A DNA stretch of 64,000 bases from positions 2,112,001 through 2,176,000 of the forward strand of contig OY970364.1 of the NCBI GenBank assembly GCA_963718565.1, given 5' to 3'. The position numbers were made by a program, and so were the translations under genes. The notes under the pieces were generated by a model. It searched no databases. It saw only the letters and a list, made by a program, of their open reading frames with translations, and was not told the DNA's origin. Positions within the stretch are counted from its first letter, which is position 1; every line of letters begins with the position of its first letter. Positions 1-64,000 of the stretch are shown here, piece by piece. The DNA is from an uncultured Verrucomicrobiae bacterium (GTDB lineage: Bacteria; Chlamydiota; Chlamydiia; Chlamydiales; Rhabdochlamydiaceae).

Positions 1-1317
1 GCGCAAGGGATAGTTTTTCGCGATCCGCTTTTGACTTTGGCTCGATCGCCATGGAAATGACAGGCTCTGGGAAGTCCATTTTCTCGAGAAGAAGAGGGGT
101 GTCTTCAGCGCAAAGCGTATCGCCTGTGCTTGTGTATTTAAGGCCGATGCACGCAGCGATATCGCCTGTAAAGAACTCATCGCGGTCTTTACGTTGGTTA
201 GCATGCATTTCAAGCAGGCGGGAAACGCGTTCGTCCTTATCTTTGGTCGTATTGATGAGGCTGATACCTTTTGTCAGCGTGCCAGCATAGATGCGGACGA
301 ATGTCAATCTGCCCACATAAGGATCGGACATGATTTTAAACGCAAGCGCTGCAAGCGGCGCGTCGTCGCGTGGTTCGAGTTCCATCGGTTCGCCGGTCGA
401 ATAATTAATCCCTTTGATCATTCCGCGGTCGAGCGGAGAAGGCATCCAGGCGACGATGGCATCGAGAAGCGGCTGAATCCCTTTATTTTTGAAAGCAGTT
501 CCGCAAAGAACAGGATTGATCTTATTCGTGCACACGCCTTTGCGGATCACAGCATGGATTTCATCTTCTGTGATCGAGTCAGGATTTTCGAGGACCTTCA
601 TCATGAATTCTTCGTTGCTATCATCGATAGTCGCAAGTTCTTCGAGCATTTGTTGGCGCATTTCTTTGCAGTGGTCGAGGAGGTCTGCAGGGATTTCTCT
701 TGTTTCGTATTTTGCGCCCATTGTTTCATCGAGGAAAAGATAGGCCTTCATCGTGATGAGATCGACCATTCCTTTGAATTCCGACTCAGCGCCGATAGGG
801 CAATGGACTATGCACGGCATTGGCGCCAAGTTTTTCTTTCATGGAGTTGACAGCCATGAAGTAATCCGCGCCGACGCGGTCCATCTTGTTGATGAACGCA
901 ATTCGCGGGACGTCGATAGCGTTCTGCTTGACGCCACACTGTTTCGGATTGGGGTTGAACACCAGCGACAGCATCAAAGACGGCAACAGCGCCGTCAAGG
1001 ACGCGCAAGGAGCGCTCAACTTCGATCGTGAAGTCGACGTGGCCAGGGGTATCGATGATATTGATCTTATGCGTTTCACCTCTATGCCCTTTCCAGTAAA
1101 CAGTAGTGGATGCGGAGGTGATCGTAATTCCTCTTTCGCGTTCTTGCTCCATGAAGTCCATGGTCGCAGCACCTTCATGCACTTCGCCAATGCGATGCAA
1201 TCTTCCGGAGTAGAAGAGGATCCGTTCCGTCGTCGTCGTTTTGCCCGCATCGATGTGGGCCATGATCCCGATATTCCGGACATTTTTTAATTCATCTGTT
1301 TCTGGTCGTTTACCCAT
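1..1317 (-). CDS. fusA: Elongation factor G, 5' part (runs off the window); two apparent +1 frameshifts near 915 and 810
   Basis: [26 protein letters not shown] and DTPGHVDF motifs; NKMDR appears in the shifted frame; lies downstream of rpsL-rpsG. Confidence 0.95.
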
Positions 1318-1329
1318 GCAGTTCCTCTT

Positions 1330-1803
1330 TTACCATTTGTAGTGCGCAAAGGCGCGGTTCGCTTCCGCCATACGGTGCGTATCGTCTTTCTTCTTGATGG
1401 TCGCGCCTTGATTGTTGAAGCAATCGATCAATTCGGTCGCAAGCGCTTCTTCCATAGGGCGGCCCGCTTTTTCGCGCGAGTACTTGATGATCCATTGCAT
1501 CGCCATTGCCGTACGGCGATCGGCAGCAATTTCAATAGGAACTTGATAGGTTGCGCCCCCGATGCGGCGTGATTTAACTTCGAGGGAGGGTTTCGCGTTT
1601 TCAAGAGCTTGTTCAAATGCAGCTAGAGGATCTTCCGCTTTGATCTTTTTGGCAAATTTTTCAATCGCATTGTAGACAATGCGGCGAGCCAAAGATTTTT
1701 TGCCGCTGATCATGATTTTGTTGATGAACTTCGTCAAAACATAACTGTTGTAAAGAGGATCTGGTTCCACTTCTCGTTTGACAGCTCGCCTTCTTCTTGA
1801 CAT
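1330..1803 (-). CDS. rpsG: 30S ribosomal protein S7
   Basis: LEVKSRRIGGATYQVP and HRMAEANRAFAHY; str operon position. Confidence 0.98.
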   Translation of the reverse strand: MSRRRRAVKREVEPDPLYNSYVLTKFINKIMISGKKSLARRIVYNAIEKFAKKIKAEDPLAAFEQALENAKPSLEVKSRRIGGATYQVPIEIAADRRTAMAMQWIIKYSREKAGRPMEEALATELIDCFNNQGATIKKKDDTHRMAEANRAFAHYKW

Positions 1804-1971
1804 GACTAATATTCCTCATTTCAAATGTTAATTTCTTATGAACTTGTCAATTAAGATCCACTTCACTTGGGTCATGGCTCGTCATACCATGCCCGGCCCG
1901 CGATTGACTCTTCACAGATGAAAAAAGAGGCAATGGTGAGCCAGGATACCTATCAAACAGGTATCCTAATA

Positions 1972-2343
1972 TTACTTAGGACGTTTTGCCCCGTATTTGG
2001 ATCTGGATTTTTTACGGTCTTTCACTGCAGCGCAGTCCAAAGATCCGCGGACGATATGGTAACGTACGCCAGGGAGGTCCTTCACACGTCCGCCTCGAAC
2101 GAGAACGATACTGTGTTCTTGAAGGTTGTGTCCTTCTCCGCCGATATAGGCGATCACTTCTTGACCATTAGAGAGACGGACCCATGCCACTTTACGGAGC
2201 GCTGAGTTCGGCTTCTTCGGTGTTTTCGTTTTGACTTGCAAACAGACACCGCGCTTTTGCGGACATTGTTGCAGGGCCGGAGATTTTTTTCTTTTTACTT
2301 TCGATCTTCGGCCAAATCGTACTAGTTGGCTAATTGTCGGCAT
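1972..2343 (-). CDS. rpsL: 30S ribosomal protein S12
   Basis: MPTISQLVR...[13 protein letters not shown]...[13 protein letters not shown]; true start ATG at 2343 with AAGGAG RBS; the longer 199-aa ORF reads into a repeat. Confidence 0.98.
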
Positions 2344-2365
2344 TTGTGCCTTCTCCTTCAATATC

Positions 2366-2623
2366 GAGGGAATTGCAAAACTCCTTGCCGCATAAAATTG
2401 CGCTTTTGGCACCTGTCGCCTTGACGGCGGCTGCCTTCGGCCCCGGTTCGCTCTTCGCTCACCTGCATTGCTACTTACGAAGGTTCCCCGGACCTTCTTG
2501 TGTCTTCGCAGCCACTTATCCAAGTACGCTTTTGCCGCTGCCCACCGAACCCGCTGTGCGGGTTCTGGCAACAGGTGCCAAAATCATCGATTTTCTGCTG
2601 GCGAGGAGTTTTGCAATTCCCTC
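2366..2623. mobile_element. Family A miniature inverted-repeat element, longest copy (258 bp)
   Basis: TIRs GAGGGAATTGCAAAACTCCT/AGGAGTTTTGCAATTCCCTC, imperfect subterminal IRs, TSD TATC on both sides; just upstream of the rpsL RBS. Confidence 0.93.
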
Positions 2624-2798
2624 TATCATTCTTGATTTCGATTCTTTAAGAAAAAAAGAACCGACCAAAGTCTCTAAGATATTGGAGCACTATATCGTGA
2701 ATAGAGAATTTATTGCAAAACCAAAGCTTGCTGGGGTATAAACAAAAGTGTTAAAAAACTTTTTTAAAAATTACAGTTAGGATAAATACGAAATTAGG

Positions 2799-2820
2799 GA
2801 GGGAGTTTTGCAATTCCCTC
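2799..2820. mobile_element. Family A collapsed copy (22 bp)
   Basis: GAGGGAGTTTTGCAATTCCCTC flanked by TAGG/TAGG; 10 bp before the tsp ATG. Confidence 0.85.
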
Positions 2821-2830
2821 TAGGGTCCAT

Positions 2831-4837
2831 ATGCGAAGAAGAGGTCGTCGCTTCATGCTCATGGGAATTTTAAAATTTTTTATTTTGTATGTAGCAGCTT
2901 TTATCATCTTTGCATTTCAAAGTGGAACTTTTCAGCTTAAAAAAGAAGATGTTCGAAAGACGATGGAAGAAATGCTGGCCTACCACGTCGAATATAAAGA
3001 ATTTTCTCCACTGATTGCGAGACGGTCTCTAAAGATCTATATCGAACAGTTCGATCCTGACCGAGTCTATCTGCTTTCTAGTGAAGCCAAGCCCTATCTT
3101 GAACCTAAAGAGGACAGAATAAAATCCGTTGTCCAAAAGTATCGCCAAGATGATCTTTCCGAATATGCGAAATTGAACCGGATCATTCAGGATTCTATAG
3201 TGCGATCACGCGCTTATCGCGAAGAACTTGAAGAAGAGCTCATCGAGAGCAAGGAAGACCCCAAAATTATTGGAGGAACATATCTCGATTATGTCCGCAA
3301 TGAAAAAGAGTTGAAAGAACGGATAAGAAAGCAACTGATCCGTGTGCTTTGGATCGAGAAGCAGGTAGGCAATCTCCCCACATTGAATGCTCAGCAGCGC
3401 AAAAAGATTTTTGCGCTTTGGGAAAAGCGGTTTGCACGCATAGAAAACAGCTATCTGTCAAAAAATAAAAACGAGCACTACTTATGCATGCATGTTCTGA
3501 AAGCATTTTCCAAAAGCTTGGACGCTCATACTTCGTATTATAGCCCTGAAGAAGCATATGAGATGCGTACCAGTCTCGAAAAACAGTTTGAAGGGATCGG
3601 GGTCGTTTTGCGCGAAAGCATAGACGGTGTGGTCATTCACGATATGATCAAAGGAGGGCCTGCAGAACGTAGTGGAAAAATTTCTTCAGGGGATCTGCTT
3701 GTAGAAATCAACGGTCAGGCAATAGAAGGAGCTCCTTACGAAGAAGTGCTAAAACGTCTTCAAGGTGAAGGTAAGGAAAAAATTCAACTTGGACTCCGTC
3801 ATTCCGCTGGAGAAAGTAAATCGCAGGTATATAGGATTGATCTCAAGCGCGAAAAGATTGTCTTGCAAGATGATCGTGTTCACTATTCCTTCGAGCGCTA
3901 CGCTGACGGAATCATTGGAAAAATCAGCCTCCCTTCTTTTTATGAAAGCGTTGAGGGATCGAGCTGCGAAATGGAAATGCGCGACGCTTTAAGAGCCCTG
4001 AAAAGGCAGGGCAACCTCTTAGGCCTTGTTCTGGATATGAGGGAAAACTCAGGGGGCTTCTTAAATCAAGCTGTTAAAGTCGCTGGGCTGTTTGTGTCCA
4101 GCGGAGTGATCGTCATTTCCAAGTATGCGCATGGAGAAATGCAGTATTTGCGCGATCTCGATGGGCGCAGCTATTATAACGGCCCGCTAGTCATTTTAAC
4201 GTCTAAGGGCTCGGCCTCAGCAGCAGAGATTGTTGCGCAAGCCCTGCAAGATTATGGAACAGGCATCATTGTCGGGGATGAGCGAACTTATGGCAAGGGG
4301 ACAATTCAATATCAAACCGTCACAGATTCTGGGGCAACTTCTTTTTTTAAAGTCACCGTTGGCCGTTATTACACAGTTTCTGGGAGGTCCACGCAGATCG
4401 AAGGCGTGAAAGCAGACATTATCGTTCCCACTGCTTATTCTTTGCTGAATATTGGGGAAAGGTATTTAGAGTTTCCTTTGAAAAATGATCAAATTCCTTC
4501 GGCTTATAACGATCCGCTGATGGACGTCGATCCTCGCAATAAACCCTGGTTTCAGAAGAATTATTTGCCCAATCTTCAGAAGAAGCTCTCCGTGTGGACG
4601 CAAATGCTCCCACAGCTTCAGGGCAATAGCGCTTATCGCCTTAAGCAAAGTAAAGATTATGGGTTCTTCCTCAAAGTGCTCGAGCAAGACAAAGGCCAGT
4701 TGTCCTTCACCCCCACAGCGAAAGAAAATTGGGGGGCTGAAGATCTTCAAATGATGGAAGGCGTGAGTATTCTTAAAGACATGGCTATCCTTAAAACATC
4801 CTCCCTGCAAAAGACAGCTTTTGTTGGGTGCAACTAA
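2831..4837 (+). CDS. tsp: Tail-specific protease (S41A, PDZ)
   Basis: FEGIGVVL (PDZ), LDMRENSGG, SASAAEIV, TYGKGTIQ; next to rpsL as in Chlamydia. Confidence 0.93.
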   Translation: MRRRGRRFMLMGILKFFILYVAAFIIFAFQSGTFQLKKEDVRKTMEEMLAYHVEYKEFSPLIARRSLKIYIEQFDPDRVYLLSSEAKPYLEPKEDRIKSVVQKYRQDDLSEYAKLNRIIQDSIVRSRAYREELEEELIESKEDPKIIGGTYLDYVRNEKELKERIRKQLIRVLWIEKQVGNLPTLNAQQRKKIFALWEKRFARIENSYLSKNKNEHYLCMHVLKAFSKSLDAHTSYYSPEEAYEMRTSLEKQFEGIGVVLRESIDGVVIHDMIKGGPAERSGKISSGDLLVEINGQAIEGAPYEEVLKRLQGEGKEKIQLGLRHSAGESKSQVYRIDLKREKIVLQDDRVHYSFERYADGIIGKISLPSFYESVEGSSCEMEMRDALRALKRQGNLLGLVLDMRENSGGFLNQAVKVAGLFVSSGVIVISKYAHGEMQYLRDLDGRSYYNGPLVILTSKGSASAAEIVAQALQDYGTGIIVGDERTYGKGTIQYQTVTDSGATSFFKVTVGRYYTVSGRSTQIEGVKADIIVPTAYSLLNIGERYLEFPLKNDQIPSAYNDPLMDVDPRNKPWFQKNYLPNLQKKLSVWTQMLPQLQGNSAYRLKQSKDYGFFLKVLEQDKGQLSFTPTAKENWGAEDLQMMEGVSILKDMAILKTSSLQKTAFVGCN

Positions 4838-4870
4838 AATCTGTACTGAGTACAGATTTTAGTTGCACCC
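4826..4870. repeat. Family D perfect hairpin (22-bp arms) supplying the tsp stop codon
   Basis: GGGTGCAACTAAAATCTGTACT-G-AGTACAGATTTTAGTTGCACCC; arms resemble the termini of 52892..53069. Confidence 0.85.
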
Positions 4871-4941
4871 TTTCGTTCAAAAGTGATTGCTTAAAAATCC
4901 CCTGACTTTCTATCGTATTGTACTTGATTTGCTTACTATTT

Positions 4942-5014
<73 letters not shown>

Positions 5015-5402
5015 TATTTTTCGAAGAAAAATAAGCCAGAAAAAAAGCCACCTGCGTGGCTTTTGTCTGGAATCGAAGTGAAGCGGCATGCAGGCCGCGA
5101 ACCGGCTTTCAGGACGACGACGCACGGCCAGTGCGCATCGCCTGAAAGGATTCCAGTTCTGGCCAAACCTTTTACGTTCTTGCCGGCGTAAATGATCCGG
5201 AATATGTCCGGAGTTCTAGATTTCCTTAAATCACCCAAACGGGTGCTTCAAAAATTGTTTTGAGGCGCCAATTTGGAGTGTCTGTTCCGGATATATTCCG
5301 GATTTTACATAAGCACTCCCTTTTAAACAGCTAATTCTCAAGAGAGAAGATGGTACCGTCCTCAGGACTATGTATCCTCCTCGCGGGTTAAAAGGAGTTA
5401 AA

Positions 5403-6461
5403 ATGGGTCATATTAGAGAAAGAGATTTAAGCGATGGCAGCAAGAGATTTTATGCCGAAGCACAGCTTAAAGGTGGTGGTCCGAGATTGACGGCTACATT
5501 CAATCGAAAAACCGATGCAAAGCTTTGGATTCAGAAAACTGAAACTGAGATGCGCTGTGGCAAAAACCAGCTTATCGCTGCATCAAGAAAGCATATCTTT
5601 AAAGAGGCCGTACAAAGGTATTCCAAAGAGCAAAAAATCTCAGTCATTAAAAGAGGTCATTTACATTGGTGGGAAAAGGAGTTGGGCCACTATTTCCTCA
5701 AAGACATTCGCCCATCATTAATCGCAGAAAAAAAGCAAAAACTGTTAACGGAAACCACCGAAAAAGGTGTGGTGCGTAGCGGAAGTACCTGCAACAGGTA
5801 TCTTGCTACTATTAGCCATGTTTTAAGCATTTGCGAGAAACAATGGGAATGGATCGAAGGCAACCCTGTTAAAAAGATTTCCAGAGAAAAAGAATCTCGT
5901 GAGCGTACACGCTTCTTAAGCCCTGAAGAAAGGCAGGCTCTCCTAAAAGCTTGCAGAGAGAGCGAAAACCCCTACTTACTCACCTTTGTAGTTCTTCAAT
6001 TGTCCACTGGATGCCGTTACAACGAAATCCGTCATTTATGCTGGACGGATGTCGATTTGAATAAAGGAAAGATCACCATCAGAGAATCCAAGAATGGCGA
6101 TATGCGTTCTGTTCCTGTCTTGGGGTTTGTATTGGAATTGCTTCGACAGCTTGCAATGGGTCAAACCTCGCTTGGATATCTTTTTCCTTCTCAAGATAAG
6201 ACTCTTCCTCTTGATCTTCGTAGAGCTTACAGAACAGCGATTAAAAGAGCCAAATTAAGAGACTTCCGCGGGCATGATTGTAGACATTCTTATGCCACCG
6301 AAATGCTCGCTCAAGGTTTATCTCTTGGAGAAATAGGCCACCTGCTGGGTCATAGGAGCGTGTCCATGACGCGACGCTATGCTCATCTTGTTGAATCACG
6401 GTCTATTGCCGCTGTTGCTAAAATGTCCGATCAAATTTTTAAGGGGGTTGAAAATGCATAA
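5403..6461 (+). CDS. Tyrosine recombinase/integrase
   Basis: TGCRYNEI (R), SKNG (K), HDCRH (HxxR), LGHRS...TRRYAH (H, Y). Confidence 0.95.
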   Translation: MGHIRERDLSDGSKRFYAEAQLKGGGPRLTATFNRKTDAKLWIQKTETEMRCGKNQLIAASRKHIFKEAVQRYSKEQKISVIKRGHLHWWEKELGHYFLKDIRPSLIAEKKQKLLTETTEKGVVRSGSTCNRYLATISHVLSICEKQWEWIEGNPVKKISREKESRERTRFLSPEERQALLKACRESENPYLLTFVVLQLSTGCRYNEIRHLCWTDVDLNKGKITIRESKNGDMRSVPVLGFVLELLRQLAMGQTSLGYLFPSQDKTLPLDLRRAYRTAIKRAKLRDFRGHDCRHSYATEMLAQGLSLGEIGHLLGHRSVSMTRRYAHLVESRSIAAVAKMSDQIFKGVENA

Positions 6462-6963
6462 AACTAGATGGTATCCACAAAACCAACAGGAGGATTCTAG
6501 CGTTCCCTCAAAACCTACTAAAACTAAAAAATTCAGCTTAGATAAAATTTTAGATCGAAGATATAGCTCGATTCTTAAACAGATGCAAGCGTCTTCAGCT
6601 GAAGAAATAATCCCTCCTGCAGATGAGAGGGATTTTGAAGCAAGGATCACAAAGTATGAAGAGGATATAAAGAGTAAGCTTTTCGGATTCATGTATTATT
6701 TGAAGGAGAGCAAAACTCTTAAACGAGATTCAAGTGTGGAGACCATTTTTGAAAATAAGAATGTGATCAATATGGTTAAATTGCGATTCACAATTCAGTG
6801 TCTAACACAAGCCTTGAAGCTATTAAAATGCTCTAAAAAGAGCATTTTAGAGTCCTCGTTAATCGGTCTATATCAGTCACCTCTTAAGTTTTATGTTGTT
6901 GATTATGTGAATGATTGGATAGCAGAGGCTTTTGAAAAAAATGGTCATATTTTTGACTCATAA
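6454..6963 (+). CDS. Hypothetical protein
   Basis: ORF whose ATG overlaps the end of the integrase gene; no recognised motif. Confidence 0.6.
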   Translation: MHKTRWYPQNQQEDSSVPSKPTKTKKFSLDKILDRRYSSILKQMQASSAEEIIPPADERDFEARITKYEEDIKSKLFGFMYYLKESKTLKRDSSVETIFENKNVINMVKLRFTIQCLTQALKLLKCSKKSILESSLIGLYQSPLKFYVVDYVNDWIAEAFEKNGHIFDS

Positions 6964-7081
6964 TTTGATGTCAATCAACGACAGTTTTTTTAATTTTCTG
7001 TTTCGTCAATCTGAAGCTTGTTTTGGTTTTTTAAGGAAATCTCCGGCAAGAGAATCCGTAAACATAACAAGGAGAAGATTT

Positions 7082-7276
7082 GTGAACGAACTTAGTCAAC
7101 AGTATCTCACGAAAAGACAGGCGGTGGAGAAATATGCATTTCTTACTGAAAACATGTTGAAAAACCTTTTGTTTAAAAATCCTGGCGGATTTAGAGACAA
7201 AGTTGCCAGGAAAATAGGTCGACGCATTGTTTTGGATGAGAAAGCGCTTCTGCTGTTTATCGCTGATAGTAAGTAG
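7082..7276 (+). CDS. Small DNA-binding, excisionase-like protein
   Basis: GTG start after AGGAG; YLTKRQAVEKY...RKIGRRIVLDE resembles HTH Xis-like proteins. Confidence 0.6.
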   Translation: MNELSQQYLTKRQAVEKYAFLTENMLKNLLFKNPGGFRDKVARKIGRRIVLDEKALLLFIADSK

Positions 7277-7375
7277 AAGGGTAAATGATAAAGGTTCCCA
7301 AATATAAAAAAGCTTTACATGCAGGAATTTTATTCAACAGCATAGCTTTAGATCCTAATCGTTACCCACAAGCTC

Positions 7376-7890
7376 TTAAACATACCCTGCTCCCCACAAC
7401 ATGTCTTTGAATCTCGTATAGCCTTTCCAGATCGTTTGCCACCCAGGCTCTCCATCCGATTTGCGTCCTATAAAGCCGCTTAAGCGCGCAAGGCAACGCC
7501 AATAATCTCTCACCGTTTTAAGCTTCACTCTCAGCCGCTGCTCCATAAGCATAATACAGCACTGGGGTACTACTTCTTCGACTCGCGTTTCTGGCGACAA
7601 TCGGCAGTGCTCTCTCATCGCCAAGAGTTGTGTTGCTATCACTCCAATAATTCCAAATAATGCAAGAATTCGGCCCAAGTTATTTCTAGCTCCACTTCAC
7701 CAGAGAACTCTTTACCGTTGGCCTTCACAAACAGCGTGGATTTGCACTTGGCCGTCTGTCGACGGATCCATGGGAAAAGACGCTCTTGCGCTCCATTGAT
7801 CTCCACTTTGCGATCATGTCGCGCCTGCACTATAAACTTCCATCCATTCCCAGTATAGTCAGCAGTAGGCCCAAGCCCATGTGCCCTCAC
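7376..7890 (-). pseudogene. IS4-family (IS50/Tn5-like) transposase remnant
   Basis: LSGFIGRKSDGEPGWQTIWKG C-terminal motif; fragmented over two frames. Confidence 0.75.
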
Positions 7891-8187
7891 CGCACTGGCG
7901 TTAACGTAAATCTTAAAAATTCAATTTGGAAAGGTATTAATGGCCACTTCGACATAAATAATGCAAATTGGATTGTTGGCGTTGCTACGACCATCTATGG
8001 TGAAAGCCATGCAATATTACTAAGACCCGTTGGCAAGTGTTCTGAACCGTCTAAAACTCGATAATTTTTTGATGTCACTATATACAGAAGGAGAGTTAAT
8101 TCTCTCCTTCACTGACTATTTTTTGCCGAGGATCGCAATTGTCTCAGTTCTGGGTGATGGTTGGTTAGTCGTTGAAACGCTGCATGT

Positions 8188-9411
8188 CTATCCGATCTGT
8201 TTTTCAACTTCAAAAGGCTTTAGAGAAAGCAGTTTTGAAAAGATTCGATAATTTTTTCTTTCGTGTCTAATTTTTCCAGCAACTATTCCAGCATTTATCC
8301 CAAGCTTTTTGGCAAAAGAGATGATGTCGTCTGTTGATTTAATTTTATTTTTTGACTTCATCCATTCGTGATGGGGAATAATAGCTTCATTAGCTACCTT
8401 ATCCGCTTCCAATTCGATTTTATCCAAATGTTCCTCCACATCAAGATCATCAATAAAAATTCCCATTTCCTCATTGTTTAAATTGATGTGTTTTATTAAA
8501 TGAGAAAGTTCATGGGCTAATACAAACCAGAAATTATCAATTCGTTTGTGACGCAAAGTTAATGCAATGATGGGACGTTTTTTAAAGGACATTGCCGCTC
8601 CATCAAGGAATGTTTTTTTAAAATGAGGCTCGAAAATAAGCGCGATCCCGAACCTTTCTAAATATTCTTTTGCTAATTTTGGGCCATTATTGCTAGCAGA
8701 GAGTTTAATTAAATCTCGCAACCATGATTCATTTATTAATTCCTTATTATATTCAGGAAGGTGCGCCAATTTTTCGGCCTTCTTCAGAACACAGATGTGC
8801 CATACGGAAAGAGCATATTTATCAATAGATCTCTTTCCTCGTTGATGCAAAGGAGCTCTGAGATATGCATGCCCGGGTTGAAGCAGATTCAAATATTCTC
8901 CACAGAATTCTTTCATTAGTTCTTCAGCATATTCCTTTAAATCTTTTGCGTTTTTATAAAGCTTTTTAAAACAGCCTCTTTTTTGCATTTCTTTAAGGGG
9001 AAACTGTCTGTAATCAATATAAGAATCATGAAGTACGTCGGAAGCTTGTGCTGTATCTGTTAGCAAACTTGTTAGCGGAATTCCGAGCCCTTTATGTAGC
9101 TTGCGGATCATTGAAATGGACAGTTTGCGTGTTCCTGATAAAACTTCTGAAACTTTTGAAGCAGAACCTATGAAAGGAATTAAATCCTTTTTTAATAAGT
9201 TCATTTGATCCATTCGGAACTTGATTGCTTCAATGGGGTCAAGATCGCTAGGGCCAATATTTTTTTCTTCGTAATCTTTGAGAACCAGTTGTAGAAGTTC
9301 AATGAGATTTTCATCGTCAGAGCCAGGCACGAGATCTCTGTTCATCAGAGTGGAAAGTTGCTCTAACGCTGCTTCATACTCAGCTTGATCCTTGATAATC
9401 TTTACATTCAT
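8188..9411 (-). CDS. HigA-type HTH antitoxin fused to an ImmA/IrrE-like metallopeptidase
   Basis: DPIEAIKFRMDQ...SKVSEVLSGTRKLS HTH; FWFVLAHELSH (HExxH). Confidence 0.85.
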   Translation of the reverse strand: MNVKIIKDQAEYEAALEQLSTLMNRDLVPGSDDENLIELLQLVLKDYEEKNIGPSDLDPIEAIKFRMDQMNLLKKDLIPFIGSASKVSEVLSGTRKLSISMIRKLHKGLGIPLTSLLTDTAQASDVLHDSYIDYRQFPLKEMQKRGCFKKLYKNAKDLKEYAEELMKEFCGEYLNLLQPGHAYLRAPLHQRGKRSIDKYALSVWHICVLKKAEKLAHLPEYNKELINESWLRDLIKLSASNNGPKLAKEYLERFGIALIFEPHFKKTFLDGAAMSFKKRPIIALTLRHKRIDNFWFVLAHELSHLIKHINLNNEEMGIFIDDLDVEEHLDKIELEADKVANEAIIPHHEWMKSKNKIKSTDDIISFAKKLGINAGIVAGKIRHERKNYRIFSKLLSLKPFEVEKQIG

Positions 9412-9456
9412 TTTTATGTCCTTCGCCAAAAAAACCACCCTTTTTCAAAAAGCGCT

Positions 9457-9741
9457 CTAAAATTTTTTTCTTGAATACTCTGAATGAGTACCAGCCCATT
9501 CAACAAGCACGATTTGTCTTAAATAGTCCACCCTTACCACTACTCTGTATTGATTTCCCTTTATATCAAAAATAATTTTGTTGTCGTGCAGAAAGTCCGC
9601 AGATGGAAAGCTGTTTTTAACACAGTGGGTACTCTTCCATACCGCCGCTATAATCTCAGCTTTCCAGGCATCGATGGCCTTACGAGAGTTGCTGTGCTTT
9701 TTTTTAAACCCATCTAGTATGAGTTGGCCATATAGTTTCAA
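9457..9741 (-). CDS. higB: HigB-family toxin
   Basis: FDIKGNQYRVVVRVDY...WAGTHSEY; directly upstream of the HigA-like gene. Confidence 0.88.
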   Translation of the reverse strand: MKLYGQLILDGFKKKHSNSRKAIDAWKAEIIAAVWKSTHCVKNSFPSADFLHDNKIIFDIKGNQYRVVVRVDYLRQIVLVEWAGTHSEYSRKKF

Positions 9742-10081
9742 GCTAAGCTCGATATTTTTCCCATAATGGGAACAATTGTATGGTTCACGGTTTTTTTGTC
9801 AATGTACATCTGAATTGGTGTCGTTGACGTTTCACTTAATAGATGTCGGCAGCACATTTTTAACATCCGGCGTGGGAAAATCATAAAACCGCACAGAAAA
9901 ATGCCGTAATATTGCCTTAGTTGGTAATTTCTCACCTTTGCCATCAATCAATCTCAATCACCAAAAATCTCTAGAAAAAATTTGCATCTCCCAATAGACT
10001 TTGATGATCTTGGTTGATTTAAGGTCATTCAAGGAAACGGGCGGAATCGACCTTGCAAGACTGGCCAACTGCTGATTCATT

Positions 10082-10384
10082 ATGAAGCTTTTTAATACGC
10101 TCTTCGACACAAGGATAACAAGGTTGCTTTTTCATAAAGTTTATTGGAAAAGTAATTGGGATAATCTTATCAATTCTCTTTTGCCGCATGAACCTGATTG
10201 GGAGGTCGGGGAACACTTGATTGTGACGCCAGCCACAAATAAGGCTCGAGGTAATAGGCACCGCCTTAAAAACGATAAATGTAGTCATAAGGAGCTCTTT
10301 GCATATCTCTCATGGGATGCAGTTGGGAGATTCGTGGATATCTGTCGGTTAGATCAGGAAGTCAAAGAGCGTAAAGTCGCATAA
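10082..10384 (+). CDS. Hypothetical protein, stop codon supplied by a family A element
   Basis: 100-aa ORF; the terminal GCA TAA lies within repeat sequence. Confidence 0.4.
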   Translation: MKLFNTLFDTRITRLLFHKVYWKSNWDNLINSLLPHEPDWEVGEHLIVTPATNKARGNRHRLKNDKCSHKELFAYLSWDAVGRFVDICRLDQEVKERKVA

Positions 10385-10611
10385 AATCGCGCTTTTGGCA
10401 CCTATCGCCTTGGCGGCGGCTGCCTTCGGCCCCGGTTCGCTCTTCGCTCACCTGCTTTGCTACTTACGAAGGTTCCCCAGACCTTCTCGTGTCTTCGCAG
10501 CCACTTATCCAAGTATGCTTCACCGCCGCCAACCGAACCCGCTGTGCGGATTCTGGCAACAGGCGCCAAAATCATCGATTTTCTGCTGGTGAGGAGTTTT
10601 GCAATTCCCTC
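10378..10611. mobile_element. Family A element lacking its left TIR
   Basis: Close match to the interior and right end of 2366..2623; right TIR abuts the TAA of the XRE gene fragment. Confidence 0.9.
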
Positions 10612-10687
10612 TTAAGCAATCCGAATCTCCAAATGCTTACCCAATGCAGTAACAGCCATAACCAGCGACTTCAAGCTACAGCTCTTA
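10612..10687 (-). pseudogene. 3' fragment of the interrupted XRE-family HTH gene
   Basis: Reads KSCSLKSLVMAVTALGKHLEIRIA*, continuing ...IDRILDPY from ~13292. Confidence 0.7.
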
Positions 10688-10859
10688 TACCGAAATGAAC
10701 TCAAGATTTGGTTTTTGGCTACGTCGGGCAGCCACTGTATTTGAGCCCACCTGCATCGCACAACTTATTCAAGTTGTGCTGCTTCGGCGTCGCATACGCT
10801 GGCTCAAATTCAGGGCGCCTCCTTGCCAAATTCCCAAATCTTGAGTTCATTTCGGTATA
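10686..10859. mobile_element. Family B MITE (174 bp including terminal TA)
   Basis: Perfect 25-bp TIR TATACCGAAATGAACTCAAGATTTG; second copy inverted at 30372..30545. Confidence 0.9.
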
Positions 10860-10993
10860 TACTCTAGAAAATTGAAGTCTGGAGAGGATTGAGTTCAATT
10901 GTTTGGAAATTGTCGTTAATTCGCTTTTTCAGCATGTCTTTTAAATTAATAACGCCAGTGTTGAAAAAATCTCTAATTTTCTCAGTAAATTCA

Positions 10994-12294
10994 CAGGGCC
11001 ATTTAACTAAAATGTTTTGACATTTTCGAACAGAAAAATGTTGCCAAAATTCCCTTTAAGTACCCACCACCGAAAGTTGCTGCGCGCCTTACGGAGGCGA
11101 GCCCCCTTTCTGGATCTACAACTGCAGCCATGTTCATAGCCAAACGTCGAAACAACCCCATGTTCTCCGCACTATTCCCTCTATCCGTCAATGCATAATC
11201 CTCTTCAAAAATCACATCAGCTACCCAATGGCATTTGTTTTCTATGCTCCAGTGCTGTCGGGTCCATTTAGCAAAATCTTTGGCAGATGCTCGACGACTC
11301 GAAATATATAGCCGTCTAAATACCTCATTGGCAGTAGATCCAAGTTTTTGCCTCGTGGACCTTACTTCGATGAGACAGACTAAGTTTTTCCATTTGCCCG
11401 CATTTGGCAACCAGTCCAGGTCCTCGACGACTCGTACTTCTCGAATGTCGATTCGACCATGGCCTTTATCTACTTCCTGGTGAAACGAATGGGGGACTTC
11501 CTCCCATTCGACTGCGTGAGCTTGATCAAAAAAATTCTCCATTTCAGCGCACAGCGTTGGCTGGTTGTCCTTAACAGCCAGCAGATAATCTGCCTTCGCA
11601 TCAACGATTTGTTCTGCCGATTCGGCTACGGTGAAATGTGCATCTCCTGAAATAATCGCCCCCTCTACATTCACTTGCTCCAAAATGATTGGTAACGTGC
11701 TCTTTTCGACTGTTTTATTTGGGACCTTTTCCACGGCAAGACATAATCGATCCTCCGCTGCGAATAGCTCCACTACGTGTGTGACACCGCCTAGGAAATT
11801 TGCGCCTTTCATCCGTTTACCATCGATCGCCAATAGCTGATCGCGCAATGAAGCAGGAATTTTGCTGAACCATTTTTGCAAGTAGTGCTTGAGCGCACCA
11901 GGGGGTGTTTTCACTAAAAACCACCAGAGCGCTCCATGGGAAGGTGCTGAGAGCTCCTCACCTAGCAGAGAAGAAAACCACTCCTCCTGCAGAGAAACAT
12001 ATTCAGCGATTTCCTCAATCGTATTGCATCCACAAAAGAATCCGCAGAGAATAACAAGAGTCAAATACCAAACTGGATATAAGACACGTTTTTGATTACG
12101 TCGATAATCAGGGAAATCTGCAAACTCTCCCTTGACGGTTTCCGCGAATACACGGGCATCAAAATTCTTACTAGCTTCTAGGATTGTGGCGTCGATTGGC
12201 TTACGGCGTGACATAATAGGTCCTCCAAATTTGAGGAATTTATTATGCCATCTTAGCTGATCTGGTATCAAAAATTTTTAGTTAAATGGCCCTG
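10994..12294 (-). mobile_element. ISAs1-family insertion sequence, intact
   Basis: TIR CAGGGCCATTTAACTAAAA at both ends; 10-bp TSD AGTAAATTCA (10984..10993 and 12295..12304). Confidence 0.93.
11003..12214 (-). CDS. ISAs1-family transposase
   Basis: AIDGK, DYLLAVKDNQP, KGHGRIDIR, RQHWSIENKCHW motifs. Confidence 0.93.
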   Translation of the reverse strand: MSRRKPIDATILEASKNFDARVFAETVKGEFADFPDYRRNQKRVLYPVWYLTLVILCGFFCGCNTIEEIAEYVSLQEEWFSSLLGEELSAPSHGALWWFLVKTPPGALKHYLQKWFSKIPASLRDQLLAIDGKRMKGANFLGGVTHVVELFAAEDRLCLAVEKVPNKTVEKSTLPIILEQVNVEGAIISGDAHFTVAESAEQIVDAKADYLLAVKDNQPTLCAEMENFFDQAHAVEWEEVPHSFHQEVDKGHGRIDIREVRVVEDLDWLPNAGKWKNLVCLIEVRSTRQKLGSTANEVFRRLYISSRRASAKDFAKWTRQHWSIENKCHWVADVIFEEDYALTDRGNSAENMGLFRRLAMNMAAVVDPERGLASVRRAATFGGGYLKGILATFFCSKMSKHFS

Positions 12295-13291
12295 AGTAAA
12301 TTCATTGAATTTTGAATACAGTGTATTATAAGTAACACACTCTCTCATAACTTTCCATAAACGCTCAATAGCATTCAAATTTGGGGAATACGGAGGTAAG
12401 TAGTGTATTTGAATTTTGGTTTGGCTATCCAAATATTTTTGCACTTCCTTATTCTTGTTTGATCTGCCGTTGTCTAAGATTAAGTGGATTTTTTTTGCAT
12501 CTGTATTAGCCGCTAACGTTTGGAGAAAATCGACCGCACTTGCAGCATCCACAGTGCTATATTCCTTCGTCACGACTTGCATTGCAGTCAATTCAATGGC
12601 ACCAATAAAATGCAATCGCTCTTGCTTAGCGGTTGTTCCTAATGTCTTTATTTCGTTTTTTAGGATCCACCCAGCCACAGACTGGCTCTGATACTCAGGG
12701 TGTACAGCATCTCCAAAGAAAATTTTCTCGCCTTCTTGGAGACCGGCTTTCAATTCATTGTATTTTTTAAGGAACGCAGCTTGTTTTTCGGGATCGAGCT
12801 TTCCTGGTACTTTGATTGGATGTTTATAAACAAATCCATGCCTCTTCAACCAATTTGTCATACCAGCCACAGTGTATTTCACTTGATATGCGTCTAGAAC
12901 GTAGAGACAAATTTTGCTCATTTTGAGATACGTTATTTGACTCAAATGTCTCCTCAGCGCATCTTCTTGGTCTAGGGTTAACTTGGAGGCCTTTCCCAAA
13001 TGTGGATCATTGATAGTTTTTTGCTTGGCATCGTATTCTCTTTGATAATCATAAACGGACGACTCGCTAATTCTTAAAATCGCCGCTATTTCCCCTGGAC
13101 TGTGGCAATCATCCCTACCTAAAATGACGCATACACGGTTCCGTTCGTTGACATCTCTTGTTTTTTTTACAAGCTGTTCTAAATATAAACGCTGCTCATT
13201 GGACAACTTTTGCATAGAAGCATTATCCACTATCGCTGAAATATTTTTTAGGGAAATTTAAAATTTTACAGAATCCAATCATGAATAGTAT

Positions 13292-13473
13292 ATACGGATC
13301 CAATATTCGATCAATTGCAGCTCGACTTGTATTTAACATTTTTGCAAATTGAGATTTTGTGATTTTTTGTTTTTTCATTTCTTGCTCAAGTTGAAAAGCA
13401 ATGATCCTTTTAATGGCTTCAGCGGTGCATTCTTCAAGCATTCCTTCTTCTTTGAGGAAATCATCAAAACCTG
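13292..13473 (-). pseudogene. 5' fragment of the XRE-family HTH (antitoxin-like) gene
   Basis: GFDDFLKEEG...KITKSQFAKMLNTSRAAIDRILDP; cut by IS630; start codon lost. Confidence 0.75.
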
Positions 13474-13774
13474 ATTACTGCTTTTCTGGCATCAACCTCG
13501 GGCACGGCAAATCCTTGACGTCGGATAAGGATTCCGCCGAAAAAAATGGAAAAGTCCATTTGCATTTTGCTCAGATTGAACTCTTAGTTGCTAAAGACTG
13601 AATGCTAACCCGTTTTCAGGACGACGACGCACGGCCAGTGCGCATCGCCTGAAAGGATTCCAGTTCCCCTCCAAAATTTTCAGAGAAAATTTTGTCTGCG
13701 TTGTTTTTTTCTGTTCTTACAATTTCCCTTTGGGAATCGCATGAAGAATTTATCATAAGAGGACCAGTGTTCAA

Positions 13775-14956
13775 TCAGAGTTCCAGGATGGGCAGAGAGG
13801 CAAGCTGTCTCCAGCTCAGGGTTGTTCCTTGAGAGCGGGATTGTTTCTCCTTACCCGCGTAAACAATGTAGCTATTTGAAGGATCGTTGTCTGCTAATTG
13901 ATTCCATCTTGTAAGGCCTGTAAAAAAATCGGAGTTGATTGTCTCTGATGACTTGATCTCAATGGGTACGAGTTTTTCTCCATATTCGAGGAGACAGTCC
14001 ACTTCATGGCCCGCCTTATCACGCCAGAAGTAGAGATTGGGCATAAGCCCCGCATTGAAACGTTGTTTCATGAGATCGGAGAGGATCATCGACTCAAAAA
14101 GTCCCCCGCGCAGGTAATGTCTCATTAGGTCTTTTGGAGATCGAATGGAGAGAAGGTGGCAGGCAATCGCACTGTCATAGAAATATAGTTTGGGAGTTTT
14201 GATGACGCGTTTGTTGAAGTTTTTGTGATGAGGCTGCAGGAGGAAGATGATATAGGTAGCTTCAAGTAGAGAAAGCCAAGAACGCACAGTATGCGCTGTA
14301 ATTCCGCAGTCATTTCCAATCGATGTTAAATCCAAGAGTTGACCTACCCGTCCTGCACAGAGTTGGAGAAATTTTTGAAATAGAGAAAGATCCGAGATCT
14401 GTTTGAGATGGCGTACATCCCTTTCAACGTATGTCTGGATATAGCTTTGAATCCATTCTTGGGGTTCGATTTTTTTTGCATAGAGAGGGGGATAAAAGCC
14501 TTGAAATAGGATCTTTTCCATCTCTTTCGGGAGAAGGGAAGCTTCGTCTAGTTCCTCTAGACTTAAAGGTAGAAGAGTAACAAGAGCGATTCTTCCGGCA
14601 AGGGTCTGGCTAATATGGTGGTTTAGCAGGATGTTTTCCGATCCTGTTAAAAGAAAAAAACCAGGTTTTTGCCACTCATCGACATGGGCTTGGATGTATG
14701 ACAGGAGATTGGGGACACGTTGAATTTCATCGAGTATAACACCTTTTTCCTCTTCTAATGCCTTAAGAAACCGCCGAGGGTCTTCCTCTGCAAAACGGCG
14801 CGTATCAAGCTCTTCTAAATTGATGTATTTGTAAGAAGGGAAAAGAGCTTTTACAATGGTTGTTTTACCCGATTGCCTCGGACCCAAGATTCCAACTACA
14901 GGAAATTGAGCGCTGAGTTTTTTAAGACGCGAGGCGATTTTTCTCTTAATGAACAT
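13775..14956 (-). CDS. AAA+ ATPase with DUF4143-type C-terminus
   Basis: GPRQSGKT, ILDEIQ, KTPKLYFYD, YFWRDKAGHEVD...PIEIKS. Confidence 0.9.
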   Translation of the reverse strand: MFIKRKIASRLKKLSAQFPVVGILGPRQSGKTTIVKALFPSYKYINLEELDTRRFAEEDPRRFLKALEEEKGVILDEIQRVPNLLSYIQAHVDEWQKPGFFLLTGSENILLNHHISQTLAGRIALVTLLPLSLEELDEASLLPKEMEKILFQGFYPPLYAKKIEPQEWIQSYIQTYVERDVRHLKQISDLSLFQKFLQLCAGRVGQLLDLTSIGNDCGITAHTVRSWLSLLEATYIIFLLQPHHKNFNKRVIKTPKLYFYDSAIACHLLSIRSPKDLMRHYLRGGLFESMILSDLMKQRFNAGLMPNLYFWRDKAGHEVDCLLEYGEKLVPIEIKSSETINSDFFTGLTRWNQLADNDPSNSYIVYAGKEKQSRSQGTTLSWRQLASLPILEL

Positions 14957-15189
14957 GCCAACCCTTTTAAGGACAATTATGTAATTCGATTGCATAATTG
15001 TCCACATTCTCGCTAAGCCATTCTTTTTAAGCTATTTAAAATACAACGAAGATGATTTTGGTTCACTTGAAAATTGTAAAAATTGGAAATTGTTGATTTC
15101 CTAAAAATGTCTCAAAAACACCGTAATTTTAACGGAGTAGCCAATTTCTCAAGCCTGAAATAGATCACCTTCGATTACCCAGAATTCCT

Positions 15190-15240
15190 TTATCGATCTT
15201 GATTGGGCACGGATCGAAATGGTCTTCAACTTTTGCCAGA
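15190..15240. repeat. Family E fragment
   Basis: Near-exact reverse complement of 63606..63656. Confidence 0.8.
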
Positions 15241-15333
15241 AAGAATCGAAACGGCTCTAATCCTGATTTAGAGTCTTTAATCGAAACAAAAAATGAACTC
15301 CTGCACTATTGGGAGCAGAGTAATATCTCCGTA

Positions 15334-16137
15334 TTATGCTCTTGCAGGTTTTTGCAGGTGGGCAAACAACGGAGCGTGCTCGTTTGGGACTGTCTGTAAT
15401 TGCTCTTCATCCATAAGTAAAAAATCGGGATTGGAAAAATCCTTAAACCAGCGGCGCGTGTAGCTCATGTAAAGCAAAGAGCGCATATGGTCGGAATGGT
15501 TAGATCCTCCTGCATGAAAAGTTCTATAGTCCCAAAAGTAACAACTTCCTATGGGGCCGCAGAGCAAATGTTTAACATAAGAGTGCATTTGCTGATCAAT
15601 AGGGTAGGTGCGGTGGGAGCCAGCCCAAATTTTTGTTGGTCCATTGATTAGATCGATGTCAACTAGTGGCACAGCAAATGTGACCGCAAATGTCGGGATC
15701 GCAGAAGATGTATTTGTGTTTTCTTCGAATAGCGGATAGTAGTCTGCATGAATGTGCTGGTCTGTGGAACCAGGTAGTGCAGTGAAAGAACCCAAGCTAC
15801 TTAAGATAAAATGGGCCCCGAGGATTTCCTTCATCAGTGGCATCAAAATTGCATTCGCATAGAGTTCAGGGTCATTAAAAGGGGGAGCGAAGGGAATTGG
15901 TACAATATAGCGCCTATGGCTGACTTGGGTGCCACCGCTGAGGGTCATCTCTTCTTCGTTAAATTGCAGTTGGCTTGCATAGATAGCAGCCAGCTCTTGA
16001 ATAAATTCCTTCGGATAAAGATTTTCAATTTTTAGAAAGCCATGGTTCTCAAAAATGTGCTTGGCCATTTTCAAAGTGTTTGGATGGAACTTCTGCTCTA
16101 AAATTTCACTTTCACTAAGGGTAATGCTTGTAATCAT
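15334..16137 (-). CDS. Phytanoyl-CoA dioxygenase (PhyH)-family 2OG-Fe(II) oxygenase
   Basis: QHIHAD (HxD), NGPTKIWAGSH, FHAGGSN...R. Confidence 0.85.
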   Translation of the reverse strand: MITSITLSESEILEQKFHPNTLKMAKHIFENHGFLKIENLYPKEFIQELAAIYASQLQFNEEEMTLSGGTQVSHRRYIVPIPFAPPFNDPELYANAILMPLMKEILGAHFILSSLGSFTALPGSTDQHIHADYYPLFEENTNTSSAIPTFAVTFAVPLVDIDLINGPTKIWAGSHRTYPIDQQMHSYVKHLLCGPIGSCYFWDYRTFHAGGSNHSDHMRSLLYMSYTRRWFKDFSNPDFLLMDEEQLQTVPNEHAPLFAHLQKPARA

Positions 16138-16260
16138 TGCAGTTCCTGGGCTTATAACCTGAATTTTAGATTTATAGTCTTTTTTGGCCTTGTTGCGTAA
16201 ATAGATAATTTTACCACAGAGCCGTCTTTTTTGCGATATTAACAAAAACATTAAACGTTA

Positions 16261-16295
16261 GAGGGAATTGCAAAACTCCTCGCCGCATAAAATCG
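16261..16295. mobile_element. Family A single-end fragment
   Basis: GAGGGAATTGCAAAACTCCTCGCCGCATAAAATCG. Confidence 0.85.
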
Positions 16296-16322
16296 ATTTC
16301 CGAATCTCCAATTAAAGAGAAA

Positions 16323-16351
16323 TTGACACAATGGCTGCAAAAATATAGCGT
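16323..16351 (+). promoter_or_regulatory. Candidate sigma66/sigma70 promoter
   Basis: TTGACA-17 nt-TAGCGT just upstream of ATG 16358. Confidence 0.4.
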
Positions 16352-16357
16352 TGGGTT

Positions 16358-16726
16358 ATGAGATCTGGAAGATTTTTTTTATTTTCTTTTTTATCTGTTT
16401 CTATCTCTTTAACTGCTTCATCCCATTCGGCTGAAAAAGGAAAATCTCTGAAAGAAAAACCCTTTTTGCCCCATTTTTGAGTGGAAGGTGATCTTCTCTA
16501 TTGGGTCCCTGAAGTCTCTGGTCTTGATGTCAATTTTGGAAGAGGCTCTAGCTTGCAAACCACTTCAGACGGTATTGCAACGACCTTTTCTAAGGAAACC
16601 GATGTCGATCCCTCTTTTCATTGGAATGTTGGTTACCGGATTGCCTTGGTAATCTATCCTTCTCTTGTGCTGTTTTTTCTCTTGGGATTGCCATTTAATT
16701 TGACAAAATGGCACTATAAACGGTAA
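16358..16726 (+). pseudogene. Truncated MOMP-like outer-membrane protein
   Basis: Signal-peptide-like 5' end, then EGDLLYW...DPSFHWNVGYRIAL as in environmental chlamydial MOMP-like proteins; far too short. Confidence 0.55.
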
Positions 16727-16814
16727 AAATCAGAATTCGTTCAAACCTGGACTGTTCTAAGACCCCCTAAATTCACATTTTTAAACTGGGCGCAGCATAG
16801 AATAGGTATACTTT

Positions 16815-17560
16815 TTGAAAAAAAATCTCCTTCTGTTCTTCTCGATCGCCCCTCTGCTCGCATTTGGCGATGGCGGTTCTGTAACCAATAATCGCTATAA
16901 TGATTCCCTGATCGGAGGAGGCTCAGCAGGGCCGGCCGGACCTACTGGTCCAGAAGGGCCAGCAGGTTCACTGGGGTCAACCGGACCGACCGGGTCAGCT
17001 GGGCTAACAGGTTCAGCGGGGTCAACCGGACCGACCGGGCCAGTTGGGGTAACAGGTTCAGCAGGGCCAACTGGGCCCACCGGACCAGCAGGAACATCCT
17101 CGTCTTATGGGGTCAACTCAATTTTTCTTCATCGCAATCTATAAGTCTTACCACAGCCAATACATGGGTTGCTATTCCGTTTAATGCTTTTGGTCCCTCT
17201 AATAATGTGGACGGATCTACCTCTTCACCTGCAACGATCACGATACTGGAGGCAGGAGTTTATCAAATAAACATTAGTTTGTATTTCTCTTCGGAAGAGT
17301 CACTCGAGAGCACATTTACTCAAACAACTTATACGCTTGGCATAAGCACGGATACCAGTACTCCGGTAGCCTCTGCGGCGGTCTACGCTGGAGAAGCCGG
17401 CTTCTTCTCTCTTAACTATAGCGGCCTTGTGGAATTTTCTGCCAACGACACTATCCAGTTCTATATGCAGGCATCCGCTGTAGGTGGCGGTGGTTTTATA
17501 TTTGACAACGTGGTCACGATGGTAAACGGCAATGCCAGCGTACAGCAAATTGCAGAATGA
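16815..17560 (+). CDS. Secreted collagen-like (GPT/GxT repeat) protein with BclA/C1q-like C-terminal domain; frameshift near 17110
   Basis: Signal peptide and ~19 Gly-X-Y triplets; the downstream frame gives [11 protein letters not shown]...[15 protein letters not shown]. Confidence 0.7.
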
Positions 17561-18633
17561 TCCATGCAGCCAAAATTCCAACTTTTGAATCACTTCCGGT
17601 ATACTGGTTGTTGATTTGTTTTTTGTTTGCACCGCTCTACTCTTTGAGTGCTGCAGAGCGGTTAATCCGAGCAAAAATCATTGAAAGAAATAACATTTGT
17701 TTTCATCTATCTGCTGAATTTACCAAGAAATATGTTAAACAGCCTTTTCGTCTCTCCTATCCTCAAGAAATCAATCTTGAAAATCTTCCTCCCTCTATTG
17801 TAGACATCCCTTTGATTACCAATGTCATTGCTGTGATCTGGCTTTCTGGAAAAGAGTACACTATTGAAGAAATGGATGAGGATCTTTATTATTCGTTAAT
17901 TAAAATTAAAACGTTCTTTAAACGTTTTTTTTATAATACTTCCTGGGAAGGGGAACTAAAACCGGAACGGCTTGTAAACAATAGAGGGAATTGCAATTCC
18001 CTCAACAACTTATCTAACACCATTCCACGGTCTGCTACGTTATTTACAGGAGGGCTAGATTCTACAGCCACTGTCTTTCGTCATTTTGATGAGAACCTCA
18101 CCCTGATTTCTTTCAACGATCCCCATCGAACAGCTGTGGAATTTGCCAAGATGCACCATTTGGATTTCTATACAATTTACATGAATTACGATACTTGTTT
18201 AAAACTGACCTCCCTTGATAAGGCTTCTTGCGATATCTCTAAGTGGTTTTGGGATACTAGCATGGGGTTATCATGGGTGGGAGCTGCCACACCTTTTCTC
18301 TATGCGATGGGAATAGCGACATTGTATATCCCTTCTGGTTTTACTTGGCGCTCATTCATTTTTCCTGATGGTCAAACATTGCGTCAGCCCGCTTCTCCAC
18401 TCATTGATGAGAACTTAACTCCTACAGGATTGCGGGTTCAACATGATATATTTACGATGACAAGGACAGATAAAATACAATTTATCTCTACTTTTTGCGC
18501 GGAAAACAACGTTTCAAAACCCCAACTTGTCGTCTGTAATCATCACCAAAAAGCAGATGTTTCCTATTCCCATTGCAATCAAGGAATTGCAAAACTCCTC
18601 GCCAGCAGAAAATCGATGATTTTGGGTACGTAA
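17557..18633 (+). CDS. Hypothetical protein with PP-loop-like motif; internal family A palindrome and element-derived C-terminus
   Basis: FTGGLDS motif; ATGA overlap with the collagen gene; tail [15 protein letters not shown] is repeat sequence. Confidence 0.7.
   Translation: MIHAAKIPTFESLPVYWLLICFLFAPLYSLSAAERLIRAKIIERNNICFHLSAEFTKKYVKQPFRLSYPQEINLENLPPSIVDIPLITNVIAVIWLSGKEYTIEEMDEDLYYSLIKIKTFFKRFFYNTSWEGELKPERLVNNRGNCNSLNNLSNTIPRSATLFTGGLDSTATVFRHFDENLTLISFNDPHRTAVEFAKMHHLDFYTIYMNYDTCLKLTSLDKASCDISKWFWDTSMGLSWVGAATPFLYAMGIATLYIPSGFTWRSFIFPDGQTLRQPASPLIDENLTPTGLRVQHDIFTMTRTDKIQFISTFCAENNVSKPQLVVCNHHQKADVSYSHCNQGIAKLLASRKSMILGT
17984..18003. mobile_element. Family A collapsed 20-bp palindrome, in frame inside a CDS
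   Basis: GAGGGAATTGCAATTCCCTC flanked by AATA/AACA. Confidence 0.8.
18583..18625. mobile_element. Family A end fragment
   Basis: GGAATTGCAAAACTCCTCGCCAGCAGAAAATCGATGATTTTGG, identical to the start of the 41441 copy. Confidence 0.85.
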
Positions 18634-18648
18634 TCAGTCGCTTTTAAA

Positions 18649-20946
18649 TTATTTGGATTCCGTAACTTTCTCGATTACAGATTCCGTAGTACTTCCGCCT
18701 TTAGATTCCGGAATCCTTTCAACGAAGCGAGGAAAGCCAGCTGCCTCAATTAACTGTCCAAGAATTTTTATCTTGTTATTAACTTCCGATGCAATAGCTT
18801 CAATTTCTTTAAGAGATTTTTCGGATAATTGTTTGGACATTTTTGGCTTCACAATTTGGTAAGAAAATTCGATGGAATGCGGATAAGTTGCCAGCTCGCC
18901 TGGATACGCTCTGCGTACAGTCGTGTATGTGTAAATGTAACAAAATGTCGCATCTATGCCTGAATCAACCTGGTCGGCACGAACGCTATGCACCTCAAAA
19001 TATGTACTCCCTAATACAATGTAAACACAGCGCGCTGGCTGTGAAACTTCTTTGCCTGTCTCTTTTTCTTCAATCGTTGAGAATATTTTAACATCTTTTT
19101 TAATAATGCTCTCTTTCGATGAATGGATGAGTTTATAGAGTTCTTCCAAATTAGAAATTGGCTCCTTGATGTATTTATGATTTAGAGCTCGATAAAATTG
19201 GAGCATGAACTGAATTGTTATCTCAACGCCAGAATGTTCCTCTCCATTGGATTTGGCAATGTTTTCCAAGCGGGAGATAACCCTTGGGTTGGTCAATAAT
19301 AATGCCTTATTAAACTCCGAAAGTGTTTGTTTGTTTTCAGTCAATGGATTTAAGAGGCTCTCTAAAAAATTAAAAATGCGAGCATGTCCTTCCAATGGAT
19401 CTTTAGGTGGGGGCAATTCTGACATAAATTTCTGGCTGAATTGAATGGCATTTTTTAAAAAATCATCCAGGAATGTTTGATCACCGAAAAAAGCCTTTGT
19501 GCTGAGGAGAGCCATGGACTCATCACCATAGTCCTTCAAGTCTTTGCCATATTGTTCCATTTTTTCTAAGTTATTAGAGTCGTCAGGCTTTGGAATTCTT
19601 CTAGGTTCCAAAAGAACATTGCGTTCCGGATCGATATAAATGATCGATGCTGTACTGACCATGTGCTGCCAATAGCGAAGAAATTCGACATCATATTTTT
19701 GGCGCTTTAGAGAATTGTCAAATTCCTTAAGGCAATCGATACAGAAAAGAGCATGGGGTTTATTTCTAGCTTTAAGCTCGTCTGAACGAAGTCGAATAAT
19801 GGTCTGTTGAGCTTTTTTATTTGCATCAATCCAAAGAATTTCAACCACTTGTATTTTAATTGCCCGAGCTATTGAGGTATAAACGAGGTTCCTATAAACT
19901 CCATCATAATCTGTTTTCAAAATTTTCCTTATCTCGTTTTCATTTTTATCAGATTTTTTAAGTTTTTTGAAAATTTTAAATAAATTTTTTTCTATTTGTG
20001 CAAGTGCTTGTTTTTGTACATTTGAGAAATCATCTGGCAGTTCATAATTCTCGGCAATGCGCTCCAAATTGTTCGCCAATTCAAGCATCACTTCTCGATA
20101 ATGGTGTAAAATTTTTATCTCATTTTTCTTTTTTTCTAGGTCAGAATTTTTTCCTTTTTCAATTGCTAGGTCCAGCCCCGGAATGAACATTTTGACCCGA
20201 TCATCATGACGACACTGTTTAAAATTGATAATTAGAAAATCTTTTAATTCATTATTGACAGTTTTTAAACAGGATTCGACATCCTCGAAAAAAGAGCTCT
20301 GCTCGAGTAGCTGTCTTAAATCTTGGAGAAAATCAATTTTAATATCTTTAGATTTTCCAGATGTGTTGGATTGTTTTACATGGATAAGGTCGTAAATTGT
20401 TTCTGCGGAGCTCAGCATCTCGTTATAGTTTTTATCGATTTCGCTGATTTGTTGCATGTCTTGGGGAACCTCTACCGCAGCTATAAAACTAGACGTGCAC
20501 GTTTTGAATTTCGCGATATATGTCAATTTCAATTTGGTAAGTTCAGGGGTATTAAAATCGCGATATTTGAAGCCTCTTGGCATTAATTCAAAATTTTTTC
20601 TTTTGGTGGCCCTTTCGCTTTCACTTTCGGATGTAGATCCACTGCCTGATTTGAGTCGAAGAGTGCCCACAGTGTTACTTTTTTCGGACGCTCTCTTTTG
20701 TATTGTCTTTGACGGGTCTCTGTCTCTTTTTTTAACATCGGATGTGATATCGCCTGTGGGTGGCATGTTTTTTCTTTTTCGGCCTGACCGCTGGCCAGTT
20801 AAGGCTGTTTTTGCGACATTTTCTGCCTGTGTTTTTGCAACGTTTTCTGTATTTTCCGTCTGTATTGGCTGCTGTTCGGCTGAATTTACCGATGATATTG
20901 TGAGAGGTTTTTTTTCTTGTGTAGGTGAAAGTTGTTGAGTAGTCAT
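18649..20946 (-). CDS. Large AT-rich orphan protein, possible secreted effector
   Basis: 765-aa ORF with GGAGG RBS; S/T/Q-rich N-terminus and basic clusters; no recognised domain. Confidence 0.75.
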   Translation of the reverse strand: MTTQQLSPTQEKKPLTISSVNSAEQQPIQTENTENVAKTQAENVAKTALTGQRSGRKRKNMPPTGDITSDVKKRDRDPSKTIQKRASEKSNTVGTLRLKSGSGSTSESESERATKRKNFELMPRGFKYRDFNTPELTKLKLTYIAKFKTCTSSFIAAVEVPQDMQQISEIDKNYNEMLSSAETIYDLIHVKQSNTSGKSKDIKIDFLQDLRQLLEQSSFFEDVESCLKTVNNELKDFLIINFKQCRHDDRVKMFIPGLDLAIEKGKNSDLEKKKNEIKILHHYREVMLELANNLERIAENYELPDDFSNVQKQALAQIEKNLFKIFKKLKKSDKNENEIRKILKTDYDGVYRNLVYTSIARAIKIQVVEILWIDANKKAQQTIIRLRSDELKARNKPHALFCIDCLKEFDNSLKRQKYDVEFLRYWQHMVSTASIIYIDPERNVLLEPRRIPKPDDSNNLEKMEQYGKDLKDYGDESMALLSTKAFFGDQTFLDDFLKNAIQFSQKFMSELPPPKDPLEGHARIFNFLESLLNPLTENKQTLSEFNKALLLTNPRVISRLENIAKSNGEEHSGVEITIQFMLQFYRALNHKYIKEPISNLEELYKLIHSSKESIIKKDVKIFSTIEEKETGKEVSQPARCVYIVLGSTYFEVHSVRADQVDSGIDATFCYIYTYTTVRRAYPGELATYPHSIEFSYQIVKPKMSKQLSEKSLKEIEAIASEVNNKIKILGQLIEAAGFPRFVERIPESKGGSTTESVIEKVTESK

Positions 20947-21243
20947 CTTATCCTCCTAAAGAAAATTTTTTGTTGACTAGCATAGATTTTTTATTTTAAA
21001 AAAGTACAGGAAATAGTTTTCGCTTCTTCTTAAGAACTTGATTTTCAAGTCATTAAACTGCAAATTTCGGTTTTCAAAAGTTTTATTGAAAAAAATCGCG
21101 CTTTGTTTCACGCTTTTTGACACCTGGATTTTCAGGTGACATTCTTTTGAAAGATCATCCTCCGAGTGTGGGATTTTCAAAACTCTCCCCGTTATCCAGG
21201 TTTTTTCAGTAAATTTTCAAAAATTAAAAAGAAGGTGGCGTAT

Positions 21244-22305
21244 ATGGCTCCGTCTTTTATATCTTCTCGTCTAAGTTCTCCAAACTATATACCTAGCATG
21301 CTGCTAGGCCAACAAACCGTCTCTGAGATCCAAACTTCCAAAGATGAAATTGACGACGATGCGATTTGGGAGATGACACGCAGTGTATTTGAAGGTTTGG
21401 AATGTCCATTTCCGGAAGGAAATAATCCCCATCTCGATAGTGCCGAACAGACCAATCAACTGTGGGCTCAGGAAATGGGAATTCCTTCCTGTAAAAAATT
21501 TTTGCCGGCACTACTAATGGCGGGCGCTTACCGTTATTGTTCTGCTGACATGCTTGCCATTTTTACTCATCTTTTGACTCTGATCTTTATTTATGATGAT
21601 ACAGTGGAAAAAATCCTCCATAAAGATCCCTCACTACTTCAGGAGTTTAACCGGCGGTTCATACAAGCTTTGGAAAGTGGAGGGGTAGGACAAGGTGAGA
21701 ATGACCCTTTAATCAAAGCAGCTGCTCATGTGCACAAAAAATTGAGGAGTATTGCTTCGCAGGAATGGTGGGATCGTTTTATGCGTGATGTGAAAGAATA
21801 TTGCGAGGCTAACTATTGGGAGTCTACTAAGATGGGCATTCCGGAAATGGAAACTTATCTCGAGAAACGCCCCTTAGGAGGAGCCGTTTACATCTTTTTT
21901 GATCTCTGTGAGTTGGCAGAAGGAGTTCAGATCAAAGATGAGGTGTTTAATAGCAAATATTTTCAAGATGTTAGGCTCGCATGTAATAATCTTATCTGGC
22001 TGTCCAATGACATTATCTCTTTTCCAAAAGAAACTAAGAATACTGGTAACAATATTATTCATATTTTCCAGAAAAACACACAATGCAACTTGCTAGAAGC
22101 AATTGAAAAAACTAAATCTTATTACAATAGGGAATTAGTGAAACTGCAGTCTTTGCGTGAGAATAGGCCATCCGAGTATGGAGATCATGAAGAAAAATAC
22201 ATCCATGGGCTTCTTTCTTGGGTGCGGTCTAATGGAGAATGGTCGCTTAAAACTCCAAGATATCAAAAACCCCAATCACCCCATGTAACGTGGCAAAAAG
22301 TTTAA
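21244..22305 (+). CDS. Class I terpene synthase/cyclase
   Basis: YDDTVE (DDxxD/E), YLEKR effector Arg, NDIISFPKE (NSE), WSLKTPRY (WxxxxxRY). Confidence 0.9.
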   Translation: MAPSFISSRLSSPNYIPSMLLGQQTVSEIQTSKDEIDDDAIWEMTRSVFEGLECPFPEGNNPHLDSAEQTNQLWAQEMGIPSCKKFLPALLMAGAYRYCSADMLAIFTHLLTLIFIYDDTVEKILHKDPSLLQEFNRRFIQALESGGVGQGENDPLIKAAAHVHKKLRSIASQEWWDRFMRDVKEYCEANYWESTKMGIPEMETYLEKRPLGGAVYIFFDLCELAEGVQIKDEVFNSKYFQDVRLACNNLIWLSNDIISFPKETKNTGNNIIHIFQKNTQCNLLEAIEKTKSYYNRELVKLQSLRENRPSEYGDHEEKYIHGLLSWVRSNGEWSLKTPRYQKPQSPHVTWQKV

Positions 22306-22415
22306 AATTGCACACAAAAGAGCTGTGTTGAAGTCTGCCTGCAACATCGTGGGCAGACTTCTGGTTTCTTAGCACTTGTGAAAAAATATCTTTTTGCAAA
22401 TGGTAGCAGATTAGA

Positions 22416-22470
22416 GAGGGAATTGCAAAACTCCTCACCGCATAAAATCGAGGGGTTTTGCAATTCCCTC
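22416..22470. mobile_element. Family A internally deleted copy (55 bp)
   Basis: Both TIRs present; TSD TAGA/TAGA. Confidence 0.9.
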
Positions 22471-22495
22471 TAGAGAACACATCTAATACACTCTT

Positions 22496-24169
22496 ATGCG
22501 CAGAATTGGCCCAGATTTGTTTTTAATTCTTCTCGCGATCTGTATGGTGATTGGCTTTGCTAGCTATTTGAAACAGTTCTTCGGTCCTTACAGAGAGCAT
22601 GTCGATATCCATCTTTCACTGTGGAGTTTGCCTCAGTACACTTTTTTCTCGATGGCGCGAGGCCTTTCCGCTTATAGTTTTTCTTTGATTTTCAGTTTAT
22701 TGGTGGGTTTCTGGGCAGCCAAAGATAAGTTCGCTGAAAAACTGCTCGTTCCTCTTTTAGATGTTCTGCAAAGCATTCCTTTTTTAGGTTTTCTGCCTGG
22801 TATTGTGCTCTTGCTTATCGGCATTTTCAAACAAACGAATATCGGTCTTGAACTTGCGGCAATTATCCTCATATTTACAGCACAAGTTTGGAACATGGCC
22901 TTTAGTGTCTATCATTCTATCCGCACAGTCCCGATAGAAAAAAATGAATGCGCCACAGCGTACCGTTTCAGCAATTTGGAACGTTTTCGTTGGGTGGAGC
23001 TTCCCTTTGCTGTCTTAAGCTTGATCTGGAATAGCATCATGAGCATGGCGGGAGGATGGTTCCTTTTGATGGTCAACGAAGCCTTTAAGTTAGGAGACAG
23101 AGACTTTCGATTGCCCGGGCTCGGATCTTACATGAGTGTTGCAGCTTCTGAAGGCAATGTATTGGCCATGGTCCAAGCCATTATAGCGATGATGATTTTG
23201 ATCGTATTCTTAGATCAGTTGCTTTGGAGGCCGCTTGTCGTGTGGTCACAGACAATCCGCGTAGAAGAAACAGGTTCTGCCGTCTTGGCGGAATCTTGGT
23301 TTTTGAATCTTATCAAAAGCTCCTATCTTTTTGCTTTTTTAAAAACAGCTGTTCGTCGCCTCGTTGAGATCTTACAGAACCAAAAGGCTAAACGCTCAAA
23401 AAAACTTCATCTCAAGCGGATCGGCTCAATCATCGGGCCCATTGCACTCTTTACCTTATTTGCGAGTGTGATCACTGCGATTTTTTTTGTCAGCAAGCTG
23501 TTAAAGGGGATTTCAGTCGAGGAGTGGCTTTTTTTGGGCAAAATGCTGCTACTGACATTTGCTCGGGTCTTTATTTGCGTCACGGTAAGTGTGATCATTA
23601 TGTTGCCGCTGGGTCTTGCGATCGGATTGTCAGAAAAATGGAGCCGCACATTCCAGCCGATTCTTCAAATCGTCGCATCGTTTCCGGCAACTTTACTTTT
23701 TCCTGCGCTGATTTTTCTTTTTAAACTTGTGGGAATTCCCTTAGGAATTGGCAGCATCGTCCTGATGTCGCTCGGGACGCAATGGTACGTTCTTTTCAAT
23801 GTCATGGCAGGGGTGAAGGCCATGCCGTCCGATTTAAAAGAGGCTGCTCGAAGTTTTCGTTTCAATCGTATCCAGCGCTTTCTATGGGTGCACTGTCCTG
23901 CAGTTTTCCCCTATTTAATCACGGGGGTTTTAACGGCATCAGGAGGAGCTTGGAACGCAAGCATTGTTTCTGAGTATATCACTTATAAAGACCAAGTGTG
24001 GACTGTTCCAGGAATTGGTGCAACCATTAGCCTAGCTGCTCAAAATAATGACTACCCTTTGTTGGCAGCAAGTATTTCAGTCATGGTTATTATCGTGGTT
24101 TTAATCAATTTCCAGGTCTGGATGAGACTCTATCATTATTCTGAAAAAAGGTTTGCGCTCAATGTCTAA
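22496..24169 (+). CDS. ABC transporter permease (duplicated NitT/TauT-type)
   Basis: Two BPD-permease repeats (LDVLQSIP; ILQIVASFPA). Confidence 0.88.
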   Translation: MRRIGPDLFLILLAICMVIGFASYLKQFFGPYREHVDIHLSLWSLPQYTFFSMARGLSAYSFSLIFSLLVGFWAAKDKFAEKLLVPLLDVLQSIPFLGFLPGIVLLLIGIFKQTNIGLELAAIILIFTAQVWNMAFSVYHSIRTVPIEKNECATAYRFSNLERFRWVELPFAVLSLIWNSIMSMAGGWFLLMVNEAFKLGDRDFRLPGLGSYMSVAASEGNVLAMVQAIIAMMILIVFLDQLLWRPLVVWSQTIRVEETGSAVLAESWFLNLIKSSYLFAFLKTAVRRLVEILQNQKAKRSKKLHLKRIGSIIGPIALFTLFASVITAIFFVSKLLKGISVEEWLFLGKMLLLTFARVFICVTVSVIIMLPLGLAIGLSEKWSRTFQPILQIVASFPATLLFPALIFLFKLVGIPLGIGSIVLMSLGTQWYVLFNVMAGVKAMPSDLKEAARSFRFNRIQRFLWVHCPAVFPYLITGVLTASGGAWNASIVSEYITYKDQVWTVPGIGATISLAAQNNDYPLLAASISVMVIIVVLINFQVWMRLYHYSEKRFALNV

Positions 24170-25439
24170 AGGACCGGCTCTTTTCGAGGCCAGAAGTATT
24201 GATAAATATTATCCTTTGCCTGATGGCCAAACACTGCATGTGCTGGATCACATTGATTTTGTCATCTATCCCAACGAAATTGTCGCGATCATCGGCCCTT
24301 CAGGATGCGGGAAATCGACATTCTTAAGGATTTTAGCGGGTCTCATTCCTCCAACAAAAGGTCAAATTTTTCACCATGGCCGGGAATTAAAAGGATTAGT
24401 TCCTGACATGTCCATGGTTTTTCAAAGCTTTGCTCTTTATCCTTGGATGAGTGTGAAGCAAAATATCGAAGTTGTTCTAAAAGCTGCTCATATTTCTGTA
24501 CAAGAGATGGAAAAAAAGACGAAAGAGGCTATCGCTTTAATCGGGCTTGAAGGATTTGAAAATGCTTACCCCCGAGAGCTTTCTGGGGGAATGAAGCAAC
24601 GTGTGGGTATTGCGCGCGCTTTGGTGCTTAACCCTGAAATGCTTTTCATGGACGAACCGTTCAGTGAAGTCGACGCTTTTACCGCAGAGGTGCTCCGAGA
24701 AGAAGTTTTGAGAATCTGGGCAGAGAAAGAGCTTCGCTTAAGCTCCATTCTCTTTGTCTCTCATGATATTCATGAAGTGGCCTTTATGGCGGACCGCATT
24801 ATTGTTTTAGGAATGAATCCTGCAAAAGTGCGTGCGATCATAGAAAATAAAATCCCAAGACCGAGAGATTATCGTTCTGAAGAGTTTTTAAAATTAGTCG
24901 AACAGTTGCACGATACTTACGGTCACATCAAGCCCCCCTTACAAAAAGCTCCGAAAAAAGAAAAGATAGGGCCTCTTTTGCCTGTGACCAATGATGAGAT
25001 TCTTGGACTGTTAGAGTATTTGAAAATGCATGGGGGGTCGCAGAATATTTTTACGATCGGAGCTCATAGAAATCAACATTTTGACAAAGTCACAATCGTC
25101 TTGCAGGCTGCCGAATTATTGGATTTTATAGAGATCGTTCATCGGACAGTGACCCTCTCTAAAAAGGGGAATGAATTCTTGAAGGGAGGGATGGAAACGC
25201 GTCAACGTCTTTGGAGGGAACAGCTATTGTCCATTCCTCTTTTTATCAAGACTTGCGAACTGTTGAAAAACGCCCCGAACAAATCGCTGGGCCGTGAGCA
25301 GCTTATGTCCTTTTTAACTCGAGAGCTTCCCTTTCAGAATGTGGTGAGCCAATTACACACTTTAGTTCGTTGGGGCTATTATGGGGGATTATTTACTTAC
25401 CATAAGAAAGCAAAACAACTGACTCTGTTCTCTATTTGA
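24162..25439 (+). CDS. ABC transporter ATP-binding protein (NitT/TauT-type) with C-terminal extension
   Basis: GPSGCGKS, LSGGMKQR, MDEPF. Confidence 0.9.
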   Translation: MSKGPALFEARSIDKYYPLPDGQTLHVLDHIDFVIYPNEIVAIIGPSGCGKSTFLRILAGLIPPTKGQIFHHGRELKGLVPDMSMVFQSFALYPWMSVKQNIEVVLKAAHISVQEMEKKTKEAIALIGLEGFENAYPRELSGGMKQRVGIARALVLNPEMLFMDEPFSEVDAFTAEVLREEVLRIWAEKELRLSSILFVSHDIHEVAFMADRIIVLGMNPAKVRAIIENKIPRPRDYRSEEFLKLVEQLHDTYGHIKPPLQKAPKKEKIGPLLPVTNDEILGLLEYLKMHGGSQNIFTIGAHRNQHFDKVTIVLQAAELLDFIEIVHRTVTLSKKGNEFLKGGMETRQRLWREQLLSIPLFIKTCELLKNAPNKSLGREQLMSFLTRELPFQNVVSQLHTLVRWGYYGGLFTYHKKAKQLTLFSI

Positions 25440-26445
25440 AGCGGATTCCATGGAGTTGAGAGAGCTTCTTCGTCGCTTCCAATAAAGGCTCTAACCCTTC
25501 TTCTTGCATTGCAGAAATAGGGAAAAGTGTTTCTTTTGAGAAAGGGTAATTCTGATAAAAGTTCTGCAAATGTTCTTTCGCGCCTTCCTGGTCGATTTTG
25601 TTTAAAGCAACGATGAACGGCTTTTCAAGCATTTCTGGCTGATAGGCTTTCAACTCATTGCGCAGCACTTTGAAATCTTCGACCGGGTCCCTCCCTTCGA
25701 AACCTGAAATATCAATAACGAAAAGGAGAGCAGAGGAGCGTTCGATGTGCCGCAAAAAAGCCAACCCCAACCCCTTGTTTTGGTGGGCATTTTCAATGAC
25801 GCCGGGGATATCAGCGACAAGGACGCGTGAAAAATCGGGAAACTGAACATAGCTTAAGTTGGGATAGAGCGTTGTAAAGGGATAGGCGCCAATTTTAACA
25901 GGGACATGGGTGATTTTTGACATCAAAGTCGACTTACCCGCATTGGGCATGCCGATCAAGCCGACATCCGCGATCAATTTGAGTTCGAGCTCCACTTCGC
26001 GGACTTGGCCTTCTGTGCCAGGAGTACAGGTATTTGGGGCTTGGTTTGTTGGCGATTTAAAGCAGTGGTTGCCCTTGCCACCTTTACCGCCTTGACAGAT
26101 GAGAAACCGCTGGCTCTCTTCTGTGAAGTCAAAAAGCGTTTCACCAGTCACCGCATCTTTGACGAGCGTCCCATGAGGGACGGTAAGAATGAGGTCTTCT
26201 CCATGGCGGCCTTTTTGCAAATTGCCTCCGCCCGGCAGGCCATTTTCAGCATGGATCAAACGGCGATTCCGAAAATTCTCCAAGGAGAGGACGTGACCAT
26301 TGGCCATGAAGATAATCGAGCCTCCTTTGCCGCCGTTACCTCCGACCGGGCCTCCTTTGGGAATATATTTTTCTCGTCTCCATGCGACGACGCCGTTGCC
26401 GCCTTTACCCGCGCGAAGAGTGATTTTAACTGCGTCCACAAACAT
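25432..26445 (-). CDS. obgE: GTPase ObgE/CgtA
   Basis: Gly-rich N-domain, GMPNAGKST, YPFTTL, DIPG, NKID. Confidence 0.96.
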   Translation of the reverse strand: MFVDAVKITLRAGKGGNGVVAWRREKYIPKGGPVGGNGGKGGSIIFMANGHVLSLENFRNRRLIHAENGLPGGGNLQKGRHGEDLILTVPHGTLVKDAVTGETLFDFTEESQRFLICQGGKGGKGNHCFKSPTNQAPNTCTPGTEGQVREVELELKLIADVGLIGMPNAGKSTLMSKITHVPVKIGAYPFTTLYPNLSYVQFPDFSRVLVADIPGVIENAHQNKGLGLAFLRHIERSSALLFVIDISGFEGRDPVEDFKVLRNELKAYQPEMLEKPFIVALNKIDQEGAKEHLQNFYQNYPFSKETLFPISAMQEEGLEPLLEATKKLSQLHGIRFK

Positions 26446-26539
26446 TTTTTCGTATTAACCTGAATAAAAATGCCACTGAATTGTTAACCAGCTGTTGCAG
26501 AGGGTTTCATGTTCAGAGGTGATGATTCGTTAGTCTTAC

Positions 26540-26560
26540 GAGGAGTTTTGCAATTCCCTC
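26540..26560. mobile_element. Family A collapsed copy (21 bp) at the rpmA stop codon
   Basis: GAGGAGTTTTGCAATTCCCTC with TSD TTAC/TTAC. Confidence 0.85.
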
Positions 26561-26812
26561 TTACATCCGTGGAAGCACAGCGACGTAAGTGCGATTAGAC
26601 TTGCGATACGTGACAACGCCGTCTATCAGGGCATAGAGGCTGTCATCACGTCCGACGCCGACATTTTTACTCGGACGCCATTTTGTGCCACGCTGTCTGA
26701 CGAGAATGCTTCCCGCAGTAACAAACTGCCCACCTGTCGCTTTGATCCCTAAACGCTGCGCTTTAGAATCGCGTCCGTTACGGGTTGAGCCTTGGCCTTT
26801 CTTGTGTGCCAT
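26561..26812 (-). CDS. rpmA: 50S ribosomal protein L27
   Basis: [16 protein letters not shown]. Confidence 0.98.
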
Positions 26813-26826
26813 AATGCAAAACTCCT

Positions 26827-27138
26827 TTAATCGATAATCTCTGTAATTTTTATGCGCGCATAACGTTGACGATGTCCAACTTTGCGGCGGAATGGTTTAC
26901 GTTGTTTGTATTTGAAAGCAATTTCTTTTGGACCTTTCACCTCTTGCATCAATTCTCCTTGAACAGAAGATTTAGCAACATGGGGATTGCCAATCTTGAC
27001 ATTCCCTGCGTTATTGATGAAGAGCACATGCTTAAATTCTACTTTTTCGCCGGCTTTCACATCGAGCAATTCGACATCGATAACGTCGCCTTTTTCAACT
27101 CGGTATTGCTTTCCGCCAGTTTCGATAATCGCGTACAT
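26827..27138 (-). CDS. rplU: 50S ribosomal protein L21
   Basis: [14 protein letters not shown]...GHRQ. Confidence 0.98.
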
Positions 27139-27420
27139 TTGACCTCCTGAAATTGTCACAAGTTTAAGGAAAGCACACAGGCATGCCCTTCCTGGAGAGG
27201 AAAAAAGAAAGCATGATAAATGATGCTCTGCTCAAAGTCAAATCCAAATCCCAAAACCTTCATATCTAATTGCATACGCCATTTGATTCCCTAGATATAA
27301 ACCTCAGTAAAAAACGAACATCAGTTTTTCTGTTTTTCGATAATTTTATTACTTCAAGCCATTTAAAATTAGAATATTGTATTTTTAATTAAACAAAGCA
27401 ATTTGATTAATAATTAAAAT

Positions 27421-27702
27421 ATGGTTAATATAACAATTAAGTCGGTACTGCAAGACAGTGGAGAGGATTTCCATTCAAAACTTCCTTATTTAGAGAAGTT
27501 TGAAGCGAAGCCGTCAATGCGAGTGTTCGAGGGAAGGATGAAACCGTTCAATAAAAGGCTGAACAAGCGCAAGGCATCTAAGGTGACGTATAAGACTCAT
27601 CGTAAACACAACCATCCTCCTCTCCACGATGAAGTTAAAGAGATCACAGATGGGGTCACAGCGGTAAGGCCCGAAGACATCAAGATTCATCAGCATTATT
27701 AA
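27421..27702 (+). CDS. Hypothetical basic protein
   Basis: 93-aa ORF after an AT-rich promoter-like region; no motif. Confidence 0.45.
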   Translation: MVNITIKSVLQDSGEDFHSKLPYLEKFEAKPSMRVFEGRMKPFNKRLNKRKASKVTYKTHRKHNHPPLHDEVKEITDGVTAVRPEDIKIHQHY

Positions 27703-27865
27703 TCTCAGGAGGAAAGGGATATGCGCAACAAGGCAAAAAGGAAAACATCCAGAAGCAAAAAAGCTGTCAAAATGACTGAAGAGAAGAGCGGTGCCTGGAA
27801 AAGCTTTTGGAACCGCTATTGCAATCTGTAATGGCAAGAAAGCCAACAGGAAAAGGCGCAAAAAG

Positions 27866-28717
27866 CTAGGTTTTAGCACAGCTTCTTAAGCGCTGTTTTT
27901 TGTGAAGCAGGCTTAAAGTATAAAACGCGGCGGCTACAAGTGAAATCGTTGCCCCTGGTGGCCAATTAAGCTCATAGGAAAAGTATATCCCCAATACTGT
28001 AAAGAGAGCGCCAAATAAGATCGCGAAGATCATCATGCGCGCTAGCGTCTGTGTGTAACTTCCTGCAATAGCAGCAGGGATTGCCAGCATCGTGATGACA
28101 AGGATCGCACCCACAACTTGGATCAGTAGGACGACAGCAATAGCCACAAGGCAAAGGAGGAGAAGATAAAGGGTGTGAACCGGTACTTGTTGCAAGCGAG
28201 CCTGATCTTCGTCGAAACAAATTGCTAAAAATCTGCGGTAGAAAAGTGTCACAGCTGCCGCAATCAACACATCTAGGGATAAAAGCAGGGCGAGATCGCT
28301 ATGGCTGACCCAGAGAATATTTCCAAAAAGAAAATTCAAGAGTTCGACATTATATCCCGGAGTCAGGGCAATAAAAATAACTCCAATGGACATTCCCGTT
28401 GCCCAGATTGCTGCGATCACCGTGTCTTCTCTTTCTTTGTATTTCAAATGGATCCAGCCCATCAATAGTGCTGAGAGCAGCCCCGCGGCCAATGCCCCTT
28501 GAAGGGGAGTCAAAAAATCAAGGCCATAGGTGCGGCGCAGCCAAAGAAAGAACCCCATCCCTCCCAAGACAGAATGGGCGATGCTCCCACTCATGGATAC
28601 TATCCTTTTGACGACAACGAACGAGCCGATGATCCCGCTAGCAAAAGAAGCGGCGAAACCCGCTGCCAAAGTCATCAGGAGAAAGGGATTTTCAAGGAGC
28701 GCATGAAAGAAATCCAT
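27866..28717 (-). CDS. Zn/Mn ABC transporter permease
   Basis: SIAHSVLGG, FLFGNIL, VGAILV. Confidence 0.9.
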   Translation of the reverse strand: MDFFHALLENPFLLMTLAAGFAASFASGIIGSFVVVKRIVSMSGSIAHSVLGGMGFFLWLRRTYGLDFLTPLQGALAAGLLSALLMGWIHLKYKEREDTVIAAIWATGMSIGVIFIALTPGYNVELLNFLFGNILWVSHSDLALLLSLDVLIAAAVTLFYRRFLAICFDEDQARLQQVPVHTLYLLLLCLVAIAVVLLIQVVGAILVITMLAIPAAIAGSYTQTLARMMIFAILFGALFTVLGIYFSYELNWPPGATISLVAAAFYTLSLLHKKQRLRSCAKT

Positions 28718-29448
28718 CAGGGGAAAAAATGGCGTTTAGAGGTTAAAGGAGTATGGTATAAGCCAAGGGCAAAATGCTCACAAACTTCTTGAGTTTTTAA
28801 GCTGGTGACACGCCGTTGGACGCAGAGAAGTTTTCCGACCTTGTCGACAATCGTTTGCAAGTCATGTGTCACCATCAGGATGGTCATCGTTTTATTTAAC
28901 TCAGAAAGTTGGGCATAGATATTTTGTTCGGCCTCTATATCGACATTGGCCGTCGGCTCATCGAGGAGCAGTACACTGGGCTCATCGACGATTGCCCGAG
29001 CAATCAGAGCTCGTTGTGCTTCGCCTCCAGATAGAGTGCCGAAAGATGCTTCTGCTTTATGTGCAAGCCCAACACGCTCTAACGCAACCTTGGCTTTTCG
29101 TTTTGCTTCTGCGGGATAGGTTCCCCACCAGGAGAGTTTTCTTAAAGAACCCATCATGATCACTTCGAGTACGGAAATCGGAAAATCACGATCAAAGCGC
29201 ATCGCCTGCGGGACATATCCGATCAGGTGGCGCATTTCCTCAGGGGGGCGTCTAAAGAGCAGGATTTCCCCTTTTTGTGGGCGCAAGAGGGCCATCATGA
29301 GTTTGAGCAGAGTGGTCTTTCCACCTCCATTCGGCCCGAAAATTCCCACAAACTCTCCTTGAAAAATTTCGATATTGACATCTTCGAGCGTCGGCACGCT
29401 GTCGTAATGAAAAAAGAGATGTTGAATTTCGAGGATTGCTTCCTTCAT
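28717..29448 (-). CDS. Zn/Mn ABC transporter ATP-binding protein
   Basis: GPNGGGKTT, LSGGEAQR, LDEPT. Confidence 0.92.
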   Translation of the reverse strand: MKEAILEIQHLFFHYDSVPTLEDVNIEIFQGEFVGIFGPNGGGKTTLLKLMMALLRPQKGEILLFRRPPEEMRHLIGYVPQAMRFDRDFPISVLEVIMMGSLRKLSWWGTYPAEAKRKAKVALERVGLAHKAEASFGTLSGGEAQRALIARAIVDEPSVLLLDEPTANVDIEAEQNIYAQLSELNKTMTILMVTHDLQTIVDKVGKLLCVQRRVTSLKTQEVCEHFALGLYHTPLTSKRHFFP

Positions 29449-30329
29449 TGTGCGATCACTGTTGCAATGGACAGTAAATTTTCCGAAAAGTTCTCAGCAT
29501 AAGGGTCGACCATATGTGTTGGCAGCCCCAAGGATTGCGCTAACAGTTCAGCTCCTTTATTGCTATATTGAGGCTCTGTAATCACAGCCTGGACAGAATA
29601 ACGCTTTGCATGAGTTAGAATTTCTGTCACATGTTGAGGCAATGGCTCTTTACCTTCAATCTCAATCGAAAGTTGGATCAGATGATAATCATGGCAAAAA
29701 TAGCCAAAAGCCGGATGCGAGACTAAAATGGCTCTTCCTTTCATCGGTTCGAGTAGATGAGTGATTTCTTTATCTAAGCTGTCGAGCTCATTTAAAAAAC
29801 TGTGTAAATTGGCCTCAAAGCTCATCTGTTTTTCGGGAAGGAGGCTAATGAGCGCCTCGGCAATCTTTTTTGCTTGATGTTTGGCAAGGCTAGGGCTCAG
29901 CCAAACGTGCAGGTCTTTTCCTTCATCATGGCTATGATGGCAATGCGTATGTTCTGTAGCGATTTCCTGTTCTTTGCAGAGCGAAAGTAAGTGCGTTCCT
30001 TCTGTCATGTCGACGATCCGGATCGGTTTTTTTCTGTCCTGAAAAAATTTCAACACTTTTTTATCGAAAGCTTCGCCGAGATAGATCCAAAGAGAGGCAT
30101 TTTGATGGCGTTGTACTTCTTTGGGCGTCGCTTCGTAAATATGTGGATTAGTCCCGGAAGGAACAAGGGTTTCGATTTCGACAGCATCCTGAGCGATTTT
30201 TTGAACGAAATAGACATAAGGCGGAACGCTGACAAGGACTATCGGTTTCCCGCTTTTTGGCCTTTCACTTTTTCCACACGAGACGATGGAAAGAGAAATG
30301 ATGATTGATAAGACCCATCGCATTGTCAT
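29445..30329 (-). CDS. Zn/Mn ABC transporter substrate-binding lipoprotein
   Basis: Lipobox IVSC, NPHIYE, His-rich loop, DLHVWLSP. Confidence 0.92.
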   Translation of the reverse strand: MTMRWVLSIIISLSIVSCGKSERPKSGKPIVLVSVPPYVYFVQKIAQDAVEIETLVPSGTNPHIYEATPKEVQRHQNASLWIYLGEAFDKKVLKFFQDRKKPIRIVDMTEGTHLLSLCKEQEIATEHTHCHHSHDEGKDLHVWLSPSLAKHQAKKIAEALISLLPEKQMSFEANLHSFLNELDSLDKEITHLLEPMKGRAILVSHPAFGYFCHDYHLIQLSIEIEGKEPLPQHVTEILTHAKRYSVQAVITEPQYSNKGAELLAQSLGLPTHMVDPYAENFSENLLSIATVIAQ

Positions 30330-30371
30330 TTATTTTTTCCAATTTTAAGATTGTCTCATAACGGATGATCC

Positions 30372-30545
30372 TATACCGAAATGAATTCAAGATTTGGGAA
30401 TTTGGCAAGGAGGCGCCCTGAATTTGAGCCAGTGTATGCGGCGCCGAAGCAGCACAACTTGAATAAGTTGTGCGATGCAGGCGGGCTCAAATACAGCGGC
30501 TGCCCAACGTAGCCAAAAACCAAATCTTGAGTTCATTTCGGTATA
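30372..30545. mobile_element. Family B MITE, second copy (inverted)
   Basis: TATACCGAAATGAATTCAAG...CTTGAGTTCATTTCGGTATA; near-identical reverse complement of 10686..10859. Confidence 0.9.
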
Positions 30546-30708
30546 GATTTGACTACATCTTTACTATATTTACAAGTGAATATTCTATGCTTTTTCCTGA
30601 GGAAAACCGTGAAATTAAAGCATAATTTTTAACTTGAGAGTTAAGGCGAGCTCAGCTATTCTCCAACTCCCTTTCTTTGAAAGGGCTTGCTCGAGCGTAC
30701 TTGTTTAT

Positions 30709-30795
30709 GGAGGAGTGTCCGAGTGGCCGATGGAGCACGCTTGGAAAGCGTGTAAACGTGAAAACGTTTCGTGAGTTCGAATCTCACCTCCTCCG
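30709..30795 (+). tRNA. tRNA-Ser(GGA)
   Basis: GGAGGAG...CTCCTCC-G acceptor stem, anticodon arm CACGC-TTGGAAA-GCGTG, long variable arm. Confidence 0.96.
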
Positions 30796-30991
30796 ATTGG
30801 TTGGATGCAATGAGCATCCAACCTTCACTTAATGCTTCTGTGATAGAAATACTAAATTCAAAAGTTGTCGTTTTTCATCCACTTCAGAACTCTCGAAGAT
30901 TTCTCGAGAGCGGAGCGACTTGACACTCTACAGAAACCAACTCGAATCCTCATGCCCACAACTTGTAAATTTTCGAGAGTTTTTTATATAA

Positions 30992-31097
30992 AATTACAAA
31001 GCTGACGCGAAAAGGATGGTTTTTCGGGTCTGAAACAGGTTTTAGCAAATAAGACCCCGAAAAAATGTCCTTTTCGCGTTAGTTTTGCAATTCCCTC
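30992..31097. mobile_element. Family A' variant; truncates an F-box gene
   Basis: Right end ...CGCGTTAGTTTTGCAATTCCCTC; interior shared with 38716..38842; left end degenerate. Confidence 0.85.
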
Positions 31098-32479
31098 GGA
31101 TGACTGTCTTTTTTGAGCTGCTCCTGTAAATAGTTCCGAATCGCTTCGGCTTTTTGCGAAGAAGTTGAGCCCTGCCTTGTCCCATGAATTATCCCATGAA
31201 AGGCATGTTCTCCGCATCCCCAATAGTCATTGGGGTTGGGGATAAGGTTGAGGCGTTTAAGGATTTTGTATAATTCCCCATAGATTTCATTTCTTGCTCT
31301 TTTTGGCATTCTTGAGAATCGTTCCATAGCTTGATCGAAGATTTCAAAATCGTCGCTTTCGAGTTGGTTCGCAAGTGCATCAAAAACCGTATTGTACTCT
31401 GCCTTAAAATCCCAGACCTTGATTGTTTCAACGTTCGAGTCTGGGTACACGCGTGAATAAAGCTTGCCATCGGAAACGGCATGGAAACTCGAACAGGTAA
31501 TATATTCTACTTCCTCCCTACCAAATGTTTGTATGCGTTCTCTTGTGTTTAAATCCCAGATTTTGATCGCACTGTTGCAACCGTAGTGAGAGAAAGAATA
31601 GAGGTTGTCATCGGAAATCACAAGGAAGTAAATTCCACAAAGTCTATCTTCTATTGTTCCTATGTGAGTTTTTGTCTTTAAATCCCAGATGTTGATTATT
31701 CTTCGATAGCAATTATCACTGCGAGAGTCAGAATAATAAAGTGTGCCATCGGAAGAAACGGCAAGAGAACAGACCTCGTCATGCCCCTCAAGTGTTGCCT
31801 CACAAGAATTTGTCTCTAAGTTCCAGATTTTGATCTTTTTGTCCCAAGCGCTAGAGATGAGTGTTCCATCATCGGAAAGAGCAAGGCGGGATACTTCTTC
31901 CTCATGCCCACTCAGGGTTCCTATGCAAGTTTTTGTCTCTAGATCCCAGATCTTGATCTGGCCGTTCCAAGAGCTAGGACAAACGAGCTTTCTACCCGAA
32001 ATAACAAAAGAGTCGATCGGGTAGTGAACATCAAGTGTTTCTACGCAAGTTTTTGTGTCTAAATTCCAGATTTTAAATTTACCGCTTGGCTCGCCAGAAT
32101 AGAGCGTTTTCCCAGAAATGAATAGTGAGGAAATCTTGCTTCCCCCTAGATCAAGATTAATAGTAGACTCAGCATATATCCCATTGATAAGATTTAAATG
32201 TAAACGACGTTGATCTTGATAAACCTCCTTGAAATTCTGAATTTCTTTTGGAAGACGATAAAATGGAAAATGGTTTTTAAGTAACTGTTGACAAACTATC
32301 TCATTGCGCAATATTTGATTCCACAGATGGCAGGCAAATTGGCAATGGCCCAACTCTTGGACTCCCATACGCTTGAATATTTCTACAACGACATCGAAAG
32401 GCATCTCCAATATAAGGGAATTTTGCTGTATGGGAACAGATTGAGTATGGATAATGGAATTACTTGTAGGGTTGGTCAT
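31079..32479 (-). CDS. F-box/WD40 protein, C-terminally truncated paralog
   Basis: LEMPFDVVVEIF...CHLWNQI F-box; repeated IKIWDL; ends in element-derived RELQN*. Confidence 0.9.
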   Translation of the reverse strand: MTNPTSNSIIHTQSVPIQQNSLILEMPFDVVVEIFKRMGVQELGHCQFACHLWNQILRNEIVCQQLLKNHFPFYRLPKEIQNFKEVYQDQRRLHLNLINGIYAESTINLDLGGSKISSLFISGKTLYSGEPSGKFKIWNLDTKTCVETLDVHYPIDSFVISGRKLVCPSSWNGQIKIWDLETKTCIGTLSGHEEEVSRLALSDDGTLISSAWDKKIKIWNLETNSCEATLEGHDEVCSLAVSSDGTLYYSDSRSDNCYRRIINIWDLKTKTHIGTIEDRLCGIYFLVISDDNLYSFSHYGCNSAIKIWDLNTRERIQTFGREEVEYITCSSFHAVSDGKLYSRVYPDSNVETIKVWDFKAEYNTVFDALANQLESDDFEIFDQAMERFSRMPKRARNEIYGELYKILKRLNLIPNPNDYWGCGEHAFHGIIHGTRQGSTSSQKAEAIRNYLQEQLKKDSHPRELQN

Positions 32480-32766
32480 AATAATGCACCTTTTTTAATA
32501 GTTAATTATTGCTAAACTAATTAATATTATGAACAAGTTTAAATTTAAATTCAATCTCTTTTTTTATTATTGTTCCTGGATGGCTGCAATAAAATAAAAC
32601 AATCGTAAATATATAATTTTAATTTGCGCCGCATCTAGTTAATGATTATAATATTAGTGCTCAGTTTTTTAATTTACTGTAATATAAAAAAAACAATTTT
32701 TGACTCTGCGAGACGAAGCAAAATCGAAGCGAAGCAGCCGAACGAGCGAGACCATTGCTGAACAGA

Positions 32767-32839
32767 AAGGCGAGCGAGAAGGGTCGATTTGGCAAAGTCG
32801 CAACCTGTCAAAATTCACCAAACCTAACCGTGCGCCGTA
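32767..32839. repeat. Family C dispersed repeat
   Basis: Shared with 61512..61599 (AAGGCGAGCGAGAAGG...GTCAAAATTCACCAAACCTAACCG). Confidence 0.8.
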
Positions 32840-32869
32840 TACACTTTTTTGCTGGCCCGACTCTGTTTT

Positions 32870-34948
32870 TTACTCTCCCATTTGGAAGAGGTTTTGTGGA
32901 GCCTGATCTGAGTCCATTAGTTGGCTTAAACTTTGGATCCCTCTCGCTTTGAGATTCGTCCAGGCGCGAAAAACACCCCATTGATTGATAATATAGGTGT
33001 GCAGCTTGGCAATTTGATGATCGCGGTCTAGAATGTGGAACTCACCAACTAATGCATTTAATTCGTTGGCCAGCTCATTGTACTTCGCCGACTTGAAGGC
33101 TTCTACAGTGAGTTTTGGCAAACCTTTGCACTCTAGTACAATGGCATCAAATTTTGTTTGGAGGGTACTCAGTCTGTTTTGAAAACCGATCCACGGACAC
33201 TCTCCCTCATAAAGAAGAACGCCGCAGGTATTTGTTTCTCGAATCTTGCTCGTCACTTCTTGAAACAGTTGCTGGGAAAGATTAGATAAGGCACTTTTTC
33301 TCTTGTCAGCTTTGGCTTTGACCGTATCGTCTCTAAAATTCAAATTCTCCTCTGTTCCAGAACCTTCCTCGAGAGCGAGCACTTGAATAGCAGGAGAAAG
33401 AGAGCAAATAATCTTAAGATCTTCGGTTGATATAATGCCTACTCTTTCTAAATCTGCAGGTCGACATCCTAGCTTTGTTGAATAATCGTGCGAACTCACG
33501 ATTCCAAGAGCAATCAGTAAAGGATGACTGTCTTCTTTGAGCTGCTTCTGTAAATAGTTCCGAATCGCTTGGGCTTTTTCCAAAGAAGGTGAGCTCTGCC
33601 CCATTATCTCATGAAAGGCATGTTCTCCGCATTCACAATAGTCATTGGGGATAAGGTTGAAAGGTTTAAGGATTTTGTATAATTCCCCATAGATTTTATT
33701 TTTTTCTCTTTTTGGCATTCTTGAGAATCGTTGCATAGCTTGATTGGAGATTTCAGAATTGTTGCTTTCGAGTTGGCCCGCAAGTGCCTCAAAAATCGTA
33801 TTGTACTCTGCCCTAAAATCCCAGACATGGACTGTTACAGTGTTCGAGCCTAAGCTCCCTAAGTTCAAGAATGAACAAAGCTTGCCATTGAGAATAGCAT
33901 GGGGGAAAGTCAAACGGGTAATGCATTTTACTTCCTCCCTATCAAATGTTTGTATGCATTCTCTTGTGTTTAAATCCCAGATTTTGATCGTAGCATTGAG
34001 AGCGTGGCTAAAAAAGAAGGAATAGAGTTTACCATCGAAAATCAGAAGGGAGAAAATTCGTCCATGAAGTCCATCTTTTATTGTTCCTATACGAGTTTTT
34101 GTGTTTAAATCCCAGATGTTGATCATTCCTCGATGGATTCCATCATCACTTTGAGAGCCAGAATAAAGTTCGCTACCGGAAGCAGCGAGAGACCAGATCG
34201 GGTATTTATGCTCCCCCTCAAGCGTCGCCATACAAGAATTTGTATCTAAGTTCCAGATTTTGATCGTTTTGTCCACAGAGCCAGAGAAGAGGTTTCTACC
34301 GGAAAGAGTAAGGCAGAGGACTTCTCTTTTATGCCCATTCAGGGCTCCTATGCGAGTTTTTGTGTCTAGATCCCAGATCTCGATCAGGCCGCTCCAATGG
34401 CCAGAACAAAAGAGCTTTCTATCCCAAATAACAAGAGAGGACACCCGATCGGGAACATCGAATGTTCCTTCGCAAGCTTTTGTGTCTAAATCCCAGATTT
34501 TAATTGTAGCGCTTTGAGCGCCAGAATGGGGTGTTCTCGCAGAATAGAGCGTTTTCCCAGAAATGAATAGTGGGGAACGCTCGATGATTCCCGATTGGTC
34601 AACCTCGGTTCTCCCCAGATCAAGATCAATAGGATACTCAGCATATCTCTTGTTGATAAGATTTAAATGTAAACGACATTGATCTTGATAAGTCTCTTTG
34701 AAATTATTAATTTCTTTTGGAAGACAATAAAATGGAAAATGGTTTTTAAGTAACTGTTGACAAACTACCTCATTGCGCAATATTTGATTCCACAGATGGC
34801 AGACAAATTGGCAAGAGGCCAACTCTTGGACTCCCATATGGTTGAATATTTCTAAAAAGACATCGAAAGGCATGTCCAATATAAGGGAATTTTGCTGTAT
34901 AGGAACAGGCTGAGTATGGATAATGGAATGACTTGTAGGTTTGGTCAT
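32870..34948 (-). CDS. F-box/WD40 protein with extra C-terminal domain
   Basis: F-box LDMPFDVFLEIF; GHKREV...SGSVDKTIKIWNL WD40 repeats. Confidence 0.92.
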   Translation of the reverse strand: MTKPTSHSIIHTQPVPIQQNSLILDMPFDVFLEIFNHMGVQELASCQFVCHLWNQILRNEVVCQQLLKNHFPFYCLPKEINNFKETYQDQCRLHLNLINKRYAEYPIDLDLGRTEVDQSGIIERSPLFISGKTLYSARTPHSGAQSATIKIWDLDTKACEGTFDVPDRVSSLVIWDRKLFCSGHWSGLIEIWDLDTKTRIGALNGHKREVLCLTLSGRNLFSGSVDKTIKIWNLDTNSCMATLEGEHKYPIWSLAASGSELYSGSQSDDGIHRGMINIWDLNTKTRIGTIKDGLHGRIFSLLIFDGKLYSFFFSHALNATIKIWDLNTRECIQTFDREEVKCITRLTFPHAILNGKLCSFLNLGSLGSNTVTVHVWDFRAEYNTIFEALAGQLESNNSEISNQAMQRFSRMPKREKNKIYGELYKILKPFNLIPNDYCECGEHAFHEIMGQSSPSLEKAQAIRNYLQKQLKEDSHPLLIALGIVSSHDYSTKLGCRPADLERVGIISTEDLKIICSLSPAIQVLALEEGSGTEENLNFRDDTVKAKADKRKSALSNLSQQLFQEVTSKIRETNTCGVLLYEGECPWIGFQNRLSTLQTKFDAIVLECKGLPKLTVEAFKSAKYNELANELNALVGEFHILDRDHQIAKLHTYIINQWGVFRAWTNLKARGIQSLSQLMDSDQAPQNLFQMGE

Positions 34949-35309
34949 AATAATGCGCCTTTTTTAATAGTTAATTATTGCTAAACTAATTAATATTATG
35001 AACAAGTTTAAATTTAAATTCAATTCTATTTTTTTTTAATTCTTGTTTCCTGGATGGCTGCAATAAAATAAAACAATTATCAATATATAATTTTAGTTTG
35101 CGCTGTATCTAGTTAATGATTATAATATTAGTGCTCAATTTTTTTTAATTTATTATAATATAAAAAACAATGCTGTCCAGTTCTTGGAAAAAAGTGTGCA
35201 GAAATCGTTAAGTAAAAAATTTACTTTATTGTATGGGTTAAGAATAACTACTTTCAAAAAAAGCTTAAAGTATATAGAAAAGCATCAGAATTATAAAATT
35301 TTCATTCTA

Positions 35310-35329
35310 GAGGGAATTGCAATTCCCTC
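35310..35329. mobile_element. Family A collapsed 20-bp palindrome
   Basis: GAGGGAATTGCAATTCCCTC with TSD TCTA/TCTA; 30 bp before nrdR. Confidence 0.87.
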
Positions 35330-35359
35330 TCTAGATTGGAGCGAGTTTCGAAGGTACTT

Positions 35360-35857
35360 ATGCGCTGTCCTTTTTGTAACCATGAAGAATCCAAGGTCAC
35401 TGATTCTCGCAATGTCACTGAAAGTAATGCAGTAAGACGTCGGCGTGAATGTTTGAAATGTCTGCGCCGCTTTACCACTTTTGAAACGATCGATTTGACA
35501 ATTCAAGTGCAAAAGCGGGATGGACGCTATGAGGATTTTAGACAGGATAAATTGATCAGGGGATTAGATGCGGCATGTCGACATACGCGGATCAGTCACG
35601 ACCAGGTGAGGGCCTTGGCCTATAAAGTCACTTCGGATCTCATGGAGCGGCAAGTCCGCGAGGTCAAAACCTCTGAACTGGGCGAGATCGTCATGCAGCA
35701 CCTACAGGCTTTAGATACGATTGCTTACATTCGCTTTGCCTGTGTTTATCGCCGTTTCAAAGATGTCGATGAGTTGATGGATGCGATTGAACATATCCAT
35801 CCTAAAGATGAGTTAGAAAATCCCATGCAATTCCCTCAAATTATAACTAAAGGTTAG
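35360..35857 (+). CDS. nrdR: Transcriptional repressor NrdR
   Basis: MRCPFC...VRRRRECLKC...AYIRFACVYR. Confidence 0.96.
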   Translation: MRCPFCNHEESKVTDSRNVTESNAVRRRRECLKCLRRFTTFETIDLTIQVQKRDGRYEDFRQDKLIRGLDAACRHTRISHDQVRALAYKVTSDLMERQVREVKTSELGEIVMQHLQALDTIAYIRFACVYRRFKDVDELMDAIEHIHPKDELENPMQFPQIITKG

Positions 35858-35868
35858 GAGCAAGAAAG

Positions 35869-36234
35869 ATGGCGTTAAAAAAGGCAGACATCGCTCGCTT
35901 TAAGAAGCGGTTGGAAGAGATGAAGGACCAAATGAATCATCTCATACGCGACACTAGCGAGGATGCTAAGACGATGGATGAGGCAAAGGGCTATTCACAA
36001 CACCAAGCAGACGAAGGGACAGACGATTTCAATCGGACAATCTCTTTGGAAGTGACAAGTAAAGAATTTGGCATTCTGCGCCAAATTGAGCGCGCCTTAG
36101 AAAAAATTAATGAAGGGACATACGGCGTTTGCGATATTACTGGTGAAGAAATCCCCCTTGCCCGTTTAGAGGCAATCCCTTATGCATCGATGACTGTCAA
36201 AGCGCAAGAGAAGTTTGAAAAAGGACTGCTATAA
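35869..36234 (+). CDS. dksA: DksA/TraR-family protein
   Basis: GTYGVCDITGEEIPLARLEAIP; nrdR-dksA-lspA order. Confidence 0.9.
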   Translation: MALKKADIARFKKRLEEMKDQMNHLIRDTSEDAKTMDEAKGYSQHQADEGTDDFNRTISLEVTSKEFGILRQIERALEKINEGTYGVCDITGEEIPLARLEAIPYASMTVKAQEKFEKGLL

Positions 36235-36236
36235 AG

Positions 36237-36770
36237 ATGAGCTGGAAAAAAGCTTTCGTTTTCATCGCACTTGCCATTTTCATCTTTATGGCAGACGCTC
36301 TGCTCAAGGCTTATATCCATCATGAGATTTCACCCATTGCTGCGTCATCGCCCATTTATCCTTACGGGGGCATCGCTGTTTTCCGCGGTTGGCATAGCAT
36401 CGACTTTTCCATTGTTCATGTCGTCAACAAAGGAGCAGCATGGGGAGTGTTTGCCTCTTTGCAAAAGTATCTCTTATATGCACGTGTGGCCATCATCGGC
36501 GGTTTGCTTACTTACCTCTTTTCTGTAAAAGCGAGCGCTTATCGCAAATTTTGCCTGACTTTAATTGCTACCGGAGCTTTCGGCAACGTCGTTGATTACT
36601 TTGTCTATGGCCACGTCGTCGATATGTTTTATTTTATTTTCTGGGGATACTCTTATCCTGTCTTCAACATTGCAGACAGTGCCATTTTCAGTGGCATTTT
36701 CTTAATCGTAGCGGAAGCTCTATTTAACAAACTGAGAGCAAAGAGTCATTCTAAACCAAAAAACGCTTAA
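36237..36770 (+). CDS. lspA: Lipoprotein signal peptidase
   Basis: NKGAAWG, GAFGNVVD, VVDMF, FNIADS. Confidence 0.95.
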   Translation: MSWKKAFVFIALAIFIFMADALLKAYIHHEISPIAASSPIYPYGGIAVFRGWHSIDFSIVHVVNKGAAWGVFASLQKYLLYARVAIIGGLLTYLFSVKASAYRKFCLTLIATGAFGNVVDYFVYGHVVDMFYFIFWGYSYPVFNIADSAIFSGIFLIVAEALFNKLRAKSHSKPKNA

Positions 36771-36782
36771 AACCCTATCTTC

Positions 36783-37490
36783 ATGCATTCTTTACCGATT
36801 CGAATCAGCTCTCCAAAGGCAGAAGGTATTCTTCAGGTATCTAAGTGGCTTAAAGTTCAAGTCCTGTTGGATAGCAGCGAAATGGAGCAGCTCATCCAAA
36901 CGCTTGGGACCCTGTTTTTTGTCATCGTCAGTGAACCTATTGAAGCGGACGTCGCTGTCATTCCTTCAACTGTTTTTCTCGAAAGGTATGCGGATTACAT
37001 TGATCTTTTAAAACAAGGCCAAATCCCGAATGTCGATGAATTCCGACGCTTTTTTTCTTGCGCCATGTCGACAACTCTTGAGACTTTTTATGCCATGGCA
37101 GCTGGGAAGGATAAATTTCTGATCAAACCGACAAAGCCTGTTTTACAGTTGCAAACGCATCACTTTTTTTATTCTGATCTCAATGGTAAATTCCATCCGA
37201 TGGTCCTTAGCCCTGAAAGTATTTCTTGGGGACTGCAAATTTCGTACCCACAACTTTTCCAAGATCCAGCGACTCGTCAAGTGGTCAAAGTCATCGATTC
37301 TCCGCATTTTCCAAATACAGCGATGTTCACTAAGCTTATGAGATGGGTGCGCAGTTTTACTCTTCCTACGCCGTTTGAGGTCAACGGGCTGCGCATTAAC
37401 TCACCTATACGCATTGGGAAACAATCTCTTGCTTGGATCAAAATCCATCCTCAGTTAAAAGAGAGGGGTATTCAAATTGCACAATTATGA
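36783..37490 (+). CDS. Hypothetical protein
   Basis: 235-aa ORF in the operon, coupled to cinA. Confidence 0.75.
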   Translation: MHSLPIRISSPKAEGILQVSKWLKVQVLLDSSEMEQLIQTLGTLFFVIVSEPIEADVAVIPSTVFLERYADYIDLLKQGQIPNVDEFRRFFSCAMSTTLETFYAMAAGKDKFLIKPTKPVLQLQTHHFFYSDLNGKFHPMVLSPESISWGLQISYPQLFQDPATRQVVKVIDSPHFPNTAMFTKLMRWVRSFTLPTPFEVNGLRINSPIRIGKQSLAWIKIHPQLKERGIQIAQL

Positions 37491-38734
37491 TCATTGAATT
37501 GATTTCGATCGGCGACGAATTGCTCAAAGGAAATGTGGTTAACACCAATGCTGCTTTTTTATGCCGTCAATTCATGCTGGCAGGATATGCCGTCTCTTGT
37601 CAAATGACGTTGCCAGACGCGCGAGAATCTTTAGCAAAAGGACTTACGGGAGCGTTACAACGCGCGGATCTGGTGATTGGCACTGGTGGGCTCGGTCCCA
37701 CATGTGACGATCGGACACGTGAGGTTGCCGCAGAACTTTTTCATTCGGAGTTTCATTTTGATCAGGCATTAGCTGACGACATCAAACGGCGCTTTGGCAA
37801 TCGAAATGTATCTTTGGAAAATCAAGCGAGGATGCCTTCGAAGGCCAAGATTCTGCATAATCGCATAGGTACAGCGCCAGGTTTGCTTTTTTTTGAAGGA
37901 GGCAAAACTTTGGTCCTTCTGCCAGGTGTTCCAAAAGAAATGGAACCGATGTTCTTAGAACAAGTCTTACCCTGGGTGCAAAAACAGTGGCCATTAAAAG
38001 CCAAAAAAGAAAGCGTTCAACTGTTTTTTTGTCTGATTAACGAAAGTCTTCTGGATCCTCATCTGCGTGAACTCATGATGCATTATCCTTCTGTAGAGGT
38101 AGGCATTTATCCAGCACATGGAACGCTCACTGTTGCCTTGCAATCTTCTCACAAATCACAACTCCATTCCTTTCAGAAGGAATTGATATCGCGCTTTAGC
38201 AATTATTGTTACAGTTCGCCAAACGGTAAAATTGAAGAGGCGCTCCACCATTGGTTTGTCACACATCAAAAGACATTAGCTTTTGCAGAATCCTGTACAG
38301 GAGGAATGCTTTCCATGCATGTCACGTCACTGCCCGGTGCCTCGGAATATTTTTTAGGTTCTTTTGTCGTCTATTCCAACGCGATGAAGCAGCAGATATT
38401 GGGTGTGTCCAAAGAAACGCTTGACTCTCAAGGTGCTGTGAGTGAAGCGGCCGTTAAAGAAATGCTCGATGGCGTTTTTAACAAAACCTCGGCAGATTTT
38501 GCCATTGCTGTTTCAGGCATTGCAGGCCCATCGGGAGGAACAGAACAAACGCCTGTCGGCACTATCTGCGCTGCGATTGGAGAAAGGGAAAAAATTCCTG
38601 ATGTGGGAACATTTAACTCCTTTGGCAACCGCCACACCATTACATTATTAGCTACGCAATGGCTTCTAGGTGCGCTCTGGAGAAAGGTGGAGAAGAGAAT
38701 ACCCGCATTTCCATTGAGGGAATTGCAAAACTAA
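37487..38734 (+). CDS. cinA: CinA/PncC-family protein
   Basis: IGDELLKG...NTNA, GGLGPTCDDRT, AESCTGG, SGIAGPSGG. Confidence 0.92.
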   Translation: MIIELISIGDELLKGNVVNTNAAFLCRQFMLAGYAVSCQMTLPDARESLAKGLTGALQRADLVIGTGGLGPTCDDRTREVAAELFHSEFHFDQALADDIKRRFGNRNVSLENQARMPSKAKILHNRIGTAPGLLFFEGGKTLVLLPGVPKEMEPMFLEQVLPWVQKQWPLKAKKESVQLFFCLINESLLDPHLRELMMHYPSVEVGIYPAHGTLTVALQSSHKSQLHSFQKELISRFSNYCYSSPNGKIEEALHHWFVTHQKTLAFAESCTGGMLSMHVTSLPGASEYFLGSFVVYSNAMKQQILGVSKETLDSQGAVSEAAVKEMLDGVFNKTSADFAIAVSGIAGPSGGTEQTPVGTICAAIGEREKIPDVGTFNSFGNRHTITLLATQWLLGALWRKVEKRIPAFPLRELQN

Positions 38735-38842
38735 CAAAACGGGGTGATTTTCTGGGGGAAATTATTTAGCTAATCTGAAACAGGTTTTAGCAAATAAGAC
38801 CCCGAAAAAATGTCCTTTTCGCGTTAGTTTTGCAATTCCCTC
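38716..38842. mobile_element. Family A' element (127 bp)
   Basis: GAGGGAATTGCAAAACTAAC...GTTAGTTTTGCAATTCCCTC; TSD CATT/CATT. Confidence 0.92.
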
Positions 38843-38844
38843 CA

Positions 38845-39633
38845 TTATTGCCCACGCAGTAAGAATTGGTCGTATTGTGGATTTCTTGGAACTACGCCAG
38901 TCCCACCAAGCCTGCCACGCTCTTCCATAAGGATTCGTCCGAGCCAATTTTGTCCGGTCCCATCACAGTCATCCCCCCAATAAGCCTCTCTGCCTTTGGA
39001 ACGAAGATGTTCGGCAAGATAGGCATTGAGTGTGCGGAGCAGAAGATCTCCGAGATCGGGATTTTGCGTAAATTTTGCGGTGACGACTGCGCGCATCGCT
39101 GCGAGATTGCAATTTCGCCACTGGGCAGTTTGAGCTCCTGTCCAATTCTGGCTTAAGCTCCTTCCCAACCTAAAAGCGGCTTCTCCATCGAGACCTTCGA
39201 ATCTTTGCATAAGATTTCTGTCCGGAGCAAATTTTGCAGCCTGAAAGACGGCTTCAGCACATGAAAATTGCATTCCCCATAAATGGATAGGGCAAGGATG
39301 AAAATTTCCGAGAAAGGCAGTAAGTGGATTTTCTTCTTTTTTATAGAACCAGACGAATTGATCGCGCGCTGCGATTTGAGCGATTTTGTCTTTAAGCTGG
39401 TTTGGAGAATAGCTGGTGTTAAAAAAGCGGGAAAACAATGACTTAAAGCAATTGACGATCGCATTCCAGATGGACTGGAGCGAAAAACTCCCTTGAGAAG
39501 ATTGGGCCAGGCGAAGAGAATCATTCGGAAAACTCGGGGTAGGGGTAGGGCTTTTGATCGATTCAGGAATAGACATCGTGTCATTTAAAGAAACACTTTG
39601 CTTTCTATTGCCATTGATTATTGGATTTGTCAT
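38845..39633 (-). CDS. NADAR (YbiA-like) protein with N-terminal extension
   Basis: FLGNFHP, AEAVFQAAKF, AKFTQNPDL, YWGDDCDGTGQNWLGRILM. Confidence 0.85.
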   Translation of the reverse strand: MTNPIINGNRKQSVSLNDTMSIPESIKSPTPTPSFPNDSLRLAQSSQGSFSLQSIWNAIVNCFKSLFSRFFNTSYSPNQLKDKIAQIAARDQFVWFYKKEENPLTAFLGNFHPCPIHLWGMQFSCAEAVFQAAKFAPDRNLMQRFEGLDGEAAFRLGRSLSQNWTGAQTAQWRNCNLAAMRAVVTAKFTQNPDLGDLLLRTLNAYLAEHLRSKGREAYWGDDCDGTGQNWLGRILMEERGRLGGTGVVPRNPQYDQFLLRGQ

Positions 39634-39711
39634 TTGGTTCTCCTCAGAATTTAATAATCCTAGTATTATACAGGTTCTGAAAGATCAGTTGAATGCAAAT
39701 ATACCGAAATC

Positions 39712-40560
39712 ATGATGAAAGAAAAGTATTTACTTTTAGACAGCGGAAATCAACAAAAGTTGGAGCAGTTTGGCGCGTATATTATCGTACGTCCTTGTTC
39801 TCAAGCGCTCTGGACCCCCGCCCTTTCCCAAGCAGAATGGGATCTTGCACACGCTTCTTTTTCGCGAGACGGAGGGAATACTTGGAAATTCAAAAAAAAA
39901 CTTCCCGAAAGCTGGCTTGCCGAAATCGAGGGGATTCGTTTTAAAATATCTCCTACAGATTTTGGGCATCTCGGTGTTTTCCCAGAGCACAGTTTGCTTT
40001 GGAAATCGATGAAAGAAAGCATGAGCAGATGCACAAATTCTCCTCAAATCCTCAACCTTTTCGCCTATTCCGGAGGAGCGACGCTTGCAGCGGTAAAAGC
40101 CGGTGCGCGCGTCTGCCATCTCGATGCCTCTAAGGGGATGGTTGCTTGGGCAAGAGAAAATGCCGCTTATAATCAACTTTCATCGGCGCCTATCCGCTGG
40201 ATTGTGGATGATGCGGTGAAATTTTTAAAACGGGAGATCAAGCGCGGCGTTCGTTATGACGGAATTATTCTTGATCCACCGAGTTTTGGCCGTGGCAGCC
40301 AAGGCGAAGTTTTCAAAATGGAACGCGATATCGATGGGCTACTCCATCTGTGTAGAGAGTTGCTTTCTCCAAAACCTCTTTTTTTGCTGTTTACAACCCA
40401 TACTCCCGGAATGACTCCCCTTGTCATGCGCCATCTCATGCAACAGACAATGGGAAAAAATGTTGGCAGTATTGAAACTGGGGAAATGCTCCTGCTCTCT
40501 GCAACGGGGATCGATATTCCTAGCGGAAGTTTTGCGAGGTGGAGTGTGGAAAATGGGTGA
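39712..40560 (+). CDS. Class I SAM-dependent methyltransferase (RlmI/K-like)
   Basis: LNLFAYSGG, IILDPPSFG. Confidence 0.88.
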   Translation: MMKEKYLLLDSGNQQKLEQFGAYIIVRPCSQALWTPALSQAEWDLAHASFSRDGGNTWKFKKKLPESWLAEIEGIRFKISPTDFGHLGVFPEHSLLWKSMKESMSRCTNSPQILNLFAYSGGATLAAVKAGARVCHLDASKGMVAWARENAAYNQLSSAPIRWIVDDAVKFLKREIKRGVRYDGIILDPPSFGRGSQGEVFKMERDIDGLLHLCRELLSPKPLFLLFTTHTPGMTPLVMRHLMQQTMGKNVGSIETGEMLLLSATGIDIPSGSFARWSVENG

Positions 40561-41362
40561 AATGATTACGAGTATGCAAAATCCAAAAGTCAAAAAAACG
40601 ATCAAGCTGATCGAGCGCAAAGAGCGTAACACAACGGGACTTTTTCTGATTGAGGGATATCGCGAGATCAAGCGCGCTGCGGAGGCTTCAGTTGAACTCC
40701 AAACCCTATGGATTTGCCCTCCATTCTTTTTAGGAACAAATGAAAATACCTTGATCGATCAGGTCCGAAATCGGGGAGGAGAAATCATTGCCTGTAGCGA
40801 ACAGGTCTTTCAAAAACTCTCTTACCGTGACCGCCCAGACGGTCTACTTGCGATTGCAGTACAAATGCAGCGATCCTTGAAAGATTTTATTGCACATCTT
40901 GCGGCAAAAAAAGATCCTTTTGTCATCATTGCTGAAGCGATTGAAAAGCCAGGAAACCTGGGAACAATCTTGCGTTCCGCTGACGCAGCGGGTATCGATG
41001 GCGTGATCGTGTGCGACCGCTGTACAGACATCTATAATCCCAATGTCGTTCGCGCTAGCGTCGGGACGCTATTTACGATTCCTGTTGTGGAAGCATCGAC
41101 TGTAGAAACATTGTGCTGGCTTCAAAAACAAAAGATCACAATTGTTGCTGCTTCGCCTCAAGCGGAAAAAGAATTTACCCATGCCAATTTGGCAGGTGGC
41201 ATTGCCATTGCTGTAGGAACAGAGCAGCTCGGGCTGTCTGAAACTTGGATGCAAGCTGCCGATCTTAAAGTGCGAATTCCTATGCACGGAGTTGCGGATT
41301 CGCTCAACGTTGCCACGGCAACTACTCTTCTTTTATACGAGGCCGTAAGGCAGCGAAGATGA
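40553..41362 (+). CDS. TrmH/SpoU-family RNA methyltransferase
   Basis: EKPGNLGTILRSADA, GTEQLGL, IPMHGVADSLNVA. Confidence 0.92.
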   Translation: MGEMITSMQNPKVKKTIKLIERKERNTTGLFLIEGYREIKRAAEASVELQTLWICPPFFLGTNENTLIDQVRNRGGEIIACSEQVFQKLSYRDRPDGLLAIAVQMQRSLKDFIAHLAAKKDPFVIIAEAIEKPGNLGTILRSADAAGIDGVIVCDRCTDIYNPNVVRASVGTLFTIPVVEASTVETLCWLQKQKITIVAASPQAEKEFTHANLAGGIAIAVGTEQLGLSETWMQAADLKVRIPMHGVADSLNVATATTLLLYEAVRQRR

Positions 41363-42189
41363 AGATCATTTTCTGCGATAACCATATTCTCGTTGTCTCC
41401 AAGCCCGCCGGTATCAGTACCCAGCCCCATGAAGCAGATAGAGGGAATTGCAAAACTCCTCGCCAGCAGAAAATCGATGATTTTGGCACCTGTTGCCAGA
41501 ACCCGCACAGCGGGTTCGGTTGGCGGCGGCGAAAGCATACTTGGATAAGTAGGAGAGCCGCCGCCAAGGCGACAGGTGCCAAAAGCGCGATTTTATGCGG
41601 CGAGGAGTCTTGCAATTCCCTCGATAACTTGCTCGATCAAGCTAAGGCCTGGCTTAAGAAACAATTTCAAAAGAATGGCCATGTTTTCCTCGAACCCATC
41701 CACCGGTTAGACAAACCCGTGAGCGGTCTTGTGCTTTTCGCAAGGACAAGCAAAGCATTGTCGCGTCTTCAAGAGATGATGCGCCAGCGCAAGATCGAAA
41801 AAACTTATTTCGCTTGGATCGAAGGAGTATTGCCCCAAGAAGGCACATTGGAACATTATTTGGTTCACGATGAATATCGTGCACGAGTTGTCGATAGATC
41901 TCACCCAAAGGGGAAGCTTGCCCGTTTACGCTATTTTCAGATCGAAAAATCTCTTGTTGAAATTCACTTGGAAACAGGCCGCTATCATCAGATCCGTGCG
42001 CAATTTGCTTATATTGGCTGTCCTATTGTTGGCGATCAAAAGTATGGAAGTACCCTTCAGTGGAAAAAAAAGGAGGGAATTGCTCTGCACCATGGACGGT
42101 TGAAATTTTTGCATCCTGTCACAAAGTCAGACATCTGTTTTGAGTCTTTAGAACCTTCATCTTTCGGAATGGACCGGCCGATTTTTTAA
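41359..42189 (+). CDS. RluA-family pseudouridine synthase with a 62-codon in-frame element insertion
   Basis: SKPAG, HRLDKPVSG (catalytic Asp), TGRYHQIR, PIVGDQKYG. Confidence 0.93.
   Translation: MKIIFCDNHILVVSKPAGISTQPHEADRGNCKTPRQQKIDDFGTCCQNPHSGFGWRRRKHTWISRRAAAKATGAKSAILCGEESCNSLDNLLDQAKAWLKKQFQKNGHVFLEPIHRLDKPVSGLVLFARTSKALSRLQEMMRQRKIEKTYFAWIEGVLPQEGTLEHYLVHDEYRARVVDRSHPKGKLARLRYFQIEKSLVEIHLETGRYHQIRAQFAYIGCPIVGDQKYGSTLQWKKKEGIALHHGRLKFLHPVTKSDICFESLEPSSFGMDRPIF
41441..41622. mobile_element. Family A element (182 bp) inserted in frame
   Basis: Both TIRs present; TSD GATA/GATA; 182+4=186 bp. Confidence 0.95.
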
Positions 42190-43677
42190 CAATTTCCAGG
42201 CAATAACGATGCCGACAAGAGCAAGCAGTGCAGCACTTAAATTGATACTTAAGAAGGCATCGAGGAATGCATTTTTAGCGGATTGAAAAACATAGAGTGC
42301 GTCACCAGGCCGTAAACGGTCCATGTTGTGCATCGCTTTCGGAGATTTTGACAATAGCCCCTCAAACTCTTCAGGTGTCAATGACATTGTTGTTTCTTTT
42401 GCATGAAGAAATTGTCCCAATTTTTTAAAGGAGATCGAAGAATAAACAGTGCCGAATAGAGCAAGGCCGAGCGTTGAGCTGAATTGGCGCAATGCTGAAG
42501 TGATCCCAGAAGCAACACCTCTCTTTTCCGCAGAAACCTCGTTCATCATCCCTACGTAGCTAGGAGTAAAGATCATGCTCACGCCACATCCAAAGGTGAG
42601 CAGAGTAGGTAGAAGTAGCCAAATATTTTCCTGCTTCATAAACAGCGTAAACCAACTTAAAGAAAAGCAACCCAGTCCAAAACCAATCATGACGGGAATT
42701 CGCGGGCCGAATCGATCCACTAAAAAACCGCCTAGGGGCGCAGCAAATAACACGGGAAGGTTGGCCATAAACGCATAAACGCCCGCCTTTGAAGGGGAAA
42801 ATCCTAAAATATTTTGAAAATAGATCGCCCAAAAGACTGTGACCATGATGATCAGTTGATTGCAAAAAATACAACTGGAACTGGCGATAAATGACCTTGC
42901 TTTCATCAGCTCAAAGTCCAATATCGAAGCGTGAGGTTTATGTTTGCGTTTAAAAAGGATAGTGAGAGAGGAAATGCCGATCAGAAATAAGAGCAGGCAG
43001 CGCAGCGAATTCCAGCCCCATTGTTGGACTTGCATCAATCCAAAAACAAGGGAGATAATACCGATAGCAAGAATGAAAAAACCTCGAAAATCAAACGGTT
43101 CTTTTTTCCCTGTCGTCGCCGGGACGCTGAAAGAAGCCATGACTAATCCCAAAATCGCGATGGGAATATTGATCCAAAAAACATAGAGCCAACTTAAATA
43201 CGTAGTCAAGGCTCCGCCGATCAAGGGGCCCAGTGCGAGAAAAATAGACCCAATGCTGACAAATAATCCGAGAGCTTTTCCGCGTTGATTAGGAGGGAAA
43301 TGAGAGACGATGATTCCTTGTGTCGCTGGGAGTAGGAAAGCACCGCCAACCCCTTGGAGACCCCGGCTCATAATCAACCACCATTCCGCACGGCTCAGTC
43401 CGCACATTGCCGATGCAAGGGCGAACACGGCTATTCCTAAACAAAAGGCTTTTTTTAGCCCCCACATATCGCCAAGCTTACCTCCGGCCAAGACCAGAAC
43501 AGCTAAGACAAGTGTGTAAGCGTTAATCACCCATTGCAATCCGATGTCCGAAATCAACAGCTCCCGTTGCAATGTGGGCAAAACTACCGGCAGCACGGTG
43601 ATATCGACGAAGATCATTGAAATCGTCGTCGTCATCGCCGCTAAGATCCACCACTTTCGATTTTTTTCAGTGATCAT
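42157..43677 (-). CDS. MFS transporter, DHA2/EmrB-QacA type
   Basis: GKLGDMWG, RGLQGVGGA, GPLIGG; about 14 hydrophobic segments. Confidence 0.9.
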   Translation of the reverse strand: MITEKNRKWWILAAMTTTISMIFVDITVLPVVLPTLQRELLISDIGLQWVINAYTLVLAVLVLAGGKLGDMWGLKKAFCLGIAVFALASAMCGLSRAEWWLIMSRGLQGVGGAFLLPATQGIIVSHFPPNQRGKALGLFVSIGSIFLALGPLIGGALTTYLSWLYVFWINIPIAILGLVMASFSVPATTGKKEPFDFRGFFILAIGIISLVFGLMQVQQWGWNSLRCLLLFLIGISSLTILFKRKHKPHASILDFELMKARSFIASSSCIFCNQLIIMVTVFWAIYFQNILGFSPSKAGVYAFMANLPVLFAAPLGGFLVDRFGPRIPVMIGFGLGCFSLSWFTLFMKQENIWLLLPTLLTFGCGVSMIFTPSYVGMMNEVSAEKRGVASGITSALRQFSSTLGLALFGTVYSSISFKKLGQFLHAKETTMSLTPEEFEGLLSKSPKAMHNMDRLRPGDALYVFQSAKNAFLDAFLSINLSAALLALVGIVIAWKLLKNRPVHSER

Positions 43678-43679
43678 TT

Positions 43680-44690
43680 TTAAAGTTGTCTCAAGATGAG
43701 TTCAGCAATTTGGACGGCGTTAAGAGCAGCTCCTTTGAGCAGCTGGTCACCGACGACCCATAGGTCCAATGTATTGGGAAAGGAAAGGTCTTTACGAATG
43801 CGTCCGCAAAGAACATGGTCTTGTCCGCTTGCATCTGATGGCATAGGGAAACGATTATTCTTGCGATCTTCGAGAATGGTCAGCCCTGGAGCTTCTTTGA
43901 GAACAGCATAAGCATCTTCAACGTTGACAGATTGACTGAAGGTAATATTGAGCGCCTCGGAATGAGCTCTCAGGACAGGAACGCGCACGCAGGTCGCATT
44001 GACCCAGATTTGATCATCTTCTAAAATTTTGCGCGTTTCATACAGCATTTTAAGTTCCTCTTCGACATAACCGGTTTCGTCCAAGGGGGAATGATGAGGA
44101 AATAAATTAAAAGCGTAAGGATAAGGCATCACCGTACGGACATAAGGACGCTTTTTAAGATGGGCCAAAGTCTCTTCTTCGAGTTCTTTCATCGCTTGAA
44201 ACCCGGCGCCGCTTGCTGCCTGATAGGTCGCCGCAACGATCCGCACGATTTTAAAGCGTCGATGCAATGGCGCGATTGCCATAAGCATGATTGCTGCACT
44301 GCAATTCGGAGAAGAAACAAGAAAATGATCTTCTCGAAGCACATGGGGGTTAATCTCAGGAATCACTAAGGGAACATCGGCGTCCATGCGAAAAGCTGAG
44401 CTGTTATCTATCACCCTGATTCCGCGTTTGATCGCTTGTGGAGCCCATTCACGTGCTACTTTATGTCCTGCGGAGAAAATGGCCATGTCAATATCTTCCA
44501 ACGCCTGCTCTGTCAGAACTTGGACGGAGATCGATTTTCCCCGGAAGACCATTTTTTTATCGATGGAACGAGCAGAGGCGAAGAGGCGCAATTCTTCAAT
44601 GGGAAATTTTCGCTTTTCAAGGACACGGAGCAATTCTTTGCCGACAGCACCCGTTGCTCCAACAATGGCTAATTTGATAGGTTTGTCCAC
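43680..44690 (-). CDS. asd: Aspartate-semialdehyde dehydrogenase
   Basis: GATGAVG, DNSSAFRM, SPNCS, CVRVPV, KGAALNAVQIAE. Confidence 0.96.
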   Translation of the reverse strand: MDKPIKLAIVGATGAVGKELLRVLEKRKFPIEELRLFASARSIDKKMVFRGKSISVQVLTEQALEDIDMAIFSAGHKVAREWAPQAIKRGIRVIDNSSAFRMDADVPLVIPEINPHVLREDHFLVSSPNCSAAIMLMAIAPLHRRFKIVRIVAATYQAASGAGFQAMKELEEETLAHLKKRPYVRTVMPYPYAFNLFPHHSPLDETGYVEEELKMLYETRKILEDDQIWVNATCVRVPVLRAHSEALNITFSQSVNVEDAYAVLKEAPGLTILEDRKNNRFPMPSDASGQDHVLCGRIRKDLSFPNTLDLWVVGDQLLKGAALNAVQIAELILRQL

Positions 44691-44754
44691 AGGATTTGAT
44701 CAGTAGTCAAGGTTGGGTAGAAAGTACATCTAACAGTAGGATTAAAGCAATAAA

Positions 44755-44898
44755 AACCTGAATAGAGGATTCTATATTAGGCCAATCTTTCAGGAGCCGT
44801 GTCAGGGATAAGTAAGGACTTTTATTTTCATAAAAAAGAGATCTTGACTTCTGCTGAGCTGGAGCTCAGCAGATCCATGGAAATCCATTATTCAGGTT
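44755..44898. repeat. Possible degenerate miniature IR element
   Basis: AACCTGAATA..GGATT / AATCC..TATTCAGGTT ends; internal hairpin CTGCTGAGCT-GG-AGCTCAGCAG. Confidence 0.5.
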
Positions 44899-44990
44899 AA
44901 AAATTGTTGCTTAAGCACTGGACTTTGGACTAAAATGCTTTAGAATCGGAATGGAGCACAACGCAATAAATACTTAAGCGGACTTGACTT

Positions 44991-45596
44991 ATGCGGCATG
45001 AGATTGAAAATGCGATCGCGAATGTGATTCGCGCTGCAGAATTTTTACAAGAGCCCAGTTCTATTGATTTCATGGAAACATCGAGCGCATGGATAGCGGA
45101 GTGTTTTCAGTCGGAAAATAAACTTCTCATTGCAGGCAATGGAGGGAGTTTGTGCGATGCCATGCATTTTGCCGAAGAGTTGACAGGAATATTTCGCGCC
45201 CAGAGAAAAGCTCTCCCTGCCATCGTGTTGTCCGAACCAGGGCATATTACTTGCATTGGCAATGATCTCGGGTTTGATGAAGTATTTTCGCGAGGGATTG
45301 AAGCATTTGGACGATCTGGCGATATCGTCATTCTTTTAACCACTAGCGGGAATTCCGCTAACATCGTCAAAGCGGCAGAGTACGCAAAACAACAACAGCT
45401 AAAGACAATTGCTTTTTTGGGAAAAACCGGAGGTAGGTTGCGCGGAAAGTGCGATCTGGAATGGATTGTTCCTGGCTTTGGTTATTCCGACAGAATTCAA
45501 GAAGTACATATGGCTGCTATCCATATTATTATTGAAATTGTTGAGAAAATTCTTTTCCCCTTTCCCGCTCCGCTTGAATTAACTTCTGGAGTTTAG
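44991..45596 (+). CDS. gmhA: Phosphoheptose isomerase
   Basis: GNGGSLCDAMHFAEE, TSGNS, DRIQEVH. Confidence 0.93.
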   Translation: MRHEIENAIANVIRAAEFLQEPSSIDFMETSSAWIAECFQSENKLLIAGNGGSLCDAMHFAEELTGIFRAQRKALPAIVLSEPGHITCIGNDLGFDEVFSRGIEAFGRSGDIVILLTTSGNSANIVKAAEYAKQQQLKTIAFLGKTGGRLRGKCDLEWIVPGFGYSDRIQEVHMAAIHIIIEIVEKILFPFPAPLELTSGV

Positions 45597-45602
45597 ACTA
45601 AT

Positions 45603-46664
45603 ATGGATTTTGAGCGCAAGCTTCTGGAAATTATTCGCGGAGAAAAAAAAGCCCCTCTGATTAAAGGCTGTCTTGCTGGTTTAAGTACAATCTATCGGTC
45701 TGTGATCGGTGCCAGAAATTTTGCCTATGATCGTGGATGGTTTTCCTCTATCCAATTGCCCGTTGTCGTCGTCAGCGTGGGAAATCTTGTTGTAGGAGGT
45801 ACAGGCAAAACGCCTTTTGTGCATCTGCTCGCCTCTCAATTACAACACACAGTACGGCTAGCCATTTTAACAAGAGGGTTCCGTTCGCACATCGAAAAGT
45901 CAAGAAGGATTCAAAAAATTTCTTCAGAAAATGGCCCGATTTTTTCCGCCCAGGAATGCGGGGATGAACCCTATCTTCTAGCGCAAAAGACCAAGGCTTC
46001 TATTTGGGTGGGAGCAAATAGGGTCGCATCGGGACAGCTTGCGATCAAAGAAGGGGCACAATGCCTTTTGCTCGACGACGGCATGCAGCATCGCCGCCTC
46101 AAGCGCGATTTTGAGATCGTCATGTTGGATGGGATGGACCCAATTTCCAAAGAAAGATTTTTGCCTTGGGGGCTGCTTCGAGACTCCCCAAAACGATTAC
46201 GCTCTGCCGATCTGATTGTTTTGACACATGTCAAAGATCACACACACTATCAACACCTGAAAAAACAACTGCAGCGTTATACGTGTGCCCCAGTTATAGC
46301 CACTCAAATTGAAGTGCAGAACAAAAAAGCTGTTTTACCCCGTAGGGTTGCTGTTTTTTGTGGCATAGGTACGCCCGCTCGCTTTCTACAGGCCGTGCGT
46401 GACTTAAAATCGGAAATCGTCGACACTCTCATTCTCAGAGACCATGAATCTTTACAAAACAAGCAGCTGAAAAAATTTGCAGAAAATTGCCAAGGAAAGG
46501 GAGCCGAGGTCCTTCTGTGCACTGAAAAAGATTTTGTCAAATTGCCTCCCGATGCTTCCTCCTGTCTGAAAATTGAACCGATCGCGATTCGATTAAAGAT
46601 CATAGCGGGCACAGAGCATTGGGAAACACTCATTAAAAACATTTTGGATAGGATTGTCACATGA
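45603..46664 (+). CDS. lpxK: Tetraacyldisaccharide 4'-kinase
   Basis: VGNLVVGGTGKTP, GDEP, LDDGMQH, CTEKD. Confidence 0.95.
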   Translation: MDFERKLLEIIRGEKKAPLIKGCLAGLSTIYRSVIGARNFAYDRGWFSSIQLPVVVVSVGNLVVGGTGKTPFVHLLASQLQHTVRLAILTRGFRSHIEKSRRIQKISSENGPIFSAQECGDEPYLLAQKTKASIWVGANRVASGQLAIKEGAQCLLLDDGMQHRRLKRDFEIVMLDGMDPISKERFLPWGLLRDSPKRLRSADLIVLTHVKDHTHYQHLKKQLQRYTCAPVIATQIEVQNKKAVLPRRVAVFCGIGTPARFLQAVRDLKSEIVDTLILRDHESLQNKQLKKFAENCQGKGAEVLLCTEKDFVKLPPDASSCLKIEPIAIRLKIIAGTEHWETLIKNILDRIVT

Positions 46665-47884
46665 GCGAAGATATCAAAGTACTATTGCCCAAATTGGGAG
46701 AGAGCATCCACAGTGCGACAATCGTTCAGTGGTTTAAAAAGGTTGGCGACAATGTCAATCTCGATGAGCCTCTCTTAGAAGTCTCAACAGACAAAGTCAA
46801 TAGTGAAATTCCCTCGCCAGCTGCGGGTATTCTCAAAGAAATCCATGCCAATCCTGATCAAGAATTGCAAGTCGGCGAGCTCATCGCCGTCATTGGCCTA
46901 AACACAGCTTCTTCCGCACGAGAAGAAGTGCGCGGCAGGACCCAGACAGCATCTGTGGCACCCTCCAGTATGGGAGGTCAAGAAATGAAAGATTTTTTCT
47001 CTCCGGCCCTGCTCCGCTTGGCCAGTGAAAAAGGAATTGGACTGCAAGAATTAGAAAAAATCCCTGGCACGGGAATGGGCGGAAGACTGACTAAACAAGA
47101 TCTGGAAGGATACCTCGAAAAACGCTTAGCCTCGACAAAACCTTGCCCCATGGCAGCAAAAGCTGTTGCGGCCCCCACGGGGATCACTGGATCAGATATC
47201 GAGCGTTTGAAAATGACGGGTATGCGCAAAGCGATCGCTGACAATCTAGTCCGTTCTTTCTATGAAGCTCCTCATGCGACATTAGTCACGGAAGTCGACG
47301 TCACATCGATTGTGGCTCTGATTCAGAAAGAAAAAGAAAAATTTTTAAATAAACATGGGTTTAAGCTCACAATCACCGCCTTCGTTGCTCATGCGATTGC
47401 TAAAGCCCTGCAAGAATACCCTTTGATCAACTCCTCTCTTGAAGGCGATACAATCCTTCTCAAACGCTATGTGAATTTGGGGATTGCTGTCAGCGTCGAG
47501 CAAGGGCTCGTCGTTCCCGTTGTTAAGCATTGTCAGCAATTAGGAATCACAGCGATTGCAAAAACGATCAGCGAATTATCCGCAAAAGCGCGCACTAGCA
47601 AATTAAGCCCCGACGACGTCAATGAGGGGACGATCACATTGACAAATTTTGGAATGACCGGAGTACAGATCGGTATTCCGATCATTCGTTATCCCGAGGT
47701 GGCCATTGTCGGCATTGGAGCCACTTATAAAAAAGTTGTCCCTCTTGAAAATGATCTCTTGGCCATTCGTTCCATGGCTTATGTTTCGCTGACATTTGAC
47801 CACCGTGTGCTCGATGGAATGTACGGCTGTGGTTTTTTAAGCGCGCTGAAGAAACATCTCGAAGAAGATATGAAAATTGATTAA
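46661..47884 (+). CDS. 2-oxoacid dehydrogenase E2 (dihydrolipoamide acyltransferase)
   Basis: Lipoyl STDKV, E3-binding GTGMGGRLTKQD, FDHRVLDG. Confidence 0.92.
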   Translation: MSEDIKVLLPKLGESIHSATIVQWFKKVGDNVNLDEPLLEVSTDKVNSEIPSPAAGILKEIHANPDQELQVGELIAVIGLNTASSAREEVRGRTQTASVAPSSMGGQEMKDFFSPALLRLASEKGIGLQELEKIPGTGMGGRLTKQDLEGYLEKRLASTKPCPMAAKAVAAPTGITGSDIERLKMTGMRKAIADNLVRSFYEAPHATLVTEVDVTSIVALIQKEKEKFLNKHGFKLTITAFVAHAIAKALQEYPLINSSLEGDTILLKRYVNLGIAVSVEQGLVVPVVKHCQQLGITAIAKTISELSAKARTSKLSPDDVNEGTITLTNFGMTGVQIGIPIIRYPEVAIVGIGATYKKVVPLENDLLAIRSMAYVSLTFDHRVLDGMYGCGFLSALKKHLEEDMKID

Positions 47885-47889
47885 TTATC

Positions 47890-47910
47890 GAGGAGTTTTG
47901 CAATCCCCTC
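47890..47910. mobile_element. Family A collapsed copy (21 bp) at the icd stop codon
   Basis: GAGGAGTTTTGCAATCCCCTC with TSD TATC/TATC. Confidence 0.83.
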
Positions 47911-49358
47911 TATCCTTGCGCTGAAGAAAATCCAGGCTTGCCGTCGAAATGGTAAAGTTTCTCGATGCAAATGATATCGTAACCCATATTCTGCACTTCC
48001 TTCATCATTTTCAAGACCTCATCTTGAGTCACAAGAGTCGTTGTATCTGGATGCATAAAACGCAATCGCCATTGGTCAACGCAGAAAGTTTCAGGATGCC
48101 CTTCCGGCCAAACGCGCACACCGCGATTGGTAATCATCTGGAGTGAAAGCGGATGCCATTCTTTAGCCGCCGATAGTTTTAGAAAACTCTCCGCAGTGTC
48201 TTGGGAAAAGACGAAGATATCGACTCCAACGAGTTCTCTTTTTACAACTTGTGGCACAGAAACTGGGTGAAGAGCGATGATTTTTTTTGAAGTGTGATAG
48301 GAGATCGCAGGTAAATCCTGGGGTTTTTCTCCAAGATTTTTTACAACAGCATGAGCAAATTCTTTTGTTCCCACCTTTTCCTTGCTCAATCCCTCTTTGA
48401 AGATATCATAGGTATGGATTCCTTCTTCGATTGTGCGCAGCCAGGCATTGTGAATGCGTTCGGCTACAATCGACTCCTCGAGATAGACGAGCATCATCAC
48501 GCTGGCCAAAAGGAGGCCTGAAGGGTTCGCGAGATTTTGTCCAGCGCGTCTTGGGGCAGAACCATGGATCGCTTCGAACATCGCACCGCGATTGCCGATA
48601 TTGGCCGAGCCCGCGATTCCCACGGAACCAGAAATCTGTGCGGCCACATCAGAGAGAATATCCCCGTAGAGATTCGGCATCACGATCACGTCAAAGATTT
48701 CAGGGGTATCGGCAAGTTTGGCTGCGCCAATATCCACGATCCAATGTTCATTGGCAATGTCAGGGTATTCTTTGGCAATCTCATCAAAGACCTTGTGGAA
48801 TAGGCCATCGGAGATTTTCATAATGTTATCTTTGCTGAAGCAGGTCACTTTTTTGCGATGGTATTGGCGAGCGTATTCAAAAGCATAGCGAACGATTTTT
48901 TCCGAACCTGGTCGAGAGATCAACTTCAAAGATTTATAAACATCAGGAGTTTGCCGGTATTCGATTCCCGCGTAAAGATCTTCTTCATTCTCTCTAATAA
49001 TGACGACATTCATCCCAGGATGTTTGGTATCGACAAAAGGCGCATATGCCACACAGGGCCGCACGTTGGCATAAAGCCCCATCGTTGTTCGGACCGTGAC
49101 ATTTAAACTTTTGAATCCACCTCCTTGAGGAGTGGTGATCGGAGCTTTAAGAAAGGCCTTAGTGTTTCGGATAATTTCCCAGGATTGAGGCTCAATTCCG
49201 GTTAACACTCCTTTCGAATAAAGTTTTTCTCCGATTTCAATCCTATGGAGTTCTAAAGGCGCCCCCGCTTTATCCAAGATTTGCAAGGTTGCGGTCATGA
49301 TTTCCGGACCGATTCCATCTCCGTAGGCGACTGCAATAGGAATTTTGGCTTGGGACAT
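47910..49358 (-). CDS. icd: Isocitrate dehydrogenase (NADP)
   Basis: GDGIGPEI, KAPITTP, RENEEDLY, KDNIMK, NLYGDILSD, EAIHGSAP. Confidence 0.93.
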   Translation of the reverse strand: MSQAKIPIAVAYGDGIGPEIMTATLQILDKAGAPLELHRIEIGEKLYSKGVLTGIEPQSWEIIRNTKAFLKAPITTPQGGGFKSLNVTVRTTMGLYANVRPCVAYAPFVDTKHPGMNVVIIRENEEDLYAGIEYRQTPDVYKSLKLISRPGSEKIVRYAFEYARQYHRKKVTCFSKDNIMKISDGLFHKVFDEIAKEYPDIANEHWIVDIGAAKLADTPEIFDVIVMPNLYGDILSDVAAQISGSVGIAGSANIGNRGAMFEAIHGSAPRRAGQNLANPSGLLLASVMMLVYLEESIVAERIHNAWLRTIEEGIHTYDIFKEGLSKEKVGTKEFAHAVVKNLGEKPQDLPAISYHTSKKIIALHPVSVPQVVKRELVGVDIFVFSQDTAESFLKLSAAKEWHPLSLQMITNRGVRVWPEGHPETFCVDQWRLRFMHPDTTTLVTQDEVLKMMKEVQNMGYDIICIEKLYHFDGKPGFSSAQG

Positions 49359-49494
49359 GCTCTCACTCTGTAAGTTTAACATTAGGTTTTAAATTTTTTT
49401 TTGGAAGAGTTCAAGTAAAAACCTACTCTCCAGGGAGTGCGCAAAAACAGGGGATCACTTATACTGATAGGCAAACCATAAAATTGTTTTTAAC

Positions 49495-50454
49495 ATGCTT
49501 CTGGAACTCCTCAAAGAACAGCGTCGCTACCTCGACCATTATTTCGATCGTCTTGATTTGACGGAAGTCGACAAAGCGGTCAAAGAATGCCTAAACACCA
49601 AAGGCCTCATCATCTTTACAGGTGTTGGTAAAAGCGGCATCATCGCGGAAAAAATTGCGATGACAATGATCTCTACAGGAACAAAAGCACTCTACCTGCC
49701 GCCGACGAATTTTCTACACGGCGATATGGGCATTCTTTCCGAAAATGATTTGTTCATCATGATGAGCCGAAGTGGGGAGACAGAAGAGCTGCTCGCCCTT
49801 ATTCCATTTGCCAAAAAACGCGGCGCGCGCTTGCTTGCAGTGGTTTCCAATTCTCATGGACGTCTTGCAAAACATTGCGATTTGTTCGTTCATCTTCCCT
49901 TTGAAAAAGAACTTTGTCCTTTTGATCTAGCGCCGACAACTTCCACAACAGTCCAGCTTCTTTTTGGTGATTTACTGGCAATTGCTCTCATGCGCTCTAA
50001 AGGGTTCGACCTATCCGCCTATGCACTCAATCATCCTTCGGGTGCGATCGGCAAAAAAATGTCGATTACCGTCGAGGAGCTCATGTTCAAAGATGATGAG
50101 TTACCGATTGTCCCCCCTGAAGTCTGTTTAAGCGAGGTTCTAGCCGAGCTCTCTAATAAGAAATTAGGTGCTCTCGTCGTTGCTGATGATCAGAAGAACT
50201 TTATCGGAATCTTTACTGACGGCGACTTGCGTCGAGCCCTGCAAAATCAGGGATCTGAAGTGTTGGAAAAACCGATGCGCGAGCTCATGACAGTCAATGC
50301 GCTGACGATTGAAAAAGGCAAACTTGCTTGGGAAGCGCTTAAAATCATGCAGAAAGACCCTAAAAAGTTTGTGATGGTTCTCCCCGTTGTCGAAAAAGGC
50401 AAGGCAGTTGGCATCTTGCGCATGCACGATATTGTTCAAGCAGGGATATCCTAA
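49495..50454 (+). CDS. kdsD: Arabinose-5-phosphate isomerase (KpsF/GutQ, SIS+CBS)
   Basis: TGVGKSG, HGDMG, APTTST, HPSGAIG, GIFTDGDLRR. Confidence 0.93.
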   Translation: MLLELLKEQRRYLDHYFDRLDLTEVDKAVKECLNTKGLIIFTGVGKSGIIAEKIAMTMISTGTKALYLPPTNFLHGDMGILSENDLFIMMSRSGETEELLALIPFAKKRGARLLAVVSNSHGRLAKHCDLFVHLPFEKELCPFDLAPTTSTTVQLLFGDLLAIALMRSKGFDLSAYALNHPSGAIGKKMSITVEELMFKDDELPIVPPEVCLSEVLAELSNKKLGALVVADDQKNFIGIFTDGDLRRALQNQGSEVLEKPMRELMTVNALTIEKGKLAWEALKIMQKDPKKFVMVLPVVEKGKAVGILRMHDIVQAGIS

Positions 50455-51032
50455 TGGACCTCTTTCTAACTCATCTGAGTTGGCAAGGAGGGGTTGTGTT
50501 AGGATTACTCTTCTTAAGCATTTTTCTCGCACAGGTGATCAAATCTTTTCCCAGAGATCTGACTTTTACTATCGTCGCTCTACTCACTCCGCTTTTCGGC
50601 GTTGTCTCCTCCAAAGAACTGTGCAATGCAGGCGTGAACCAGGTAATCCTCACAGTGCTCGGCTTATGGATGATGGGAAAAGCCTGTGAACACCAGGGGC
50701 TTTTTCATTTACTTAAGACTTGTCTCCATCGCTATTTTCCTACGTGGACTGCATCCAACTCCACACCCATGCGCGTGAAGTGGAAAACCTGGGTGACTCC
50801 CTCTCTTTTTTTAGGAGCCATCGCCGCCACTTTTTTTGCAGTCCCAGTAGGGACAGCTTTTTTCGCTGCGGGATTGCTTCTACTGCTCTTTCATCCATTT
50901 CCTATAAGGAAAGCTTTTCGCGAAGAATTTCCCTTGCCTTTGCTCCTGTGGATCTTTAGCGCATCCATTTTTTTTACAGCGATGCAAAATAGTGGATTAA
51001 GTTCATGGATTGCCTCATTGCTCTCGTTTTGA
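50454..51032 (+). CDS. Short membrane protein, possibly an internally deleted SLC13-like permease
   Basis: Hydrophobic ORF coupled to kdsD; family assignment tentative. Confidence 0.5.
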   Translation: MDLFLTHLSWQGGVVLGLLFLSIFLAQVIKSFPRDLTFTIVALLTPLFGVVSSKELCNAGVNQVILTVLGLWMMGKACEHQGLFHLLKTCLHRYFPTWTASNSTPMRVKWKTWVTPSLFLGAIAATFFAVPVGTAFFAAGLLLLLFHPFPIRKAFREEFPLPLLLWIFSASIFFTAMQNSGLSSWIASLLSF

Positions 51033-51613
51033 TTCTTTCATAGAGCACTTAAAGCTGGAGACGGAAAATAATCTTGCCTCACTCAGGGAACATGAGTCCC
51101 AATTCAACCCCTGTTTCAAAGCAACGGAGACGGTTGTAAACACTATTCTCAATGACCCACAATTTGACGCTTCCAAAGCATCGTTAATTTCACGCGGCTG
51201 GTTAGAAATTGCCAGAACAGGCCATGAAAGAATCGATGAGGCTTTTAATGCGTTGGTAGCGCAGCGGAAAGCCATTGACACTCCGGTACCCCCTCCTCAA
51301 AAGACATCGTTGATAGAGAAGCTGCGATTTGGCTTGGAACTCATTGGACGAGGCGTGAGCGAACCAGAACTTTTTGACCCCAACTTACCCGTATTGTCTA
51401 GTCGGACAGGAAAGTTTTTAGGTTCTTATGATTCATAAATATAAGAATAGCCCAAAATATGATGTAAAGTTTGCCTTTCGCCGTTTTGAACCTTTGCAGA
51501 TTGAACGCGTCAAAATTTGCAAAAATTGCCTCAAAATAAAATCTACGACAATCTACTATAAAATAAATCCAAAACTCAGATTATACCGAAAGTGATTCAA
51601 AAGAGGGAAAATT

Positions 51614-52900
51614 ATGGAGATCGTCAGCTGGAAATGTTTGCTGATCCTACTCGTCTTTTTCATGGGATACGCCGCCATTATTTTAGAGCACTACGTCAAA
51701 GTCAATAAATCCGCTGTGGCGTTATTGATCGCTGTGATTTGTTGGGCGATTCATCTTGCTTGTAGCGCTACCCCAGTCAATGAAGATTTGCAAAATCTTG
51801 GACACCATGTCTCCGATGTTTCTCAAATCATCTTTTTTTTGATGGGCGCCATGGCCCTTGTGGAGCTCGTGGACTCCCACGGTGGTTTCAAAGTCATCAC
51901 CGATCGGATCAAAACAAAATCGATGCGAAAAATGTTGTGGATCATCGCTTTTGTCACTTTTTTTCTGTCAGCCATTCTCGATAATTTAACGACGACGATC
52001 CTGATGGTTTCACTGTTGCGCAAACTCGTCCCAGAACGCTCGGAGCGATTTTTACTGTGTTGCATTGTCGTGATTGCCGCCAATGCCGGCGGCGCCTGGA
52101 CCCCGATTGGCGATGTCACGACAACGATGTTGTGGATTAATGGACAATTGAGCAGCACCGGTGTGATGAAATCCCTGTTGCTGCCATCGCTGATTTCTCT
52201 GCTTTTGCCTCTCATTTGGTATACCTACCGCACGAAAGGAAGGCTTTCCCAGCATCCATCGATCAGAAAAGCAGAGGCCATTCCCCATGCAAGGCCTATT
52301 TTTTATTTGGGAGTTGGCGGTCTGGTTTTTGTTCCCATTTTTAAAGCCATCACCGGGTTGCCCCCATTCATGGGAGTCATTTTGTCGCTTTCCGTGCTAT
52401 GGATCATCACTGACATCCTGCATTATCCGCATCAAGAACGCGAGTATTTGCGCGTCCCTCACATTCTGACACGCATCGATACCTCAGGAGTCTTGTTTTT
52501 TTTGGGTATTTTGCTATGCGTCGACGCGCTTCAGGCAGCTGGCTTTCTCAAAATTTTGGCCGACTGGCTAGATGCAACTTTTAAAAGCCTAGCGGTCATA
52601 GCGACCTTGATCGGCTTCATTTCTGCGATCATCGACAACGTCCCGTTGGTTGCTGCTACGATGGGCATGTATTCTCTTCAAACACACCCCATAGATTCCT
52701 CTCTATGGCATATGATCGCTTATGCTGCTGGGACGGGAGGCAGCATGTTGATTATTGGTTCTGCAGCCGGCGTCGCCTTGATGGGGATGGAGAAGATCGA
52801 TTTCATCTCTTATGCAAAGAAAGCCGCAATTCCTGTAGCGCTTGGCTATCTAGCAGGCATGGGAGTTTACCTCCTTCTAAAGCCTTTTTTAGGGGTGTGA
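51614..52900 (+). CDS. nhaD: NhaD-family Na+/H+ antiporter
   Basis: LSAILDNLTTTI, ANAGGAWTPIGDVTT, IDNVPLVAA, GSAAGV. Confidence 0.92.
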   Translation: MEIVSWKCLLILLVFFMGYAAIILEHYVKVNKSAVALLIAVICWAIHLACSATPVNEDLQNLGHHVSDVSQIIFFLMGAMALVELVDSHGGFKVITDRIKTKSMRKMLWIIAFVTFFLSAILDNLTTTILMVSLLRKLVPERSERFLLCCIVVIAANAGGAWTPIGDVTTTMLWINGQLSSTGVMKSLLLPSLISLLLPLIWYTYRTKGRLSQHPSIRKAEAIPHARPIFYLGVGGLVFVPIFKAITGLPPFMGVILSLSVLWIITDILHYPHQEREYLRVPHILTRIDTSGVLFFLGILLCVDALQAAGFLKILADWLDATFKSLAVIATLIGFISAIIDNVPLVAATMGMYSLQTHPIDSSLWHMIAYAAGTGGSMLIIGSAAGVALMGMEKIDFISYAKKAAIPVALGYLAGMGVYLLLKPFLGV

Positions 52901-53069
52901 CTAAAACCTGTACCCAATGAAAAAATGCTGCGAAGACTAATCTGCTTTCGTTGCCCTGCTTCGACAACCCCATTCGGTTGCCTGCATCGGGTACCCGCCT
53001 TCGGCGGCGCCTTGCATCTTAACCTTCTCGCTATTTTTTCATAATGAATACAGATTTTAGTCACACCCC
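52892..53069. mobile_element. Family D miniature IR element supplying the nhaD stop codon
   Basis: GGGGTGTGACTAAAACCTGTA...TACAGATTTTAGTCACACCCC. Confidence 0.85.
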
Positions 53070-53373
53070 TTTTTAGCATGAAAATCATCGTGGAAAAAAT
53101 GTTTTAATTTAAATTTCTGAAAAAATTTTCGGAAACCATTTGCTGAAAATTCAGCGGTTTATGTATGTTCTATGCTTTCCTTCTGTGAAAAGTCGGAAGA
53201 CTCACGCAAAAGGAATAGAATCAACGAGATTGGTTCAAGTCTTTCTTAACATCAGAAATGAAGTGACGTGCAAGCAAAATAGAGCTTGTGCGGATAAGTG
53301 AGTATAATAACTCAGCTTATTTGCCTGTAAATTTTTTATATTTTTCAAAGGCAAATTGCTTAAAGAACTAATA

Positions 53374-54931
<1,558 letters not shown>

Positions 54932-55270
54932 AAAGGACAAACTACTCACAGTAGTCCTTAAGGTTGAGACAAGCTTTATTTTGCCCACGTCACTTCTTTT
55001 CTGCTGTTAAGACACAGAAAATCACTAGTCAGTCGACTAGTTTAGCTATCTTGAAAGTCGAATAGAGTCAAAAAGAAAATAATCTCAAATAAAATAAAGC
55101 GACCAATAACAAGATAAGTGTGTAACAACACGGAAGTCTTAAAATGTGGTAAATCAGTAGAGACACTACTGAAACAATTCACTGATGAAAATTGGCGCTT
55201 GAGAACAAAAATTGTTTTAAGAACATTGGCGAAAAATTGAATACTTATTAACAGCATAAAAGTTTTATGT

Positions 55271-58218
<2,948 letters not shown>

Positions 58219-58375
58219 CTTTATTTTTCATCAATGGCATAGTCCCTTAGAATATTAGGAGCAAGTCATTGATGGCGCTGTTAAACGCCAATGAAACTTA
58301 AAACATATGAGAAGCTCTCAAGCGTCAATTTTCATAAGTGAGAAAGTTCTTTAAGACTCATTCGACAAATTTCGT

Positions 58376-58490
58376 CTTGGTGGCAATAGAGAAGGGGAAA
58401 TACCTGATCCCATCCCGAACTCAGAAGTCAAGCCCTTCATCGCCGATGGTACTGTACACAAGAGTATGGGAGAGTAGGTCGCCGCCAAGT
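58376..58490 (+). rRNA. rrf: 5S rRNA
   Basis: CTTGGTGGC...GATCCCATCCCGAAC...GCCGCCAAG. Confidence 0.95.
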
Positions 58491-58500
58491 TTTTCTTCAC

Positions 58501-58533
58501 GCCCCAGTAGCGAAAGTTCCTGGGGCTTTTTTT
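58501..58533 (+). terminator. Rho-independent terminator of the rrn operon
   Basis: GCCCCAG...CTGGGGC followed by a T run. Confidence 0.8.
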
Positions 58534-58538
58534 ATGTT

Positions 58539-60263
58539 TTATTTGATCAAGTTATTTGAGTAATCGGACCATTTGAGTATAATCGTGTTGAGACGATTCT
58601 TTGTATCCTTGATAGAATCTGAATCGTTCTCGCGAATCTTTAAAAAATATGGATCTTCTAGTGTCTTCTCTGTGTTTGTATCATTAACATTATCATTTTT
58701 AACGGATAAGTCAGTGTCTTTTGAGTTTTCTAAGTTATTAGGAGCAACGATGCCCTCAAGCACTGCTAATTCCCAATTACCAGTATTGTTGTTTTTTGAG
58801 AGTTCTAATTTGAATGATGCTTCAAATGGAGGTTTTTTTCTTTGACCTTCCTCATAGAACATGTTCAATGTAATCTCTGCTTGGTAATCAAGCGTAATTT
58901 TTCCTTTAGTCTCTGTTATTAAGAGATTTTTAATATCTATCTCACATGCAATGTTAGACGGGATCGTGGCCCTATTTTCGTCAGGTTTAGAAGCACAAAA
59001 CTCAAGTTGATGGTCATAGCTAGACGGGATCGTGGCCCTATTTTCGTCAGGTTTAGAAGCACAAAACTCAAGTTGATGGTCATAGCTAGACGGGATCGTG
59101 GCCCTATTTTCGTCAGGTTTAGAAGCACAAAACTCAAGTTGATAGTTATATAACAATGTAAAGGCATCTGCTAATGCGTTTTGTGGAGTTTGAGTGAGAA
59201 GTATTTGAAGGATGTTGTAAAGTTTCTTGTCCTTTCCCGATATTAAATCCAAAAGCTCTTCCATTGGGTGTTTTTTTGTTTTTTGCATGTTATTCAAGGC
59301 GGACTTAACTTCGATCGTTACTTCGTTGTTATTTTCAAAAATAGTTGTATCAGCTTCCTTAATTGTGACAATTTTTTCAACCTTACCATCTTTTTTATAT
59401 TCAATACGCGGGGTTCTTTCCTCATCTTTTTTAAATATATCTTTTGCCATGATAGGGTCATTCAAAGATTTGCGCATTTGAAGTTCTAGCTCAAATCGCC
59501 ATCTCCACATTACATCCTTTGTAGGGGGCGTAGCGGTATAATCTTGAGAATTTGATGTTTCTAACTCTTTCTCATACTTTTCTTTATGTTCTTTATCGAA
59601 TTTGTTTAGTTTTTCATCGCCTAACTTTTTTGACTTTTTTTGACTGCCTTCGTTTTTGATATTATTTAAATAACTAAATTTTCTTTTTTTAAACATTTCA
59701 AGATCGAGAGAGCGAATTCTTTTCCATTTTTCATAATGCGTTTCACCTGGTGTGCTCAAATAATCGTATATTTCAGGGAGTAACATGTCTTCAAGTTTTT
59801 TATCCCTCCTTAATCCTTCCAAAAATTTTATTAACAAAGAACTATTTTTAAAATATCTTTTTTTTATTGCTAAGTATCTTTCTTTTACTTCTGTTTTAAC
59901 GACTGGTTCGCTAAGTATTATTTCTTTATTAATTATTTCAATTCTTTTTTCTGCTAGTTTATTGTTAACATCTTGTTTTGCAATTTTCTTCAAAAAAAAG
60001 AGACCAACTGGTAGTGAGATTGGAAATAATAAAACAGTTGCGATGACAACGAGGGACTTTGCGAATTTTACGCGCTCTGAGCCATCGTAAAATAGATAAT
60101 CCATGGTTCTTTTAAAGAGATATCCCATTCTCTTAAAGACTTCGTTACCCTTAGCGTCCAAAAAGGTGTATTTTTTGCGAATATCGAAATCTTCGGGTAA
60201 TTGATAGGGCTCACAAGGATTGTCGTGATAAGGATTTTTGCGAGTTTTTGAAGTTACTGACAT
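58539..60263 (-). CDS. AT-rich orphan protein with an N-terminal hydrophobic segment and a 22-aa tandem repeat
   Basis: 574-aa ORF; SLVVIATVLLFPISLPVGLFFL; K/E-rich. Confidence 0.75.
   Translation of the reverse strand: MSVTSKTRKNPYHDNPCEPYQLPEDFDIRKKYTFLDAKGNEVFKRMGYLFKRTMDYLFYDGSERVKFAKSLVVIATVLLFPISLPVGLFFLKKIAKQDVNNKLAEKRIEIINKEIILSEPVVKTEVKERYLAIKKRYFKNSSLLIKFLEGLRRDKKLEDMLLPEIYDYLSTPGETHYEKWKRIRSLDLEMFKKRKFSYLNNIKNEGSQKKSKKLGDEKLNKFDKEHKEKYEKELETSNSQDYTATPPTKDVMWRWRFELELQMRKSLNDPIMAKDIFKKDEERTPRIEYKKDGKVEKIVTIKEADTTIFENNNEVTIEVKSALNNMQKTKKHPMEELLDLISGKDKKLYNILQILLTQTPQNALADAFTLLYNYQLEFCASKPDENRATIPSSYDHQLEFCASKPDENRATIPSSYDHQLEFCASKPDENRATIPSNIACEIDIKNLLITETKGKITLDYQAEITLNMFYEEGQRKKPPFEASFKLELSKNNNTGNWELAVLEGIVAPNNLENSKDTDLSVKNDNVNDTNTEKTLEDPYFLKIRENDSDSIKDTKNRLNTIILKWSDYSNNLIK
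58955..59143. repeat. 66-bp tandem repeat, ~2.9 copies
   Basis: Units start at 58955, 59021 and 59087; encode QLEFCASKPDENRATIPSSYDH. Confidence 0.95.
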
Positions 60264-60737
60264 GAGACTCTTCTTTGTTAAATTTTATTAATATGTTTTA
60301 TATAAGTGTGGGTTTATTTTTACATCAAAATCTTTTTTTTTTTAAGACTGAGAGTGTCATCACACGATCTAAATGATTTAACGGTATCCGTTAAATCATT
60401 TCCTTTAAACGACCATGTTATTAAACGATTAATTAAACCAATCGCCATAATTACCTTTTTAATTTTGCTTATTAACTAACAATTTAACTCTTTCTAATTA
60501 CCATTATAATATATATTTATAAAAATACACATAGAAATTACTTAATTATGTATATTTTTAGTTAAGAAGCTAATTCATTGAAAAGCAATGACAAGGGATG
60601 AAAATTTGTGGAAAATTAGGATGATGTCCAACTCTCTAAATATCAGAGATTTAAGAAAGAGTTCTTTTGATATTCTAAATAGGACGTTCTAAGTAAAGGT
60701 GGGATAGTCGCTTAGGTCGAAAGTGGATCTTGATAGG

Positions 60738-60765
60738 AAAGCCAAGAAGCGAACCTCTTGGCTTT
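60738..60765 (-). terminator. Putative terminator downstream of the RRM gene
   Basis: AAAGCCAAGA-loop-TCTTGGCTTT. Confidence 0.55.
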
Positions 60766-60782
60766 GAGAGCATTAGAAAATA

Positions 60783-61136
60783 TTAATGTTCACGACGGGA
60801 ACGGAAAGGACGATCTCCTCCACGGAAACCACCGCGATCCTCTCTTCCTCCACCACCACTGCGCGCAGTACGTGGTTGTTCTGGACGTGCGTCGTTGACG
60901 ATTAAAGTGCGTCCATTGAGAGCTTTTCCATTTAATCCTTCGACAGCTTTTCTAGCATCATCAGCATTTTCCATCTCAACAAAGCCGAAGCCTTTAGACA
61001 TGCCGGTGAATTTATCAGTCACGATCCGTACGGAAGCGATCGGACCAAAGGCGGAAAACAGTTCGTGGAGCTCTTCTTCAGTTGTGCTGAAGGGGAGGCT
61101 GCCCACATACAGTTTTTTATTCATTGCTTGATTCAT
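60783..61136 (-). CDS. RRM RNA-binding protein
   Basis: KLYVGSL (RNP2), KGFGFVEM (RNP1), Gly/Arg tail. Confidence 0.94.
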   Translation of the reverse strand: MNQAMNKKLYVGSLPFSTTEEELHELFSAFGPIASVRIVTDKFTGMSKGFGFVEMENADDARKAVEGLNGKALNGRTLIVNDARPEQPRTARSGGGGREDRGGFRGGDRPFRSRREH

Positions 61137-61450
61137 AATTCTCCAAAAAATATATACCTTAGCTCACTGATTATCAGGGGATTGTATTAGAATGTTTTCC
61201 ACAACTCCTAGATTAGGAGCTAAGTCTTTAGTTACCAATATTTAACGTTGACTCGGGATCTGATCACCACCGGAAGAAAAACTGCGCGTTGGGACAAAAA
61301 CACGGGATCAACTAACAATTCAAGCTAAGGTCAGATCAGCGACATGCCGATTAAACTTTAACTTACATCTAAGTTATCAGATGAGGGAATGGATGTCCAT
61401 CAAAAATGCTTCGTTTTCAAAAATGGTTAAAAAGATTATCACTGTTTTTA

Positions 61451-61599
61451 GAGGGAATTGCAAAACTCCTCGCCGCAGAAGATCGATGATTTTGGCACCT
61501 GTTGCCAGAGCAAGGCGAGCGAGAAGGATCGATTTGGCAAGGATCGATGTGGCAAAGTCGCAGGCTGTCAAAATTCACCAAACCTAACCGCGCGCCGTA
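61451..61599. mobile_element. Chimeric repeat: family A end (61451..61509) fused to family C (61512..61599)
   Basis: GAGGGAATTGCAAAACTCCTCGCC...GGCACCTGTTGCCAGA followed by sequence shared with 32767..32839. Confidence 0.82.
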
Positions 61600-61640
61600 G
61601 AGATGGACTTTTGGGCTTTGCGAGAGTGGGGATCTCTGGT

Positions 61641-62513
61641 TTATGGGCGGTTAACGAGTAGATATCTCGGGATGTTGAGCAGCGGCCACTCTGCGCTATG
61701 AGTATAGTTGCGGAAAAGCTCCATGATATTTTGAGTTCTAGGGCCAGGTTTGCCATTTCCAATTTTTAGAGTGTCAATCTGCACAACAGGCATCACTTCT
61801 CGATTGCTCGAAGTGATAAAGGCTTCTTCCATTTCTGAGATCTCCTCGTAGCATAAGGCTTGTTCTTTGATTGTGAAATGGGGGGCGGCAAGTTTCAGAA
61901 CAACCTCACGTGTGATGCCGAAGAGCACTTCATCGGAAGAGCAAGTGTAAAGGATTCCATTTTTAAAAGCGAAAAAGTTGCTGGTTGTTGCCTCTAGAAT
62001 GTTATTATGTGCATTGAGATAAAGAACTTCTTGGGCGTTTTCGGCTCTGCCGCGCTGCATGGCAACGATGGCAGGAGCATATTGAGTTGTTTTGCTTGTC
62101 GGCAAACTGCGATTCAACCGGGTCGTGATGACTTTGATGCCTTCTATAAAAAAATGCTGAGAAAAAGGGGAAAAGGGATAGGCAAAGAGGATCAAATTAC
62201 TCTGGGGATGCGGTGTAAATTGATCTGGACTTACTCCACCCGTGATGAGCAGCTTGATGCTGGCTTCAGGAAAGCGATTCAGTGTGAGCACTTGATGGAC
62301 GATGTCTTGAATTTCGCTTAAAGAATGCGGCAAGGTCAGACCAATATGTTCGGCAGAATATTTCAAGCGCAATAAATGATCCCACAAGTGAAAAGGACGG
62401 CCTTGGTAGGTCCGCAAATAATCGAAAACACTAAACCCTCTTAAGACGGCAAGATCAAGGATGGAGATTTTGGCATCTTCTTCTTTAACATACTGTCCGC
62501 TGATATAGTACAT
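61641..62513 (-). CDS. Class IV aminotransferase (D-amino-acid/branched-chain type)
   Basis: RGFSVFDYLR, SKTTQY (PLP Lys), EATTSNFF, GITR. Confidence 0.88.
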   Translation of the reverse strand: MYYISGQYVKEEDAKISILDLAVLRGFSVFDYLRTYQGRPFHLWDHLLRLKYSAEHIGLTLPHSLSEIQDIVHQVLTLNRFPEASIKLLITGGVSPDQFTPHPQSNLILFAYPFSPFSQHFFIEGIKVITTRLNRSLPTSKTTQYAPAIVAMQRGRAENAQEVLYLNAHNNILEATTSNFFAFKNGILYTCSSDEVLFGITREVVLKLAAPHFTIKEQALCYEEISEMEEAFITSSNREVMPVVQIDTLKIGNGKPGPRTQNIMELFRNYTHSAEWPLLNIPRYLLVNRP

Positions 62514-62704
62514 GGCTAATTGTCCTTAGGAGTGCAGGTTTTAATCACACTCCATTTTCCACAAGCAATCGCATATTTTCAACTTTTCCTGTACGCAAAA
62601 ATATTACTGATACGTCGTCATAGACAGACTTAAATAACCTGACCTGGCTGGGCTTAAGACTTTCAAGTATTTGCTTGTGCCCTGTCAGACCAGGAGCTTT
62701 TCCC

Positions 62705-62835
62705 GTACGTCCTCAAAAACCTATGGCAAGCACTGAATGTCATTTGGATCCATGCCAGGCTTTGCATTTATCGATCTCAATCAGGCATGGATCCAAATGA
62801 CATTCAGTGCTTGCCACAGGTCTCCGAGGAAGTAT
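62705..62835. mobile_element. Family E palindromic element
   Basis: Perfect 33-bp IR TGGCAAGCACTGAATGTCATTTGGATCCATGCC; outer GTACGTCCT-type end. Confidence 0.78.
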
Positions 62836-62953
62836 GAATTGAGCGACTTGTAAAGCCAGAACAAAACGCCCAGACCCATTAATAAAGCTTTCGCTTGATA
62901 ACAGAGCGCCCTATATTTAGACTGCTCTGGTTCCACAGAAAGTACAACAGGAA

Positions 62954-63573
62954 GTGCGCATTGTAGCCACAGGAATCCCAAAAGGATCTCGCTTTAAGGG
63001 CTACCAGACCTATGTCGTTCAAGAACTAGAGACTGCGCCTAAGGACATAACCTATAAGCTCGAGGTCTGGCAATCTCCCGATGGTAGTATAGTGCGTGCA
63101 TCAACACAAAAATGTATATTGCACGCATATAGGAGGTGAGTATTTTGCTTATTACACAACAGCCTCAGCAAATCACGGGAAAACTTCCTGAGAATTTTAC
63201 TCCAAGGTAAAGAGGGTTATGCGATCAATGAAGCATTCATATGGCATCTCTTCCAATGTGGCGTTAAGGATGATTGCCTCAACCGGCTTGAAGAACATAT
63301 GGGGAAAAAGTACCGAAAAAAGAAGGGGCTTAACCAACTGCTGAATATGAGCAAGATATCCGAGGTGTGGCTAAACGAAGAAATATCTCTGGCACTACCA
63401 AAAGCGTAGAGGGCAGACAATTTCGAGACGGCCTATTGACGCTCAAGCAGACATGCGCCAGACTTGGCGTGAGCTTTTGGGAGTATTTGAGTCGGTGGTT
63501 TCGAGGGGATCCGATCGATTTAGCACAATTTGTTCATGAGCGTTATCAAACAGCCTCTCCGGCCACACCTTGA
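62954..63573 (+). pseudogene. IS66-like transposase remnant
   Basis: GSRFKGYQTYVVQEL...WQSPDG and ISGTTKS..G...TLKQTCARLGVSFWEYL fragments; broken frames. Confidence 0.7.
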
Positions 63574-63589
63574 CTGGTAGCACGTACAT

Positions 63590-63719
63590 TAACTTCCTTG
63601 AAGACTCTGGCAAAAGTTGAAGACCATTTCGATCCGTGCCAAATCAAGATCGATAAGTGGTAAGTTTGGCATGGATCAAAATGGTCTTCAACTTTTGCCA
63701 TGAGTTTTTAAGGACGTAC
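63590..63719. mobile_element. Family E palindromic element
   Basis: TGGCAAAAGTTGAAGACCATTT...AAATGGTCTTCAACTTTTGCCA; ends AGGACGTAC. Confidence 0.78.
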
Positions 63720-64000
63720 CTTTTCCCTGGTCTCTTTATTTATGATAGTGCTATATTCTCGACATCAATTACATAATATAGTAAGAGAACATCAACAATA
63801 TTTATTGGATCAGTGGAATGAGTACTTCGCATAAAACAGATGAAAGGGTAGAAGCTGTGTACTTACTAGGGATTCATTAGTCGTCGATTTAACAGATGGC
63901 AGATCTATCTCTGTCCCCTTAAGCTGGTATCCAATCCGGTATATCCCCACCTCCGAACTCATTAGACACTATAATTATCGAAATTATCGAAGATGGACCT

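Follow-up and report, generated by a model that had tools for sequence, protein, structure and literature searches.

Repeats in the window

The window, i.e. the entire 64-kb stretch of chlamydial DNA analysed here, carries 14 sites of a dispersed repeat family (family A), located between and within genes. Its terminus GAGGGAATTGCAAAACT was matched 16 times (at most two mismatches, both strands), against a chance expectation of 0.03 and a highest single count of 1 in 100 shuffles. All 14 sites that a preliminary description of the window had listed contain the terminus, either complete or as a recognisable part. A BLAST census with consensus sequences yielded no additional copies in the window. 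Nine sites are two-ended, and five are one-ended or truncated. Most coordinates of the preliminary description stand, with small corrections to the sites now placed at 2799-2820, 18583-18625, 26540-26560, 30986-31097 and 47890-47910.

A full A258 copy of 258 bp occupies an intergenic position (2366-2623, minus strand). It is flanked by a TATC duplication, agrees with the consensus in 249 of 258 bases, and its site is empty in two relatives (G004 and G005). The full A182 copy (41441-41622, plus strand, 182 bp) is identical to the consensus in 181 of 182 bases and lies with a GATA duplication inside a pseudouridine synthase gene. The insert of 186 bp is in frame, adding 62 codons, and is spanned by the domain match PF00849; seven relatives have an empty site. 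A 127-bp copy of subtype B (38716-38842, CATT duplication) is located between convergent cinA-like and NADAR genes, and the end of the cinA-like ORF now falls 18 nt within the copy. This site is empty in four relatives (G013, G005, G003 and G001). The intergenic 55-bp derivative at 22416-22470 (minus strand, TAGA duplication) is explained by one internal deletion with 2-bp junction homology.

Five further two-ended sites are remnants of 20-22 bp. The 22-bp remnant at 2799-2820 (TAGG duplication) precedes a tail-specific protease gene (Pfam), 11 bp ahead of its ATG, and G004 has an empty site here. A 20-bp remnant (35310-35329, TCTA duplication) lies upstream of nrdR (Pfam), with empty sites in five relatives. 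Of two 21-bp remnants, one (26540-26560, TTAC duplication) sits where a minus-strand gene has its stop codon and is absent from relatives; the other (47890-47910, TATC duplication) separates the stop codons of the convergent genes for 2-oxoacid dehydrogenase E2 and isocitrate dehydrogenase. The 20-bp remnant GAGGGAATTGCAATTCCCTC at 17984-18003 has flanks AATA and AACA, matching in three of four bases. It is situated within ORF 17557-18633, which has no Pfam match and matched nothing in the five relatives searched. The final codons of the same ORF are provided by a one-ended degenerate fragment (18583-18625, plus strand). The remaining sites are an A258 copy truncated by 24 nt at one end (10378-10611, minus strand, 234 bp), two one-ended fragments of 37 nt (16261-16297, minus strand) and 59 nt (61451-61509, plus strand) identified by the BLAST census and the sequence, and a one-ended IS-derived fragment of subtype B (30986-31097). 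The terminus of the latter holds the stop codon of an F-box/WD40 gene (31079-32479). The eight 4-bp duplications described before (TATC, TAGG, TAGA, TTAC, TCTA, CATT, GATA and TATC) are all present as listed.

Abundance, target duplications and empty sites

A genome-wide search with the 17-bp terminus gave 292 occurrences across the closed 2.28-Mb genome. BLAST identified 166 loci, which comprise 21.6 kb in total or 0.95% of the genome. The elements measure 20-563 bp and have perfect 17-base ends, with imperfect pairing reaching about 55 bases. Five copies of an end type CTCAGGT run into unique sequence. No Rfam family reached its gathering score on family A elements; the sole match at E ≤ 1, to U6atac, was at chance level (E = 0.28) and was rejected.

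A perfect 4-bp duplication flanks 53 of 82 two-ended copies genome-wide and is missing from 29. Duplications of 2, 3, 5 and 6 bp fitted 5, 2, 1 and 0 of the same copies, respectively. Flanks matched at the true position in 82 of 173 candidates, compared with 0-2 when shifted by 1-6 bp, and shuffled flank partners gave a mean of 3.8 matches (maximum 11). Flank duplication at chance level, which the preliminary description had named as speaking against transposition, is excluded by these shift and shuffle controls. The duplicated 4-mer starts with T in 63 of 82 cases and ends in A in 51 of 82; the target site is T-W-W-A.

Alignment of orthologous loci in same-genus sister species revealed the empty form with a single target cleanly for six window copies (2366, 2799, 26540, 35310, 38716 and 41441). 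At 22416 and 30986 the flank is conserved on one side only in relatives, and at 47890 extra genes sit between the flanking genes there. Contigs of four metagenome runs contained exact matches to parts of the stretch; among these contigs, with their patchy cover, no occupied or empty joints across an element were found. The window repeats are confirmed as a genuine family of small non-coding mobile elements, amounting to about 1% of the chlamydial genome.

Subtypes, hairpins and a shared core

The two interior subtypes with common ends noticed earlier are real. Subtype A consists of the 258-bp element and a 182-bp deletion form. Subtype B, the A' of the preliminary description, consists of internal-deletion derivatives of an insertion sequence (IS) and holds scraps of its transposase gene. 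Subtype A has in common with the IS the ends only, about 17 bases, and its putative tie to the transposase runs through these ends. Long copies fold as extended imperfect hairpins, as had been described, with energies well below those of shuffled sequences (-82.7, -68.5 and -33.1 kcal/mol as single-stranded DNA; z-scores -17.3, -9.6 and -8.1).

A 257-bp type was found in open reading frames in 8 of 8 copies, while none of 11 copies of 258-259 bp was so placed. It has CGCAGTGC in place of the stop-bearing CGTAAGTAGC of the 258-bp type, together with one extra G, which brings length plus 4 to 261. In three host genes, coding for an ABC ATPase, a chorismate-binding enzyme and a SET-domain protein, the insertion clearly breaks into a conserved stretch. 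Possibly, the 257-bp subfamily is adapted to residence within genes. The difference between both types falls in a structured core of about 76 bases at the element centre. Two or more further MITE families of the genome, as well as MITEs of the sister species, contain this core, too, and compensatory changes occur in its hairpin among copies. Tentatively, and with more doubt than confidence, the core may be proposed as a shared functional cassette captured by different transposon ends, the stop-free version of which would let elements persist as protein segments.

The parent insertion sequence

Full-length ISs with the same terminal inverted repeats were found, all in other genomes (L055, L073 and L066); L055 is a MAG labelled Rhabdochlamydiaceae. 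The 1575-bp IS in L055 and L073 has identical 17-base ends and the duplications AATG and TTTT. Termini of IS and MITEs agree over 17-20 bp. The transposase of 390 aa contains PF05598 (DUF772, 33 bits) and PF01609 (DDE_Tnp_1, 52 bits), both above cut-off. Over 97% of its length, it shares 47% identity with an "IS1182-like element ISUnCu17 family transposase", a name taken from the RefSeq annotation of the Aeromonas plasmid NZ_AP026405.1. Judged by sequence, this IS1182-like ISUnCu17 is the nearest named relative of the parent IS. Both have GAG-N4-TTGCAAAA ends and 4-bp duplications, and both transposases combine DUF772 with DDE_Tnp_1. They differ at end positions 4-7: the plasmid copy of ISUnCu17 has ends GAGCCTCTTGCAAAA with an ATGA duplication, whereas family A has GAGGGAATTGCAAAACT with TWWA. 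The window elements, moreover, are non-coding derivatives within the 20-563 bp range. The NCBIfam IS1182 model scored 86.7 bits, the best of seven models but below its cut-off of 270, and for this reason the family name IS1182 rests on the 47%-identical named relative and the end features. The IS5/IS1182-type origin suggested earlier is borne out by the same-ended IS with 4-bp duplications, its DUF772/DDE_Tnp_1 transposase and the IS1182-like nearest relative.

Different short elements with the identical 17 bases at their head occur in MAGs labelled Verrucomicrobia, Victivallales and Acidobacteriota, and close relatives of the transposase number thousands in metagenomes. Hence, the IS group has a wide distribution and is sparsely catalogued.

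Orphan status in the genome

No terminus-bounded element encodes a transposase, either in the window, as had been stated, or in the closed genome. Inverted terminus pairs 600-4000 bp apart enclosed none, except for one copy with a nested unrelated IS. An intact transposase of the parent type is absent from the closed genome. Eight own-genome matches to it are all short fragments (longest 80 aa), several of them within subtype B elements. A transposase source was found neither in this genome nor in 40 relatives, which are mostly draft MAGs, where IS copies often drop out. The end type GGGTGTAAAT, considered as a possible IS end, turned out to be a separate small palindromic element nested in the terminus. 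Six resident IS families were rejected as source on account of unrelated ends (an IS256-like family and DDE_Tnp_1 families of 2074, 1182, 1302, 1814 and 1336 bp). With transposase fragments only, the family is orphaned and probably inactive; most likely, it is now immobile. The transposase could be encoded on a plasmid or on a missing part of the assembly.

That the family is still active, cross-mobilised by another resident DDE_Tnp_1 IS or by a plasmid-borne transposase outside the assembly, is quite unlikely. Such activity would agree with 45 DDE_Tnp_1 matches across several young IS families in the genome, with some A182 copies being only 2 bases apart, and with a single-contig assembly from which a plasmid may be absent. 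However, the six resident IS families examined all lack ends resembling GAG....TTGCAAAA. On average, A182 and A258 copies are about 95.5% alike, and no two are identical, whereas resident IS copies are mutually 99.4-100% alike. Abundant decay products also suit a family that is no longer replenished.

Derivation from, and past movement by, an IS1182-type DDE transposase, leaving an orphaned MITE, is the preferred reading, with a probability of roughly 0.88. The transposase would have recognised the GAGGGAATTGCAAAACT ends and made a 4-bp staggered cut at T-W-W-A targets, as the family itself suggests. Internal deletions of the IS gave rise to subtype B. Mobilisation in trans, as proposed in the preliminary description, presumably took place in the past, and loss of the intact transposase from the closed genome would then have left the family immobile.

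Probable decay to short scars

A natural size series from 137 down to 20 bp is found across the genome. Compared with A182, 55 of 57 short forms were scored as one internal deletion, and those of A type show few mismatches in this fit. Deletion junctions have a homology of 0-7 bp, with a single poorly fitting B-type form as the exception. All 12 forms of 20 bp join at TTGCAA, or a one-base variant, common to both ends, and the scars of 20-22 bp retain their target duplications. The pattern suggests that copies decay by internal deletion between short direct repeats. The element palindromes themselves would create such repeats, and deletions between them would leave 20-22-bp remnants with both tips and the target duplication.

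An alternative takes the 20-22-bp forms as minimal mobile elements with both transposase-binding tips. The same short form is indeed present at many loci with different perfect duplications (12 of 20 bp, 13 of 21 bp and 4 of 22 bp), and one junction recurs in three 56-bp copies and another in two 72-bp copies. Yet all recurrent junctions lie at short direct repeats (TTGCAA; GAGG/CCTC; CCCTC in the T17C arm variant), so that independent recurrence is expected, and the 20-bp form retains just 10 bases from each 17-base end. Minimal elements are unlikely, and decay by internal deletion is preferred.

Palindromic scars with an intact target duplication resemble the Tn10 remnants of "nearly precise excision", which Foster and colleagues reportedly described in 1981. 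In that process the interior is lost between short direct repeats in the inverted ends, and a palindromic remnant stays behind with the duplication. Unlike the Tn10 remnants, those of family A were seen as a natural size series instead of in a genetic assay, and a similar mechanism is deduced from them.

Genomic location and in-frame copies

Location counts are approximate, the gene map consisting of crude stop-to-stop ORFs. Midpoints of 81 of 111 copies lie outside long ORFs, although 85% of the genome falls within such ORFs. In 43 of 111 copies, a long ORF has its stop codon at most 30 bp away, compared with 23.6 ± 4.5 when copies were placed at random between genes. A firmly internal position (at least 50 codons on each side) applies to 6 of 111 copies, and a widened criterion added 13 near N-termini, giving up to 19 in-frame copies. 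Length plus 4 is divisible by three in 6 of 6 firmly internal copies, and Pfam domains were recognised in 15 of 19 host ORFs. The concentration "at gene ends and inside genes" noted at the outset thus applies to gene 3' ends, while copies inside genes are a minority. Filtering by selection is the probable cause of the intergenic, 3'-end-crowded distribution of survivors. Copies in genes would survive only with an open frame and with length plus duplication a multiple of three.

Strong folding and enrichment beside stop codons would also be expected of hairpins of a REP-like or regulatory kind, maintained for their use to the host (termination, mRNA stability) and spread by a RAYT-type tyrosine transposase or by recombination. 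Against this highly improbable origin stand the 4-bp duplications with clean empty sites, the DDE IS with identical ends and the remains of a DDE transposase gene in subtype B. As a secondary effect, the hairpins may nevertheless act as terminators. REP and BIME sequences are not known to duplicate their target and are spread by RAYT transposases, in contrast to family A with its 4-bp duplications and DDE parent IS.

Relation to known elements

Terminal inverted repeats, a duplication of fixed length, many small copies without transposase, empty sites and a same-ended autonomous IS elsewhere, i.e. the features of bacterial MITEs, are all present. Family A is a further case of this known element type. 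Rickettsia palindromic elements, found in an obligate intracellular bacterium, are repeats of palindromic form, and some lie in frame within unbroken genes. Family A likewise has in-frame copies (6 firm, 13 N-terminal), but differs in its clear terminal inverted repeats, 4-bp duplications, identified parent IS and mostly intergenic location. Correia elements of Neisseria are short, abundant, hairpin-forming MITEs with long inverted ends that duplicate TA and are found at gene ends; to our knowledge, the genome has no transposase for them and there is no known parent IS. Family A resembles them as short, abundant hairpin MITEs at gene ends in a genome without the transposase. It differs in its 4-bp duplication (2 bp fits only 5 of 82 copies) and in the identified parent IS. 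The parallel to both systems drawn in the preliminary description holds for behaviour; the likeness is limited to this level and does not imply membership.

A search of a paper library found no published description of such a family in Chlamydiae, in line with the earlier remark that none was known. For the Chlamydiae, a MITE family is hereby documented together with its parent IS. One closed genome displays the life-cycle stages, from the IS (here as fragments) over deletion derivatives and the amplified MITE to remnants of 20-22 bp. For annotation, the terminus serves as a marker of about 1% of the genome and explains odd gene-end extensions, enzyme inserts of 62 and 87 codons and contig breaks in related MAGs.

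Terminus abundance and target-site duplications

Family A, a dispersed family of palindromic miniature elements with a 17-base terminus, is a genuine family of MITEs of the IS1182 type. No description of it was found in the searched literature. With up to two mismatches allowed, the window contains 16 matches to the terminus GAGGGAATTGCAAAACT, against 0.03 in shuffles. It is present, wholly or as a recognisable part, at all 14 sites named in the preliminary description, and the eight 4-bp flanking duplications reported there were all confirmed. The genes of the window share 63-79% nucleotide identity and part of their gene order with MAGs labelled Rhabdochlamydiaceae, Waddliaceae and Parachlamydiaceae, and the host was therefore accepted as a chlamydia. 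Its closed genome (2,284,058 bp, 43.6% G+C) harbors 292 termini, 188 of them exact. With the parent IS added to the consensus sequences as a query, a BLAST census yielded 166 loci, in total 21.6 kb or 0.95% of the genome. Element sizes peak at 182 bp (22 copies; 25 at 181-183 bp) and at 257-259 bp (18 copies).

When forward termini were matched to the nearest following reverse terminus, at most 800 bp away, 82 two-ended elements resulted and 128 termini were left unpaired. A perfect 4-bp duplication flanks 53 of the 82, while duplications of 2, 3, 5 and 6 bp were found in 5, 2, 1 and 0 elements, respectively. With the 20-22-bp forms added, 82 of 173 candidates carry the duplication, a lower fraction because many of them are solo arms. 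Sliding the flanks of the 173 candidates by 1-6 bp left 0-2 matches, and 1000 shuffles of the flanking partners produced 3.8 matches on average and never more than 11. The duplicated 4-mer starts with T (63/82), continues with A/T and T/A, and ends with A (51/82). A pyrimidine tends to precede it and a purine to follow.

Several other features were observed in the same DNA. A second MITE-like family, unrelated to family A and about 177 bp in length, has the ends TATACCGAAATGAACTCAAGATTTGG and is located at 10686-10862 and 30372-30548 of the window; many copies with 79-90% identity occur in species of the same genus. At genome positions 20581-20665, 63128-63215 and 1020000-1020096, family A termini host a small palindromic element (GGGTGTAAATAAAAGTGTTGAGGCTAGGCATT...). 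Five genomic loci (358673, 582256, 1161154, 1356990 and 1884452) have GAGGGAATTGCAAAACTCAGGT in common, followed by unrelated unique sequence; neither a second end nor a duplication was evident at these five loci. The window stretch 4942-5290 comprises a tRNA gene (4942-5014) and, after it, a repeat unit, which forms tandem arrays at the corresponding place in the relatives G001 and G013. The 16S, 23S and 5S genes form a complete rRNA operon at 53374-58490.

Empty sites in relatives

Insertion sites were compared with species of the same genus, whose flanks are 64-87% identical to the window. The site of the 182-bp copy at 41441 is uninterrupted in seven relatives, reading ...GAAGATAATTTACTT... 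in the closest one versus ...GCAGATA(element)GATAACTTGCTC... in the window. At 38716, the target is present once in four relatives. For the 258-bp copy at 2366, the alignment gap in G005 is exactly 262 bases, corresponding to 258 + 4, and G004 is empty too. TAGG, flanking the 22-bp remnant at 2799, is present once in G004, and the remnants at 35310 and 26540 are missing from the relatives compared. Flank conservation is one-sided at two window sites, gene content differs at one site, and one host ORF of a window copy had no match in the relatives searched.

Two of these sites hold other elements in sister species. At the 41441 site, G012 has a different 179-bp palindromic element with the ends TACACAGAGTGATTCAAAAGTT (locus L113, about 1321-1501). 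G004 has a different palindromic element of about 117 bp with the ends AGACCTCTTTCGA at the 38716 site (locus L100, about 1632-1748). Sites 41441 and 38716 receive insertions repeatedly.

Parent IS and distribution of the terminus

None of the six resident IS families examined in the genome has family A ends. Inverted terminus pairs 600-4000 bp apart in this genome enclose no transposase, except for one copy with a nested unrelated IS. In the window, a resident IS copy of about 1302 bp (10991-12294; ends CAGGGCCATTTAACTAAAA; 422-aa DDE_Tnp_1 transposase; about 12 near-identical copies in the genome) is located next to a truncated family A copy (10378-10611).

A scan for the exact 17-mer, using one genome per species, identified at least 97 loci. 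Single matches mean little, as about 70 chance matches are expected by our own arithmetic for a random 17-mer in the scanned DNA. Among the matches listed, a MAG labelled Rhabdochlamydiaceae has, at two loci, a 1575-bp element that carries the terminus at either end, with the duplications AATG and TTTT; another MAG has, on a 4-kb contig, a 1555-bp element lacking a duplication. All three elements code for a single protein each (383-390 aa), which has DUF772 and DDE_Tnp_1 domains. NCBIfam ranks IS1182 first for this transposase, yet with 86.7 bits, far below the cut-off of 270. The best plasmid match, 47% identical across 97% of the query, is annotated as an 'IS1182-like element ISUnCu17 family transposase'. 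This plasmid copy has the ends GAGCCTCTTGCAAAA / TTTTGCAAGAAGCTC and the duplication ATGA, and thus has the GAG-N4-TTGCAAAA end pattern and the duplication length in common with the parent IS. Close relatives of the transposase are very numerous in metagenomes: of 8000 scored candidates, 7999 passed, and the best 120 show 67-95% identity.

Within the genus, terminus counts are high in some species (62 in G008, 57 in G009, 23 in G010) and low in others. Two further families of the order (G032, G036) contain the terminus too. Among the matches listed are at least 41 distinct short inverted terminus pairs with unlike interiors, from MAGs labelled by their depositors as Chlamydiae, Verrucomicrobia, Victivallales and Acidobacteriota. 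Of the 41 pairs listed, 10 show a perfect 4-bp duplication and 21 match in three or more of the four bases.

Location relative to genes

Location was analyzed for 111 elements, comprising the 82 pairs and 29 remnants with perfect duplication, on a gene map of stop-to-stop ORFs of at least 150 codons, which cover 85% of the genome. The midpoints of 81 elements lie outside these long ORFs. A long-ORF stop codon is inside or within 30 bp of 43 elements, compared to 23.6 ± 4.5 (maximum 36) in 300 trials of random intergenic placement. Only 6 of the 111 are inside an ORF with at least 50 codons on either side, versus 69% of random points, and in all six the length plus 4 is divisible by 3. Thirteen further elements are placed a few codons past a possible start codon. 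An ORF ends inside the element in seven cases and is read through to an early stop in two. Pfam domains were detected in 15 of 19 host ORFs, including an RluA-type pseudouridine synthase (hosting a window copy), TruA, MutY, a chorismate-binding enzyme, a SET-domain protein, an ABC ATPase and TsaB. In the window, two of the 14 copies (41441, 17984) are within ORFs, four (18583, 30986, 38716, 47890) supply or touch a stop codon, and the remainder is intergenic. A eukaryote-like F-box and WD40 protein of 466 aa (31079-32479, minus strand) has its stop codon in the terminus of a family A fragment.

All of the 257-bp copies (seven) are located in ORFs, as is one further copy of this type whose end is damaged; of the eleven 258-259-bp copies, none is. 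Three changes common to the 257-bp type eliminate two stop codons and bring the sequence back into frame, and its central block is the version found in sister species. Survivorship explains the absence of stop-bearing copies from genes, not that of stop-free copies from intergenic DNA.

Located at 2433-2513 in the centre of the 258-bp window copy, the central block (about 76 bases) recurs as the core of two or more further MITE families of this genome that have different ends (about 12 copies, 73-86% identity; e.g. 762118-762186 and 872802-872870). MITEs of G013, G017 and G001 contain it, too. An RNAalifold consensus from a small sample of 15 sequences, without phylogenetic control, predicts a closing helix around an inner hairpin, with a few compensatory pairs. 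A conserved GCAGGTGAGCGAAGCGAAC stretch follows the core hairpin. A comparison of the core with Rfam gave no match.

Decay to short remnants

Subtype A consists of the 258-bp form (A258) and a 182-bp form (A182) lacking the central block. The long form is older, as indicated by an A258-like element with central block and the ends GAGCCAATTGCA in G001. When 57 shorter forms were scored as single internal deletions of a consensus, A182 was the best-scoring consensus for 55. A-type short forms have few mismatches to this model; forms of subtype B, the A' of the preliminary description, fit poorly, as expected. Junction homology in the fitting forms is 0-7 bp. All twelve 20-bp forms have the junction at TTGCAA or a one-base variant; TTGCAA is itself palindromic and hence a direct repeat in both ends. 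The 21-bp forms are joined at GAGG or CCTC, the 22-bp forms at 2-3 bases. The form GAGGGAATTGCAAAACCCCTC has no homology against the consensus and CCCTC homology against a frequent arm variant of this genome, in which position 17 is C. Perfect duplications flank 29 remnants, and the remnant sites 26540, 35310 and 2799 are empty in relatives. 'Nearly precise excision' is a process described for Tn10. The family A remnants resemble it and may have arisen by such a mechanism.

Orphan status and age

Searched with the transposase, the genome gave eight short matches, the longest of 80 residues. Several fall within subtype B elements, e.g. a 422-bp copy (439162-439583) and a 563-bp copy (94707-95269). 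By BLAST, subtype B examples contain IS ends and internal pieces with 61-76% identity. These pieces and transposase scraps identify subtype B as deletion derivatives of the IS. Subtype A overlaps with the parent IS in about 17 bases only. A transposase search (E ≤ 1e-10) in 40 relatives, mostly drafts and 18 of the same genus, detected one degraded copy only; several of the 40 hold 9 to 62 termini. Copies of A182 and A258 are on average 95.5% alike, the closest pairs being 2-3 bases apart; resident IS copies, for comparison, are 99.4-100% alike. The preliminary description, which had proposed a non-autonomous MITE mobilised in trans with ends reminiscent of IS5/IS1182-type elements, was correct in substance. 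Family A would have expanded in a burst once this lineage had diverged from the sister species sampled, with subsequent loss of the transposase. It is now orphaned and decaying.

Follow-up and report, generated by a model that had tools for sequence, protein, structure and literature searches.

The window, which is the whole 64,000-nucleotide stretch of DNA analysed here, corresponds to bases 2112001–2176000 of a single 2.28-Mb contig from an uncultured member of the Rhabdochlamydiaceae. Three RNA-modification genes are clustered in it: a methyltransferase ORF, an ORF for a SpoU/TrmH-type RNA 2′-O-methyltransferase, and an ORF for an RluA-family pseudouridine synthase, whose ATG overlaps the stop codon of its SpoU-type neighbor (Table 1). 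The similarity of the SpoU-type product to RlmB is below the NCBIfam cut-off. The RluA-family ORF scores 107.9 bits with PF00849 (PseudoU_synth_2; cut-off of 26.8) over residues 9 to 217, a span that includes the insert that is the subject of this work. In an alignment of 20 sequences (A2), K15, P16, and G18 of motif I and H115, R116, and D118 of motif II are invariant. Neither of the more specific NCBIfam models is reached by the ORF: it scores 57.9 with NF007543, the RluA equivalog (cut-off of 286), and 143.8 with TIGR00005, the rluA subfamily model (cut-off of 192.7). Judged from these scores, the protein belongs to the RluA family and would not be equated with E. coli RluA and its specificity for tRNA position 32 and 23S position 746. 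Two paralogous pseudouridine synthases are encoded in the same genome.

Table 1. Coordinates of the genes, motifs, and element parts, numbered within the window.
Feature	Position	Strand	Basis or remark
258-bp intergenic copy of the element	2366–2623	−	Opposite orientation to the RluA copy; TATC flanks
Methyltransferase ORF, before the SpoU-type ORF	39712–40560		Pfam
SpoU/TrmH-type RNA 2′-O-methyltransferase ORF, longest reading	40421–41362	+	Pfam PF00588, PF22435, PF10672
RluA-family pseudouridine synthase ORF	41359–42189	+	ORF list; 276 aa with insert, 214 aa without
Motif I, KPAG, residues 15–18	41401–41412	+	Sequence
Target-site duplication, left copy, GATA	41437–41440		
182-bp MITE copy, orientation A, phase 1	41441–41622	+	1 base off the consensus of 26 copies
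Left terminal inverted repeat, GAGGGAATTGCAAAACTCC	41441–41459	+	0 mismatches
Right terminal inverted repeat	41604–41622	−	1 mismatch
Target-site duplication, right copy, GATA	41623–41626		
Motif II, HRLD, catalytic Asp = D118	41701–41712	+	Sequence

Between the two motifs, the ORF stays open throughout a 182-bp element that is bounded by two copies of GATA. The left junction reads CAT GAA GCA GAT A followed by GAGGGAATTGC, and the right junction reads GCAATTCCCTC followed by GATA ACT TGC; from one GATA copy to the other, the DNA runs GAT A, GAGGGAATTGCAAAACTCC...GGAGTCTTGCAATTCCCTC, GATA AC. The original prediction had placed an in-frame insert at 41437–41626, which is the 182-bp element together with both GATA copies, and its arithmetic holds: 182 bp and one GATA make 186 bp, or 62 codons, and the element with the duplicated GATA encodes residues 28 to 89. 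The KPAG and HRLD motifs, between which the insert had been placed, are both read intact. The inserted residues end in EESCNSLD, are flanked by QPHEAD and NLLDQAK, and include 5 Cys, 7 Arg, and 5 Lys, with a net charge of +7. As a result of the mismatch in the right terminal repeat, the RluA copy encodes EESCNSL where the consensus encodes EEFCNSL.

As RNA, the element is predicted to form a near-perfect hairpin of about 85 bp with a folding energy of −128.2 kcal/mol, compared to −59.4 ± 4.5 for shuffled sequences (z of −15.5). When 41000–42300 was searched, no Rfam family matched at E up to 1, and no promoter-like or terminator-like sites were found inside the 182-bp element. The frames that run through it are those of the host ORF and of short antisense ORFs; a transposase gene of its own is absent. 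With its short length, terminal inverted repeats, 4-bp duplication, and many dispersed copies, the element is a MITE, which agrees with the earlier view that selfish DNA had entered the gene in frame. It transposed recently into GATA, has a frame-neutral length, and is read in a stop-free phase. The RluA copy carries a single difference from its consensus, while the dS of the host gene to the closest ortholog is 1.35; on this comparison, the insertion is very young. The dN/dS of the flanking RluA-family gene is 0.057, a value that records its history before the insertion and therefore provides no evidence for present function.

Length classes and reading frames of the element family

With up to 3 mismatches allowed, 16 occurrences of the 19-nt terminal repeat are found in the window, compared to 0.01 expected by chance. 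A whole-genome scan yielded 290 terminal-repeat ends, from which 80 simple pairs were formed, a simple pair being defined as plus and minus ends less than 700 bp apart. The 4-bp flanking duplication is perfect in 54 of the 80 pairs and has one mismatch in 17; identity of 4-bp flanks by chance amounts to 0.4% per site. The duplicated targets contain 83% A+T, compared to 56% A+T for the genome.

The most abundant class is the short subfamily of 181 to 183 bp (n = 26; 23 copies of 182 bp, one of 181, and two of 183), whose members differ from the 182-bp consensus at 1 to 8 positions. The long form is represented by 19 copies (8 of 257 bp, 7 of 258 bp, and 4 of 259 bp), a count from which an unrelated 262-bp pair was excluded. 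Shorter forms of about 55, 71, 111 to 113, and 137 bp are also found. Relative to the long form, the 182-bp form lacks a 76-bp internal stretch, and this stretch is likewise the main difference between the RluA copy and the 258-bp intergenic copy; the original prediction was thus right that the RluA copy is 76 bp shorter. Rather than being a derivative that belongs to the RluA-family gene alone, the 182-bp form is a subfamily that multiplies in the genome.

Since 182 and 4 add up to 186, any 182-bp copy keeps the frame of its host. The 182-bp consensus is free of stop codons in three of the six orientation and phase combinations (A1, B1, and B2), of which A1 applies to the RluA copy. It had been claimed that the 258-bp intergenic copy meets a stop codon in the same phase and that this length would shift the frame. 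Both points are borne out: the 258-bp consensus, in the orientation and phase of the RluA copy, reads ...GEPS followed by a stop, and 258 + 4 is not divisible by 3. The 257-bp copies form a subfamily related by descent, sharing the change of TCGTAAGTAGC to TCGCAG--TGC and one extra G. By this change, the stop codon is lost and the length plus duplication becomes 261, which is divisible by 3; the 257-bp consensus is stop-free in the same three combinations as the short one. Among individual copies, phase A1 is open in 20 of 23 (182 bp), 5 of 8 (257 bp), 0 of 7 (258 bp), and 1 of 4 (259 bp).

As to the enzyme that mobilizes the family, a single intact gene, at genome positions 1252460–1254058, encodes a product of 533 aa with an IS66-type DDE domain (PF03050, E of 6.8e-15). 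The gene has GAGGGAATTGCAAAACTAA..., the family terminal sequence, on one side and a degenerate copy on the other; no matching 4-bp duplication was seen at this copy. About 50 fragments of the gene are scattered elsewhere in the genome. By its sequence and flanks, this gene is the best candidate partner of the MITEs. Two others were rejected. An ISAs1-family element, present in at least 12 copies, has ends CAGGGCCATTTAAC... and duplications of 8 to 10 bp. An IS1380-like element gives PF13701 matches below the cut-off only, and its ends, AGAGTCAGTCCACAAACCT, are unrelated. One ISAs1-family copy merely lies inside another member of the MITE repeat family.

Host genes in this genome and in its relatives

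To gather in-gene copies, we listed the open frames spanning each of the 80 pairs, scanned these frames with Pfam and NCBIfam, and used the five closest genomes for comparison. Five genes besides the RluA-family gene were found to contain a copy. In MutY (TIGR01084 above cut-off), a 182-bp copy in phase B1 splits the NUDIX_4 domain and is absent from all four orthologs that cover both sides. Copies of 257 bp are present in isochorismate synthase (phase A1, reading GEPSQ; absent from five of five orthologs), in an OppF-like ABC ATPase, after the first strand (phase B1; absent from five of five), and in a SET-domain protein, after about 25 residues (phase B1; absent from four of four). The copy in the SET gene differs from its subfamily consensus at 9 positions, and its frame is still open. 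In a MORN-repeat lipoprotein, a 182-bp copy in phase A1 is located within the signal peptide. It is absent from four of five orthologs; in the remaining one, that of G004, this site is occupied by a diverged copy (81.6% identity) that runs in the opposite orientation. More copies are situated at or just before the starts of genes, among them those for an outer-membrane protein, a PBP4-type peptidase, and TsaB.

The ortholog-verified in-gene copies thus number six, from 34 copies of the two frame-neutral subfamilies. All six are of the 182- or 257-bp class, with a length plus 4 divisible by 3, and none of the 11 copies of 258 or 259 bp is in a verified gene. Because in-gene copies were sought through open spanning ORFs, the observation that all of them are open is partly circular. 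The comparison of the 257-bp class (3 of 8 copies in genes) with the 258/259-bp class (0 of 11) gives a Fisher p of about 0.06, so the relation between subfamily length and gene location is suggestive only. The original prediction had proposed that only a frame-compatible derivative was tolerated in the RluA-family gene. The lengths of the verified in-gene copies agree with the first half of this proposal. The second half does not stand, as no special derivative is involved: the RluA copy is one base off the consensus of a 26-copy subfamily whose phase A1 is open in most copies wherever they are located. Nor is the shortened form the sole one that reads through, since the 257-bp long form in isochorismate synthase also does so in A1.

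A scan of the 80 pairs for ORFs at the reconstituted empty sites, a procedure that is insensitive near gene starts, revealed no convincing broken gene and three weak flags. The flag at genome position 25637 is just 5′ of the start of a 324-aa ORF; those at 1347 and 1918446 have 40 to 48 codons on each side. A site at genome position 1881167 was considered as a broken gene and rejected, because its empty-site ORF, which was not flagged, is a shadow ORF adjacent to where a gene on the plus strand begins.

The RluA-family protein was matched in 31 of 31 genomes, which include 30 related genomes and the present one (G000). When the best 19 orthologs, from the same genus or order, were aligned, the insert columns were empty in 18 of them, the exception being G012. 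The ortholog alignment that had been proposed as a check on the insertion has therefore come out in its favor. The closest ortholog (G004, 83% identity) reads QPHQANE-DNLLDQS at the site, and the loop is variable among orthologs. A wider scan covered Candidatus Rhabdochlamydia, Rhabdochlamydiaceae, and other Chlamydiae MAGs. Of 80 loci from the genome collection, 70 have a spacing between motifs I and II of 34 to 41 aa and one (G012) has a spacing of 96 aa, the remainder being 2 regex artifacts and 7 unparsed loci. Among 80 metagenome loci, the spacing is 34 to 44 aa in 64, with 5 artifacts and 11 unparsed. The spacing in G000 is 100 aa. The three longest metagenome matches represent terminal read-through, with no insert in the loop. 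In the length range searched of a 5.8-billion-protein collection, the insert peptide was found in only 3 proteins, all of this genome; the matches P0003 and P0002 are N-terminal copies in TsaB and a DUF1343 protein and are outside the ortholog-verified set.

The 56 extra residues in the same loop of the G012 ortholog originate from another repeat, whose ends are CACAGAGTGATTCAAAAGTT and whose flanks are TATA. This repeat is 165 bp long and is present in G012 in 5 copies at 93 to 100% identity; weaker relatives of it occur in both G012 and G000. Its length plus 4 is 169, which is not a multiple of 3, yet the frame is open, implying a further 1-base change. The host loop is variable and holds a second repeat family elsewhere, and the RluA-family insertion has five sister cases in its own genome.

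The AlphaFold2 model built on the 20-sequence alignment has a mean pLDDT of 79.6 and a pTM of 0.73. Outside the insert, blocks of ten residues score 93 to 97 in pLDDT, and residues 36 to 86 are below 50 and without secondary structure. The catalytic core is thus predicted with confidence and the insert is predicted to be disordered, and the confidence of AlphaFold in the core does not gauge the cost of an insert. Foldseek returned E. coli RluA (2i82) as the top match (E of 1e-16; target-normalized TM of 0.78), followed by RluD and RluC, and the ortholog profile aligned with RluA from end to end (E of 2.3e-31), making it the best match by both profile and fold. On RluA, the insertion point is a 2-residue gap in the loop after PGRLE and before helix α1. 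The host protein differs from E. coli RluA in the 62-aa insert after the PGRLE position and in scoring below the NCBIfam equivalog and subfamily cut-offs. The thumb and forefinger loops presumably follow the catalytic Asp and are hence away from the insert site. These two loops and the Arg of HRLD are named as the RNA-contacting parts of RluA in the accessible portion of PMC3753934. In the host protein, as in the E. coli enzyme described in that portion of the text, HRLD has its Arg two residues ahead of the catalytic Asp (PMC3753934).

Competing accounts of the insertion

We consider it probable that a frame-neutral MITE insertion is tolerated as a loop in the RluA-family gene and that only frame-neutral subfamilies are seen in genes. 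A MITE jumped recently into GATA at codon 27/28 and duplicated it. The copy fell in one of the three stop-free combinations, and the ORF gained 62 residues. According to the scenario that we favor, the insert would occupy a variable surface loop between the strand of motif I and helix α1 and would be translated into a disordered, basic, Cys-containing extension of that loop, next to a catalytic core that can still fold. Such a placement, with the core foldable, may be the reason why the insertion was not purged. Insertions that break genes would be removed by selection, leaving only the 182- and 257-bp subfamilies in genes. The original prediction went as far as to say that selfish DNA had here turned into a new loop of a housekeeping enzyme, which, judging from the sequence data, is plausible.

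Given the youth of the insertion, the gene would appear intact even if it had lost its function, and the single difference from the consensus, set against a dS of 1.35, is what would be expected if the MITE had just inactivated or strongly weakened the RluA-family gene, too early for decay to be visible. The hairpin, given its stability in a coding region, could impede translation or attract a double-strand-specific RNase that cleaves the mRNA; alternatively, the loop could spoil folding or RNA binding. With two paralogs in the genome, the loss might be survivable. An open phase is by itself a weak argument for function, as it has a 50% chance for any insertion; however, six independent copies in conserved genes are in frame and stop-free, with no convincing broken gene among the 80 pairs. 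The copy in the SET gene has accumulated 9 differences and is nevertheless open, and the loop of G012 holds another repeat in an ORF that is also still open. The RluA-family gene, moreover, has been kept in all 31 genomes searched. On balance, we regard recent inactivation as unlikely.

Another rival is misplacement of a repeat copy into the gene during assembly, the repeat being present in many copies. Public contigs from four soil-metagenome runs, when compared to 41000–42300, break at the edges of the element; neither junction was spanned and no joint was found. The genome, however, is a single 2.28-Mb contig, the boundaries of the element are exact, and the reading frame continues precisely. 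The GATA duplication is of the same kind as that at the 54 pairs with perfect flanks, and a target duplication is not produced by a chimeric join. An assembly artifact is therefore highly improbable.

Removal of the segment after transcription or translation, in the manner of an intron or intein, would leave a mature enzyme without it. The strong RNA structure is the one feature in keeping with such removal. The absence of Rfam matches in the region searched and the Pfam result, in which PF00849 is the only match and an intein or endonuclease domain is absent, speak against it, as does the transposon anatomy, with terminal repeats, target duplication, and intergenic copies. We give this explanation very little credence. 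Last, the idea that the segment is ancestral and native to the enzyme family, for which the insert in the G012 loop might be cited, is refuted by sequence comparison: the G012 insert belongs to a different repeat family with copies of its own, the segment is missing from 18 of the 19 aligned orthologs and from all other parsed loci, and it is one base off the consensus of a 26-copy repeat.

Relation to known intragenic elements

The colonization of genes by in-frame palindromic repeats is a textbook curiosity that has chiefly been described in Rickettsia, whose elements are old and of obscure mobility. These Rickettsia palindromic elements (RPEs) were reportedly described by Ogata et al. in 2000 (Science 290:347). 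RPEs are treated as in-frame palindromic repeats in genes in a review of MITEs, available in part (PMC10969869). As far as that part of the review goes, RPEs and the present elements are alike in being short palindromic repeats of about 150 to 260 bp that occur in frame in numerous housekeeping genes without relation to each other; in both cases, the bacterium is obligately intracellular. They are also alike in adding a conserved stop-free peptide that is predicted to be compatible with the fold of the host protein. In the genome studied here, in-frame, stop-free copies that are absent from orthologs occur in six unrelated genes.

The likeness claimed is one of behavior, not of sequence membership, and the present family resides in Chlamydiota. 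Unlike RPEs, it is delimited by clear terminal inverted repeats of 19 nt and, at most copies, by a 4-bp duplication; its subfamilies have been recently active, with copies 1 to 9 bases off their consensus, and length variants that keep the frame coexist with others that break it. Our analysis suggests that the behavior is RPE-like, in a new family and phylum.

The same portion of the review lists MITEs within genes that fuse with ORFs, namely, ERIC, large BOX elements, Coxiella QMITE1, and Anabaena MITEb/e (PMC10969869). To judge by their treatment there, they and the present family have in common that they are non-autonomous, carry terminal repeats, generate target duplications, and provide some in-frame host fusions. 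The present family differs from them in that six verified in-gene copies come from only 34 frame-neutral copies. It also differs in that the same sites were hit across species, these being the RluA loop (G000 and G012) and the lipoprotein signal peptide (G000 and G004).

In the literature searched, no description of a MITE or in-frame element in Chlamydiota was found. The main text of a paper on Rhabdochlamydiaceae genomes (PMC9723776) contains neither "MITE" nor "palindromic" and deals with insertion sequences only, and "Chlamydia" is not mentioned in the accessible part of the MITE review (PMC10969869).

Tentatively, since we hold it to be somewhat short of an even chance, we propose a broader view of these data. 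A Rhabdochlamydia-like genus may host coding-neutral MITE lineages that are still jumping and that colonize housekeeping genes at a few permissive sites, which are hit repeatedly and independently in different species. Their inserts would be translated as basic, Cys-containing, disordered loops and would constitute a live source of new protein segments. For annotation, the warning is that odd long loops in proteins from chlamydial MAGs can be mobile DNA. If the proposal is true, the RPEs would have in these elements a second, independent counterpart that is active at present, and the filter that an insertion passes on its way to becoming a tolerated loop would be visible at the level of subfamilies (182/257 bp versus 258/259 bp). 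The combination of young elements, coexisting subfamilies, and repeated hits at the same sites makes it testable how selection sorts insertions, which protein loops tolerate 60 to 90 extra residues, and whether an 85-bp mRNA hairpin within a coding region matters.

Insertions within coding sequences

In G012, a related genome of another species, the loop of the RluA ortholog that holds the 182-bp MITE copy in our genome (G000) is occupied by a different repeat. This 165-bp sequence, distinct from the MITE family, has the ends CACAGAGTGATTCAAAAGTT with TATA on its flanks and lies in frame, adding 56 amino acids to the protein. Since 165 + 4 is not divisible by 3, an additional 1-base change must preserve the frame.

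A site shared between species was also seen in a MORN-repeat lipoprotein gene. The 182-bp copy of G000 lies within the signal peptide, which reads MRKIFWRRILQL[insert]LTLLISLAVLSGC; in the closest species, G004, this site of the gene is occupied by a diverged copy in reverse orientation. The reading frame is open in both genomes. Four further G000 genes, encoding isochorismate synthase, an OppF-like ABC ATPase, a SET-domain protein, and MutY, contain in-frame copies that were found in none of the orthologs examined. In MutY, the copy interrupts the NUDIX_4 domain.

Copies at or near gene starts

Two copies were found at protein N termini: a 137-bp copy in TsaB (137 + 4 = 141, divisible by 3) and a partial copy in a DUF1343 protein. 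The corresponding proteins called in a public collection, P0003 (TsaB) and P0002 (DUF1343), include the respective copies. Three copies, each adjoining the signal peptide of an outer-membrane or periplasmic protein, are read in B2, the third stop-free phase of the MITE consensus, where the predicted translation is a hydrophobic peptide. A 257-bp copy is located immediately upstream of the likely start of a 1224-aa open frame whose product combines collagen-like repeats with a BclA C-terminal domain (Pfam PF01391 and PF18573).

Coordinates of repeat copies, host genes, and transposase loci (C1 is the G000 contig)
Feature	Coordinates	Locus	Strand or frame
RluA ortholog of G012, repeat in loop	L036:1985-2175	L036 (same record as L112)	- strand
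MORN-repeat lipoprotein, 182-bp copy	G000:C1:1797198-1797379	L069	
MORN-repeat lipoprotein of G004, diverged copy	L099, about 2690-3023	L099	reverse orientation
Isochorismate synthase, MITE copy	G000:C1:556703-556959	L059	in frame
OppF-like ABC ATPase, MITE copy	G000:C1:790282-790538	L062	in frame
SET-domain protein, MITE copy	G000:C1:590573-590829	L060	in frame
MutY, MITE copy	G000:C1:1721238-1721419	L067	in frame
TsaB, 137-bp copy	G000:C1:1524109-1524245	L066	
DUF1343 protein, partial copy	near G000:C1:1910991		
Phase-B2 copies	G000:C1:2027781-2027962, 1182912-1183168, 1736469-1736650		phase B2
Collagen-like repeat protein, open frame	G000:C1:2058183-2061854	L072	
Mini-palindrome, window example	window 2802-2820		- strand
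Mini-palindromes, genome examples	sites such as 1347750, 1567277, 1858648, 2082255		
55-bp mini-copy	window 22416-22470		
127-bp copy, sister subfamily	window 38716-38842		
ISAs1-family insertion sequence copy	window 11006-12268 = G000:C1:2123006-2124268		- strand
Locus holding the only intact 533-aa gene, IS66-type DDE domain	G000:C1:1251529-1254523	L077	

Short forms and transposase genes

Across the genome, 130 of the 290 terminal-repeat ends have no partner. Many lone terminal repeats are followed directly by their own complement (GAGGGAATTGCAAAACTCCCTC); the resulting 22-bp mini-palindromes may represent minimal elements or excision footprints. The window also holds a 55-bp mini-copy. Another copy there, 127 bp long, belongs to a sister subfamily with ...AAAACTAA in place of ...AAAACTCC at its ends.

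An ISAs1-family insertion sequence, with ends CAGGGCCATTTAAC... and 8- to 10-bp duplications, is present in at least 12 copies; ten of its transposase genes show 100% identity along their entire length, and the element appears to be active. The single intact IS66-type gene is flanked by the MITE terminal sequence on one side and by a degenerate copy on the other, and ~50 fragments of this gene are dispersed through the genome. The intact gene is a candidate for supplying the transposase responsible for MITE movement.
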